Shown one piece after another: positions 1 to 64,000 of a stretch of 64,000 bases of DNA. This stretch comes from Haliotis rufescens (lineage: Eukaryota), in the NCBI RefSeq assembly GCF_023055435.1, contig NW_025964223.1, forward strand, positions 49,042,001 to 49,106,000. Direction: 5' to 3'. Every line of letters begins with the position of its first letter. Position 1 is the first letter of the stretch. Below the pieces are notes generated by a model, which saw nothing but the letters and a program-made list of their open reading frames with translations, was not told the origin of the DNA and made no database searches. The translations under genes were made by a program, and so were the position numbers.

Positions 1-428
1 TCGCCTCATGCCTGCAGCTGTTATAGCCAACCTTATTCCCGACCTTCGTAGATTGTTGGCACAAAGATTTCGATGCCTTTTCTTGAGTAATGTCATTGCT
101 GTTCGGCGCTGTACGTCCCATATTGCGTTAACAGCGGTGCAGGCAACTACTGCGTTCGGTTGCAAGCCAATGAAGACATGTGAAAACCACCTCTACCGTT
201 GTGACGGACGTGTTCGAGTATAACGACTTCGGGGTTAGCATTACGTCGATAGATGTCTCCTGAAAGAAGATCGCTTTGGCGGAGTTAGCTTTATGGTATT
301 GAGAAGGCTCAAAGCTCAGGGTTATCGTGATGAGATCATTCAGCTCTTTGTTATCCGGAATGGCATTCAACAGATCTCCATCAAACGTTTAGTTGGTTCA
401 ATTTGGCTAAGGTGCTTAACATGCATTC

Positions 429-677
429 GTTTGTTTGTTTGTTTGTTAGTTGTTCAACGCCGCGCTCAGCAATATTCCAGTTATATGACGGATGTCTGTA
501 AATAATGGTGTCTGAACCTGACAACCCAGTGATTGGTATCATTCGCATTGATCAACGAAATTGGGATCGATGACATGCATCAACCAGGTCAGCGAGCCTG
601 ACCACCAGATCCCGTTAGTTGCATCTTACGACACGGACGAGTTTCCAAGGAGCAATTCTAACCCGGATCTTCACGCG
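429..677 (-). mobile_element. SINE family B copy
   Basis: Matches the copies at 21203-21445, 34725-34965, 38008-38220 and 44515-44790. Has the shared 3' tail ctggaatattgctgagcgcggcgtt followed by (aaac)n. Degraded copies lie at about 1108-1282, 2590-2772, 2812-2980 and 52750-52905. Confidence 0.8.
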
Positions 678-2195
678 TCTTAAAATGCATTAATGCTCAT
701 TGGGGATACGCATGGTATTTACCTATGAATTGAAGTTTTTGACATTTACACCGTGTCCTGAGCCTCTTTGCAACACGGTATTAAATGGTTTTCCATGCTT
801 TAGACACGTGTGTGGCTTCCAATGAGTAAAAAAGAACGTTACGGTATTTTTTGTTGTTAAGCATATGTGACATGCTCTGAAGTATCCGGCATAGACGTGA
901 TAGAAAATGATTATCTTATTGATCCCTTTGATGTATAATAATGAATACTGTTTATTGAAATGTTAATCCTTATATTCACTATCTGCCGAACCATGATTAA
1001 CTTGATCAGTGTATAACCATGGTATAACTAGATCAATGTACAAGAAGAAAGGAGATGTATTTGACACTAGAGGTTCCATTTGTCATTAGCAGGGTGAACG
1101 GGATTTTAACGAGCTATATTACAGATATATGTCGACGGTCTGTATATAATCGACAATTCAGTGATTGACATCCTGAGCATTGATCTATACGGCGACATTC
1201 GTAAACAAAGTCACCGAGCCTGATCACCCGTCCCCGTCTGAAGCCTCTTACCACAAGCATGGGTTGCTGAAGACTATTGCTAACACGCATCTGCACGGGA
1301 TGAATAGAACTGTACACCGAGAGACCGATAGTTGAGGGGTGTACACGAACGTTCAGCTCGTTAAATCGGGTAAACTCCGCTAGTGACACATGCGACGAAT
1401 TTATCATTAATTATGTTTGGGTGACCGACAGTGGGTTTGGAATGGTAAGGTTCAGTTATGACGTGACAGGCAAGAAACGTCGAATCAATGACATTATGAC
1501 GTCTTTCTATCCGTTTAAGACGGCAACTTATTCTTTAACGTGTAATGATAATAACTCTTGCTTCCACTGACTGTTTTAGTGATGTAGAAAAGTGTTTAGT
1601 CGTGAATTAAACATTGACAAATCAAATTTCTTCACACAATTCAACGTACATGTATGTCCCCAAACCGGACTTCGTGAAAGGCTGTTGACAATTATTATAC
1701 ACGTGCTAGTTCATATTTTGAAACAAAAAGAAAACCAAAAGTTACATCAATATATATTTCCGTCATCACAAAAATTATTTCATGTCTTTAATTTATACTG
1801 TAACAAGTGAAAACAAAGTGTCAGTTAATAAAACTTATCACAAGTAGAGAATACTTTCATAAAATTGTATAGCTGTACACAGTATGCATGGCTTAATATT
1901 TGTTCTTGCGTCGTCTGGTTACAAGTCATATTTTACTGCTCACACGATTTAAACACGTCTTAATTATAAAGTGGATAAGATATGCTTAGCGGTGTTATCT
2001 AGCTCAAACGATGCGGCAAAGTTGAATAACGAGGGCAGGATTAATCCATGGGATTTTCAGCTCAGGTTTTCATCACAAGAGTTTAAAAGCTTGACCGCTA
2101 GAGCGATATTGAGCTGCTGCACTCCCTTCTTTAATGATAAGTATTAGTAGCCGATTTGTCAAACAATGTACACCAAATGTGTACGGATGTTTCAG

Positions 2196-2378
2196 GGAAG
2201 TGGTGTACCAGCCGAGGCCATGAATACATTGATGCGGGGAGCATCTGTTACAGCAAGTCTCAGACAAAAGAAATTAGGGAGATGGCCGGGAAGGAATGTC
2301 ACAAGCGACGTGGATGGCTATTCGTCGTTGACAGCGAAGAGGAACACATGTTCTTCGTGAATGTTGTGCAGAGAGAAT
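2196..2378 (+). CDS. C-type lectin domain protein, internal exon (N-terminal half of CTLD)
   Basis: Bounded by tttcag| and |gtgagt, 183 nt, phase 1-1. Encodes WCTSRGHEYIDAGSICYSKSQ...AGKECHKRRGWLFVVDSEEEHMFF, which fits the CTLD pattern CY...A...C....G.L....S.EE..F. Confidence 0.75.
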
Positions 2379-3073
2379 GTGAGTCATGGTGTAATTTGCT
2401 GACCAAATTAAAGCATGCAGTGTGCTGTTAGGAGTGTATGTAAACATGTTATTTCATGGATATTTACACTGGCTAAGTATTAAAGACATTTTCTCAGTTT
2501 TATGCAAAATATGTGAAAATTCTTCTTTCTCAGTAATCGCTTCAATGGTGTTTGGAATAGGTCGACAGCACTCTAGATCTATTGATATTGTTTACTGTAA
2601 TGTTTGCGATAGGTTGGTCAGGCAGTGTTATGGCTGATTCTGTTTCTGATTCCGATTGCGTGGATTATTCGTCATGTTTCCATTACTGGTTTGTCTGGAC
2701 CAGATTTAATTATTTACAGACCGCCTGAAAAAAACTGAATATTGCTCATAGCGGCGTTAAACCACACTAAACAAGATTCACTTACTTTTACTGTTTGGCA
2801 AGGATTTTGTTTCTTGTTTGCCGCACTAAGCAATATACAAGGTATATGAAGGCAGTCTGTAAATAATCAAATCTGGACCAGACATGATGAGCATCGATCA
2901 ATGCGGATACGATGAGATGCATCAAGCAGGTCAGCGAGCATGACCATTCGATATCGTTAGTCGCCCTTTACGATAGGCATCGGTATAAGACTAGTTGTAT
3001 ATTTGATATGAGTGCTGATAATTGGTATTCATGGTATTCATGTGACTCAAGCCATATACTTGTATATTTTCAG

Positions 3074-3321
3074 TGAAAGGAGATTCATGTTTTATTGGTG
3101 GGTGGAGACATCACTCCCTTTTACGGGGGGATACGTGGAAATGGAACAGGACAAGGATAATATCAAAGTTGGAGTTTAGATGGCATATAGATGAACCTAA
3201 AAACGCGTGGTCTGGAAGTCAGAATTGTATTCAATACTTAAGAAAACATGGCAAATACCTCTGGGGTGATGTTGATTGTGAAATTCCCAATAATTACTAC
3301 TGCCATTATCTACAAATATAG
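3074..3321 (+). CDS. C-type lectin domain protein, last exon
   Basis: ttttcag| acceptor is in phase with the previous exon. FIGG...WKW...W..DEPKN...QNC...WGDVDC.....YYC is the CTLD C-terminal half, with EPK/WGD in place of EPN/WND. The upstream exon(s) were not identified. Confidence 0.85.
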
Positions 3322-4274
3322 TTCACACACCGTGGACGTAACCTCGTGTATATTCATTGGTGAGAAGAACATTGGGTTCCAATACGTAGGCGTGTTTCTG
3401 TCGCTGTCATATGATATGTACAGGTGGACATCTGATCTTGAAGAGTCCTGTAGTTTTAGCCTGCTGCTGCTGCTGCAATGTGGATGCCATGCAACAGATT
3501 TCGATAGCATATCCGTTCCGTTGTGTGATTATCCAATATGCTGGCAACTAGAATCATTTTTACATTAACAAGAAAAAAAGAGTTTTGCATTAGAATCTGA
3601 AAGATTGATCTATATCCACCATGCAATAACCACGATATGTCACGCACTGGCAAGTAGGTCAACATATTGGTTTAATGTTTGAGAAGGTTATCCAAAACAC
3701 ATTTCCCATACCATATTTTTGGTCCTGACCAAGAAGTATTATCTGCACATCCTCTTGTAAAGCATCAAACAGTAAAGTAGATGGTTTGTTCGGGATAAGT
3801 GATGGGTAAGACAGTGCCAGAGGAAATTTGCCAGCAATAGCCTCATTTGCAAGGCGTGTCACTAGTTTACGTATGGCTCATTTGTGAAGCTAGATAGTTG
3901 AATGATGTCATATTCATTTCCCGCACTAAGATAAGAAGATGAGGCATTGTGATCAACATTTATTCTTTCCTGTATTAACTAAGAACTACGGTTCTTCAAT
4001 ATGAAAACTGGTTGTCTCTGCCTGCAATAAATGAGACAGAATCAAGAATTTGTTGGGTGACTGAATTGTACAACATCGCCACATGAGAGAAATGTTCCCA
4101 TGTGACTTTCTCAGCTCCGAAATATGAAGATGTGGAATAGCCTGAGGCACACATACATTTTCTCAGCAAGGTGTGCTCCATTGATTCATATCCATGATAT
4201 TTAGTCTGCCACGATTCAACATAATTATAAGAAAAACATAAGCTGTTAAGCAGCTGTGTCTGTTAACCAGTTAA

Positions 4275-4530
4275 GAGTGAGTGAGTTAGGTTTAACGCCG
4301 CTTTTAACAGTATTACAGTTATATCACGGCGTATCAGCTTAATGTGCGAGGAAAGCCCGAAATGCTGCAGGTCTCAGTCATTTACCACTTCGATGAAACC
4401 CACGAGCATGGGTATGGTGCTGACAAACCAAGAAACATTATCGGTGTGAACCGGGATTCGAACCCACAATTATAGGTTTCTCGTGTGCCCAAGGGACGCA
4501 ACTTTGCACAGCGAATCGCCTTAGACGACT
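4275..4530 (-). mobile_element. SINE family C (tRNA-like head) inserted in copy D
   Basis: B-box ggttcgaatccc on the minus strand. Homologous to 19015-19237, 20425-20675, 35310-35530(+) and 36990-37105. Shared tail with (actc)n. Confidence 0.8.
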
Positions 4531-4571
4531 GTGTAAATACATTTATAACTTATGTATAACTTTGTCAAATC

Positions 4572-4680
4572 TTTTACGCCGCTTTTAGTAATATTCCAGT
4601 AATATTACGGTGGTGGACACCAGTAATGGGCTTTACACGTTGTACTCATGTCGGGGATCGAACCCGGGTCTTCGGCGTGA
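4572..4680 (-). mobile_element. SINE family A, partial
   Basis: Reverse complement of the 13180-13350 element (acgccgaagacccgggttcgat...aaaagcggcgtaaaa). Confidence 0.8.
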
Positions 4681-5469
4681 TAATGATCATAATCTGTTTT
4701 TTAATGTTATATTGGTATTTTATGTTTCATTAGTGTTGAGCTTTGTGTGAGTTGTTTGTGATATGATGGTACTGGCTACAGGATGAATAAGGATGATATT
4801 TCTTGATTCTATCTTCAATGGCTTCAGATATGTTGGCTCTAGTATTGAACTCAATCATCTCTAGATTTTCCTTATTTATCCCTTTCCCGTTTTTTCCGTG
4901 TCTGTGGTTGTTACGTTTTATTATCTTTGTTTCCCAAAATACTCGAAATGTGTCTCATTGCCATCGTCGTTGTGGCCCACAGGCTGACAATTTCTTTAAA
5001 AGACACTCTATGAATCTGATGCCATACCCTCCAAGTCGGAATTCATTCATCACTTTAAGACACATTGCCGTATCCTCTTATTTTTTTATCAGACTTGTTG
5101 CAAAATGCAAGGTTTCGGAGGTGCAAGTGCAATTTCGTGTGATTGTGTCATTAAAATAATGCATCGTATTACGAGTATTGGAAATATAATCTGGGGTAAT
5201 ATATGTTGATTCATCCTTTTTAAGTTGAGGCAATATCTAAGTTTTTTTTCTCAACAGTGTGCAACTAATGATGTTACAGGAAGTATACCTGACCAGCTGC
5301 AGGGGACTATGAAATGATTAAATTAATCTGTTATTGTTTTGGGTAGAATATAATCTACTTAGATACATTATTTCGAGTATGATACGTTAATATATTGGAT
5401 GTAAGTAAGTTAAATCCAGAAACGATTCAGTAGGATCATCCTGTAAGAGGTGTCTCCAACCCAGTGAGC

Positions 5470-6215
5470 CACATTGCTAGGAGAGGCGTTGGCAGGTGAG
5501 TCAGGATTCAAACTTGTAGAGGCGGCTTCAACTCCAGCGGTTCTATCGCTTGACGATATGATCACAAGTGAGTCAGGATTCAAACTTGTAGAGGCGGCTT
5601 CAACTCCAGCGGTTCTATCGCTTGACGATATGATCACAAGTGAGTCAGGATCTCTGCTTGTAGAGGTGGCTTCAAGTCCAGCTGATCTATCGCTTGACGA
5701 TATGATCACAAGTGAGTCAGGATCTCTGCTTGTAGAGGTGGCTTCAACTCCAGCGGTTCTATCGCTTGACGATATGATCACAAGTTAGTCAGGATCTCTG
5801 CTTGTAGAGGTGGCTTCAAGTCCAGCTGATCTACTGCTAGAATATGTGTTAACAGGTCAGTCACGGTCTCTGCTTGTAGAGGTGGCTTCAACTCCAGCGG
5901 TTCTGCTGCTTGACGATATGATCACAAGTTAGTCAGGATCTCTGCCTGTCGATGTGGCTCCAACTCCAGCGGTTCTATCGCTTGACGATATGATCACAAG
6001 TGAGTCAGGATTCAAGCGTGTAGAGGTGGTTTCAACTCCAGCGGGTCTACCGCTTGACGATATGGTCACAAGTGAATAGGGATCTCTGCTTGTCGAGGTG
6101 GCTTCAACTCCAGCGGGTCTAACGCTTGGCGATATGTTCAGAAGTATATTGCTAGAAGATATGTTCAGAGCTGAGTCCGGATCTCTGCTTGTAGAGGTGG
6201 CCTCAACTCCAGCAT
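5470..6215 (-). repeat. 72-bp (24-codon) minisatellite, ~10 copies; Ser/Thr-rich reading on the minus strand
   Basis: gtgagtcagg recurs at 5496, 5568, 5640 and 5712. The minus frame reads (IISSSDRTAGVEATSTSRDPDSLV)n, with TAA in two copies. Confidence 0.9.
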
Positions 6216-6284
6216 CTGGATCAATTCAGGCTTTCCTCTCACATTAAGCTGACACGCCGCGATGAAACTGGAATACTGTTAAAA

Positions 6285-7416
6285 GGTAATGTACTTAAAA
6301 CTTAACCAATCAGAGATTGCTATGCGTCCCTCCACTATATAAGTAGGTGCAGTTTGACTGCCAAGGCACACTGCATCTGTAAAAATCTTGGAACGCTAGC
6401 AACTCTGATGTCATCATTTATCCTCAATTCATCTATTCTATTTTAAGGTAAGACATTTTCATGCCTTGTTTCAATGGTCGTTTTCATATATGTTGAATGT
6501 GTTTTATGATTATTGTCTTAGATTTCTGGAACATAGTATATTTTCAACAACATGCGTTGGTTCATTGTCAAGTTATTGTTCAATGTATTTTTTAATCTTC
6601 TACAACTTTTTAGGAATGTTTTGAACACTAAAGTAATGCTCACTATTCCAACTATATGTGTCACATAAGGAGGTTGTAGTGTAAAGTAATTTCGATCACC
6701 AACATATGAAAATAAATATTCCTGATCAACATCTTGAGAACCATTTGATAAAAAAGAAATCTAGTCCAAGTATCAACAACATCGTAAAGTCATATCGTGA
6801 AAATGTGTAGATACATTGCTAGCAGTAATGCTTGACTTAGTTCCATCAGCTTTGTTCTTTATAGGAAATGATGAGATACCTATAACTTAATGTTTGTAGT
6901 TAAATGCGAGCTCTGCATAAAATACCTAATAACTCTTGTATTAGAAGAACTACAGTAATGCGTGAAACTGTATTACCGTAATACATCTACAAATACGTCC
7001 ATCATTAATGTTGCATCATGTCAAGCTGACAATAGCATGGTGAATCATATGTGTTGTCTTGGTTATTGTACCGTTTTAAAAAAAATCCATTCTGATACTA
7101 TTTATGTATAATGTAATGTATAATTATTTGATATGTTTAAAGGATTCATTGAAACGAAATGCTTATTGATATATGTTCTGCTTATCATGAGGAGTTACGT
7201 TATAAGAAACCAAGACGTTATGATCTTCTATCTGTAATAATGTGTTTTAGGATTATTAGATATGTTTGTACGATTAATTGAATTGAAATGTTTATTGAGT
7301 GTCACTCACTGCATCTGAATAAATCTTGGAACGCTAGCAACTCTGATGTCATTATTCATCCTCAATTCATCTTTTCTATTTTAAGGAAAAAATACCGTGA
7401 GACAGCACGTTCTCAG
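6285..7416 (+). mobile_element. ~1.1-kb ORF-less element with CCAAT/TATA and ~80-bp near-terminal direct repeats (copy 1)
   Basis: Homologous in reverse orientation to 13665-14748. Direct repeats at about 6368-6448 and 7307-7386. Confidence 0.75.
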
Positions 7417-9336
7417 TATGTCTAAATATGCCTCGCCAGTAAACCACATTGACAAATTGTATATATCATAAATGCATGTGTGTTTTACTTCATAAGAAGC
7501 CTTAAAAGTACATGTACTCATCAAGATAAAGACTATATTTTAACCATGTGCTGTTTCCATGTATAACCAAATCGTCCTGTATTTTATATAACCACTAAGA
7601 TTGATAAGAATTTTCCTTTCATGAGAATTTGTTTGTGGGAGTGAAGATATTTCATAGAACAGTGCCGGAAAAGTATGAATAAGGATACGAACATAATATT
7701 ATATCCAGAACTTTAATACTGGGTGAGTGGACAGTGAGATAGAAGAATGTGCTGTAAAATTTGTGGTACATGCTTTTTTCGAATTACACAAATCAACACA
7801 AGCGTCAGATAAGTGGCATTAGACAGATTCTCTCTGAATATCAGGGTAGGCCATTTTGTCAATTACAAACGTAAAATAGGCGAAAGGCTTGTCTCTGCAT
7901 TCAGATATATTAAATGCTTTTGCGATGCACAATGGATCTGTGTAGTCTGACATGTGGAGACAAGAAAATATACCTTATGTACACTATCTTATGTTTACAG
8001 CCTGAATACTTTCCGTTGTAATTTGTGAATTCCCTATTTTGCGTGCAACACATGCTCCCATGTTTGTTCAGTTGAACTTGGCTTGAACGCAATACAAACT
8101 CCAGGACCATAGTCAATTACGTACAGGCTTGTGTGGCAATGCTGGAATATTGCCTTCATAATGAACGAATAAAAATGTAAATATAGTTTAACCATTGTGC
8201 GTGTGGCTTAAAGTGTCTGGACACAAGTCATTACTTGAAGACAGTGTTTTGCCGACTGAGGTAATGCTTTGTAAACTTTGTAATGTGCGAAGGTGAAGCA
8301 AGGAAGAAGGCGTGTCTTAATCTCAAAGCTATCCGCGAAACACATTTGGCTGACCCTTACAAACTATAGTCGAGGGCGAGCACCGTATCAAACATACCAA
8401 CCGTTATTTTATTGGTGTTTAGCCCGGCCTTAAGTCATAATCTTCTAAAGGGTTAAGTATCACGCTGTCCACTTTGTATTAGTCTGATTTTGTAGGTGTA
8501 AACGCGTTTTTCTCCATACAACAGCTGTACAAGTGAAGCGTGGTCATAGTTGATCCACGTTTGGTCGACAACGTCGGGGTAGTAGAAGTAGTTTTCAGAG
8601 AACAAGTGTTAATGTACAACAATGTTTTTATATATATTTTATGAACCTTCCCAATAATCATTACCCATATATTAACATATATAATACATATTGTAGATAC
8701 AAGAAGGAGATATATTAACAACAGTGGGTTGACATAAGACACCACAATATACACCTCCATATTAGACACCACAATCTCACACAGGTGTCACCGGACAATT
8801 TATTGCTTCCATAACAGCAGTGCTATTTAAATATTTCTTCTTGAAGGTTAGTGAGTTAGTTGGTGTAATACCCAGTTTCAAAGATCAGCTGAACGGTTAA
8901 CACAGTGCCAGGTATACATGTTCATGGTTTCAGTTGTCTTGAAAGACAGTTACATACCCTCTGTAATGTGATCATAGTCTACATGCGTGTATCTACGCCC
9001 GTATGTAGCCTGGTCTATCTAGCACCGCAAGAGCCAGAATGTAACGAACTGGGAGAAGGCGGCTGTTTCAAATGACATGGTCAGTTACCGCCAGATTCAA
9101 ACATTAGTTCCCTGAAAACAGGAAAACACAGTTGGAAAAATGCTAGTTAGAAATGAAACCCGAAGACATAAAGTTGTGGAACCGAGGCGAGCGGGAAAAA
9201 CAACAACAGGCGAGCGAGCCTTGTACGTTTGCTGTTTCATTCCTTCTCGGCCTTCGGTTTCAAAGGGTAGTTTGGACAATGAATATGCGTGAATGTCGCT
9301 AAATGTCCTGTGCATGACGATACACATGGGTAGAAA

Positions 9337-9370
9337 GGAAATTCCCTCAACTGGAATATTGGGATTCCCC
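9337..9370. promoter_or_regulatory. Pair of NF-kB-type sites
   Basis: GGAAATTCCC (9337-9346) and GGGATTCCCC (9361-9370) match GGGRNNYYCC on one strand. Motif match only. Confidence 0.35.
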
Positions 9371-10269
9371 GACATTCCGCATTAACAGTGAGTGAGTAAG
9401 GTTTTACACCGCTTCAAGCAATATTCCAGCAATATCACGGCGGGGACACCACGAATGGGCTTCACATCCGCAGTAATAAAAATAGTGCGCCTCGGTGGGC
9501 GTGGCTTAATGTTTGTACATTCATTGGGAAGTGAATGCAATAACACGTGACCAGTTCAGCTATTCAGTATGCAGACATTTCAATGAACACAAAGGAAATT
9601 CAATAATTGCATGACTTTTATGAGATTTGAAGAAAACTTAATACTATATGAATCCCACTAGGGCCCTGTACAGCTTATATATGTATAGTCGGCAGGCTTT
9701 ATCAATGCATCTATGCAACCCTAATACAAAACACTGAAACAATATACACAAAGAACATAACTTTATTCTGATACACTTACGAAATAATAATGATGGTACA
9801 AGTAAATCAAGGATAATTATTCCTTTTCGAACTTTATACATATGAATTAAAACATGAATGATTAGGTAGTTCTTACTAACATGTATAGTTTTCACACTGG
9901 CAGAGTGTTTCTATTGAACGAATACATGTGTTTCCTATTAAGCATTGTAGAACTAGCTATGATACATTTACACATCACAGCTATATGCAAAAGACAAATA
10001 TACTCCAAAGTACTGTAAAGTATATTAAAAATGAATGTTCCTTTTTTTTTTTGGAAACTCACCATATGCCCCCGAAGATTCTGACATTGACAAAATATAC
10101 ACAACCACTATTAATGACCACTTCATTATTTCATAATTCCTACCAATTACCCAATATTAACAACTTACAAAATATGCTGTGAAAATGTTACATTGGGTGA
10201 GGCTGACGAAACTAGACGGCACATCACATGACAAGGTGTCCATTGGTAGTAAGTATGGTTTGCGCTGTC

Positions 10270-10430
10270 TGGAATGGAATTTGGCGAAGAAGTTTGACTT
10301 AAGTTTCAGGTATATCGATGATTTGATCTCAATTGTGGTCAAAGAGTCAATTCCCTTCCACTGATTTACCCAGCTGTCTGGCAATACAAGAGACCAGTGA
10401 AACCACCTCGTCCGTTTTATAATTAGATCT
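10270..10430 (+). mobile_element. Penelope-like RT fragment
   Basis: LAKKFDLSFRYIDDLISI carries the RT YIDD motif in a PLE-type context, followed by IYP. Homologous to 57985-58200. Confidence 0.65.
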
Positions 10431-10885
10431 ACGCATAAAATACATACACATGAACATTGTACAAAACAGTTGTATAGCTTTGCTTAGTAAATAGTGAGTT
10501 CAGGAAACGCGAGACTACCAGAACACACAAAAAGATTATTTGAGATTTCGAAAACGATTTAAAGATCATGTCCAGATAGGCTTGACTTTTGTTTGTATTC
10601 AGATACAAATATGATAGTAATAAATGTATTTAACACCAACGTAAACTATGAAATTATGATTGTTGGTTCTGTATGAATTTGAGTTAAGTATAGTAAGAAA
10701 AACACCTAGCAGGTTTGACAGATTAATACATTTGCATTACATGGTGCTTTTGATGCTATGGTGCTTTTGATACTTTTGTATTGCACATGTTTAAGAAACT
10801 TGTGATACCACAAGCAGAAAGCGCTCACAAGATATTTTGGAAATTTACTGTTTACCCACAACATATTGATGCAAAATACATACAT

Positions 10886-11950
10886 TAAAAAGGGTCACTA
10901 CCCGACGTCAAGATCGTAAGATTGTGCGACAGCATCTTCAAGATCGCTTTGTTAGTCCTGCGGAAATTGCTCGACAGAACCTGGGGACACACCAGCGACA
11001 CATTAGTGCGGACACCGTGCGTCGACGATTGACGAGCAGACACCTCCACTGTCACAGGCCACACCGAGGACCCAGTCTGACACCACGTCATCGCCGGGAC
11101 CGTCTTCAGTTGGCAACACAGCACCAGCATTGGCGCCACCAGCGGACGAGCGCCGTTACTGTATCTCAACAGCAGATGGCAGAGAGAGAGAGAGAGAGAG
11201 AGAGAGTCTGGCGACGCTGAGGGGAACGTTATTCGGATGCTTGTGTTGTTGAGAGAGACTCGTGGGATGGTCCGAGCAGCATGGTGTGGGGTGGAATTGG
11301 TCTTCCACAGAGAGTCTGCCCTGTGGTCTTCCAGAACATCGGTACAGGGAGACGGCAATGGTGTCACAGTAGCTCGGTACATTGATCAATTCTTGAGACC
11401 ACACACCATACCTCATTTGGCTAGTCACCGCAGCCACGAGTTTCAGCATGATAACGCCCGTGCCCACACTGCGAGAGCAAAAATAGACTTCCTCCAGCAG
11501 AATGGCATCAGAACCATGCAGTGACCTGCCCTCAGTCCCGATTTAAATCCCATTTAGCACCCGTGGGACGAGATTCAAAGACGGCTGAATGACGTCCGAC
11601 CAAGGGTGACAACTGCAGCTGAACTGTGTCAGGCGTTCCCCAGAGTGTGGGCTCAAGTGCCTATGGCCATCATCAAACGCCTCATCTATTCCATGTATCG
11701 ACGTTGCACAGCAGTCAGCAATGCACATGACGGACCAACGAGATACTGACTTGTGATGCCATTTTCTCAGAGACTAGTGTTGTGTTTCACTTTAAGAACA
11801 TTTGACACTTAAATGTCTCACTTGATGATCGGTTTCGCCAAGTTTCATCTTATTAATATGTCTCAAAGTATGTTTACAGTGTTTGGACAAATAAGGTTTC
11901 TCACATTCACATATCTATCCATGGTGACGTTTCTTTTGCGCTTCAATATA
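10886..11950 (+). mobile_element. Tc1/mariner transposon remnant
   Basis: HTH region ISADTVRRRL, FQHDNARAHTAR and a degenerate WPALSPDLNPI. Frameshifted, with a (GA)n insertion. Ends in gtgacgtttcttttgcgcttcaatata, a Tc1-type TIR. Confidence 0.9.
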
Positions 11951-11959
11951 TATGTATTT

Positions 11960-13012
11960 TTGATAATCATTTTAACACTTTTACCACATATAAAATATCT
12001 GAAGACAAAATGTCTGAAGGTAATTGACATGTTGAAAGTCGTTTCTCATTCAAAATGGGGAGGGGATCAGACAACCCTCCTTAATTTATATCGTTCTCTC
12101 ATCCGTTCCAAACTCGATTATGGCTCCATCATTTATGACGGAGCCTGTGAAAGCAACTTAAAATTATTAGATTCAGCACTTCATCATAGGCCTGAGGCTT
12201 TGTCTTGGTGCCTTTAGAACATCACCAGTTGATAGCTTATATGTAGAGGCTGATGAGCCATCTCTCAAACAACGTCCAATTAAACTGTCGTTGCAATATG
12301 TGACTAAATTACACTCGAATCCGTCGAATCCAGCATACGATTGTGTGTTTAATCCCATGTATGAACATTTATTCTAATCAAAACAAAAACTTGTTACTCC
12401 TCTAGGGTTCAGAATTAAGCCACATATTATCGCAGCTAATATTGATCTTTCTACTATCTCACCATACCGGTTACTGTCTACGCCTCCTTGGCAACCAGTC
12501 AAACCCGAGGTAGACCTAACACTAACTACCCTAAAAAAGCTGACACAAACCAATTTGACAAGAATATGCCCAAATGCGTTCAAAATATGATACTTATCGC
12601 TGTATTTTTACCGATGGCTCCAAGGATGGTGTCAAAGTTTCAAGTGCCACTGTCATTGGATCTAAAATGGTGTCTTCGAGAATCCCAGGTAATAGTTATA
12701 TTTTTACAGCTGAGGCCAATGCTATTCTTATAGCACTGGACTACATTCAAAACCAATCATCTCAATAGTTCATCATCTTTTCTGATTCCTTGTCATGCCT
12801 TCGGGCAATATATAATTGTTCATCAATGACTAATTGACTGAAAACTTCTTCGTTTTAATATTGCTCAGGTTTGTTTTATGTCTACACTGTGATATTTACC
12901 TTACTGTTTTGCTGTCTTTTGTCGACGGGAATGTTCTAATAAAAAACTTCTTCTCATCGCGATATGGCTGCAATATTGCCGATGCGATGTAAACTTATAA
13001 CTCACTCACTCA
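11960..13012 (+). mobile_element. 5'-truncated I/Nimb-clade LINE (RT C-terminus + RNase H)
   Basis: SHSKWGGDQTTLLNLYRSLIRSKLDYGSIIY, then RNase H motifs IFTDGSKDG, IFTAEANAIL and IFSDS. A 3' tail resembling that of the local SINEs follows, ending in (actc)n. Confidence 0.85.
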
Positions 13013-13179
13013 AGTATTAGATTGATATAAAGACAGGTGACATCGAACAAGTTTCTTTGTATAGCTGCAGATATATGGGGTTTTGTTACTTTAAGTGGAT
13101 ATTCAGGGAAACATTCCTCGAACAAGGAAATTTCCTGATATTATATAGATAACGTTGGTCGGTTGCAATTACGACATTT

Positions 13180-13350
13180 GGGGCGGTTGGGTAGTCTAGT
13201 GGTTAAGCGTTCGCTCGTCACGCTGAAGACCCGGGTTCGATTCCCGACATGGGTACAATGTGTGAAGCCCATTTCTGGTGTCCCCCGCCGTGATATTGCT
13301 GGAATATTGCTAAAAGCGGCGTAAAACCATACTCACTCACTCACTCACTC
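13180..13350 (+). mobile_element. SINE family A, full length (tRNA-derived)
   Basis: A-box tagtctagtgg, B-box ggttcgattcc, tail gctggaatattgctaaaagcggcgtaaaac and (actc)n. Other copies: 9387-9466, 36322-36464, 51360-51503, 52546-52655, 56944-57012. Confidence 0.9.
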
Positions 13351-13664
13351 AATTACGACATTTACATTTTGTTTTCATTAATTTGCTGTCACATTGAACA
13401 GAATCATTCTTTTCGTTGGGAACTTCTTTGATGGAGACAGATAAGAGTAAGTCGCTGTTTTGACAAACCTTTTCATCACTGGGTGATGAAATTAAACATA
13501 AAATTGTTTTGAATTTGTTTTGTTTTCTGTCAATTTGTCAAATAACTAAATATTTAGGTGTTTGATAAAATGGCTAAGTGAAAATGTTTGTCATTTTACA
13601 CATTAACTATAACAATTTACATACACACAAAAATAGCAATGCTCAGATAAAATATTTGGTTTGT

Positions 13665-14748
13665 GTGAGAACGTGCTGTCTCACGGTAATGTTTCCTTAA
13701 AATAGAATAGAAGAATTGAGAATAAATGATGACATCAGAGTTGCTAGCGTTCCAAGATTTATTCAGGTGCAGTGTGTTTAATAAACATTTCAATTCAATT
13801 AATCACATAATCATAAATTATATCATTACAAATACTTGTCATAACGTCGTGGTTTCTTATGACATAACTACTCAGGATATAAATCAATAAGCATTTGGCT
13901 TCAATAATCAAATAATCACCATTACATTATACACAAATAGATCAGGATGGAACTTTAAATAACGGCACAATAACAAAGACAACACATATGATTCACAATG
14001 CCAATGTCAGCTGAAATAATGCAACATTAATGGTAGACATATTTGTACATGTATTACGGTAATGCAGTTTCGCGCATTACCGTAGTTCTTCTAATACAAG
14101 TTTATCAAGAACAAAGCTGTCTGACTATTAACTAAGTCCAGCATTACTGCTAGCAATGAATCTACACATTTTGACGACATGACATATTTTACTTTACGAT
14201 GTTGTTGATACTTGTACTAGATTTCTTATTTATCAAACGGTTATCAAGATGTTGATCAGGAATAATTAATTTCATATTTTGGTGATCGAAATTACTACAG
14301 CCTACATAAGTGATTACAACCTACATAAGTGATACCTATAGTGGCATAGTGCGCATTTAAAACATTCCTAATCGTTATCGAAGATTCAAAATACATTAAA
14401 CAATAACTTAACAATGAACCAACGCATGTGGTTGAAAATATACAATGTTCAAGAAATCTAAGACAATAATCATGAAATACATTCAACATATTTGAAAACA
14501 ACAATTAAAACAATCTGAGACAATAATCATAATACACATTCAACATGAATGAAAACAACCATTGAAACAACGCATGAAAATGTCTTACCTTAAAATAGAA
14601 TAGAAGAATTGGGAATAAATGATGACATCAGAGTTGCTAGCGTTCCAAGATTTATTCAGGTGCAGTGTACTTGGTAGTCAAACTGCACCTACTTATATAG
14701 TGGAGGGACGCATCGCAAACTCTGATTGGTTTAGTTTTGAAAACATTA
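13665..14748 (-). mobile_element. ~1.1-kb ORF-less element with near-terminal direct repeats (copy 2)
   Basis: Inverted homolog of 6285-7416. Direct repeats at about 14586-14668 and 13695-13775. Confidence 0.75.
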
Positions 14749-15128
14749 TTTTAATTTATTGTCACCATTACTTCCTTTGTTATTTCATGTGTTGTTCCGG
14801 GTTGATACAATATTCTCATAGATTACCTAACTAATGTCTACCTATAGACCAAATAGCAAACTAATTACTATTTCCATATATCCACATGAATAAGGTAGCG
14901 ACCATATATGAGATAACATTCATCAAGTCTGATGGTTTGACAGTGCCATTAGACCACAAGAGAATGTTATAGTTAACACAGAATGTTCTCTCACTGTAAA
15001 ATGAAAACCGCCGGTCTTTGCCGAGCAGTGCCGGAAATATAGCCATAACAAGGTAAATTATGGCGACGGTGACACCGTGCTTCATAGTAAGTGGTATAAA
15101 TGATAATTTATTGAAAATATCCCCATAA

Positions 15129-15960
15129 TATACTCTCCTAAAAAGAAACGCACATGTGATTTTCTTTATACAAATTATGCATATTTCGCCTGAAATGCTT
15201 GATAAAGTTACTTATTTCACAAATGTTACCTTACAGTGTTTTCTGAATTTCACTTCTTTGGGACAGATACCAAAAGTATGGGTCTATAAGAGATCGCCAA
15301 AGATCTGGCAGACCAAGGATCACAGCTGCAGCTCAGGACAGGTTCATCCGGGTCTTCCATGTACGTCATCGGACCGTTACACCGCCTTCAGTCTACCTGG
15401 TCTGAACAGGGTGTCGACGCAAACAGTGCGTAATCGTCTTCGTGAGGTTCGACTTCGATCCCGAAGGTCGTATTGCGCTGTATACTTCGACGTCAGCACC
15501 GATGTGTACGTGTTCGATGGTGTGTGAACGCCCAGGCCTGCAATCTAAGACACTGATGTAGAGTTTGGTCCAGTGATAAATCTCGTTTTCTGATGCAGCG
15601 TCGAGAAAGGCGAACCAGTGTCTACAGAGTCTGACGTGGAAATGAACGTTTTGCTCAAAGGTGTGTTGTCGGAGTGGAAGATTATGAGGTGGCAGTGTCA
15701 TGATGTTTGTACACCCGTAGAACCAACCTGGTGTACGTACAAGGCGATTTGACAGCATTACATTACCGAGATGCAATTCTCCAACGTCACCTGCTTCCCG
15801 TCAACGACCCTCAACGAGAGATTTTTTCATCAGGACAACGCCAGACCACATGTTGGACGTTTTACTAGTATGGAGTTCCATGGAGAACATTACTGTGCTT
15901 CCATGGCCATCAATATCGCCCGATTTAAACCCAATTGAATATCTGTCGATGTATCGACAG
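15129..15960 (+). mobile_element. Tc1/mariner remnant
   Basis: TIR-like start tatactctcctaaaaagaaacgca, then VSTQTVRNRLREVRLRSRR, FHQDNARPH and LPWPSISPDLNPIE. Confidence 0.85.
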
Positions 15961-16129
15961 CGTTAACCGCTCATTCATTTATCTGAACAATGTTTTATTC
16001 TTAAAACATCATCGATACAACCCATACCTAGTACATGTAAGGGCAGACAGAGAGACACGCCATAAAAGAGGGGTGGTGTAACAACTCAATTAAAAATGTC
16101 AATATTGGGTGTGAACACCATTTGTGTAA

Positions 16130-16450
16130 CAGGCGAGGCAGCAGCGGAGCATTGGAGACACAAGATGATTGAAAACAGCCAGGAGGATGTTGTTCCAAAT
16201 GTCAACCAATGATTGGCCCAACTGAGCTTGCGTTACAAGTCCTGTCGGGGTCGTCTTTCCATCTCATCCCAGACATGTTCTATGGGGAAAAGGCCCTGAG
16301 AAACAGCCGGCCATGGTGGTACAGCAATGCTATGCTGTCTGAACAAGTCAGTTACAACACGTGCAACATGTAGGTGGGCATTATCCTGCTGCAACGTGAC
16401 GTCGTGACCCTGAATTTGCACAAAGGGTACAACATTTATGAACAACGTTG
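16130..16450 (-). mobile_element. Tc1/mariner transposase C-terminal fragment
   Basis: LQQDNAHLHVARVV...PWPAVSQGLFPIEHVWDEMERR. Confidence 0.85.
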
Positions 16451-16714
16451 TGACCTTCGATTGACTAGTTTTGGGCAACGACAAATATTTAAGTACAATT
16501 GTTCCGAAATTAGTATTAAAAGTCTCGTATTGTTGAAACTAAACTGCATCGCTTTTAACTCTCAAATGTTTGTCTCGTGTAATTAAGATATACTGGTTGT
16601 TTCCGGGTTACTGCTACGATGGGAAGTCAAAGACGTGATGTTTACATCTGTTGTGAACGGGTGGTGTCTTCGCTCTGACCAACGTGAGAACACCAAAATC
16701 TCAAGGCTGTGACC

Positions 16715-16997
16715 GACTCCGTGTTCCGGTGGATAACGCACCTACCAGAACAGCGGTAGGTCTGTGGTTCGCTCCCCTTCCGCGTCATATCAAGAACGTT
16801 AAAATATGGCACATGCTGTTTCCTTGCCTGAAAGCTCTCGGCATTAAGGCGATAAAACAAGGACAGGACGGCTGGGACCCAGCGTATTACATCTGAGTGG
16901 GGTATCCATTTTAATCTGCTACATGGTATCTCAGTGGGCTAGCACTATAAAACCGGGATTAGTCCGCACAAGTACAAGACTAGAACAATCAGACACA

Positions 16998-17037
<40 letters not shown>
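16715..17037 (+). mobile_element. tRNA-head SINE (fourth family) with (GCAC)n tail
   Basis: tRNA-like head (cggtggataacgc...gtggttcgctccc), body containing cagtgggctagcactataaaa, and a (gcac)n run at ~16996-17037. Confidence 0.6.
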
Positions 17038-19014
17038 CCATAAGTGCAATTATCTTGAACGCAACATTTAAACCTCATTTCACCTCACCTCACCTTAAAG
17101 ACATCCAGTCATCGGGCACAGAGGCTTTAACTTGTAATACGCCAGTGTTCGTAGTTTCTGGTGAATGTCCAAATATTACAGAGTCGGTGCGAATGCATGA
17201 TCCTTTAAAATATTCTTCATAGAAGTACATGATCAAAGTCGAATAATAGTAGTATACTAAAACACTATTACTTCAACTATTTAATTGCCTATTGAAAACC
17301 GAGCACACCGATGTAGTTGTCTGTTGTATAAATGTTCATATTTGCAACTCTGACATTTTTAAACAGCAGGTATTGTTGTAAACCCTGATCAAACACCTTT
17401 GGAGCAAGAGTAATTTCCAAACAAAATCCACTTGAATTGAGCCATTTTAATGATTATGCCTCGTTAATATTGTATGTGGGTACATGTCGTTGTCCAAAAC
17501 TAATCGAGGTTATTGTCACGCGTTTCATGATTGTAACGAACATCAGTATAAATTCATGACAACATACATTTAAAATGTCTATGTTACCTACATATATTCT
17601 ACAAACCAAATATGTGCTGACCAGGGACTTACCTACTGTGGCCGTTCCTGTCAATTATACACGATAAGCAGTGCAGGCATTGAACATATCCGACTAAATT
17701 TTCAATTGTGTTTGCTCCCTAATATCTAGTCCTGTGAAGCTTATCTCCTCGACAGGTACTGGGGCTACACATTGCTGGGTCAATGTGACCTGCTATTTCT
17801 AAGAAAGCCCTTGATTTCCTGGAATTGTCAGTGACTGACTCGCTGTGTATTTAGGTCAGCTCTACTACGTATAGCGCTATGTAAACACACCTTGTTATTC
17901 CCCGTTATTCCGCAACTATACAAAGGTCATATCCTTCCAAGCAACAGTGTAAATAATGCCCGCCGCAATGTCATGAACGTGATCTGCAATCGATATTTCA
18001 GCATTGTTGCACGCGATCTGCAATTGATACTTCAGAATTATAACGTCAGAAAGCGTCCTGGAACGGAGGTAGAAAGTCGCTGTCAAGAAGTATATGTGTA
18101 AACATATGTTAACAGAGTTAAGAGTTACATATGTAGACATTTGCATTTAAATAGTCTGAATTTGTATAACTTAATAACAAATGAATAAAGTGAACTCAAT
18201 GCAATTGTTTTCCTAAACTCCTGGCATCATCACTCTTTGATAGTGATTCATAAACACACGCTTATGTTATGATCGGAATCATGCAATGGTCTCTGCTAAC
18301 AGCAGAGATTGCGTCAGATTATGGAAAGAGTTTTGTCGCTTTGTTATGTCGATTTGAACTGTAGTTCAGGTATGTACTGGCGAGGAAATGTTGGAGGAGA
18401 GCTCAAAGAGACGCGGGTCGTTGATATTTTTGCGGCCCGACCAAGGGTTATAATAGGATGAGTACGAATCTGTCAGTCGCACCACAACCATGGAATTCTG
18501 GAACGGCTCTGCACAGCTACATATAAAGGCGCTGCCTTTAACCCCCAAGTCTACCATGCAACTTGACAACGCTGAAACTAAACAACATTTCTCCGTCAAA
18601 CACAATTACTGTCGATCAGGCCCAGGGAGATTCGGCTGGGAGGATAGCAAAATAAACATACATAATTATTTGGGAGAGTTACAATGTTAGTCCATATGGA
18701 TGAATAATCATTAGATTTTTATGTGTAAACTTAAGAACTAGAGATGACCCAATTTTATCAGTTTTGCAACTGACGGCATCATAAAGTAGTAAAAAAACCT
18801 GTCTATTTGAGATACACGTCTGTCTTTGTGCTCTTTAGCCTTTTGTAAACTGGACAGTAGTCTAACGTTCAGTCAGTTCAGCTCTTGTTAAAGTGGCGAA
18901 TCTAATCAGAAACAATGTAACACAGTTACAATTATTGTTAAACAATTAATACACTGTCATATAACATTATACAGTCCAGAATTTTCTTTTGTTCAGTTTT
19001 CATGTTTTGAGTGA

Positions 19015-19237
19015 TTGAGTGAGTTGGGTTTAACGCCGTTTTTAACAGTATTCCAGTTATATCACTTCGCATCAGCTTAAGGTGGGAGGAAAGACCGAAG
19101 TGATGCAGGTCCCAGATGTTTACCACTTCGGTGAAACCCATGAGCACGGCTATGGTGCTGACAAACCTAGAAACATAATCGCCCAAGGGACGCAACTCTG
19201 CACAGCGAATCGCGGCGCTTTAGACGAGTCGGCCACA
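19015..19237 (-). mobile_element. SINE family C copy
   Basis: Homologous to 4275-4530 and 20425-20675. Confidence 0.8.
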
Positions 19238-20424
19238 CGTGCCCCCTCACGTTTTGAATCGAGAACGTTTTCAAAATATTTTTAAAAAAGTAGTACCGGG
19301 AAGCTCGAGACAGTCGCTTAGTTATTGGCTAATGTCGACTTCCTGTTTGTCATTCCATTCAAAATACGCGAAACCTTGTTCTGACAAGACATGCAATGGG
19401 GGTGTTCTCAGATCTTTGTGTGTCGGTAGCGAGCGCCTAGGTCTGATTTTAATGAGATTGGGACTTGACCAGTTATGCGTTCATATGGTCATTAGTTTGT
19501 TCACACAACAATTTCAGACGTATTTCACGTATTCATGTATTCACGTATTCAATTGTAAAGCCATATGGGAAGGTTATAGCGTGCAGTTTTATTCGGAGTG
19601 GGGCGTCTTTAATAAGGACAAGCAGCAAAAAGCGTTTTGTGTAGTGATCTGTTACTTTTATTCGCATGTATACGCAGGTTTCATATAGTGACCGTTCTTG
19701 TAGCCGACTCCAAAAAGTCCTAGGGACTGACCAAACTATCCGTTAGTTTAACCTCGGCTGGCATGGTATGCTTAACAGGACATATACCATTCTGCCCAAG
19801 TTTCTCTGTTCCAGTTCAACTTAACAGTTCTGTCTCATTCACCATTCAAGTTCTAGGTGCCAAAGCTGCAAATTTTCCGTTCATTAAAAACAACTACGTA
19901 CGACAGTACGGCTGCCTGTCTTTAACCCACTGTCCCACTGTAAAGCAATAGCATGTCCCCGTGAGGTCAGATGTGGCTTGTCATACAAGACCTGCATAAA
20001 TGTTGAGAACAAACCGCTTCAAAGAGTCTAAGTATCAATGGATCTCAACGGTTTTCTTATCCCAAGATGCTTGATGATATAATGTGATCGTCTTTTAACG
20101 CTGATAACAGAAACAAATAATCCCAAACATAAGTTGAACTTTACATCTTCAAAATGTGTTCATGTGCTGTTCTTGTTATGAAATAATGGGTTTAAATACT
20201 TTGTGGTTTTCGCCCAGAATCAGTGACTGAGGAGGGAATCGGATCCCTTCTTATTTTATCTAAAAATGTTCAGATTCCCCAACTGTTTAGCCGGCGAACT
20301 GTCTCAGGTCTTCCAGCTGAGTGAGGTTGGCGAGGCGACTCAGAACATTACTTCAGCGGGTTCTCAAGGCTTTATCATATAAATAATTACAAATATCTAA
20401 ATAACATTTTCCTCATAATAAAAT

Positions 20425-20675
20425 AGTGAGTGAGTTGGGTTTAACGCCGCTTCTAACAGTATTCCAGTTATATCACGGCGTGTCAGCTTAATGTGGAGGA
20501 AAGCCCGAAGTGATGCAGGTCTCAGACGTTTACCACTTCGGTGAAACCCACGAGCACGGGCATGGCGCTGACAAACCTAGAAACATATGGATTCGAAACC
20601 ACAATCATAAGTTCCTGGCGTGCCAAAGGGAAGCAACTCTGCAAAGCGAATCACGGCGTCTAAGACGACTTGGCA
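20425..20675 (-). mobile_element. SINE family C copy
   Basis: Homologous to 4275-4530. B-box ggtttcgaatcc on the minus strand. Confidence 0.8.
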
Positions 20676-21202
20676 TAATAAAATAATCATAAGGCATTAC
20701 ACAGTTCATACTGTGTGATAAAATGCCAAAACTACATCCAAACACTCACATACTTTGTATTTTACAGAAGTGAATAAACTGCTTCCAAGCTCAAGTCTAT
20801 TTGTATATATAGCCATCAGCAACCAGGACCATCATATTGAATAAAATTAGAAAAATGATTATTGAAGAAATGGATTTCAGTGTAAAGTTATTTTTTAAAT
20901 ATATTGTTTGAGGTCAGTATTATGTAAAAATCTATTTATTCACTTTTGTTTCCACGTCTATGAACAGTTCTCATGGCAGAGACCATATGCTTGCATATGG
21001 TTACTGCTCATCAACCGACACATAAAAGTGCACATTGTATTAGTATAATCACTCGTTATAATAAGCAAGGCAGAATGTTTACATACATAAAATGAATGTA
21101 AAAAATATTTATTAACATACAGTGTATTGTCATTAACTGAACAGAATTTCACTTAATAGATACCTGTAGGGGTTAAAAACAGCCTCCATTCAATAATATT
21201 TG

Positions 21203-21445
21203 TTTGTTTAGTTTGTTGTTTAGCGCCGCACTCAGCACTATTTCAGCTATATGACGGCGGTCTGTACAGTATCATTATCCAGTGACTGACATCATGAACA
21301 AGCAATTGAAATACGATGACATGCATTAACTAAGTCAGCGACCCCGACACCCGATCCTGTTACGCGCCTCTTACGACAAGCACTGTCGCCTGTTACGGCA
21401 AGCATGGGTTGATGAAGACCTATTCTACCATGGATCTTCACGGGT
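21203..21445 (-). mobile_element. SINE family B copy
   Basis: Head cccgtgaagatcc on the minus strand and the shared tail. Confidence 0.8.
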
Positions 21446-22184
21446 TGCACCTATCTACATCACAATCATAACTACAATTCTATCAAAATGGACAGTTGAA
21501 GTCAGATTGTGAGATTTAAGAATTTAATATATTTACAAAATATAAATTACTTTTAATGCACGTAAATTATGAACTCTGAACAGATGGAAAAGAAACACAC
21601 CACTGCATAACTGGATAAGAAAAGATAAGATAATTATTTCTTGATGTTCTATGAAGAGCAGTAAGTGAGAGAGAAAATAAAGTTTTACGCCGCTTTTAGC
21701 AATTGTTCAGCAATATCATGGCGATTCCATGAATATACAGAGGCAATATTCTTCAAATCACAAAATATATGCATAGTTAATACAAAACACACATATATTA
21801 CAGATACAAAGGTGGTAAATTCTAACAGTGTCATTTTAGAACAAATGTAATATAATGATATCGAAACAATTGAGCAAAATGTGGTACTGTTGTACATATG
21901 GGAACTTATTTTAAAATGTATATGATAATAGATTTTGGAAATTGTTTTTAGATAACTGATAAATCAAAGACCTCGATGCTTTTACTGTGCTTACCAAGGA
22001 TAACTTCATTGAATTTATTATGGTTGATATGTAGATTATTAATAGCGCAATATTGTGATAAATAGTTTACCGGTAAATCATTTATAGTTTATTGGTTGAA
22101 TCTGATAACAAGAGACCATCAGTAAGTAATAAATAGCAAATTTTAATGTTGTCTTGTTTAAGTTCCATTACTTTTGACTTCAAA

Positions 22185-22259
22185 TGTATGTATGTATGTA
22201 TGTATGTATGTATGTATGTATGTATGTATGTATGTATGTATGTATGTATGTATGTATGT
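22185..22259. repeat. (TATG)n microsatellite
   Basis: About 18 perfect units. Confidence 0.95.
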
Positions 22260-22930
22260 CTCAATCGCTATCTGAATCAGCAAATGCATTTATTACGAAA
22301 TGGTATAACATAATATATATACAAAAACAGTATTTCTCTTGCTGAAATGTTGAGACATTTCTTTGTTTCCTCAGCAAATTTCGATGCTGTTCACATGATC
22401 CCATTATTGAAACTGGACCACAACATAGATATATAAGAGAAGAACTCATTTGTCAATTGCTCACTTTTACAAAATTTGTATATGTAAATTTATCACGCAA
22501 TGAAATACAGGAAAAGTAACATGTAAGTTATGGACTCCTCTACTCTGAATGTACTGATTATAAGTGTACTATAGGCCTGTGGCCTACTCAGAACAGAAAT
22601 GAAAAAATGTGACATAATGACAACACTACAATTAATGGATAGGGCTGCTATGAACTTCAATGTCTACAATGTCAGATAAGGGTCAATACATTTTCAACTG
22701 ATCCTTTCGGAAACTTAATTTATTTGGTGACCCAAACATGGTTTAATCTAAAACTTACAGCCCGTATCTGACGATGTCAGTTGTTTCTCTATTGGTCCTT
22801 TCAGTGACATGGTCTGTTTATGTCTGGCAATTAAAGCCAACCAAATATAAATCCATAGACACTATGAAAAAGGAAACTTGTTGACATCGTACTATTGCCT
22901 GAAGACGAACAGTTTGCTAAAGTTGGTTGC

Positions 22931-25900
22931 TCAGCATGTGGGTTGTAACATTTCCAGTATGCTTTGATTGCCATTACTTTGCGCATACTCAATAGGTGAT
23001 TGTCCGTGGCTATTCTGAGCATGAGCATCAAATCCACGACTAAGGAGTTCACCTACAATTTTGAGATTGTCATCTTTTGATATACATGCAAAGTGGAGAC
23101 ATGTTGACATGTCCCCACTTCTCAAATTTAGATCTGCTCCTTTGCTCAACATCCAATCAAACAGTGCTTTATGACCATTCTTGCAAGCTATCATGACTGG
23201 AGTCTGGCCAAGATCATCTCTCAGATTGATGTCGACTCCTGACTGGAGTAGAAATCCTGCCATGGAACAATGTCCTCCTAATTGTGCAACAACATGTAAA
23301 CAAGAACTTCCATCTGCTGTTTTCTCATTCACATCAGCACCTCGCTCCGTCAAGAGATTGACAATGTGCGTTAGATATTTGTGATTGCTGGCAGCTACCA
23401 TAAGGGGTGTTTTTCCTAGTTTGTCCTTACTGTCTGGGGATAGACCAAGGTCCAGTAGCATTGATGCAGCATGTATGTTGCCGCTCAATGCAGCATCGTG
23501 AAGACACGACGAGCCTGTATTATCTAGGGCGTTGATATCAGCCCCATATGAAACAAGAAGATAAATCACTTTAGGAGAATCAGCTTGAGTAGCATAAAAG
23601 AGAGGTGTTCTTCCACTATCATCTTCATCATTTACTCCAAAGCACGCCAGGGCCAGAAGTCTTTCGACAACATTCTCGTTGCCGCCTTTACAGGCAATAT
23701 GCAGGTATGTTTGATTCAAGTCATTTCTATCATAAGTATCAACATCCAGTTTTAAAAGATACTCAACAATGTGGAGGTGTCCTTTGAGACAAGCATTTCT
23801 TAGAGGTGTTGCGCCATTTGTTGCTTTTCTATTAATATCCAGATCTGTGCTGTGTTGGAGTAAGTATTCCAATATGTCCAGATGTCCAGATAGGCAGGAC
23901 GCATGGATACACGTGCGGCCCATATTGTCACTGCAATTTATGTTTGCCCCCTTCTCAAAAAGAAACTTGACAGTTTCCACGTTTCGTTTACATGCTGCAA
24001 TCAAAGGAGTCCATTTATTTCTGGTCAAACAGTTTATATCCTGTCCAGTCGCCAAGCATTTCTCAATCAGGGGAATGTTGCCTGCACTCGCAGCAAAATA
24101 AATGCACGTAGAATCACCTTTGTCCTTCAGTGATATCTTTGCTCCATGATTTAGTAAGACATCTGCTGTGTCTCTAAAGCCATTGATCAAAGCTAACATT
24201 AGGGGTGTTCTATCATAATCAGACAATGGGTCAACCTCCAACCCCATACTTAACAACCATTCGACAACACGAGTGTGTCCCTGCATAGCTGCTACATGGA
24301 GACAAGTTAGCTTATTATCATCTGCAACGTCTCGTTTAGCTCCTTGACTGACAAGCTCCATTGCAGATTCAAGACTTCCATTTCTACAGGCAAAGATGAT
24401 TGCAGTTCTTCCTCGTCCACCTCCTGCCTCAATGTTCATTCTCCCGTTTTTCAACAAAATCTTTACAATATCTATCTCGTTCTTAACACATGCCAAATGT
24501 AAACTGTTGTCCTTGTTTGCAAATGTTGACAGATCTGGTTCTGGTGTAGCTCCGCTCTCTAGCAGGAAAGTAACAGCATCGGCTTGTCCATAGTAGGATG
24601 CATACATTAAAGGTGTTCTTTCATGTTCACCATGACTGTTCAAGTCCATCTTTAGTGAACAGAATATTTCAATGGTATCCTTGAACCCTCCTCTTGCTGC
24701 TAGATGGAGGCAATTGTCCCCTTCTTGGTCTTGCAATGATGGATCAGCTCCCTTTTCAAGCAGCACTTGAACCAGCTTTATATGACCCCTGTAAGTTGCA
24801 TACATAAGTGCAGTCATAGAGTTTCCCCCACGTATGTCAACCTCTGTTCCAAGCTTTATCAGTTCCATCACGATCTCAGTATGACCATTTGCTGCAGCAA
24901 TATGGATACATTTATCTCGGCTATTGCCATGCATGCGGGGTGTTTCTTTCTCATGTGTTTTTTTAAGTTCTAATTGACTAAACGTATTTGAGAGACTCCA
25001 GTCATATTGCTTTCTTTCTGCCTGATAGTCAGCAATATCTCCAACACAAATTCCTTTTATTTCGTCAAGACATGGGTCAGGATACTGCATCAAAAATTTG
25101 AATGAATCTATTGTTCCACTCATGCAACATCCAACATATCCCTCCAGTAGTTCTTGAGTGCTGAATTTTGTAGATTTGAGGGCTCGTTTACAAACAGAAT
25201 TAACACCTGAGAATGTTGTCCAAAAAAGAAATCCTAAGCCATGATCAGTATCTTTGCCATGTAGGACATCTTCTAGATCTTTGTCAAGTTGTTGAAACAG
25301 TTGATTAGCAATGTTTTCCAAGAGGAGTGATGGATGTGAGAGTGGCGGTGCAAGGTTAACAGAAACCAGTTCATGTACAAGGCGCGCAATAAGTACACGC
25401 ATGCCAGACACGTCAAGGTAAATATTGAAGTCATAGTTGGTGCCACCACTAGGCTTAGAACTGGATCCATGCATGTCAACTTTCACCCTTTCCAATATGA
25501 ACTGAATGCTACAATGTCTCACCACAAACACAGGGTTGTGATATCCCACCACATAGGCAACTGCATCGTTAATAGTCGGATGATCGAACTTGGTGATGTC
25601 CCCACCAGAAAGAAGCATTCCAATTTGACTTCGGGCAGCAATGTTCACTTTCACCGGCAGAGAATCTGAATAGGTAAGATGAGGAAGAGTTGTGCAAACC
25701 TTTTTCAGCATTTCCTGAAGTATGGCATGTCCACTTGCTTGGCTGTCCACAAGATCAATAAGGTTCAGACTTCCATCATTCAGCATCATGAGAAGGAACA
25801 CAGCTGTTGTGCTGGTTTCTTCACAAATCTCTGTAAGCACCTGGACAAGATATGCCAATGGTTGCTGAAAAAACTGTATTGCTGATATTTTGGTCCAACG

Positions 25901-26586
25901 ATTTTTCCCGTAGAGCTCACAAATATGTGGAAAACCTAAGAGGTTGTATTCTAAATTTGAGATTGCTCTGATGTCTTCATCTTTAAGAAATAGACTGGAC
26001 AGTTCTAAATGTTTTCTCAGTATCCTTTCTTTCTCTTCTGCGTCAAGTTTGGTAAGAGACATTAACCTAGCTACTGTACTTGGCCTGAACAATGAGCTTT
26101 GATATTTCCTGATTTTTGGTTCAACTTCATTAAAGATGTTAGTTCTACTATTGAAAACAATTTTCAAAAGCCTTTCGTGCTGTTTGTTCTCTAAATGTTC
26201 GTCTTTTCCCGCCCTTTTAGGGGAGTTTTCTCTGTTTCTCTGATATTTAAAATGAGATTCAAGATCATTAAAGAGCTTTCTACAAAGGACAAACTCAGCT
26301 GTTGTTGGAGAGAAATGGCCAAAAAGATCATCAAATATCAGCAAGGTATGCCTTTTCAGACTTATGTCTTTAAAATCAAAATCTGAAAGACTTTCAATAA
26401 ATCTGATATCATACTCTTTCAATCTGTACTTCTCCATCAACATGAGTGACATCACTGTCTTTCCTGATCCCGGAGACCCACAGATGGTCACAACACCCTC
26501 AGAAGACAATGTCGAAGAAACATAGTTGTAACCTTTCGTCTGCACAAAAGTCTGCTTGGCATTTGCCATTTTCTCTCTGACAATTT
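22931..26586 (-). CDS. NLR-like STAND NTPase (nSTAND3-like) + ~20 ankyrin repeats, copy A, main terminal exon
   Basis: Uninterrupted ORF with Walker A GSPGSGKT, Walker B LLIFDDLFG, sensor-like NSR, GFP motif and serial TPL/LHxA ankyrin repeats. Acceptor tattacag| in phase 1. The spliced model with the three exons below gives 1413 aa. Confidence 0.93.
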
Positions 26587-26789
26587 CTGTAATACAAAAA
26601 AACACTGATACAGTCTAGCCATATATTGTTTGTAATTGTAATATAAAGTGGGCGGCAAAAGAAAGTATAGGTCGAGTTCCATGATCGATAAAAAATAACA
26701 AGAAGAGGTTTTGTTGTGAATGTTCCCTGCTGTTGGTTTTGTAAGAATGGAAGCACAACTGGCTGCAACACTTGGTCTCTGTACTACAC

Positions 26790-27650
26790 AGCGTTCAGGT
26801 TTCCCTGCATATTCACCAAATCAGTCTTCTGATCTCCACAAATACCGCCCCACACCATGACACATCCCCGCCAAATGGATGGACCTCTCGAATACACGCC
26901 GGAGCCAAACGTTCCCCTCTGCGTCGATAAACTCGTTCTCTGCCGTCATTTCGAAACAAGTTAAACCGACTTTCATCAGTAAGCAGCACTCGACGCCAAT
27001 TTCTCACTTGCCAGCGTCGAACCTGCCTCGCCCATCGCAGTCTCAGGCGTCGATGTTGAGCAGTCACTACCATACCTCGGAAAGGACGATACGCTCGGAT
27101 TCCAGCAGCACGAAGTCGTCGTAGTACTGTACGTTGGCTAATGGGATGTCCCAACGCTGTTGCTGCCGTCGCCGTCGCCGTCGCCGTTACGAATCTGTTT
27201 CGCAGGTGAATGAGCCGTATCTGACCCTCTTCCAGTGGTGTTGTCACTCGGGGTCGTCCGGTTCTAGGCCTGTCCAGTGTCCAACCTCTCTGCCTGTTCC
27301 GTTGAATCAGCTACTGTCAATGGTGTACAACCAAACCTTCTGGCAATTTGGACCTGTGTTGCCCCCATTTCGGCCATACCGATGGCTCCCTCTCTCTCTG
27401 CTCCTGTGACAGTCGTGGCATTTCTTTTGTGTGCTTTCATCACTTGTGGTTATACCCTGCAGACGAAACCTGTTTCATCATTTTTTTGTCACCGCACGAG
27501 CGCCGTCAAAGGGGGCGCGTTCGGGTGAGTTGTTTTTTGGTACCTGTTCCTGGGCAGTCATATTCCCAGTACCCACTTTCCACTAGTTATCGCTGTTTTT
27601 AGGGAAATTACAAATTGTCAAACTATCCTTTCTTTTGCCGCTTTGTTTAG
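26790..27650 (-). mobile_element. Tc1/mariner remnant in an intron of copy A
   Basis: ISQRTVLRRLRAAGIRAYRP...WRRVLLTDESRFNLFRNDGRERVYRRRGER covers the HTH region and the first catalytic Asp. Confidence 0.9.
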
Positions 27651-27968
27651 TAAGTGTAATTTAATCGATGTCTCATACATGTGACAAGTGTAACCTCACT
27701 TGCTGAACTAATTTGCAACAATATATGATTTATTGAGAGCATTCTTCCAACTTTCAATATTACCGTCCGGTTGCTAGTAATTGTTTAGTTGTCAAGTATT
27801 ACTGCTTCATAATATTTACAGTTATTTACGTATGTTTTTATTTCGCTATATTGATAGATAGGAATAACAAAATTACTTTAAATACAAAATTGTTTGAGGA
27901 CTGGACAATAGGATTCCTCAATTATATTTCTAAATCACATAAATATCAGAATCAATTGTGGTAAATAC

Positions 27969-28055
27969 CTGGAATCCCGAATTTTCTTTTGGCAGCTGGC
28001 ATTTGAAGAACATTAGATACCTGCATTTCCTTGACAAGAGTAATCGATCTCGGGG
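27969..28055 (-). CDS. Copy A coding exon 3 (87 nt)
   Basis: ttttgcag| ... ccag|gtattt, phase 1-1. Encodes PRSITLVKEMQVSNVLQMPAAKRKFGIP and ends like the matching exons of B (LP) and C (IP). Confidence 0.65.
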
Positions 28056-29180
28056 CTGCAAAAATGTACAAAGTGAAAACATTATGAATGTTTGCTTGTA
28101 AATTAGTATAATAGCTATTATATCAGATCAGATGGAAGTGGGATCAAAAGGACTCAAAATCACAAACGCTGCCTCCTTTTCTGACATTATTTAACAATTT
28201 GAGATGGCACAAATAATCATTTCGAGCTGCAAAATAACTTTCATTTGGAAAACAATAATTCCGTAAAGGTTTCAAAACAAGCATAACTTTTCTCATCAAA
28301 CCCTTAACATATGTTCATTGCCAATGTATTAATGAATGTATTCTGAGACAAAAAGTATCAATAGGTTACTTTTGACCAAATAGAGCCGAGAAATCATTTG
28401 TTGTGGTCACGAAAAAAATAATGAATTGCAGTAAACAGAAAATGAATGGACCATCGTTGTATCTATAATTGGTGGAAGGATTGATACTTCAAGACTGATA
28501 TTATATCGTTGTGATGGCAACATAAATCTAACAAATATGTTAATAGTTTCCACAGTTGGCGGTAAGGTGGATATAGAATCTAACAGATGGTGAAGGAACA
28601 TCTGTTTGTACAACAAAACATATCAATTTACTTAATATACCCATTCACTTTGTGTTAGGTTGCTCTTTTCTGATATATGACACTTTGTTTAAATGTATAT
28701 TGATCTTTTTTCACGGCAGACATGTATCTTTCATGCAATATCATATTTCGGTTACAACCACAATCGTTTGATAATTATCTGTTATACTGCTATTTGATAG
28801 ATAGTGATCGTCATATAAATTAATTTTCAATGCTTTAGTGAGGACTGTTTTGATTGTATGCATCGTCTACTAGGGTATAAGAGAAAGCTAATATCTTGGA
28901 ACGTCTTAGAATTGCAGTGATGTTGTGTATCAGGTAAACGCGTGTCATTTTTGGTATACAAATTCGTTTCCTCAGACATCAGGTACTCATATGCAATGGT
29001 GTAAATGGTTTGTATGAACTGGAAGAAAACAAACACTGCTAACTAGTAATAAAGCCTTACTGTTAGCACATCTAAATATGTGAGGAGTGACTCTATATAA
29101 TACTAAGCCTGCCAGTTTGTTATAGTTACCATCTACTGATTCATCAATTGTTAATAACAGCATCTAAGTAGCAGACTTAC

Positions 29181-29226
29181 GCCTCCGAAAGATATCCATA
29201 TCTGCGCCAGTATGCAAAACGTCTTC
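29181..29226 (-). CDS. Copy A coding exon 2 (46 nt)
   Basis: ttgttacag| ... |gtaagt, phase 0-1, bridging exons 1 and 3 in frame. Encodes EDVLHTGADMDIFRR. Confidence 0.55.
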
Positions 29227-29559
29227 CTGTAACAACAAATATAGACAAACTGATATGCATTTGTCTATGCCCTCGGCTGAGAAAATAAAAACACACACTG
29301 ACAAAAAAAATTATAATTTCCTTAAGACAACTTTTCTTAGTATGCTTACTTTTTGACACACAATTTCGCAATTAGGTTAGTCTGTATAAACCATGGTGTC
29401 ATTATTTAGTCTCAGTGCAGATATATTAATGATGGACTCAATATTTTAGTTAATTTAAACAGCTGACAATGAAGACAGTACATAGATGTATTCAATTAAA
29501 GCACCGACATTTGAAAAAAAAGCAAGCGGGGTTGTAATGACACAATGTGGAGTTATCTA

Positions 29560-30590
29560 ATGATAAACGCCATTGCCATGACACGATGTGGCGTTTTCTG
29601 TGAGGAAGCAGTTATTGTAATGGACATGATATGACGTTTTCTATGAGGAAGCAGTTATTGTAATGGGCATGATATGACGATTTCTGTGGGAAAGCAGTTA
29701 TTGTGATGAACATGATATGACTTTTTCTGTGGGAAAGCAGTTATTGTAATGGGCATGATATGACTTTTTCTGTGGGAAAGCAGTTATTGTAATTAACATG
29801 ATATGACTTTTTCTATGAGGAAGCAGTTATTGTGATGAACATGATATGACTTTTTCTGTGGGAAAGCAGTTATTGTGATGAACATGATATGACTTTTTCT
29901 GTGGGAAAGCAGTTATTGTAATGGGCATGATATGACGATTTCTGTGGGAAAGCAGTTATTGTAATTAACATGATATGACTTTTTCTGTGGGAAAGCAGTT
30001 ATTGTGATGAACATGATATGACGTTTTCTGTGGGAAAGCAGTTATTGTGATTAACATGATATGAATTTTTCTGTGGGAAAGCAGTTATTGTGATGAACCT
30101 GATATGACCTTTTCTGTGAGGAAGCAGTTATTGTAATGGACATGATATGACTTTTTCTGTGGGAAAGCAGTTATTCTGATGAACATGATATGACTTTTCT
30201 ATGAGGAAGCAGTTATTGTGATGAACATGATATGACTTTTTCTGTGGGAAAGCAGTTATTGTGATGAACATGATATGACTTTTTCTGTGGGAAAGCAGTT
30301 ATTGTGATGAACATGATATGACGTTTTCTGTGGGAAAGCAGTTATTGTGATTAACATGATATGAATTTTTTTGTGGGAAAGCAGTTATTGTGATGAACCT
30401 GATATGACCTTTTCTGTGAGGAAGCAGTTATTGTAATGGACATGATATGACTTTTTCTGTGGGAAAGCAGTTATTGTGATGAACATGATATGACTTTTCT
30501 GTGGGAAAGCAGTTATTGTAATGAATATGATATGACTTTTTCTATGAGGAAGCAGTTGTAATGAGCATGATATGTCGTTTTCTGTGGGTG
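29560..30590. repeat. ~40-bp minisatellite, ~25 copies, intronic
   Basis: Unit is approximately gaaagcagttattgtgatgaacatgatatgacttttttctgtgg. Confidence 0.95.
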
Positions 30591-30777
30591 ATAATATGCG
30601 GTTATATGTAAAGTAGTTATAATAAGTATATACTAATAATTGTATGGCGTTATCAATGGGGAAGAAGTTATTATGCCACAAACAGCAATTTGATCTTTAA
30701 TGTTTTTAGACTGTTTCTGGACTACTTTAAACAGTTATCATGGTTTCAAATATAGACAGTGTATTTATAGTACTTAC

Positions 30778-31230
30778 ACGTGGAGAGACTGCCATGTTGC
30801 CAGCAGTGTGAGGAACCAAACTGGTGGCGGTGCTGTCATCATCTACAAAACGCGCATGAAACTGCGTGTCTGCGTCTACATATGCACCAGCTGCTCGTAT
30901 TAAGGGAGTGTCTACGGTTGTATATGGCTGTCTATTTCTGGGGCTGTTCATATCTTTGTTTTCTAGTCTGCTTCGCCCCATGCCTACTCCGGGGCTGTCC
31001 ACTTGCGTGTTTTCTTGATCGCTTGTCCAAGTGCCTACTCTGGGGTTGACTTTTGCTCGCCCCCTACCAAAGCGTCTCCATCCTTCTCTCTCTCCTTTGT
31101 TAGATTCGTCGTTTGTGTCGCGTCTCCCTCTACCCCTTCCTCTACCTCTACCTCTCCCAGTGCTGTCACCCACACTACCATCATCAGCAACTGCTGCAGT
31201 TCCGTCATTGTCTGTGACTCTGTGATCCAT
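30778..31230 (-). CDS. Copy A coding exon 1: disordered, RG-repeat N-terminus
   Basis: tttcag|acctcttcattaacATG resembles copy B's aacag|accaacaATG. 151 codons, MDHRVTDNDG...GRGRGRGRGRGRR...VSPR, then |gtaagt. Confidence 0.7.
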
Positions 31231-31519
31231 GTTAATGAAGAGGTCTGAAACATGCAAACATTCCATCAACTGAAAATGAAAGCAAAATTCAGTTTATCCT
31301 TGTATGCACGTCAATGTGAGCTTCTTTGATATTTTTTTTTTACCTTTTTATAGAATACATAACTATGATCCTCGTTCAGCATACTTGTGTTGGTAAGATT
31401 CACCAAAGTCGAAATGACTTGCGCTCACTTTGTTTTCAAAACGAAACTGACACGTCGCTTTATGACTGAAAAACTATTCTTTGCAATATTCTTACAGTTT
31501 TTACAACGTTATCTTAATA

Positions 31520-34042
31520 ATTAACTCAATCTCAATAAAATTAGATCTAAGTTCTCGCTACCGCTAAACAAAGATCTGAGGACATCCCATTACGGGTCAC
31601 GTCAGAACGCCCTTTCGCGAACTTTGACCGACCACTGAAATGAGGAGTTGATTTCTCAAGCTTGGTACCTCTCTCACAATTAGGCAAATGAAGCTCCGTA
31701 AAACAGGGGCAGTAACTCTGTCAAAATTAGTCGAAATGAAACGGGACTGCGATATGCGTATCATCAACATGCCGACATCTTGTGTGTAGAGTGTCAGGGA
31801 TATTCTCTAAAAGCTGGAGGAGGAGTTGATTTCACAAGCTTAGTACCTCTCTCACAATTAGGCAAATGAAGCTCCGTAAAACAGGGGCAGTAACTCTGTC
31901 AAAATTAGTCGAAATGAAACGGGACTGCGATATGCGTATCATCAACATGCCGACATCTTGTGTGTAGAGTATCAGGGATATTCTCTGGAAACTGTAGGAG
32001 AAGTTGATTTCTCAAGCTTAGTACCTCTCTCACAATTAGGCAAATGAAGCTCCGTAAAACAGGGGCAGTAACTCTGTCAAAATTAGTCGAAATGAAACGG
32101 GACTGCGATATGCGTATCATCAACATGCCGACATCTTGTGTGTAGAGTATCAGGAATATTCTCTGGAAACTGTAGGAGAAGTTGATTTCACAAGCTTAGT
32201 ACCTCTCTCACAATTAGGCAAATGAAGCTCCGTAAAACAGGGGCAGTAACTCTGTCAAAATTAGTCGAAATGAAACTGGACTGCGATATGCGTATCATCA
32301 ACATGTCGACATCTTGTGCGTAGAGTGTCAGGGATATTCTCTAAAAGCTGGATGAGGAGTTGATTTCACAAGCTTAGTACCTCTCTCACAATTAGGCAAA
32401 TGAAGCTCCGTAAAACAGGGGCAGTAACTCTGTCAAAATTAGTCGAAATGAAACGGGACTGCGATATGCGTATCATCAACATGCCGACATCTTGTGTGTA
32501 GAGTATCAGGGATATTCCCTGGAAACTGTAGGAGAAGTTGATTTCACAAGCTTAGTACCTCTCTCACAATTAGGCAAATGAAGCTCCGTAAAACAGGGGC
32601 AGTAACTCTGTCAAAATTAGTCGAAATGAAACGGGACTGCGATATGCGTATCATCAACATGCCGACATCTTGTGTGTAGAGTGTCAGGGATATTCTCTAA
32701 AAGCTGGAGGAGGAGTTGATTTCACAAGCTTAGTACCTCTCTCATAATTAGGCAAATGAAGCTCCGTAAAGCAGGGGCAGTAACTCTGTCAAAATTAGTC
32801 GAAATGAAACTGGACTGCGATATGCGTATCATCAACATGCCGACATCTTGTGTGTAGAGTGTCAGGGATATTCTCTAAAAGCTGGATGAGGAGTTGATTT
32901 CACAAGCTTAGTACCTCTCTCACAATTAGGCAAATGAAGCTCCGTAAAACAGGGGCAGTAACTCTGTCAAAATTAGTCGAAATGAAACTTGACTGCGATA
33001 TGCGTATCATCAACATGTCGACATCTTGTGTGTAGAGTGTCAGGGATATTCTCTAAAAGCTGGATGAGGAGTTGATTTCTCAAGCTTAGTACCTCTCTCA
33101 CAATTAGGCAAATGAAGCTCCGTAAAACAGGGGCAGTAACTCTGTCAAAATTAGTCGAAATGAAACGGGACTGCGATATGCGTATCATCAACATGCCGAC
33201 ATCTTGTGTGTAGAGTGTCAGGAATATTCTCTAAAAGCTTGAGGAGGAGTTGATTTCACAAGCTTAGTACCTCTCTCATAATTAGGCAAATGAAGCTCCG
33301 TAAAACAGGGACAGTAACTCTGTCAAAATTAGTCGAAATGAAACGGGACTGCGATATGCGTATCATCAACATGTCGACATCTTGTGTATAGAGTGTCAGG
33401 GATATTCTCTAAAAGCTGGATGAGGAGTTGATTTCTCAAGCTTAGTACCTCTCTCACAATTAGGCATATGAAGCTCCGTAAAACAGGGGCAGTAACTCTG
33501 TCAAAATTAGTCGAAATGAAACGGGACTGCGATATGCGTATCATCAACATGTCGACATCTTGTGTGTAGAGTGTCAGGGATATTCTCCGGAAACTGTAGG
33601 AGGAGTTGATTTCACAAGCTTAGTACCTCTCTCACAATTAGGCAAATGAAGCTCCGTAAAACAGGGGCAGTAACTCTGTCAAAATTAGTCGAAATGAAAC
33701 GGGACTGCGATATGCGTATCATCAACATGAGGGATATTCTCTGGGAACTGTAGGAGGGGTTGATTTCACGTGCTTAGTGCCCTCTGTGGGACGGACAGAC
33801 AGACGGACGGACAGACAGACAGACAGACGGACGGACTGCGCCACGACATAATCCCCCTTCGGCCATTCTGGCCCGGCGGGGGATAAAAACGCATTCCGAC
33901 TGTCACTTTCATGATCTGGTTAGCGACGCTTTGATTAGTCGGATACAAGGTCGTTCTGACGTGACACGTAATGGGATGTCATCAGATCTTTGTTTAGCGA
34001 AAGCGAGAACTTACATCTGATTTTCATGAGATTGTAATTAAC
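31520..34042. mobile_element. MITE-like element with ~90-bp inverted termini enclosing the 178-bp satellite
   Basis: 31520-31610 (gttctcgct..cgctaaacaaagatctga..gacatcccattacg..tcacgtcagaacg) is the reverse complement of about 33952-34042. Confidence 0.75.
31640..33890 (+). repeat. 178-bp tandem array (~12 copies) + (GGAC/AGAC)n + GC hairpin; HINE/Helentron-like non-autonomous element
   Basis: Period 178 (aggagttgattt at 31643, 31821, ...). Microsatellite at ~33788-33836 and an imperfect palindrome atcccc..cggcc..ggcc..ggggat at 33851-33884. Confidence 0.85.
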
Positions 34043-34724
34043 CTGGTCACAGTGCCACCTAGACGACACACAAATTAAGGGAAATATGAATATAACAGTG
34101 ATTTGAGCCTTACCTTTATGAAATGTGTCGCTATCTCTATATCAATAATGCACCTATGTTCATGTTCAGGGTCCGAGCGTATTCAGTCGTAGAAATCTAT
34201 TGTACACCTGAATAATGCATCGTGCCAACCGTCGGTTGTAGCAGCCACGTCTACACAACACTTGCGAAACGAATCAATAATAGTATCATCACAAGTAGTC
34301 GAATGCTAGTTACATTTGAAAGGGTATCACATATGAGCCCGGCGCAGCAGATAACAACAGGGTTGGCGCTTGTGCTTGTTTAAGAGATACAAAATACAAA
34401 GTACACTCACCAGATCGGTAGTATTCTTACTGCATGGGAGTCAGACGTCAGGAGCTGTCTGTTCACTCTGTCTACAGCCTCTCCATACTGTGTAATACCA
34501 TGACGTCACCTGCCCCTTTATGTAATCGATACAAGAATAGCGAACGATTGAAATTATTCACTGTCAGCAATTCTCATTTCAGTTAGCCGTTCAAGGATAT
34601 CGATAATCTCTGACCTACATTTAGATACGCATATCATACATGATCCGTGTGAATATAAAATAGTATGATAGTGTCGTTTCTCTCTTTGTGAAAGTTAAAG
34701 TGTACTCATACCTGTCAGTTGATT

Positions 34725-34965
34725 GTTTGTTTGTTTGTTTGTTTGCAGTTTAACGTCGCGCTCAGCAATATTTCAGATATATGACGACTGTGTGCAAATA
34801 ATCAAGTCTGGACCAGACAATCCAGTGATTGATATCATGAGCATCGATCTACGTTATAGGGATACGATGGCATGCATCAAGGAAATCGGCGAACCTGACC
34901 ACCGGATCCCGTTAGTCGCCTCTGACGGCAAGCATGGGTTGCTGAAGACCTATTCTCGGATCCTC
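34725..34965 (-). mobile_element. SINE family B copy
   Basis: Homology to 44515-44790. Confidence 0.8.
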
Positions 34966-35689
34966 ATGGGTAAACTGTCATTTGAATCACAGTATTAAGA
35001 GCGATGGCATCAGTACTATGCCTATGGCCTATCATTACGATTAGATTCATAATGTGTCGGGGAATGCCAATTTTCATTTCAAAACAACCACAATATATTC
35101 TACGCCCTCCATGGACATGATGCCGCTGCGGTATTTCGTTTCTATCACGAGTATCATGGTATACTGGTGAATGATAGCCCAAAATGATGCAGGTCGTTGA
35201 TGTTTACCCCTTTAATTTGTTGTAACCGACGAGTGGATGTATAGTGGTGATAAACCAAGAATCGGTGGTATGGAGGTACGGCACGAGTGGTCCAGTCGTA
35301 AAAAGATGCCGCAATTCGCTGAGTCCCATGGGCACGTCAGAAACCTGTGATCGTGGATGTGTATGTTTCTATGTTTGTCAGTACGATGCATTCCCGTGCT
35401 CGTGGGTTTCACCAAAGTGACAAACTTCTGGGACTTGCATAATTTCGGGCTTTCATCCCACATTAAGCTGCTGGTCGTGAAATAACCTGAATAGTTTTGA
35501 AAACGGCCTTAAACGTACTCACACACTCGAACCCATGGATTCTGGCACGATGAAGGGATGCAACACTTGCAACACTGCATGCATGAGAACTGTTATGTAT
35601 AGTTCTGGTTGCAGAGGAGATTTTATTTTAGCACAATGGACTAAAAAAGAAGACGACTCTGGTACCATGATTGGAAATATATATCTTTT

Positions 35690-35875
35690 AAGCGTCTTCT
35701 AATGCAGATAAAAACATGTTCTTATCACCAGCATCTTGGAATAACCACACATACGCAAAACCGCTATTAAATAACATTTGCCTCACATACGATGCCCAAC
35801 TGACTTTTCCATTCTCTTCTAATACTTTAAACATAACATAACTTTGGAAGGGGTAACAGACTGTTTGTATAAACA
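35690..35875 (-). mobile_element. CR1/L2-like LINE ORF2 C-terminal fragment
   Basis: SWASYVRQMLFNSGFAYVWLFQ resembles the post-RT region of these LINEs. Confidence 0.6.
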
Positions 35876-36321
35876 AATTCCTCTCTCGACTCTCTTAGCT
35901 GACTACCGTGTTTGGATTTCACTTTCAGGAACGTCTGTGTCCTTTCACATGTAATGCATTCTGTCTTGAGTTTGTTTCACACACCTGATATGAATCTTGT
36001 AAAATGTTCTGTCAAACATAGTTATTGATTAGTTACTAGACATTGGCTCATCTAAGAAATAGAGTCGATCATATTATCCTCGTTTGTCTGTGACTATACT
36101 GAATCAGCTATCATACATTTATAAATATGAATTACAGAGAAGATGATTAGTTAGGAACGTTAAATAGTGACTTGTCACGAATGGTCATAAATTGGAAAGG
36201 AAGGGAGATAACAATCTTTTGAATGAGAACTATGTACATATTCCTATATTCGTATTATATTAGTATTTGGATATGGAATCAGGTATAATCTTTGGTGCGT
36301 TTGTCAGAGTGATTCAGTATT

Positions 36322-36464
36322 GTTTTACGCCGCTTTTAGCAATATTCCAGCAATATCACGGAAATCAGAAATGGGCTTCACACATTGTACCCATGTCGGG
36401 AATCAAACCCGGGTCTCCGGCGTGACGAGCGAATGCTTTAACCACTAGGCTACCCGACCGCCCC
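36322..36464 (-). mobile_element. SINE family A copy
   Basis: Reverse complement of 13180-13330. Confidence 0.85.
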
Positions 36465-38007
36465 GGTGCGTTTGTAATTACGTTTTGATCCCGAATCATA
36501 TCATGTCATGTCATGTCCTATCGTATCTTATCCAACCTATCACGCCAGGCCAGGCCAGGCCATTCATCATGATGATTACATCCCACTTCTACCTAGTTGC
36601 CATTAATACAAGTGTCCTGTTTATTGGATATCAGGACACTTTTAAAAAAAAGGAACTTGATAACTGTCCTAAAACTGTTATCAGTACTTGTTTCGAATTC
36701 CTTCATGAAAATTGGAACAGTGATTAAATGTCTCCTTACGTCTTTTGTTTGTGGTTGGTCTGCCAAAATTAACTGCGTCATGACACTGATGCGAGCGTGT
36801 GTCACTCGCAGTTCTCGCAGTACTTTCCTGCTCGCAAAACTTTCCAGATTTACAGAGTTTAAACTGAAAACAATTTTTATGCCACATCAACAAGTTTTAG
36901 TCAGAAGAAAACGTTAACACAAAAGATATGTTCATATGCAAACAATGACAGAGAGGTAAGTGTTCGTCCAAGTTCGGAGCACAAACCTTGAAACATACTT
37001 GGGGTGAACCGGGATTCCAACCAACAATCATAAGTTTCTGGCGTGCCAAAAGGACGCAAATCTGGCCAGCGAATTGCGGCGCCTCAGAATACTGCGCCAC
37101 CAGCGGCCCAGGTATTTATGATGTACTGTTTGTAGGCATGAAAGGTTATACCCATCGCCAATTTCTCAACAAAATTAACATTCAGCACATGTGGTATTTT
37201 CCTGTATTGTGTTCCCATGGGTGTACGAATATTTAATCGTAAATATAATATATTAAAAACAAAAACGATAAATATATTAGTATTCATGTAAAGTATGAAT
37301 ATATTTTTAGTCCTAATAATTATAATTATATGTTTATCTTCATGTTAGGGTGGTCTTAGACATTGAGGCAGGTTCTAAGATATTACACCATGTTTAACAA
37401 TATTTCCCCAGTAAAACTAATCCAACGACCTGATATCTGAGTAAATATGTACAAGAGAGAGGATTGTTACAGTAAGTATGAGCTTATGAACGGTCAGCCC
37501 CTGGAAGCAACGCATCTGAAGCGTTTCCTTAAAAAACATAAGGCTGTGTGATGTTTGGTAAGAACCCTATCACAAACAAAAAAGAAAATTCTGATTTTTT
37601 ACTTGAATCGTATCTTCTCTTTTGGCAATCTCACACCAACTTTCAGTGAGGGCGCCGATAATAAATTATAACAAATACTTCTACAAGCAATTAGTACCAT
37701 TAAAACGGAAGATATTTCATGACATACACAAATATAATTCATGAAATTACATTTATTACATGATATTCATGAGATTTGAAGAAAACCTAATACTATATGA
37801 ATCCCACTGGGGCCCTGTACAGCTTATATATAACAATAGTCGACAGGCTCTATCAAGGCATCTATGCAACCCTAATACAAAACACTGAAACAATATAAAC
37901 AAAGAACATAACTTTATTCTGACACACTTACAAAATAACAATGATGGTACAAGTACATCAAGGGATAATTATTCCTTTTCGAACTTAACGACCCGTATTA
38001 AAACGAA

Positions 38008-38220
38008 CCGTGAAGATCCGGGGTAGGATAGATCTTCAGCAACTCATGCTTGCCGTAAAAGGCGACCGTGCTTGTTGTAAGAGGCGACTAACGGGATCGG
38101 GTGGTCAGGCTCGCTGACATGGTTGAAGCATGTCATCGATCCCAATTGCGTTGATCGATGCTCATGATATCAATCATTGGATTGTCTGGTCCAGACTCGA
38201 TAATTTACAGACCGCCGTCT
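38008..38220 (+). mobile_element. SINE family B copy
   Basis: ccgtgaagatccggggtagg...ggattgtctggtccagactcg. Confidence 0.85.
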
Positions 38221-39431
38221 GTTTCATAATTAGATCTACGCATAATATACACATATAAAATACATACACGTGAACATTGTTCAAAACATTTGGATAGCTT
38301 TGCTTTGTAAATAGTGAGTTCAGGCACCGCTAGACTACCAGAGCTCACAAAAAGATAACTTGAGATTTAAACAAGATTTAAAATCATGTCCAGATAAGCT
38401 TGAATTTTGACTGTATTCAGATACAAGTATGGTGGTGTTAAATCGTCTCTAACACCATCAGTAGCTATGAAAGCAGGTAGTTGTTTCTGTTTGAATTGAG
38501 TAAAGTGTAGTCCAGAGGAATAAAAACACCTAGCAGGTTTGCTCTGACAGATGGATACATGTACATTGAGTGATGCTTTTGATGCTAGTTTGCTTTTGTA
38601 TTGCACATACTGATATTGATTGTATTGATACCAAAACCGCTCAAAAGATATTGTGGAGATTAACTGTTTAGCCACGACATATTGGTTGAAAATACATACA
38701 TCATATTTTATATTTTGTGGGTGAAATTGAGATGAAGTAAGTAAAGAGGCTTGAGTCATAGATTTAAGTTTTTGTACATGAGATATAAATATAGTGAATC
38801 TCCAACTTCAATACGTCCATACCTTGTCTACAACAATGTCAAGTCATGTAACTAAAATCTGGTATTAAAAGTTAAAGCATTGTTATTTAGCTTAAACAGT
38901 AAACAGGTTTTGCATCTCCATTTGTTGTTCATCATCCTTCGGGATAGATGTAAAAGAGTCACGATCATGCAACAATGAAGCATTTTCCTAGCATTATTGC
39001 TATTCAAATTATTTTCTCCATTGCGCCTCTTTTAGCAGACTCAATATGGAGTAAGTCCATTTTCACCTCTTGTGTTGATATCAAAACCGGTGATTAAGTA
39101 GTTCATTTGAAATATGATGCATTGGTGTCTGACAAGTTTGCATATTACCATTCTAAACACAACATTAAACTTGAATGAATCCAGGACATGAAGCTGTGTT
39201 GATGTTTTCAAAGCGTATTTCAAGTATGGACCATGTCACAGGTGTTACAGCTATATGATGCATGTAGTATTTAAACAGTTTTTAACAGCAATGCAATGTA
39301 TCAAGGTTGCTCATCTAGTATTTACGCTGTCAACAATGATTCCTAGACTTAAGGAAATAACACGTGCCCTTTCATCACTGCAAGAGGTAAACCTTGTTTC
39401 ACCCTGGACTTTGGACATACACATACGTCAT

Positions 39432-42400
39432 TCATATTTGAGACAAATAATCACCAAGTTCACAATGTCCATGAGTTTCAGCATGACTGATACAATCATG
39501 GCCATTCAGGTCAATTGCTTTTCGGTTCGCTCCTGCACTTATCAATAAGTCTACCACTGCCCGATTTCCTTGTCTTGCAGCACACATCAATGGCGTCACA
39601 CCAAGCGTATTCGGAGCATTGACATGGAGACCCCTTTCAAGGAGCAGTTTGTGTGTCTCTATGCTGATATCTTGGATATCACATGCATAATGCAGCAAAT
39701 TAGACTTGGTGCCACTGCTGTCCAATGTACTGACAGAAGCATTTCGGGACAGCAAGAGGCTCAAAATGTTCACGTTGTCCTTGCTGATGGCATACATGAC
39801 TGGGGTCATGTTGTCATCATCCTCTTTATCAATATTTAGTCCATGATCAAGTAATTCATTTGGAATATGTGTGTCATTGGTGTCTGACATGCATGCTAAA
39901 TGCAAACAACTGGCGCCATGATCGGTTAAGCAGTGCAGATCAGCACCTTTAACAAGCAGTAGGTCAAATTGCTCCTTGTTACCACTCCTGCAAGCAGACA
40001 TGATTGGAGTATAGTCATGTGAACCTTTGGTGTTGATATCCAAACCACTGTCCAAAAGATATTCTGAGGTGGCAGTGTGACCACCAGATTTTGCGGCAAT
40101 GTGCAGGCACACGTCACCATTTTCATCGCTCACGTTGATGTCTGCGTCTCTTTCAACAAGAATGTTGACAACTTCACTTCGATCATCTCTGTTCTTGGAT
40201 ACACACATGAGAGGGGTTCTGTTGGTAGAATCACGAATATCAACAAACATGCCCAAATCAAGGAGTTTGGCACAACCCAATGCATTTCCAAACCATGCTG
40301 AAGTGTGGAGGGTTGTTTGCCCATGATTGTTTCGAATATTCATGTTTGCACCATGTTCAACAAGGAAGTCAACCATATCAAAGCATTTGGATTTAACTGC
40401 AAACATCAAGGGTGTCATGCCATTGCAGTCAATGTCATCAATGGGAATTATCTCCAACAACCGCTCTGCTATTTCCACGTGGCCACTGCGACATGCCACA
40501 TGAAGACACGTCTGTTCGAACTTATCTTTTGCTAAGATGTCTGCACCTTTTGACTGCAAATACTCCACAATATCAGTGTGACCATGAAAACATGCTGTCA
40601 TAACCGGTGTTCTATTTTTTGGGCCGCATTTGTTGATGTCTATTTTTGGAAAAGTTGATATAAGATACTCAACCATTTCAAGGCTACCCCCAATGCAAGC
40701 AGCATTAAGGCAACCATTTCCCAAATTGACATTGGCGTCTTTCGCCACCAAACATTTAACAAGGTTCAAATCCCCTTGTTTGCAAGCACGCATGACTGGG
40801 GTTTGGTAACTATTTGAACATGAGTTGACATTTTGACCTTTTTCCAGGCAAAGTTCAACCAAAGGCAATCTCCCGGATTGTACAGCCATATGCACACATG
40901 AGACCATTGAATGATCTTTTAGAGCTATGTCAGAACCATGTTCAATAAGCCAGTCTACCATGTCAGCATGGCCATTCTGCAATGCAAACATCAAAGGTGT
41001 TCGCCCTGTATCATTAGTACAATCAACAACGATTCCTGGATTTAAGGAAAGGAGCCATTCAGCTGTGGGAACATGCCCTTTCATCGCTGCAAGATGTAGG
41101 CAAGAAAAGCTTGTTTCATCCAAGACACTGGTATTTGCATGCCTGGCTACTAGTTTCTTGGCAGTTTCAAACTGCCCATTCCTGCAAGCATACATCAATG
41201 GGGTTCTGTTTCGCTGACCCGTCACTTCAATGTCCATTTTGCCTTCATCAAGAAGAATCTGAACAATTCTTATTTCACCCTTCACACATGCAAGATGAAG
41301 ACAGTTGTCTTTTTGGTCAATAGATGATACATCAGGATTTGGCAATGCTCCCTTCTCCAATAAGAGCTTCACAATATCCTCATGCCCATTGTATGAGGCA
41401 TACATCAGTGGCGTGCGTCCATGTTCACCACGTTTGTTGACATCCAACGTTTCTGCAATTAGGGATTTAGCTAAGTCAACAGACCCCCCTCGACATGTAA
41501 GGTGAAGGCAGTTGTCACCTTCTTCGTCCAACAATTCCGGATTGGCCCCTCGTTTGAGCAATGTTACAGCTAAGTCAGTATGACCAAGGTAGCTTGAATA
41601 CATGAGTGCTGTCATGTCATTGCCTCCCTTGACGTCAATTGGTGTACAAACCGTATCAAGGAGTAGTTCTACAATTTGAGTGAATCCATTTGCAGCTGCA
41701 ATATGAATCAACTTATCTTTGTTGTCCCCATGCATGCGGGGGGTTACTTTCTCGGGACCTACATCAGTTTTAGTGGGGCTGCATGCTGTGGATAGGCTGC
41801 GTACAAATTGCCTTGTTTCTTTTCTTATACCCAGGATATCCCCAACACTGACTGTTGCTATTTGGTCATAAAAAAAATCTGATTTAGCAACAAGTACCTG
41901 CAGAGAAGAAACATTCCCACTCAAGCAACAACCTAGATATCCTTCAAGGATTTCAGAAACTTCAAATGAAGTATGCTGAAACAAAGATTTGCTCACAGGA
42001 CCAATGCTAGCAAACGATGACCAGTATAAGAATCCAAGGCCATAACCCCTGTCATGGGAATGCAAAACTCCTTCAAAGTTCTCACGTCTTGAAAGATTTG
42101 AAAATAGACAGTCCACCATGCTTTCTAACATGAGACACTGATGTGACAAAGAAAGAGCAATATGACCATCAGTAATCTCCCGAGCAAGTCTCTCCACAAG
42201 CACCATGGCAGCATCTTGTTTAAGGTATATCATGAAGCTGGTGACATACCCACCACTGGGAGCCTCAGTCATGTAGTCTTCTGAAACCTTTGTCCTTTCA
42301 ATGATGAACTTGAGACTGCAGTTTTCAAGAATGAAGACAGGGTTCATGTCCCCCACAACAAATGACACAACATCATGGATAGTCGGATGACTAAACTTGA

Positions 42401-43390
42401 TGCAGTTTTTGTCAGATACCAAAAGCGTACGAATTTCGTTTTTGGCAGCTTCGCTTAAACGATGAGGATGAAGAATATCCGGCAGTATTTCTTGTACACT
42501 GGATAGCTTCTTCTCAAGTCCACTACTTTTTCGCTTTTCAGCACTCAACAAATTGATCAAGTTCAGTGTTCCATCATTGAGCACCATAAGCAGGAGCACA
42601 GCTGCTCCGTAGTTTGGATCCTCGGAGATGAATATGTTGCTTATTAAGTCATGTAAATACGTCCAGGGCTCCTTGAAGAATTGCACGGCCTATTCCTGTG
42701 AAGACCAATTGTCCACAAACAACTGACAGATATATGGAAATCCCAGTGTCCTGTATTTTAAATGTGCGATGTGTTCTACATCGACAGAAGTAACGCTTAT
42801 GCACCCTTTTCTCACATGTTTGCGAAGTATGTTTTCTTTTTCACGATCTTTCAACTCTGTTATGGTTAGATCGGCAATAGTGCTGAATCTAAACAAGGAT
42901 GTTCTGTATTTCTGTAACATCGTGGAGACAATGGGGTGTTTGGAAATGTTTGTCCTACTGCACATGATAATTTTGAGATTTCCTGAGATGTCATCACTTT
43001 TATATTTATCTCCAATTTGTCTTTTAGTCCTCTTTTCATCTAACCGTTTGAAGTGTGTTTCCAAATAATTGAATATATTTGTACAGCGAACCCTAATTTC
43101 TGATGTTGGAGAAAATCTACCAAACACGTCATCAAGAACAAGCAATGTTGGTTCACTCAAATTGACGTATTCTTCAACTTTAAAACTTGTCACTTCATCC
43201 ACAAATTTCACCTTGTATTTCTGCTTTCTGTATGTACCCATTATGTAAAGAGCCATAGTTGTTTTTCCTGATCCCGGTGATCCAGTAATGAGAACATGTC
43301 CATGGTGAGCCAGAGCATCACAAACATTCAGGTAAGCATCCGTTTTTACAAAGATGTCTTTTGCAGATTTCAACCTCTCATTAACCATAT
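39432..43390 (-). pseudogene. NLR-like STAND NTPase + ~23 ankyrin repeats, copy B, main exon with a single in-frame TAG (42690-42692)
   Basis: ORFs 42690..43388 and 39432..42686 are in the same frame (NWSSQE*AVQFF). GSPGSGKT, LLVLDDVFG and LGFP are present, and the exon is otherwise intact. Could be a null allele, recoded, or a consensus error. Confidence 0.85.
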
Positions 43391-43552
43391 CTGTAAGGCA
43401 AAAATGAATCTATAATTTAAACAGCAACACCTTGAACCACAAAGTACAAACAGTCAGAAAAGCATATGTGTGGTTGGATATTTGTTAGATTTACAATGGC
43501 TATAGTATATCTTGACACAATAATATGTACGGATTTGGGAGAGTAGGTATAC

Positions 43553-43645
43553 CTGGAAGTTCACCATCACCGCTGACAGTTGTCCCTTGTGAAATGTTCA
43601 GGTTGCCAATAAAGTTCACAATGTTCAAATTTTCAAAATGTACAC
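43553..43645 (-). CDS. Copy B coding exon 3 (93 nt), amyloid-like motif
   Basis: gttttag| ... ccag|gtatac, phase 1-1. Encodes GVHFENLNIVNFIGNLNISQGTTVSGDGELP. Same length and phase as 63349-63441. Confidence 0.8.
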
Positions 43646-44339
43646 CTAAAACAGAAAATACAAGAGAAAACAATTATTCATTCAAAAACATCAGGATTGT
43701 TATTCATGTGTACACGGATAATCAATATACGTAATATGTTATATGTTCCTGGTAAACAATTGTAAAATGTCATATCTTAAGCTGCCATTGCTGACCCTAC
43801 TTTTCGTGTATTTTCGTGTATTTTGTATGCAACACTCACCATCGGGAATTGACGCCAATGAGCATTCTGCCAGTGGTTGCTGTATTTCTGAAAATCAAAT
43901 AATGTTGTAAATCGTCTGACATAGACCCAATATACGCAACCAGAAAGGCTGCCGGATCTCAAAGTTGACAACGTATCAGTGATACTGTTACAGAGGTAAA
44001 CAATTTCCATAAAAAATAATAATGAAGAGTCCATTGCACGAGCCCGACTATATCATGAGTATGTGTCAGTGCATCACTATCAAATTTGCTGTTGAAAAGA
44101 TTGGGATAAAGTTTCATGAACACTATACACTTCCCACTATACAAGCGTACATATACAAAAATAACGAAGCGTAGAAAGACGCGTTGAGATATTTTAAATG
44201 ACATATTATTTGACTGTATCATGAAAATAGGACGAAGCTAATTATATCTCTTGGTGATATGTTCATATTTCATATTAACTGAACAAAAAGCAAACATTAA
44301 TTCAATCCTCAGTGTGTGATAAACTGTTTCTACAAGAAC

Positions 44340-44487
44340 CTTCACGGTTGATCTCTCGAGGCCCAATGTTCTCGACATATGTTATCCTCCGTCGTACAGG
44401 GTGTGCTGTATCCTCTGACTGACCATTGTCTGTTTGAGATAGCATGACTGACCCTCCAGTTGTGTCTTCATATCCTGAAGGTTGATC
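44340..44487 (-). CDS. Copy B coding exon 2 (148 nt)
   Basis: tcctgcag| DQPSGYEDTT...YVENIGPREINRE, phase 0-1. The end is homologous to copy C's EQKIGPPQITHP. The donor gttctt is weak. Confidence 0.7.
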
Positions 44488-44514
44488 CTGCAGGATAAAA
44501 GTAGCACACGTTAA

Positions 44515-44790
44515 TGGTTGGTTGGTTGGTTGGTTTGTTGTTTAATGCCGCACTCAGCAATATTCCAGCTATATGACGGCGGTCTGTAAATAATCGAGTC
44601 TGGACCAGACAATCCAGTGATTAATATCATGAGCATCGATCCATGCAATTGGGATCGATGACATGCATCAACCAAGTCACCTTGCCTGACCACCCGATCC
44701 CGTTAGTCGCCTTTTACGACAAGCATAGTCACCTTGTACGGCAAGCATGGGTTGCTGAAGACCTATTCTACCCCGGAATCTTCACGGGTC
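44515..44790 (-). mobile_element. SINE family B, near full length, intronic
   Basis: Head cccgtgaagattccggggtagaatagg on the minus strand, tail plus (aacc)n. Confidence 0.9.
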
Positions 44791-44981
44791 CACACATTAA
44801 TGGAACAGAAGCATTTATCAAATGTTTTACAACAATTTGTAACGCATGCCTTCATTTATGGTTTCTGTTAGTAGGTTCAGTCGTACAAAATAAGCCGTGT
44901 TCATCATGTCTATAACCGTATCAACGTGATGCCATCTTTCTATTGTTTTCGTTAAAAGGATAGAATATTTCCATGTCCTAC

Positions 44982-45023
44982 CTGATCACTATCATTAGGA
45001 CCGCTGCCCCCACTTTCTGCCAT
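44982..45023 (-). CDS. Copy B coding exon 1
   Basis: tttaacag|accaacaATGGCA has a good Kozak context. Encodes MAESGGSGPNDSDQ, then |gtagga, phase 0. Confidence 0.7.
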
Positions 45024-45099
45024 TGTTGGTCTGTTAAATGAAATTGAGAAAAGGTTCAGTGTTAATTATGGATACAGTACGTTACTCGAAACACAAACA

Positions 45100-45350
45100 C
45101 ATGGCTGCAAGTATGGGCGTCAGGTTGTCAGAGAGATAAAAGATGTCAAAAACGTTTTAAGGTAGACATGTAGAGGGTTTTTCCTAATGTGACGCATCAG
45201 TGACCGAAATGATTTCCAGTGCAATTCCCTACACTTACTTATACATTTATATGTAAATGGGGTTCTTGAGGCGAGCACTTGCCTTTGCATGTGTTTGTGA
45301 CGGGTGCGGGATACGCTAACGTTTTCGCAAACATCTGGTATCACCACTAT
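45100..45350 (-). repeat. Dispersed repeat, inverted homolog of ~53380-53600
   Basis: Shared gcgaaaa(c/t)gttagcgtatcc...cacccg(t/c)cacaaacacat...aggcaagt...ggtcactgatgcgtca. Confidence 0.7.
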
Positions 45351-45519
45351 TTAATAATGATTTATTAACACATGTTTATGATACAGTCGGAGTCGTAGAA
45401 TGGACTCTGCTTTTAACAGAGATTTCTTATGATTATGGGAAGGGTATTTTCGCTTTTATTTCTATTTATGGTGGATAAGGAGGACAATTGCTTTATCGAC
45501 ATAACTTCTACCCGATTTT

Positions 45520-45812
45520 GCGATATTGTGACGTGATAGTAAAATGTGACAGTTATACTTAGGTCCGACAGTGTGATGGTAAAATGTGACAGTGATATTG
45601 CGATGCGAAAGCGCGATCGTGAAATGTGACAGTGATATTGCGACGCGACAGAGCGTTAGTAAAATGTGACAGATATATTGCGGTGCGACCTAGCGGTAGT
45701 AAAATGTGGCAATGATATTGCGATGCCACAGAGCGATAGTAAAACGTAACAATGATAATACATAGCGACAGAGCGAAAGTAAAATACGAGAAAGTTGATA
45801 TTGCGATGCGAT
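45520..45812. repeat. Degenerate ~40-bp minisatellite (~7 copies)
   Basis: Unit is approximately gtaaaatgtgacagtgatattgcgatgcgacagagcgata. Confidence 0.8.
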
Positions 45813-47029
45813 ATCAGATACCTATCACAGGAGTGAGTCAGCATGGATGTAGCAATGTCACGGCAGCGGACACCCAAAATAGCTATGATTGGACACTAAA
45901 GGCAATAACCCTCTCGATAATCATACCTGCATTCAACACACATTCTGTACATACAAATACACGGTGTTGGGGAGACAGATACTTCCGCAATGTGAGGTAA
46001 GCTTAGTATACATGTTTGTTGTCATCTTGGTGTCGAAAAAACCCACTTCCGTTTAACCGATGTATAAGCTTTTTCCGAATGAAACAGTATAATTGATGAA
46101 AAACATCTTTAGATTTTAAACACATATCTGAAAATATTCAGGATATTCATATGTGTAGGCCTCTAAACGCGATTATATTACATCATGGGTGAAAGACAAT
46201 CTTAATACGGTTTAAAATGGAAGGTGCCACATGATGTTAAAGGGAAAGAGTACACACAACATTGGAACATGTCGAAGGAAACGAAAATGGGATTGTTATG
46301 TTTCTTTCATTATGGGTAAACACATTTTTTGCACCCAAGTTAACGCACAACCCACGTAACGGAAATCCGATATCTTATGACCCTAAAACAATGTGTTCGA
46401 CGAACGACAATTTCAGTACATGAATGATCGGCCTTTCATATGAATAACAATCGTGCCAACAATTGCGAACGTATTGATCTGTTCTTTGAAAGTGACGTAT
46501 TCGTTCACCTTAAAATTTGCGAAGCTTACTTTGGAGCAAATACTTATGATAAGGCTAAGATAAAATGTTGCAAAAGATTCTGCATATCAGATTTCATAAT
46601 GACACATGCAAAAATAGATCAGTTACGGCCAAACATTACATTTCCATTTGTCCGCCATGGCGGCTATGTTTAAAATAGGATCGGAATTCTGTGAGCACTA
46701 TTTAGAGAAATCACAGATGACAGTGCATTACAGATTGCATATAAAGGGAAGTAACTGCGTGACATAAATTGTTTTGCACTCTATTACAACAGTATGTGGC
46801 AGAACATACAACATGTATTGTGCATATGAAGTAACAGCTTAGCTACATTATTCTTGTGTTCGATAGTCGGAACGGTATCTATGTCCTTTATACATGGTTT
46901 CAAAGCAAGACTGAAAGGCTCTCATGATTGTACACCTAATCATGCATACACTCACACATATTATGAATGACTGATGATTAATAAAGTGATGATCTCCCGG
47001 GATCAACGAAAGACAACAAAAGCTATACA

Positions 47030-47600
47030 TAATATTGGGGAAAATGGTTGACAGTATGCTAGTTCCAACATTGTATTATGGTGCTGAAATGTGGGAAAGT
47101 TCATACACAAAAATAATAGAACGTATGCAGATTTTATTCTACAAATGATTTGAAAAAACAACTTCCAATGACATAGTTCTTGGGAAGTGAGGCAGATTCC
47201 CTCTACAATTTACCTACATTCCAAGAGCAATAAAATACTGGAATAAATAAATTAGCCTCAACAATAATAGACAGCCATATCGGCATCATGCTTAAATCTC
47301 TTGATGCTGCTGGAACATACACAGGTGCTACTCCAATTAAGATTTTTTTACTTCACATAGAATGTAGTAGAGTCTATATTCAGCAAGATATAGGTAATGC
47401 TGAAATGTTTTATGTGTATTTCAACACAGGCTCTCAGATACTTGATAACAAGAATCGCGCATTCATATTTGGAAAGTTAATATAAGTACAACAACTACCA
47501 ACGACATAAATCACTGCTCAATGTTGAATCATATCTAGCAACAAACATACCTCAATATATAAAGTGGCATTTATCAAAATTTAGGTGTAATAACTTGAGA
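47030..47600 (+). mobile_element. Decayed CR1/L2-like LINE ORF2 3' fragment
   Basis: DSMLVPTLYYGAEMW...IERMQ...GRFPL...RAIKYW, with stops and frameshifts. Confidence 0.65.
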
Positions 47601-49417
47601 TAGGAAGACAGCCGAGTTCTAATTGTGGCAGATTAATCGTGAGTGTGTAGAATTTTCGGTAACAACCGAAAACAGTGGTTAATCCTTTTTCTCCCATAAC
47701 AATACGCCATAAAAAGTCGAGCTCGTAGTTGAAGATTTCCCGTGTTTAGAAACCACTCGGGATTTCCCCCAGCCTCGTTTTCGAATATGCTCAGTAAGAC
47801 AACTGCACCATAAACAGGTAAAAAGGATCTCGCGCAGACAACCCACACGAGTTTTCCCGTGACAGGCAAGCCACTTGTTAGCATTCATGTTATGTTTTTC
47901 GTTAACTATTAACAGCTGATTGGAGTAACGTTTTGAGAATTAGTAAAGTGATTTGATATTGTTAATGGTTCTGGATTACTCGGCCCATAACTTTATTTGT
48001 ATTTGTCTCGCCGTGACTATCATTCTCAATGCGCAACACTAAATAGGCCCACCTTTTTAGTGTATGTAAATACGTTATTCGTTTATTTGTCCGCTAGAAA
48101 CAAATGTTATAAACCCAATTAAGAGGAAATTAAATATTCTCTTAAATATTGTGAAATATTGTTAACGGAAAACAAGGGCCCAAGGAACTGTCAGCAGGAT
48201 TGATCAGGCACGATTCTATTAATACCAACTCAGGCATCTGATCAGCTGATTACTGCTAGGTAAATCTTCTCAAATCCATCAATGGATTGTAATATTTTTT
48301 AACGAATTTTCCTCTTTAAAACTAATTTTGCAGTGAATAATTTGATAGGTAAAATGATGATTATTTCATGTCATCTTTTTTTTGTTTTTTTGTTGTTCCT
48401 TAACATGGTGAGCACATGTGTTTTTATCATATAAAAGAAATAAACTTATTCAGTGGACAAATTTTCTTTTGAACATAATATTTAACATCAAAACATGTGA
48501 ATGACAAGGAACAATGTGAATTTGACAAGCACAATACTTTATTGTGTGTGAAAAATAAATACATAGGATGTATGTAAACAATAAATTATCATTTCAATAG
48601 TTTTCAATAGTTTGAGTTTCAATATTTGCCTTTTAATACCCTTGTAATGTTACATTGTTTTTTTTACTGCAACAGTTACCTCCAAATTTTATTCTTTCTT
48701 ATTTTATCAGAAATAAAGACTTACTGGTGATAGGTAATTTAAAATTAACATTTTCTTCTTTTTATCTTCATGAAAACAAGACTCATAATAAATATATATT
48801 TTAGTGACCTGTTCATATATGAATTTTTGTAAAAAGTATTAAAATTAAAATAAGACATTGCTAATGTTAAGAAATGAGGTTTATGGTGAAATATTATAAG
48901 ACGACCTCTTGTTGGTCATTTCTGTCATCACCCATAAATTTGAGTTTTTCTTTACTTACCATGTTCTGAAAATTTACACATTACACATTAGAATAATTTA
49001 AGGTCTCTGATTAAAATAACGCAACATCTTTCCACTCTCAGGCAGCCAATTAGATTATGTGAAAAAAATAAACCACTGTAAACCTTCTAATGGGAGAAAC
49101 AATAATATTCCTCATGATGAGAGATAATGTGAATTTTGTTGAAAGAAAATTGTCGTTTGTGAAAGATTAATACAATGTGATTATATGCGAACGCTGCTCC
49201 CGTCAAGAAACATATGCATCCATATTACACAGACTATAATAATTATCAACCTCATGATATCAACTGACAGACTTTCTATATATAATCGGAACGATATTTA
49301 GCTAAAGTTTTTTTAATGCAAAACGAGACAAAACTGATATAATATAAACACCCGTGTATGCAGGATATGAAGTTTTAAATGGTATTGTTATGTGTGCCGA
49401 TGACCTTTATTACTGAA

Positions 49418-49558
49418 NNNNNNNNNNNNNNNNNNNNNNNNNNNNNNNNNNNNNNNNNNNNNNNNNNNNNNNNNNNNNNNNNNNNNNNNNNNNNNNNNNN
49501 NNNNNNNNNNNNNNNNNNNNNNNNNNNNNNNNNNNNNNNNNNNNNNNNNNNNNNNNNN
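49418..49558. other. Assembly gap (141 N)
   Basis: Run of N. Confidence 1.
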
Positions 49559-51359
49559 GACCTCCAAGTCACGATATTATTTCATAGGTCGTTGTATTGT
49601 TATTAAATGATAACATAAATGGTCAATGCAATAATCTGTCTATATTATCCACCGAAATGATAAGATATACTTACAGTGGATGTATGCAGCGGATATAAAC
49701 CCATCTAGCTATCATAGGTCTACCAGAGAAACACAACTGCACTGACAACAACGAGAATACACAGTCTGTCCGTCAGACGCAGTTCGCGGAAATGAGACCT
49801 GCTTTCGTTGAAATACCAGGTTACCTTGACCTAAAAGTCACATAAATCGCTGCGGTTAAACAGCGCAGTGACACCATGTCAATGCCGACCTGACACCTCG
49901 AGCGTGACATATACTAGGCTGTTAATATAATAGATGCGTTTAGAGATGAACAGATTCTCGCTGTATATAACGGACACCCTATGATACCGAAATAAAATAC
50001 CGACGATAAATGTCGTAACGTAATACCACTAGTGCTATGGACATGCACATCTGACGATGTGTACATATTATACAGTTCAATGACGACATCAGCACGAGCA
50101 TCGTTCAGGTAAGAGCATCTTCTCATTTGGATATGTTTCAATTCCAAAAGGAATTAGATGTTCATAGTGCATGCGTGTAAATTGTGTTTGTGGTATTTTG
50201 GGTCTCTCCGCTTTGTAACACATGTAGGATTTAAGTATGAATTTGAAAGATTTTTTTCGAATATCCTTGTTAGTTACCGCATGGTCATTAATGTCTGTGT
50301 GATCGTGTACGGCATGGCGTCTGCAATGTAGGAATATAATGGGCAGGGGGGGAGGAAAAGGTTTTCTTTCGAGACAATATATTTCGTAGTAATTAAATTC
50401 GACATAGATGATCGACTGTCAGAATTTCTTTCGAAATCAAGATAAATATCTATTTTTTCATCATAAACTGAAACTGAATTTAACATGAGCTGTGCGAGGA
50501 ACACGGGCAGTAAACATTCGTCAACATGTCAGCTATATCGCCGCTTGGGCACCAGCAATCCTATTACTGTCACGCAAGCATGGATGCGCTCGGGCTATGA
50601 CAGTGTTTTCTAAGCTGTAGGTCTACTCATCACCTTAATAAAGTCGTGAAATTTGGATAATGCACATTATTAAGACCGTTGTTTCTTGACGTGATAATGA
50701 CAGCCAGAATCAAAATAAACCTTGCACATATCATAATGTGTTATACCAACTACCAGTTAATGATCCTTCCTTTGGGAATTTATGCATATATGATTCATAA
50801 CGTATTTGTAACTTTTCTTACCTCTGTTCAGACAATTCCTTCCTGTATTTTTCGCTGAAGACGATTCTAGATGTTTATATTGAATGCTGCACACGGCTGT
50901 GGGGGAACCCCGCTTGGGAAATTTACATTATACTGAGCATGCGCCACAGTCGATCACATGACCAGTGTGTACGAAGTGACAGTTAAATGGCAACAGCAAC
51001 CGTGAAACATTCAGGGATGTTGTGCACCCTATTAGTATTACATACTTTTAAAAGCAGTTGAAATCACTTGCATAACGGGTGTTATATTGTCCGTATATCA
51101 AAATAAACGCATTGTTTTACATTATGCTAAATTTTAAAACTCTGTATCCTATCTTTACATACATCTATACACCTTATTCTATATTTGGGGTTTATATATT
51201 TCATTTGGAAAATATTTTGTAAATACTGAAAAACAGATTTTACGAAAAGTGATTTCCCCCCAAAATGATTGTTTATTGATTGCCCAGAAAAATGTGTTGT
51301 GTGTTTTCAAATAAATTGTTTGACGCCTCCCTCTTTGAGAAAAGATTTCTTCTTGGTGG

Positions 51360-51503
51360 GGTAGCGGTGGAGTAGCCCAGTTGTTAAAGCGATTCCCCAC
51401 ATTGGTACCATGTGTAAAGCCCTTTTCTGGTGTCCCCCACCGTGATATTGATGAAATGTTGCTAAAAGCGGCGTAAAGCCCAACTCACTCACTCACTCAC
51501 TCA
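51360..51503 (+). mobile_element. SINE family A copy (internal deletion)
   Basis: Head fragment, body and (actc)n tail. Confidence 0.8.
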
Positions 51504-54131
51504 CCCTTGTTTTAAAGTAAGTCGTCTGTCAACGCACTACCCATGTTCTTGGTCTTTACGTAACTGGTAAACGTCTTAAGGCCTACAGCACTTTGTGTTT
51601 TCCTCCCTCATTATCTGACACGGAGTGATATAATTGAAAAACTGCAGTCTAAAATCTCAACACACTCACTCGATTTAAAGTAATCGCAAACCTCATTCAA
51701 AGTGTACATACATGTGGTATGATGGACAGAGAGATATGGAAAAGTGATCCCACAATTCAGGAACACTGTCCTTCATGAAGAGGGATTGACATTGTTGGAA
51801 TATTCAAACCGAATCGATTCGGCTGTGCATTTGGAAACTCTATGCAAATATCAGACAGGGCGTGTATTACTAGTTCGCATTGTAGGACGTCATTTAGCGC
51901 AGGTGATTTGTAGACATGTAGACAGGTACAGGAATGTTAACGTTGTATGCAACTGCCACGTTCTCCCTACGCGGATCATAAAAGCTGACTAATATGAAGA
52001 TCAAGTTGTCACTTATCTTCATGGCTGGCTGGGGGCATATTATTTCGTAGGCTGTTTTTATATAGTACGTGCGTACGTACGTATACAATTTTTCTCTCTC
52101 ACATTATTTATCTGTACCACATGTCGGGCAGTGACAAGAAACCTATCAAAGACACGCCTCTCTAATGTGTATAATCGTCAGTAGGGCTGACAGATGAATA
52201 TCAATTGAGTAAGTTAACCATAATTCTAATGTGGGGGGATTTGCTTACATTTCAGATAACTATAACTGTAACTATAAAAAAACACATTACATGAAAATTG
52301 AAAGCATAATTATTTGTTGTTATTCATCTTCATGTGTCATACCACAGCAAAGACATCAATGTGTTCTTTGATCCTCAGGTATTGATAGTTTTTTTTATGT
52401 CACAGAAACATTTCTAAACGTCCCTCAAAACGGGTTGCATACATGTCAGGAATATTATGTATTATTTCATGAAGTTCCCTGTTTTTAACTTGGGTCAGGA
52501 CACACTCACTTCTTCACTAACACTTTGTGATTTCTTTTTTTTATGGTTTTACGCCGTTTTTAGCAGTATTCCAGCAATATCACGGAGACACCTGAAATAG
52601 GCTGCACGTATGGGCTGTACTCATGCGTGGAATAAAACCCGGGCCTTGGAAGTGACAAGTGAAGTTATCATCACTATTTGAATAGAAGGTATCATAAACA
52701 CATTAAACACAAGGCTCTTTTATTTATTATCTTAGTTTGAAACAACAGGGTTCCGGGGTCGAATAGATCACCGGTACCCCATGCCTGCGGAGCTCAATAT
52801 TGAAAATCCAAAGGGACGGCCAGAATCATCGTTTCATTGTTTCAACCACTGGATTGCCTGCCCAACGCTACAGCTGAAACAGTTTTGACTGTTGTGTAAA
52901 ACACCATCCACCCACTATGGCGTGAAACAACATTCACTCGAATGTTTTCGAGACAGACTGAAATATGTTAAGGCGTCAGGTATTCACTAGATACTTATCG
53001 ATTTCAATTGTAAATATACTTTCTTAATTACTTAATGCACAATACATTCAGGTACTAGATATTCAATATTGTGTTAAACCATAACACATGCCATAGACAG
53101 TGAACACTTCACAAAGAGGATATAAACTTACGCACGGAGAATCTCGTTTCCAATTGTATAGGACGTTATTCAAGGAATCAACCCACAAGGAAATGTATAT
53201 CTCAGTAAAACTAATGACTGAATCATGTTACTGTTGCATCATTAATGCAGAAATGTAACACTGATGTCACATTCCTTCCATGTCTTTGTCCCAGGTTTGT
53301 TTAGACAAGGTAACTATAACCGCAACAGTCTTCATAATAAGACATACATAATCCTGTAAACGCTGGAGCCCGTTTGAGGTAATACCTACCCACTGCACCC
53401 CATTTTAAACTTGATACCTGGTGTTCGCGAAAATGTTAGCGTATCCTGCCCCATCGGTGGCACCCGCCACAAACACATCCACAGGCAAGTCGTGTTTTTA
53501 TGTGAACAAACACGAGAACAAAGTAAAAGAAAGGAATTGCACATGATATCATTTTGGTCACTGATGCGTCAAATTTGGAAATGTTTGTTAAGTACATTTG
53601 GTGGGCAAGTCATGCATATAGTTTTGCGGAGCTATTGGATATATACAAGGCTAACGAGAAACAACAGTAACCCTGAAAGGCGGGTTATTGCTTTCGTCTA
53701 TGCTTGCCTCCTCATGTTGGTCAAGTCGTGGTTGAGGTCGTCTGGTTACACGCAAACCCATTTCAGCAGCTCCTGGACCATTTCTCTTCAAGTGGAGCAG
53801 ATAAGCAGAAGAATCGTGCATTTGATGATTAAGGCAAGCCATTTTGCATAAAGTTTGAAAAATTAGCTATTTATAAGTTACAAAATTAGCTATAGTCCAT
53901 CAAAAGAATGACTTTTTGCGGCCATGGCGGCCATTTTGGAAAAATAGCCACCAAAAAGTACGATGTATTTCCAGACAAGGATTATTAACTTTGACATTGC
54001 TTTTCATCCACTAAAGTAACTTACTATAAAGTAGACACAATTTATGGATAACAACTTCTTTAATTACTGTAAAGGCGACGTTTCCGTATATATCCTTATA
54101 CCGTTGTCAAGCAAGACTGGATCCTTATACA

Positions 54132-55301
54132 TCATCATCATCACGTTGGAGATTTAACGTGCGCTTTCTGACTGATGGCGTATTTCGCACACGGGGTTGC
54201 ACTTATACTATTGGGGTAAAAAAGCGCAATGAATAAATAAAGAAGTGCAACCCCCAAAAATATAAACTTTACAGACCTAAGCGTGGGAAGGCACGGCGTC
54301 GGCTGGCGGGCGTGTGTGGTTAGGAGTCTAGCGGCGGTTTACTTGAAGAAGTCTCTTGGTCAGCTTCTCTTCCTGGGGGTCGGGAATCTGGTAGAGACTC
54401 TTTGCAAGGAGGGCGGCGGTATTGGCGATAAAGTGGTTGGAGGACGGTACACCACTACTCTGGAAGAAGTGGGACAAGTCTGGGAAGCTGGTGATGTCGT
54501 GCTCGTACTCCTGCCCAACCTTCTTATGCACCATGACGAAAGGGACTCCTTGTTTGGCGTAGAGCTGTTCCATGGGGGTGGTGATTACCTCAGCCTGGAG
54601 GTCCGGGGTGGCCTTGAAGTGGTTTATCAGAATATCCGATTTTTCCACTAGGATGTCGCGGAAGCTTTTTCTCCTAGGAGGGGCCTCGACAGGGGTGGTC
54701 TGGGTCTGGCTTTCGCTAAGGGATGGGGGCTCTGGTGCGATTGCCTGAACGCTGGAGTCGTTCAGGGCGGGCGTCGAGGTCTGGGACTGGTGGTGGTGGT
54801 TGGTCGGGAGGCTGGTTCGGGAGAGGGGATGTCTCTCCACTTCCCCTTCTTTCTCCCCGTGGCCCGTTCCCTCAGGCGAGCGGAAGGTCTCCTCCTCTCT
54901 GGATTCGAGGGGGGCGAGTTCCAGCGCAGTTGCTGGGGGTGGGGTGGGGGGTTGACGGAAAGGTCTCCTTAATCTCCATGAATAGGACTGGAGGGGGGGG
55001 GGGGTCTTCTTCTTCTTTGCAGGCCTGGCTTTTTGCACGGGGGTGGTGGTGGTGGTGGTGGTGCAGGAAGGGTTGGGGCCGTTGTGGTGCCAACTGAGGC
55101 TTGGGCTTAGCCAGAGCTTTGCCCTTAGGCCTCTTCAGGGTGGACTTATTAGACTTGAGGGAGTAGTCACCAACCCGGTAAGCCAGCAGGGGCTCCAGGA
55201 TGGCAACCAGCTCCCTCGGAAGTGACTTGGAGAGGTCTCTCATTGTAGAGCGTGGGGAAGCGAGCTTGGGAGGACACGTCTGCACGGGGCGAGTGTCCAA
55301 G
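54132..55301 (-). mobile_element. GC-rich retroposed insert with a Pro-rich frameshifted ORF, (GAT)n tail and 9-bp TSD
   Basis: ccttataca at 54123-54131 and 55302-55310, with (tca)4 adjacent. ORF pieces 54872..55300 and 54328..55038 contain no RT or endonuclease motifs. Confidence 0.7.
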
Positions 55302-55949
55302 CCTTATACAGTTGTCAAGCAAGGTCATGTATGAACCGACCTTCAGCGAATAAATATTGCTCTTATTGGTGTACAACGTCAGCATCCGGTCTCTGCAATG
55401 AGCATCCCTAAAAGACCTTCGCGTGACATATTCAGTTATGGAATTCAGTTATTAAGCAGTGATCACCAGTGTGGGCGTGAAATCATGATTTCTAGGGTCT
55501 ATTGGATCAATGTACAGGTAATGCACGAGCGCCGATGAAGTAGAGCATAAATAAGATAACCCCTCATATTCTATATTCTCCGTGTATGACAATGACGTAC
55601 ATCACATAAAAAGGCAGAATACAAAACACAATGTTATTAAGCACCGAAGACAACAGTATTACTATCTCAGGTCATGTTATATTTACTGAGTTTTCCGAAA
55701 TTTACTGAAAAAACCCACCAAATATATGAAATACTGGATTCCTTCATAGATAACATTTGTGAAATTTGGAAACCAATCGTGCTCCCCGTCATGCTGATAT
55801 GTTTCTTTATGCGTATACATGTAAATCAAAGTTGTTGTTTTTCCAAAGTGTTTTATTCACTTCAAGGGTGGTTACATGGCAAGATAAACATCTTTGGTAG
55901 ACAATAAACATTTGTGGTACAGACGTCAAGTGATGGCAAAAGATGTACA

Positions 55950-57945
55950 TTCTTGGTATTATTTTAAATGTACATTAGGTATTATTAAATAGGTATTATT
56001 GACCTTAAATATATGTATAGTGCAAAGGATGTACAAGAAAGTAATAAAAATAGTCAATTAATTCTTAAGAAGTATCTCCATTTCTTTTCAAACATATTCA
56101 ATTTATTGATTCTTCTTTTAATAAGCTTTCAACAGCAAATACCTCTTTCAGGATAGTTATAAAACACTGTAATTCAAGTTGTTTGTTTTTTATACTTGAT
56201 AAATAAATATGTCATTTTGCTAAAATTATGACACGGTTTAAAAGTTTGTCACCTGATACTGAACCAATAAAAACTTATATTTCATCTGGGATTATTGGAT
56301 GATCATAAATTTGAATCCATATACTCATAAGTCTAGCCAAAATTTTCTTACTTGAACACTTGTGTTCTGAGATAGAGGATAGTATTAGAAAAGATTTCCA
56401 AAACACCAATGAAAATAAATTAAATGAATTAAGCCAGTTGAAAAATAAATTTGAAAAAATTAAAGAAGAAGAAATTCAAAGAATTAATATAAGAAATAGA
56501 ATTAACTGGTATGATGAGGGCGAAAAACCAACAAAAAATGTTTGTAAATTAAAAACTAGAGTTTATACTTTTAAAACAAATTATTCAATGTTAAATGATG
56601 ATGGAGACATAATAACTAACTGTAAACAAATAATTGATTGAAGAACAAAAACAATTCTACCATTCACTTTATTCAATATCATCTGAGGTTGAACATAACG
56701 ACTTAAGAGACCTTGAAGATATAATCACTCCCGAATTTGATAATGAAATGTTTGATGAACTTGAATTACCCTTACAAAAAAAATAATAGCAGAAGTAGTT
56801 CATAAAATGAAAAATAATAAATCCCCAGGTATAGATGGGTTCTCAGTTGAATTTTTAAAACTTTTCTGGAAAAATATCTCTGTTAGGGTTTAAAGATTTA
56901 CAAAGGATACCTTTGTGAAAATATTAGGCTATATTATAATACGTCGGGAATCGAACCCGGGTCTTCGGCGTGACGAGCGAACGCTTTAACCACTAGGCTA
57001 CCCGACCGCCCCATATAAAAATAAAGGAATCAGACTAAATGATAATGAATAAAAATTGATCAATATGCTGATGATACAGATTTTGTTTAGATGGATCTGA
57101 ACAAAGTTTATGTAATGCAGTCGATTAAGTCGATGGCAGGCAGTGATATTAAACGACCTTTGGGTAATTAATACCCATAAGACACTAGAAAATATAAAAC
57201 GATTATTAGCAAACTGGAGAAAAAGAAACTTAACTTTAATTAGTAAAATAACAGTAGTTAAATCATTAGCAATGTCAACATTAATCCATATCTTTAAAGC
57301 TCTTCCCAATCCACCTGAAGATTTTATGAATGCCTTAACATAATATTTTATGATTTCATTTGGAATAATAAAAAGGATAAGATAAAAAGATCAATATTGA
57401 CAAATATATATTAAATGGTGGTTTAAGAATGATTGATAGTAGTAAATTCAATAACGCTTTAAAACTTTCATCACTTAAGAAATATATAAATAAACAAAAG
57501 TATAGCAACCCAAGCAATTTCCACCTGATAGATGTTCTACAACTTGGTGCTAATGTTAAAGACTATTTCAACATTGAAAATCCTTTTTGGAAAGATGTGT
57601 TGACAGCTTGGTCAAATATTATAAATGTTTTGTCATTAGTGATGAATAGTGTGATATATTGTCACAACCGCTGTGGCTTAACCCTAAATGTTTTTATTTC
57701 GTGTAACACATCTCCTTTAAGAATTTATAGGAAATGGGAAGATGTATTAGAACAGACTATTCAATTGAACAAAGTTTTTTTTATATATATTTACACATTG
57801 TACCAAAGATATAAAAGTGTAAGATTTTCATTATAGATTTTTGCATAGGGCAATTAAAACTAAGAAAGAATTACTAAAAATGAAATTAGTTGACGATGAT
57901 ATTTGTTGCTTTTGTCAATCTAGTAAAGAAATGTTACAACATATA
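55950..57945 (+). mobile_element. L1/Tx1-clade LINE remnant with an internal inversion
   Basis: Plus strand 56360-57945 reads RNRINWYDEGEKPTK, KNNKSPGIDGFSVEF, QYADDT, WRKRNLTLISKITVVKSL and C.FC...E...H. The continuation (VQVRKFW) lies on the minus strand, left of 56360. A SINE A fragment is inserted at 56944-57012. Confidence 0.8.
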
Positions 57946-57984
57946 AATTAGAGGTACAGCTCGGATCGCCAAAAACACCGAAAC

Positions 57985-58200
57985 TTGCCAAAAACGTTCA
58001 ACTAAAGTTTAAGGTATTTCAATGATCTGATATCTTTTAATAATGAAATAATTCGCTTTCACTGATTTACCCACCTTGGCTAGGAATAAAAGAGATCAGA
58101 GAAATAACCTTATCTGGTTCATATTTAGCTCTATGTATAAAGATTCACAGTGTCAACAAACTATCCACAAGACTGTATGACAAAGAGGGGTGAATTCAAC
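57985..58200 (+). mobile_element. Penelope-like RT fragment
   Basis: LRYFNDLISFNN...IYPPWLGIKE...SYLALCIKI...LSTRLYDK resembles PLE RT (RYIDD..IYP..SYLDL..TKLYDK). Confidence 0.65.
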
Positions 58201-59172
58201 TTGTGTGGGTGTCAGGTTGCCTAGTACATGATTGGACATATACACGAATACACATTCCATTATTTACAATATTCAAGTGGAGAAATACGATAAAACAACT
58301 CATTTCACTATACCAGTATGCATATTCAATCACTCAATGATATACTTTTAATGGAGACGTAGAAGTATACCGTGTAAAAAGAAGTTGACATTTCCTTAAA
58401 GGTCTTTCTTTACAACATTTCAAAATTGATGTTTGTTTAACACAAATTTTGTAACAATATTCAATATGAATCGTGACGAATGTACACAATAATCAATACA
58501 TGCATGTATATGTAACTGTATTTGGTATATATGAACAAGAACAGAGAACGGAACATATACATAATAATTAAATTCCTGTTATGGTACATGTGAATGGATA
58601 CAAAGATGTGATGAGATACTAGAGAAACAGGCCATACCTAGGTACACTAACACAATGTTATTTTTGCTATCCTGAACAATGTGTTGAATTAAATATGATA
58701 AAGAGTTACTATATATAAAGGATACCATGTATTTCAATGTTTTGGAAATGTAAATTAATGTTTGAATTTGTAATTCATACAACAAAGTCATCATATTTTG
58801 GATTGTGTTCATTGTTTTTAATTTTGACTACCAAATAAAATATAGTATGGAAATAGGTTTGGTCTTCTTTCAACAAGAATGCAATGCTTTGTACTGTCCT
58901 ACCATCAAGTTTAATATGTTAAATACGTTTGTGTTCAGTCGACATAGTACACATATTTTGTATTTAAATAGGTTGGATCTTCTTTCAACAAGAACGCAGG
59001 GATATTTGTTCATGTCTAGAAAACTGTAGTCCTGTCCATTGCACAGTGCAATGTTTTTGTACTGTATTACCAACAAGTACAATATGTTACATAAACTTTG
59101 TATCCAGTAGATGTGTGTCATAGTACACATATGTACTATTAACGTGTTTCACGTATACATGTTGTAGGCATT

Positions 59173-62100
59173 TCAATACCTATCGTATCTTCTTCTTGAT
59201 TGATTGGCCAGGTACTTAGCCAATTCATGATGACCTTGCCTTTTAGCATACCAGACACAATTTCTGCCATTCTTATCAACCTTTCTTGGATCAGCTCTTG
59301 AATTTAACAGTAGATCTACAACAGCCCGATTTCCTTGTTTTGCTGCAAGCATCAATGGCGTCTCGCAGTAGTACATGTTAGCTTCATTTACACCTCTTTT
59401 CTTAAGCAGTAACTCTATTTTCTCTGTGATCATGCCTTGAAGGTTGCATGCATAATATAGCAAACTGGTCTGATTTCCTCTTTTATCAAATGCAGTGAGC
59501 GATGCATTCCGTGCCAAAAGGAGTCCCAAGATGTGGACGCTGCCTTTGCTGATGGCATACATAGCTGGAGTTTTGTTCTGTTCGTCTTGTGCATTGATGT
59601 CAGCCCGACGATCAAGTAGTTCATTAACAATGTGAGCATCATCGGTGTTGGCCATGCATGCCAAATGTAGACAACTTGCTCCATTAGCATTTGTGAGATG
59701 AAGCTGAGCTCCGTTGGCTAGGTATAAGTCAAAGGCTACTGTATTGCCACTTCTGCATGCAAACATGATGGGAGTGTGATCATAAGCGCCTAGCGTATTG
59801 ACATTCATATCCCTATCTAGTATATACTTTGCAAATGCTGGATGACCATCCGATTTAGCTGAAACATGCAATACTGTATTATCATCCTGATCTCTCACAT
59901 TTATATCTGCTCCTCTTTCAACTAGAAGTTTTGCAATTACTGTGCAATCTTTCTTGTTTTTAGCAAGAGTCATCAGGGGGGTTCTGTTTATAGAATCAAG
60001 AACATCCACATCCATGCCAAGATCAAGAAGTTTAGCACATGCATTTCTATTCCCAAACCAGCAAGCTGTATGGATATTGGTTTGTCCATGACTGTCTTTT
60101 GTATGAATGTTTGCACCATTTCGTACGAGGCAACCTATCAAGTCAGGGGAGTCAGACCTTACTGCATACATGAGAGGTGATATCCTGTTTGCATCAAGGG
60201 CATCGATACGCAGAAGTTTTACCAGCTTTTCAACAAGCTGTAAGTTGGCACTCTTTCGACAGGCTGCATGAAGACACGTTTCTTTAAATTCATCTTTACA
60301 CGTCATATCTGCACCACAAGACTGCAAATATTCCACAATGTCAATGTACCCGTGAAAACAGGCTGTCATGACAGCTGTTCTGTTCTTTGGTCCACGTTCA
60401 TTGATGTCTATATCTTGGCCATATGACACAAGATATTTGACCATTTCAAGACAGTTCTCGGTACATGCGGCGTATAGGCAACCACCTCCAAAGTTGACTT
60501 TGGCTCCTCTCGCAACCAATGCTTTGACAAGATCTACCTGTCCCCCTTTACATGCCATCATGACCGGTGTCCAACCAGATTCCGTGAGCGAGTTGACATC
60601 TAGACTATTTTGGAAACAAATTGCCAACAGGTGCCACATTCCTGATTTTGCTGCCATGTGAAAACATGTAGATTTTCTATGATCTGTGATTGCAATGTTT
60701 GCGCCTTTTTCTATCAAAAAGTCAACCATTTCAGTGTGACCATTTCTCATTGCATACATCAAGGGTGTTCTCCCATCTGAATTAACACAGTCAACCTTGA
60801 GTCCAACATTCAAACCAAGGAGCAACTCAACAGTTGGTATATGTCCTTTCATCGCTGCAAGATGTAAACAATTCATATTGCCTTCGTCTAAAACATTTGC
60901 TCTGGCATTCCTGTCTACCAGTTCTTTGGCAGTTTCTAGCCGTCCATGCCTGCAAGCATACATCAGTGGTGTTCTTTTTCTTTGACCAATAACTTCAATG
61001 CCCATAGCGCCTTGATCGAGAAGGATCCGAACTACACCTGTTTCACCCGTAACACAAGCAAGGTGGAGACAATTTTCCCTTTGTACCATAGAAGATACAT
61101 CAGGCTCTGCCTCTGCTCCATTCTTCAGTAGAAAGCTCACAAGGTCACCGTAACCTTTGTACGATGCATACATCAAAGGTGTACGTGCAACTTTACCTTC
61201 TTTGTTGACATCCATATTTTTTTCAAGGAGGAGTTTTACAATAGCTATGGGTCCTCCTCGGCATGCAAGATGAAGACAGTTATCGCCTTCTTCATTCAGC
61301 AGTTCCAGGTCAGCCTGTCTTTGGAGAAGGATTTCTGCTAACTCCTTGTGTCCAAGGTGGCAAGCATACATAATTGCAGTCATGTCATTTCCTCCTCGAA
61401 CATCAATATGTATACCAACACGATCGAGCAGTAGTTCTACTATTGCAGTGAATCCATACGCAGTTGCTATATGAATTAGTTTATCTTTGTTGTCACCATG
61501 CGATCGAGGTGTTTCAATATCAGATGGCACTTCTGTTTTGGTAGGGCTGCAAGCTGTAGATAAGGAGCGAACTAGCTGTCTTGTTTCTTGTTTGATACCG
61601 AAGATGTCTCCAACATCAGTGGAGGCAACTTTGTCCAATATGTCCTTTGAGTTTTCAATGAGAACTCGTAATGAAGACATGTTTCCACTCATACAGCAAC
61701 CAAGATATCCTTCACGGATTTCATGAACAGAAAATTTGGTGTGCTCAAATGACATTTTGCTTACAGGACCAGTACTGGAGAATGATGACCAGTACAAGAA
61801 GCCCATGCCATGCTGCATATCACAAGAATGCAAATATTGTTCAATGTTGCCATGTGACGAGAGATTTGTAAACAGATATTCGGCCATATCTGCTCGCGAG
61901 AAACATTGATGTGACAATGGAAGAGCAATATAACCGTCAACAATCTCTCTTGTGAGTCTTTCCACCAGCCCCACAGCAGCATCTTGTCTAAGATTTATCA
62001 TGAAGCTGTGTATATCACCACCACTTGGATGATCTGTCTTGTGGTCCTCTGAAACCTTTGTCCTTTCGATGATGAATTTGAGACTGCAGTTTTCAAGGAC

Positions 62101-63171
62101 AAAGTCGGGATTCATGTCCCCTACAACAAACGCGACAACATCATAGATAGTTGGGTGACTAAATGTCATCATGTCACCCTCAGACACCAAAAGAGTGCGA
62201 ATCTCGTTTTTGGCAGCTTCGTTTAACCGATTTGGATGAAATATATATGGCAGTATTTCCTCAACCTTTGCTATTTTGTGTCGAAGTTCAATATTCCTCC
62301 CACTTGGTCGAGCCTGTTGGAGCTGAATCAAATTCAGTGTTCCATCATTGAGGACCATAAGCATTAGCACCGCAGCTCTGTAGTTTGGGTCATCAGATGA
62401 GAATATGTTGCTTATCAAGTCATACAGATATGCCCAGGGCTCCATGAAGAATTTCACAGCAACGGCCTTTGACGAACAATTGTCTGCAAACAACTGACAG
62501 ATGTATGGAAAACCCAGTGTCTTATATTCCAATCGTGTATTGGTGTATGTCATGTTCAGTGAGATCCAATCTCGATTTGACCAAATGTTTTCGAAGTATC
62601 GATTCTTTCTCATGTTCTTTCAGCTCAGATATTTTCAGCTCAGCTATCGTGCTTTGTCTGAACAAGGATGTTTTGTATTTGTTTAACATAGTAGTGACAA
62701 TTTGATGCTTGCAAATGTTTGTCCTGCTGCTCATGATAATCTTAAGAGATATTTCAGGAGTTCCAGATGCCTCATCACCTTTAGTTTTATCCTCATCTTG
62801 TGTTTTCCTTCTCTTTTCCTCCAAACGTTTGAAATGTGTTTCCAAATAATCAAATATCTTTGTACAACGAACTTTCACTTCAGATGTAGGAGCAAAGCGA
62901 CCAAACACATCATCTAAGACAAGCAGTGTTGGAACTTTCAGATTAACATAAAGTTCAACTTTGAAACCTGCAACATCATCTATAAATTTCACATTGTATT
63001 TCTTTTTCCGGTATCTACCCATGATGTAAAGTGCCATTGTTGTTTTACCTGAACCAGGTGATCCAGAAATGAGAACATGTCCGACGTTTTCAAGAGCATC
63101 ATAAACATTTTCATAAGCTGTTGTTTTTACAAAAATGTCTTTTGCAGATTTCATTTTCTCTCTGACCATAT
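59173..63171 (-). pseudogene. NLR-like STAND NTPase + ~23 ankyrin repeats, copy C, main exon with a single frameshift (~62535-62545)
   Basis: The NTPase frame (GSPGSGKT, LLVLDDVFG) runs to HDIHQ. Homology to copy B (EHIAHLKYRTLGFP) resumes in another frame as TRLEYKTLGFP, about 2 nt short. The rest is open to 59173. Confidence 0.85.
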
Positions 63172-63348
63172 CTGCAAGGATATAATATAATGATATGAAT
63201 AAGGACAGGTACACTAATCAACTTGTAACTGTCAGTTGTATATGTTTTCTCTCTTTAAAATGATCAAATAGAGTACAGTCTATATAATGTCCGTTGTTGT
63301 ACACATATTTGTACAAATGAACATTGTGGTTTTTGAAAGTATGCACAC

Positions 63349-63441
63349 CTGGAATATCTTCCACAGCACCGTGTGAGGTCCCTGTTGCAACAATCACGTT
63401 GTCAGTGTCGTCAGTGATGTTCAACCTATCAGGGTGCGCAC
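63349..63441 (-). CDS. Copy C 93-nt exon
   Basis: ttgcag| GAHPDRLNITDDTDNVIVATGTSHGAVEDIP |gtgtgc. Positional homolog of 43553-43645. Confidence 0.8.
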
Positions 63442-63816
63442 CTGCAACGTTAAAGCAATTCCAGCTTTAAAATTTCATGACATTATTAACCAGTTTCGCA
63501 CATAGCACAAATGAATACTTTTTAAACAATTCCGCCAACATTAATTACATATCGTTGCGTCCTCACCTCACCCTTATCCCAACCCACACTTAATCCCTTA
63601 CAACATATAATACTCACCACTAGGAACCGATAACAGTGAAATGTATGCCATCTTTTGCTGAATATCAGCGAGTCAATGAAAAATTCTATTTAGATAAATA
63701 TACTGAAGTAGTACTTCACTATGTTTATTTAGAATGAAGTACATTTGAAAAATAAATGTATTTAAGTTATTGGTTGACATTGTGGTCGATGTACACACTG
63801 GCGCTTGTACACTCAC

Positions 63817-63970
63817 CTGGATGAGTGATTTGTGGCGGGCCAATTTTTTGTTCTGATGCTGTTCGACCATGTTCAGAAGCTGTTGCCCCGTCTAGTATGA
63901 GCTGATCAGTGACTCTCATGGATGCCATGACCGTCTCATCTGATGTTCGACGATACAGTACTGTTTGAGT
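63817..63970 (-). CDS. Copy C upstream exon (154 nt); the gene continues beyond the window
   Basis: ttccttcag| TQTVLYRR...EQKIGPPQITHP |gtgagt, phase 0-1. Confidence 0.75.
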
Positions 63971-64000
63971 CTGAAGGAAATTGATAGAAAACAACTGACC

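Follow-up and report, generated by a model that had tools for sequence, protein, structure and literature searches.

A tandem array of nSTAND3 NTPase-ankyrin genes in the abalone Haliotis rufescens, with disordered N-terminal tails and a short conserved motif exon

The systems closest to the genes described here come from bacteria, fungi, plants and animals. Among the bacterial ones, the Avs5 defence protein has been assigned nSTAND3 in a published study (PMC12931631). Like Avs5 (AVAST type 5, with a SIR2/nSTAND3/TPR composition), the abalone proteins have a tripartite plan with the same Pfam nSTAND3 and C-terminal helical repeats, and EfAvs5 is their best structural match; unlike it, they have no SIR2, carry ankyrin repeats and not TPR or Sel1, are encoded by intron-containing eukaryotic genes and have been hugely expanded. 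A second group, the HEPN_DZIP3/nSTAND3/ankyrin proteins, including one from the oyster Crassostrea (Magallana) gigas, has the same NTPase and repeat type (E 1e-8 to 1e-13), but there the N-terminus is a folded HEPN domain, whereas proteins of the abalone clade begin with a disordered tail and a motif exon. Fungal NLRs (NWD2/HET-S, PP and sigma, with ANK, TPR or WD repeats) also combine a STAND module and helical-repeat sensors with a short N-terminal motif that replaces a domain, and they also form large polymorphic families with domain re-assortment; their NTPases, however, are of NACHT or NB-ARC type and the gene for the partner of the motif is adjacent, whereas here none turned up among the motif-profile matches, most of which lie in or beside nSTAND3 clusters. 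Animal NLRs (NACHT-LRR) and plant NLR clusters share the order of tail or effector, NTPase and repeats, the tandem birth and death of genes and the recombination between paralogs, and the abalone NTPase model is structurally similar to NLRP2/3 and to the wheat resistosome. In contrast with these, the abalone proteins have no NACHT or NB-ARC above cut-off, ankyrin repeats in place of LRRs, and no PYD, CARD, TIR or CC. Finally, the RHIM of RIPK1/3, ZBP1 and TRIF and the cRHIM of Drosophila are, like the abalone motif, short segments rich in Asn, Gly and Val or Ile, but the abalone motif fails both the Pfam RHIM model and a profile search of the PDB.

The window, by which we mean the whole stretch of 64,000 nucleotides analysed, is part of a tandem nSTAND3 NTPase-ankyrin array of the red abalone Haliotis rufescens in which all features lie on the minus strand. 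A previous sequence-only reading had described co-oriented tandem paralogs in differing states, and this is what we find: gene A is intact, B has one TAG stop and C one frameshift (both defects read from one assembly), and D is a decayed NTPase relic. A fifth copy, E, which is intact, lies ~16 kb outside the window. A, B and C share a plan in which a Pfam nSTAND3 NTPase followed by ~20 ankyrin repeats occupies a single giant exon with a phase-1 entry, which had already been proposed and is now supported by RNA joints for A, and by AG/GT sites and matches to the protein models P0001, P0002 and P0015 for B and C. Altogether, what that reading had observed was confirmed, while its interpretation was only partly supported.

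The open frame of gene A (22931-26605; 1224 aa) is intact, and its giant exon (22931-26586, stop codon 22931-22933) was delimited by ORF and Pfam matches, by the acceptor AG and phase 1 read from the sequence, and by RNA contigs, of which X1 record 1 and X5 record 24 traverse it. It encodes the nSTAND3 NTPase, a helical/winged-helix part and ~20 ankyrin repeats, with intact Walker A (~26479; GSPGSGKT at residue 43 of the open frame) and Walker B (~26344; LLIFDD at residue 88) motifs. Three small upstream exons were confirmed by spliced RNA contigs from three runs. Exon 3 (27969-28055; 87 nt, phase 1-1), established by RNA joints and translation and aligned with 22 other motif exons, occupies the motif-exon position of the family with a degenerate motif. 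Exon 2 (29181-29226; ~45 nt in GT/AG context, its boundary ambiguous by one G) is the place to which 45 nt of X1 record 1 map between exons 3 and 1, and exon 1 (30778-31562) comprises the 5' UTR and an RG-rich, low-complexity protein start with no Pfam match. The joints 26586>27969, seen in X1, X2 and X5, and 28055>29181, seen in X1 and X2, have GT..AG ends; in the DNA-like run X15 the introns of A are covered and the splice joints are absent. The spliced contigs extend to 31138 (X1) and 31245 (X5), and another X5 contig aligns collinearly with the genome from 31216 to 31562. With candidate ATGs at 31266 or 31230 and an in-frame stop upstream (31294-31296), the RG-rich N-terminus measures 208 or 196 aa, respectively, so that the ~196 aa from an ATG proposed earlier have RNA support, and the spliced contigs of A add no upstream domain exon. 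A is apparently an intact, expressed gene that public protein sets lack.

In gene B, the giant exon (39432-43390, from ORFs and Pfam) is interrupted within the NTPase module by a premature TAG (42690-42692), which stands where P0001 of H. cracherodii has Lys; the public protein P0005 is the portion of B past this stop, at 100% identity. Its motif exon (43553-43645; 93 nt, phase 1-1), recognised by AG/GT flanks and translation, matches residues 129-151 of P0001 and encodes a motif ~70% identical to that of H. asinina P0160, by hand count from the printed sequences. Further upstream, splice context and protein matches point to exon 3 (43840-43887; 48 nt, phase 1-1), matching P0001 residues 113-129, and to exon 2 (44340-44487), matching N-terminal exons of P0001 and E and containing a candidate ATG at 44445. 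Read from this ATG through exons 44487-44340, 43887-43840 and 43645-43553, a B N-terminus of ~94 aa is plausible.

The giant exon of gene C (59173-63171) was assembled from overlapping ORFs and a three-frame reading against E, to which it is ~86% identical; its frameshift lies near 62538-62551, where the public protein P0015 terminates. A diverged motif exon (63349-63441; 93 nt, phase 1-1) precedes it, and tblastn with P0001, P0002 and P0015 placed upstream exons at 63616-63666 and 63815-63973 and a first exon past the window end, at L001:145-210. Between C and E the motif exon has ~70% nucleotide identity (hand count), similar to the flanking intron, with an alignment-wide mean of 80%; judged by these identities, the motif is weakly constrained in this pair. 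The public models of E include several isoforms. Copy D (3593-5071), detected by tblastn with A, aligns only with A residues 43-162, 259-278, 319-385 and 394-497, at 31-55% identity in frames -1 and -2; it carries stops, frame changes and deletions and has no ankyrin array. An assembly gap (49418-49558, an N run without strand), presumably in 5' intron or intergenic DNA upstream of B, falls outside every coding model and is overlapped by no exon model. The family-related matches nearest to it are 44981-45028 and 49676-49708, the latter non-coding here because two in-frame stops precede it.

Beyond the window, a paralog census of this genome gave at least 78 copies, arranged in tandem clusters. 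The family is a mollusc-wide, hugely expanded group of STAND NTPases, and the birth-and-death character attributed to it agrees with the two intact copies, the two singly broken ones, the relics and the clustered paralogs. On the other hand, the exchange of N-terminal modules at the phase-1 intron, also postulated, was not borne out: the sharp mosaic boundaries that could be demonstrated, in the pairs B/P0001 and P0160/P0161, fall within the giant exon, where the NTPase meets the ankyrin array. In B the boundary is at 41700-41800, where windowed identities with P0001 change from 55-75% upstream to 96-100% downstream. The mismatches between both are dense through exon residue 547 and then zero until residue 741, and the trees of the NTPase and ankyrin halves disagree for this pair. 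As these alignments and trees record it, recombination or gene conversion between paralogs has brought the two halves into new combinations.

That the NTPase belongs to the STAND class, as first proposed, is upheld by Pfam and by structural comparison. nSTAND3 (PF20720) was matched by A, B and C with 72.8, 70.4 and 70.4 bits (cut-off 27.2), and also by 31 of the 32 close and all 28 distant representatives; in the same Pfam searches NACHT gave no match, and NB-ARC appeared only below cut-off (E 0.002-0.1) in some relatives. Alignment A3 shows no variation in the G, G, G, K and T of Walker A. The repeats are ankyrin (Ank and Ank_2 to Ank_5, with E-values as low as 1e-151), with no LRR sensor found by Pfam. 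An AlphaFold model of a paralog, P0029, and not of A itself, has pLDDT >90 for most of residues 71-420 and 64-86 around 161-200. Its best solved structures in Foldseek were EfAvs5 (9jap, the top match), the wheat NLR resistosome, SAMD9, MalT, NLRP2/3, Dark and CED-4, with a probability of 1.00, yet with TM-scores of just 0.2-0.33. Weak sequence links to phage-defence STAND proteins were also obtained (PADLOC PDC-S73, 2e-11; NCBIfam DS41_1; Avs5). Membership in Avs5 itself was rejected, with 14.6 bits against an NCBIfam cut-off of 1000 and no SIR2. The proteins are NLR-like, with an architecture of tail, NTPase and repeats, but are not strict NLRs, having neither NACHT or NB-ARC nor LRR.

The absence of a death-fold or TIR domain from the N-termini, as claimed by the sequence-only reading, was supported. 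Pfam found no Death, CARD, DED, PYD or TIR in exon 1 of A, in the other upstream ORFs, in P0001 or in the 32 closest representatives, and none of the ORFs in the window matched a Pfam effector domain. Nine of the 28 more distant nSTAND3-ankyrin representatives, including an oyster protein, carry HEPN_DZIP3, which in the abalone genome has a single match, elsewhere and unlinked to the array. In the abalone clade, the tail and its motif would sit where more distant relatives have HEPN, a nuclease-like domain. No part of the protein evolves faster than the tail: H. asinina and H. rufescens are 22-44% identical there and 60-88% elsewhere.

Although the tail diverges to this degree, the short motif within it is retained between both species. 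It is encoded by the last exon before the NTPase, 75-111 nt long and phase-1, with an Asn/Gly/Val-rich product. This exon, found with AG/GT flanks at over 20 paralog loci, is conserved in most relatives, and each subfamily examined has kept it as a symmetric exon of its own. A genome search with the motif profile gave more than 70 matches at E<0.01, most of which, by their coordinates, lie in or beside nSTAND3 clusters, some of them 0.25-0.8 kb upstream of an NTPase; others fall off the main clusters, at C583:50.88 Mb, C610:429307 and C2:23.5-23.9 Mb. The profile scored in 12 of 86 real N-termini and never in shuffles or in the remainder of the proteins, a recovery that is partly circular because the exons that went into the profile come from this genome. 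The postulated short motif exists and is conserved across the family; the further proposal that the proteins signal through it was not supported as stated. The motif fails every RHIM test applied here.

The best explanation of these data, to which we assign a probability of about 0.55, is a three-part STAND receptor consisting of a disordered tail with its motif, nSTAND3 and ankyrin repeats, which would be triggered by a ligand and have the motif as its output. Analogous cases, namely NLRs, bacterial Avs and fungal NLRs, suggest that the ankyrin array would bind a non-self or danger ligand, and that this binding would license the NTPase module to oligomerise in a nucleotide-dependent way. The oligomer may in turn gather the N-terminal tails, allowing the motif to recruit or activate a downstream partner by induced proximity. 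The same analogies suggest an immune function for the family. Against this explanation stand the weak constraint on the motif between C and E, its degenerate form in A and its lack of structure in the AlphaFold model.

A different role for the tail, as a regulatory latch, a bait for pathogen enzymes ('tripwire') or a linker, while the oligomerised NTPase or the ankyrin scaffold recruits partners in trans, seems unlikely to us. It would fit the rapid evolution of the tail and the size of the ankyrin arrays, large enough for scaffolding. Moreover, the sole invariant column of the motif-exon alignment is a Gly near the exon 3' end, which falls where model confidence in P0029 rises into the NTPase module (~residue 70), and a position at the edge of the folded module means that motif conservation may be partly structural. 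Against this role, the disordered motif core of the large 'GCLSQ' clade keeps ~55-60% identity (hand count) while whole proteins have 39-46%, and is better conserved than the NTPase module; the persistence of the motif as a separate symmetric exon also argues for something other than a linker or latch.

We consider improbable a more specific version of the output, in which the motif is an amyloid-like beta-templating signal in the manner of HET-s/NWD2, PP, BASS or RHIM, so that the oligomer would nucleate a cross-beta fold and template the same motif of an executioner. The motif is short, N-terminal on a STAND protein and of an alternating Asn/Gly/Val/Ser-rich pattern, it is disordered in the monomer model of P0029, and pseudo-repeats occur in some members (P0017 and P0030). 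In one motif class, read by eye, the spacing seems to resemble that of the RHIM core. An identity with RHIM was nevertheless rejected: the Pfam RHIM model gave no match even at E<=10 in ten motif-bearing proteins, and a profile of 23 motif exons retrieved from the PDB no RHIM chain, its sole match being a designed LRR (E 0.89). In this genome, the RHIM model had 11 matches, 4-5 of them over cut-off, none at nSTAND3 genes; they lie on other contigs or, on two shared contigs, millions of bases from those genes. Nor was a non-STAND gene bearing the same motif found among those motif-profile matches, the majority, that are in or beside nSTAND3 clusters, and the weak constraint on the C/E motif also speaks against templating. 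In the literature consulted, NLR-linked amyloid motifs are reported from fungi, bacteria and archaea only (PMC12261475). Should the motif exon be a new beta-templating class replacing the HEPN effector, which we likewise hold improbable, these would be the first animal STAND/NLR-type receptors to work in the amyloid manner of fungi and bacteria.

It is very doubtful that the family is not immune at all and consists of ankyrin scaffolds or regulatory ATPases of cell biology, expanded for other reasons. The public names of its members (ankyrin-2-like, PP6 regulatory ankyrin subunit-like) would suggest so, but these follow from the ankyrin repeats alone, while the known functional member of nSTAND3 is the anti-phage Avs5, HEPN is present in relatives, and tandem copies in such numbers, with pseudogenes and re-assorted modules, are the signature of conflict genes. 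That a known effector was missed, in an alternative far-upstream exon or within the gap, is hardly credible even with exons of B and C deduced from sequence and protein-model matches and RNA for A, a gap upstream of B and several isoforms of E, since the 5'-most exon reached by the spliced contigs of A has an in-frame stop ahead of the ATG, and such a domain was found neither in 32 models of close family members, taken from several species of Haliotis, nor by Pfam among the ORFs in the window.

Abalone aquaculture and conservation are burdened by infectious disease. To our knowledge, molluscs have no adaptive immunity and few classical NLRs. With about a hundred or more STAND-ankyrin genes that duplicate, break and re-assort their sensor and switch parts, the family makes a strong candidate for a diversified system of intracellular surveillance, and the public names of its members are misleading. 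The binding partner of the motif would reveal how an animal STAND receptor with no known domain at its output end passes on its signal, and work on the motif would be a direct test of whether motif-based, possibly amyloid, signalling, familiar in fungi and bacteria, occurs in animal NLR-like proteins.

The six longest open reading frames of the window resolve into three large genes, and every relevant feature lies on the minus strand. Gene A keeps an intact frame of 1224 amino acids (22931-26605), gene B is split by one stop into two frames (39432-42686 and 42690-43388), and gene C is split by a frameshift into two overlapping ones (59173-62613 and 62522-63214). A fourth copy, D, was found by tblastn with A as an NTPase relic at 3593-5071; its similarity, at 31-55% identity, is confined to residues 43-497 of A. 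Stops and shifts of frame interrupt it, and that search detected no ankyrin part. The four co-oriented paralogs proposed in the sequence-only reading were thus recovered in the states it described: A intact, B with one stop, C with one frameshift and D decayed. In the assembly sequence, the break in B is a single TAG at 42690-42692 where its closest relative has a Lys, and that in C is one frameshift close to 62538-62551, some 25 codons ahead of the homologous position; both genes were translated through their breaks with an X in the scripts. Among the public family proteins, P0005 corresponds to B downstream of its stop at 100% identity, and P0015 to C as far as its frameshift. For the product of A, no identical or near-identical protein was found in either protein collection, whereas those of B, C and E (a fifth copy beyond the window) are present. 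Gene A therefore seems to have escaped public annotation, despite its intact frame and spliced contigs in three sequencing runs. Other window frames had no Pfam match except for one Tc1/mariner HTH domain. Between B and C, the stretch 54000-56000 is G+C-rich (0.48; its surroundings are at about 0.39), and both strands carry overlapping frames of 120-236 amino acids that lack a Pfam match.

The single giant exon of A, which holds the NTPase and the ankyrin array, is entered in phase 1; a pyrimidine tract and AG precede its first base at 26586. Contigs from runs X1 and X2 of one study and X5 of a second (all three presumed to be RNA, and RNA-like in behaviour) contain the joints 26586>27969 and 28055>29181, with GT..AG on the strand of gene A, and one contig of 2632 nt joins the giant exon to 27969-28055, 29181-29225 and 30777-31138. 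These joints are absent from the DNA-like run X15, which covers the introns. The RNA check of the exons of A was in this way confirmatory, with three small upstream exons and a giant exon entered in phase 1. The exons were searched one by one and joined only in a script for the frame check, where the frame proved open: the protein can begin at the ATG at 31266 or at 31230, for an RG-rich N-terminus of 196-208 amino acids, and an in-frame stop precedes it at 31294-31296. Another X5 contig follows the genome without a break from 31216 to 31562, which puts that stop inside the first exon of A, ahead of both ATGs. An upstream exon encoding a death-fold or TIR domain was looked for in the A transcript with negative result. 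As judged from splice consensus and matches to the public models P0001, P0002 and P0015, B and C follow the same exon plan as A, with small phase-1 exons first, the last of which is a symmetric exon of 93 nt (43553-43645 in B, 63349-63441 in C). An assembly gap at 49418-49558 lies upstream of every B coding exon, and the family-related piece nearest to it (49676-49708) is preceded by two in-frame stops. The last intron of A harbours a Tc1/mariner transposase remnant (26750-27650, minus strand; HTH_Tnp_Tc3_2 at E 7.6e-12 for 26813-27247), a high-copy element with a word depth of 40,000-100,000 in run X15. Two tandem arrays flank the first exon of A, at 31642-33729 and 29594-30588, with a 178-bp unit repeated 11.7 times just upstream of the first exon and a 43-bp unit repeated 23 times in intron 1, and the X15 depth over 31500-32299 is about 0.2-1 million.

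The assignment of the NTPase to the STAND class was borne out by Pfam, which places nSTAND3 (PF20720) at the start of A, B and C with scores of 70-73 bits where 27.2 is the cut-off, and by the modelled NTPase module of the paralog P0029, whose best solved matches are EfAvs5, a wheat resistosome, SAMD9, MalT, NLRP2/3, Dark and CED-4, with ORC/Cdc6-type AAA+ proteins next. Published work locates nSTAND3 in the anti-phage protein Avs5 (PMC12931631); sequence links to defence models are weak, far under the membership cut-offs. Dense ankyrin repeats follow nSTAND3 in the three genes, with E-values down to 1e-151, and Pfam and exon structure together agree with the expected architecture of N-terminal tail, nSTAND3 NTPase and ankyrin repeats. 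The same domains recur in the closest family representatives (nSTAND3 in 31 and ankyrin repeats in 28 of 32), while Death, CARD, DED, PYD and TIR were found in 0 of these 32. No Pfam family was detected in the first exon of A, in other upstream frames or in residues 1-161 of P0001 from H. cracherodii, as anticipated for N-termini without CARD, DEATH, DED or TIR. An N-terminal HEPN_DZIP3 domain is present in nine of 28 nSTAND3-ankyrin representatives that are more distant and have long N-termini, one of the nine being an oyster protein, and the abalone genome has a single match to this domain on a different contig. On the strength of these searches of the window, of 32 close and 28 distant representatives and of the abalone genome, the lack of effector domains can be regarded as real at the level of known domains and as a trait of the whole abalone clade, beyond the window cluster. 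A search of the ESM Atlas with the N-terminal 135 residues of E gave no usable match.

First exons vary by subfamily, being RG-rich in A, made of 31-residue tandem repeats in the paralog locus L004 and acidic in others. The long array rich in Gln, Thr and Gly that forms the first coding exon at L004:2599-4680 (about 20 copies) and L017:7137-8874 is another form of low-complexity N-terminal tail. Immediately ahead of the NTPase, two Haliotis proteins, P0023 and P0035, have a hydrophobic stretch resembling a membrane span and then basic residues, which suggests that members of this type are membrane-anchored, receptor-like versions.

Reading of the representatives revealed a recurrent segment rich in Asn, Gly, Val and Ser upstream of Walker A, its distance to the NTPase being constant. 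At over 20 paralog loci it occupies its own small exon (75-111 nt, with AG/GT flanks) directly before the giant exon, and 23 aligned motif exons share the pattern hydrophobic-x-hydrophobic-[ST]-N-x-[ST]-N-[VI]-x-[VT]-G, 4-5 residues, G-[CTA]-hydrophobic-x-[QE]; by alignment, exon 3 of A is a degenerate version. A genome search with a profile of this exon gave over 70 matches at E<0.01, most of them in or beside nSTAND3 clusters by their coordinates and some just 0.25-0.8 kb upstream of an NTPase. The profile scored in 12 of 86 real N-termini, in 0 of 20 shuffles and nowhere in the remainder of the proteins, a test that is partly circular, as several tested proteins come from the genome that gave the profile. 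By hand count, the B-lineage motif is about 70% identical in H. asinina and H. rufescens, against 22-44% for the remaining tail. In the large 'GCLSQ' clade, conservation of the motif exceeds that of the NTPase, at about 55-60% by hand count against 39-46% for whole proteins. For the C/E pair, the divergence of the motif exon about equals that of the flanking intron. In the AlphaFold model of the paralog P0029, the motif core scores below 50 pLDDT and values exceed 90 from about residue 71 onward; the conserved 3' end of the motif exon may accordingly be part of the folded NTPase module. At three paralog loci (L016:2248-3031, L019:4765-8585 and L020:971-1577), long tandem arrays of the motif exon's 5' half plus its acceptor, with about 59 nt between neighbouring copies, lie immediately upstream of the genuine motif exon; they could provide alternative acceptors or be just a minisatellite. 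Profile matches away from the listed NTPases lie at C583:50881088-50895930, where they recur every 2.47 kb, at C610:429307 and at C2:23527865-23880083, and could be further paralogs or another kind of motif-bearing genes.

A motif placed before a STAND NTPase recalls the NLR-linked amyloid motifs described from fungi, bacteria and archaea, RHIMs in animals being carried by kinases and adaptors (PMC12261475, PMC13506858). None of ten motif-bearing proteins matched Pfam RHIM even at E<=10, and the 23-exon profile searched against PDB sequences hit no RHIM chain, only a designed LRR at E 0.89. Matches of the RHIM model in the genome share no contig with nSTAND3 genes or lie at a great distance from them; those above the cut-off include C35:4328554-4328613, C35:4289066-4289122 and C35:19245429-19245470. 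No motif-bearing gene lacking the NTPase was found among the profile matches other than the outlier groups on C583, C610 and C2. The motif is therefore rejected as a RHIM, and an amyloid reading of it is possible but unsupported.

The first reading had also placed an exchange of N-terminal modules at the conserved phase-1 intron. Phase-1 introns are indeed kept across the family, but the demonstrable exchange lies instead inside the giant exon, at the junction of NTPase and ankyrin array. B and P0001 are 96-100% identical across the ankyrin array and 55-75% across the NTPase module, with a sharp change at giant-exon residue 547, near window position 41750; no close public protein was found for the NTPase module of B. 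The H. asinina proteins P0160 and P0161 present the reverse pattern, with NTPase modules 90-98% and ankyrin arrays 30-74% identical and the switch at the same junction. E and P0153, a true ortholog pair, are by comparison 86-100% identical over their full length. Neutral decay cannot yield 35% divergence beside 2% within one gene, so that recombination or gene conversion between paralogs has reshuffled the switch and sensor halves on at least two occasions. Trees of the NTPase and ankyrin halves disagree, in line with such mosaics. Ortholog substitutions counted by ankyrin repeat position gave few differences over few anchored repeats.

The cluster continues past the window. E, which is intact, corresponds to P0002 (XP_048239781.1), whose sequence matches at 100% the exons just past the window end; its NTPase lies at C445:49121811-49123493 on the same contig, about 16 kb past the window, and E is about 86% identical to C. 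On the other side, an isolated NTPase fragment at C445:48888727-48889368, about 153 kb before the window, is 44% identical to residues 7-232 of A and has an open frame of 239 amino acids, possibly the public protein P0019, so that the array of copies and relics extends past the window. The whole genome, searched with residues 1-560 of A, yielded 316 candidates, of which 78 were scored as matches at E<=1e-36; these are spread over many tandem clusters. This census of at least 78 copies, together with the intact, broken and decayed ones, upholds birth-and-death evolution. Word-index homology searches returned few matches; the exhaustive HMMER search used for relatives recovered 348 among 1.84 billion representatives, and those looked up belong to Haliotis species, Littorina, Gigantopelta, oyster, scallop and freshwater mussel. 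Public names such as 'ankyrin-2-like' reflect the repeats alone. Altogether, and by analogy, an immune function of this STAND-ankyrin family with signalling through its motif would be plausible.

Follow-up and report, generated by a model that had tools for sequence, protein, structure and literature searches.

Gene B and its motif exon

The window (the whole stretch of 64,000 nucleotides of Haliotis rufescens DNA that was analysed) contains three paralogs in tandem on its minus strand, here called A, B and C, and a fourth paralog, D (L003; protein P0050), lies 18 kb beyond C. The present work centers on gene B, LOC124137098. The large 3' exon of gene B, at 39432..43390 on the minus strand (from the end of the ORF to the acceptor defined by transcript contigs), encodes an nSTAND3 NTPase, a helical region and an ankyrin array. 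The P-loop NTPase, at 42810..43352 on the minus strand (ORF residues 13-193), has GSPGSGKT as its Walker A sequence and LLVLDD as its Walker B sequence, and matches Pfam family PF20720 along profile positions 1-154 of 155, with a score of 70.4 bits versus a cut-off of 27.2 (E 1.7e-19). The ankyrin-repeat sensor region, at 39435..41700 on the same strand, matches Pfam Ank_2 in 13 stretches (E 5.7e-151); the array is C-terminal of the NTPase, in one exon and, apart from a TAG in the reference, in one reading frame. A preliminary description of this DNA had proposed an NLR-like STAND receptor lacking a folded effector. Pfam supports both parts of that proposal: the nSTAND3 P-loop NTPase is followed by ankyrin repeats, and neither Pfam nor AlphaFold2 recognises a folded effector domain N-terminal of the NTPase.

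The in-frame TAG of the reference is found at 42690..42692 on the minus strand, as read in the DNA and in transcript contigs, and the RefSeq product XP_048239785.1 (P0052; isoform X2 of LOC124137098, 343 aa) ends at this codon. Contigs from X2, X3 and X13 have G at position 42691, which makes the codon TCG (Ser), and the X1 contig has the reference letter. Since TCG is found in three of the four transcript assemblies, the TAG is a segregating nonsense allele, and in other animals the gene codes for the full-length receptor.

Separated from the NTPase and ankyrin exon by a 162-nt intron is the upstream motif exon, 93 nt at 43553..43645 on the minus strand, which encodes residues 81-110 of P0052. 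As read in the DNA, the exon is bounded by a ttttag acceptor before 43645, where a polypyrimidine tract and AG precede it, and by a gtatac donor after 43553. The split codons take two 5' bases and one 3' base, which makes the exon phase 1-1, with a length divisible by three. In the frame from 43643 the gene B copy translates to the 30 residues VHFENLNIVNFIGNLNISQGTTVSGDGELP, opening with VHFENLNIVNFIGNLNISQG; the peptide originally reported is reproduced by this minus-strand translation of 43553-43643. The alignment of six homologous sequences, discussed below, delimits a motif core, ENLNIVNFIGNLNISQGT, at 43581..43631 on the minus strand. In the core, two short strands of the form hydrophobic-polar-hydrophobic are arranged around a G-N turn, and I-S-Q-G-T comes at the end. 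The NLNI pseudo-repeat noted earlier, its copies 9 residues apart, is present, and each of the six homologous exons has the hydrophobic-polar-hydrophobic pattern twice, at columns 6-8 and again at 15-17. An internal 27-nt duplication was considered as the origin of the repeat and rejected: DNA likeness is confined to the four NLNI codons, so that there is no clear internal duplication.

The placement of the motif just before the STAND domain is as had been described, since the next exon runs from 43390, one residue lies between the end of the motif exon and the NTPase exon, and nSTAND3 begins 13 residues into the ORF at 43388. The motif is N-terminal of the NTPase, but it starts at about residue 81, and not near the N-terminus of the protein.

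Is the motif exon used? Intron-less contigs from four runs in four studies (X1, X2, X3 and X13) have joints at 43390/43553, 43645/43840 and 43887/44340, and all three joints have GT..AG on the minus strand. Because the contigs match gene B minus its introns, the four assemblies must derive from RNA. The motif exon is tied to both of its neighbours in all four runs, in evidence that consists of assembled contigs, raw reads aside, so that low-level exon skipping is possible. P0052, which is 100% identical to the gene B NTPase ORF, also includes the motif. With the contigs and the RefSeq model in agreement that the exon is spliced in, as predicted, the motif exon is a genuine, expressed coding exon of H. 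rufescens LOC124137098.

Further upstream are the exons for the tail. A small exon at 43840..43887 on the minus strand (48 nt, phase 1-1), identified by tblastn, by reading of the DNA and by the contig joints, encodes IQQPLAECSLASIPD, a peptide that is homologous by tblastn to the DILETMEQLSLSSIP segment of H. asinina proteins. The next coding exon, at 44340..44487 on the minus strand, encodes the acidic, G/S/D-rich tail; it was placed by the DNA, by contigs that extend to 44490 and by the N-terminus of P0052. The RefSeq start differs from an internal ATG at 44446 in this exon, and MAESGGSGPNDSDQ, seen in the N-terminus of P0052, would come from one further exon upstream of it. A whole-genome search finds the tail exon (44341-44487) to be single-copy. 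Just upstream of the tail exon, window positions 44508-44700 are a very high-copy repeat, where each of the four RNA assemblies reaches a summed contig depth between 8e4 and 1e6 and there are many short internal joints; this repeat is likely an expressed SINE-like element.

The G/S/D-rich disordered tail of the preliminary description is evident in the composition of P0052 residues 1-80 and in a pLDDT below 50 for residues 1-106, residue 80 excepted. AlphaFold2 gives the NTPase of P0052 a pLDDT of mostly 80-96, leaves residues 1-79 and 81-106 below 50, and predicts the motif as coil, from a 19-sequence alignment that is shallow over the tail and for a construct of tail plus NTPase with the ankyrin part absent. 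Given this low pLDDT against a confident NTPase, the motif is predicted neither to lie within the NTPase fold nor to dock on it. A four-copy complex prediction of P0052 residues 76-112, run without controls, gave an ipSAE of 0.02 and no answer, an outcome that speaks on neither side of the question of binding.

Relatives of gene B and the rate of change of the motif

At least 145 nSTAND3 NTPase exons, all paralogous, are present in the 1.33-Gb H. rufescens genome. Paralog A, at 22931..26605 on the minus strand, is an intact nSTAND3-ankyrin ORF of 1224 aa whose NTPase is 43% identical to that of B. About 200 bp separate the NTPase exon of A from an upstream HTH_Tnp_Tc3_2 fragment (Tc1/mariner-type transposase, E 7.6e-12) at 26813-27247. 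A scan of the whole window found no B-type motif exon for paralog A, and none was found within 8 kb upstream of three relatives at 55.0, 55.1 and 48.9 Mb. Paralog C (LOC125371595), at 59173..63214 on the minus strand, has a broken frame, with overlapping ORFs at 62522..63214 and 59173..62613; RefSeq models it as the 318-aa P0053, and the model skips the equivalent of the 48-nt exon at about 63613-63666. The motif exon of paralog C, located by homology and in the P0053 model at 63349..63441 on the minus strand, is 93 nt long and encodes AHPDRLNITDDTDNVIVATGTSHGAVEDIP. The motif sequence of paralog D is VNHGEINIMNVFNDVTVTRETSYGAVNEIP. In each of B, C and D, then, a 93-nt, phase 1-1 motif exon with AG/GT bounds occupies the same place. 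Homologous 30-residue segments, free of indels, are found in five proteins of H. rufescens, H. asinina and H. cracherodii, among them P0001 and P0002 of H. asinina and P0051 and P0056 of H. cracherodii, the motif sequences being VRPENVNVVNFIQNVNVSQGTSHGAVDDIP for H. asinina 1, EREKNLSITNLILELNVLQGTPHGGVYDIP for H. asinina 2 and SNQETVKITNIITNLNVSRGTSRGAVDDSL for H. cracherodii. No relatives outside Haliotis were found among proteins 0.55-1.75 times the query length, and gene B belongs to a Haliotis-specific clade of nSTAND3-ankyrin STAND NTPases.

Two minor features of the window are found between B and C. A run of N at about 49400-49560 is an assembly gap or masked sequence. A match to a tRNA model at 56943-57001 on the minus strand (29.7 bits versus a threshold of 29; model positions 7-64) is probably a tRNA-derived repeat or pseudogene.

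What is preserved among the six motif sequences? The motif exon is free of indels in all six, while the upstream tail varies in length by tens of residues. Every one of the six has aliphatic residues at columns 6, 8, 15 and 17 and N or D at column 10, and hydrophobic residues occupy columns 11 and 12 in five; T21 is invariant, and G20 is found in all but D, which has E. The Asn columns 7, 14 and 16 and Gln 19 are variable. B and D agree at 3 of 16 core residues, yet all seven hydrophobic core positions coincide; this agreement, like the lack of indels, goes beyond chance. Conservation of the motif is therefore mixed: the pattern can be recognised in paralogs and orthologs, but the polar N/Q positions are poorly kept. 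That the motif is strand-prone, as had been suggested, stands; columns 6-20, a stretch of 15 residues, are uncharged in B and in H. asinina 1, and the other four sequences carry 1-4 charged residues there. Outside B, every copy preserves the block GTSxGAVxDIP well, and, because this tail is better conserved than the N-rich core in five of the six sequences, a second, different function is hinted at.

The motif exon changes much faster than the NTPase. Identity between copies is 23-53% for the motif exon versus 65-93% for the NTPase, and H. asinina 1 and 2, with NTPases 93% identical, have motif exons that are 50% identical. Nei-Gojobori estimates of dN/dS among B, C and D are 0.5-1.6 for the whole exon and 0.9-1.3 for the core, the latter based on just about 10 synonymous sites, versus 0.2-0.4 for the NTPase. 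The intact D orthologs, P0050 of H. rufescens and P0056 of H. cracherodii, are 94.1% identical overall and differ at 7 of 31 motif-exon residues (30 codons plus the next, split one), as against about 1.8 predicted from the average rate. Taken together, the conservation pattern and the rate comparison show that length, phase and hydrophobic periodicity are constrained and residue identity is not: selection keeps the length and phase of the exon and the strand-turn-strand pattern h-p-h-x-N-h-h-x-p-h-p-h-x-x-G-T, and the residues themselves change fast.

One might think that the motif exon is a spacer, a flexible linker running from the acidic tail to the NTPase, in which length and composition are kept with no specific binding role. 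All of the aliphatic residues have T at the second codon position, so that the alternation of Asn and hydrophobic residues could simply reflect ancestry and codon bias. A core dN/dS near 1, the low identity of the exon relative to the NTPase and the concentration of differences between the D orthologs are what a spacer would produce, as are the pLDDT below 50, the lack of a family match and the undetected B-type equivalents of A (whole window) and the three relatives (8 kb upstream). It is harder, however, to see why a spacer should have no indels in six sequences while the tail just upstream shifts by tens of residues, or why four aliphatic columns should show no second-position change in any sequence. 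The invariant T21, G20 in five of six sequences and the conserved GAVxDIP likewise argue against a spacer, as do splice sites and phase that are intact in all three genomic copies (B, C and D), and an exon in the same slot that is strongly conserved in sister subfamilies. We consider a spacer possible but rather unlikely.

The D orthologs have a second hotspot, at ankyrin residues 951-1050, with 18 differences per 100 residues versus about 6 per 100 overall; this segment is presumably the ligand-facing surface. Do the motif region and the ankyrin segment co-evolve? If so, the motif might be a docking peptide, either a short linear motif that adds a strand to a folded adaptor, or an autoinhibitory plug that sits in the ankyrin groove of its own receptor and co-evolves with the sensor. 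Ankyrin grooves commonly accept extended peptides, and the tail, disordered but with a few conserved short blocks (the motif itself, GTSxGAVxDIP and, upstream, IGPPQITDPDFQQAM..LSLxSVPxG), is of the sort that would contain a docking peptide. The coincidence of the two hotspots comes from one sequence pair, however, in the AlphaFold2 model, which covers tail and NTPase, the motif does not dock on the NTPase, and we know of no partner. A docking role seems to us unlikely.

The search for a partner, and the sister motif

What defines NLR-associated amyloid motifs is that an effector, as a rule the product of a neighbouring gene, carries a matching motif. The preliminary description envisioned such a system for gene B. 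In that scheme the motif would nucleate a cross-beta fold when the receptor oligomerises, and would convert a separate effector carrying a related motif, in the style of NWD2/HET-S or BASS/Bell. There are several likenesses to the fungal HRAM, sigma and PP motifs and the bacterial BASS1-10 motifs. In each case the receptor has no folded effector domain, and a short motif adjoins its STAND NTPase on the N-terminal side; the B motif is strand-prone, N/G-rich and low in charge, with a G-N turn, and its monomer is predicted by AlphaFold2 to be disordered; and related receptors bear different motif types. Divergence between paralogs could in addition yield orthogonal signalling pairs. To date, NLR-associated amyloid motifs have been described only in fungi, bacteria and archaea (PMC12261475).

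Is there a partner for the B motif? With the motif exons of B, C and D as protein queries against the whole 1.33-Gb genome, each matched itself only. These genome searches used single-sequence queries, along with patterns of at most 35 places. As a check of sensitivity, the same search with a 33-residue sister motif, described below, listed 33 copies, down to 45% identity and including copies in the range of 45-65%. Cross-seeding pairs of known amyloid motifs have 43-56% identity (bioRxiv 10.1101/2020.01.06.895854). Since sister copies were found down to 45%, a partner with the identity of the known pairs should have surfaced, though one of weaker likeness could escape. The degenerate pattern N-h-N-h-x-N-h-h-x-N-h-N gave six non-query matches versus three in the reversed control, and N-h-h-x-N-h-N-[IV]-x-Q-G-T gave one versus none. 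We attribute these matches to chance; all are in short, stop-ridden, non-coding frames. The H. asinina 1 sequence would satisfy both patterns.

Other searches gave a similar picture. There is no effector-like gene in the window, where a Pfam scan of ten other ORFs gave only the Tc3-type transposase HTH. When the exons of B, C and D were compared with Pfam by hmmscan, at E up to 10, no HET-s/HRAM, sigma, PP/Ses_B or RHIM family appeared; the C exon had a chance-level match to IceA2 only, and the B and D exons were empty. A phmmer search with the 30-residue exon against 1.84 billion representatives gave no match at E<=0.001, but the search is uninformative, as even the H. asinina copy would have an E of about 100 by rough estimate. 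An ESM Atlas look-up with P0001 residues 78-112 gave no usable match.

Might the motif instead be a RHIM? The preliminary description held that it is not a canonical one, and we agree: [IV]-Q-[IVLC]-G is absent, B having I-S-Q-G, with Q in the third place, and Pfam finds no RHIM. At the positions of the RHIM tetrad, the other five sequences have V-S-Q-G, V-L-Q-G, V-S-R-G, V-A-T-G and V-T-R-E. The core of the cryptic RHIM is VxxG or IxxG (PMC9387487, PMC13506858), and this loose cRHIM-type core, [IV]-x-x-G, is found in five of the six sequences. Because it fixes two residues only, and so is frequent by chance, the definition is too weak to be diagnostic. Like the RHIM and cRHIM of RIPK1/3, PGRP-LC/LE, Imd and SRB2, which serve animal innate immunity in segments of about 20-25 residues in disordered cytoplasmic tails, the abalone core ends in G after I or V (I-S-Q-G in B and V-x-x-G in four others). 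The D copy, however, has E for G, and the known signalling amyloids of animals, RHIM and cRHIM, reside on kinases, adaptors and PGRPs rather than on STAND receptors (PMC12261475, PMC13506858). A different comparison is with proteins of the ANKRD50, TANC1/2 and NPHP3 type, distant matches in which a P-loop STAND NTPase likewise precedes a long ankyrin array; unlike gene B, these belong to an NPHP3_N/NACHT-like NTPase clade and are without the N-terminal motif.

The sister motif bears on the question of a partner. Other nSTAND3 subfamilies of red abalone, with NTPases about 30% identical to that of B, carry an exon encoding PGCSVSQYDLSNSSNV-x-VG..H.GC.SQ. The sister exon is phase 1-1 and directly precedes an NTPase exon whose start has the same position relative to the P-loop. 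All 33 of the copies found are at nSTAND3 gene clusters and none is on a gene of another kind; for nearly all, a listed NTPase exon follows 0.3-9 kb downstream, and two have no such exon so near. The sister motif resembles the B type in being short and S/N/G-rich, in its [IV]-x-V-G core, in its slot and in its restriction to STAND genes. It differs in having two conserved Cys, in being much better conserved and in being accompanied by tandem arrays of exon-like units of about 60 nt. Homology of the two motif types was considered and rejected: HMM scores are 0-2 bits and the hhalign probability is 0.1, so that only slot and phase are common to them. Since the slot is filled in both the B-type and the sister subfamilies, a motif exon slot at this place is a family feature. 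Neither motif type occurs on another kind of gene, which weakens the model of a receptor/effector pair. The absence from other genes fits a module through which the receptors act on one another, or one that has a folded partner as its target.

How do these results affect the proposal that the motif templates amyloid in a partner carrying the same motif? The position of the motif, the uncharged and Asn-rich cores of B and H. asinina 1 and the loose cRHIM-type core remain in its favor. Against it, the B, C and D motifs were each found just once in the genome, in a search that reached 45-65% identity, the degenerate patterns yield only non-coding chance matches, the window is without an effector gene, and the 33 sister copies are confined to nSTAND3 clusters. 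In these respects, and in lying some 80 residues into the protein, in its poorly kept polar positions and in its fast turnover, the abalone motif departs from the fungal and bacterial amyloid motifs; residues N7, N14, N16 and Q19 vary, and the copies of C, D and H. cracherodii have 2-5 charged core residues. It also differs from the fungal motifs in having no match to Pfam models, the BASS profiles being outside the libraries compared. The search results thus fail to bear out templating to such a partner, and we judge this mechanism to be highly improbable. The motif could nonetheless be a self-association signal, though nothing here shows an amyloid that relays a signal to a partner.

A possible homotypic contact

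If there is no partner, what might the motif do? The N-terminal side of STAND/NLR NTPases holds output domains, which are gathered by oligomerisation, and a death-fold, TIR or amyloid module occupies that slot in other STAND proteins. Our preferred reading, which we offer tentatively and at less than even confidence, is that the motif acts as a beta-strand element that self-associates, set within a disordered signalling tail, and that the association is homotypic, between identical protomers. The tail would be the output side of the receptor. Binding of a ligand to the ankyrin array would trigger oligomerisation of the NTPase and crowd the tails together, whereupon the uncharged, strand-prone segments of neighbouring, identical protomers could zip into an intermolecular beta-sheet. 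Such a sheet might stabilise or extend the assembly and present the rest of the tail to downstream factors. Because a contact between identical chains matches every substitution automatically, the sequence would be free to drift between paralogs as long as strand propensity is kept, and this drift would in turn give paralog-specific assemblies.

A homotypic contact is favored over a heterotypic one because the B, C and D motifs were each found only once in the genome. Further, zipping of strands best fits the combination of a strict 30-residue frame, i/i+2 aliphatic residues around a turn, polar residues that drift, sequences that are specific to each paralog, and a single copy. Expression of the exon, the lack of a Pfam domain in the tail or motif, and the filling of the same slot in sister genes also speak for strand zipping. 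On the other side, the AlphaFold2 monomer is a coil, and the strands would be just 3-5 residues each. A dN/dS of about 1 is also expected from relaxed constraint. The C copy has four acidic core residues, although C is a broken gene, and D is without G20. The better conservation of GTSxGAVxDIP than of the N-rich core also counts against strand zipping. Of the readings weighed here, strand zipping comes first, ahead of spacer, docking peptide and templating, and about as much weight as for templating is left for explanations outside these four.

A broader proposal is that the swappable motif exons, both the B/C/D type and the Cys type, are amyloid-like polymerisation modules of the abalone nSTAND3-ankyrin receptors, acting homotypically or with a diverged partner. 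We regard this proposal as improbable, yet its consequences would be considerable. With them, NLR-associated amyloid signalling motifs would for the first time be known from an animal, and an invertebrate receptor expansion would be seen to couple sensing to output without a folded effector; being small peptides, such modules would also be convenient to assay. If the motif exons are not polymerisation modules, the checked gene model and the segregating nonsense allele remain useful, and the case becomes a caution that alternation of Asn and hydrophobic residues alone does not make an amyloid signal.

The exon and the gene are already annotated in RefSeq; the motif is undescribed, and the amyloid claim is unproven. 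What is new here is an animal STAND receptor with a short, strand-prone N-terminal module in place of a folded effector domain. In at least two nSTAND3 subfamilies of red abalone, a symmetric exon is devoted to a short, strand-prone motif.

A final observation concerns the arrays that accompany the sister motif. Arrays of units of about 57-60 nt are found upstream of the sister exon at L052, L053, L062, L067 and L073, with sites at 55.47, 59.76-59.79 and 60.38 Mb of G000:C556 and at 0.26 Mb of G000:C12. Each unit follows ...ctccag and encodes PGCSVSQYDLSNSSNV(VSL), that is, the 5' half of the sister motif exon. The arrays may be a minisatellite, or they may be a bank of alternative mini-exons.
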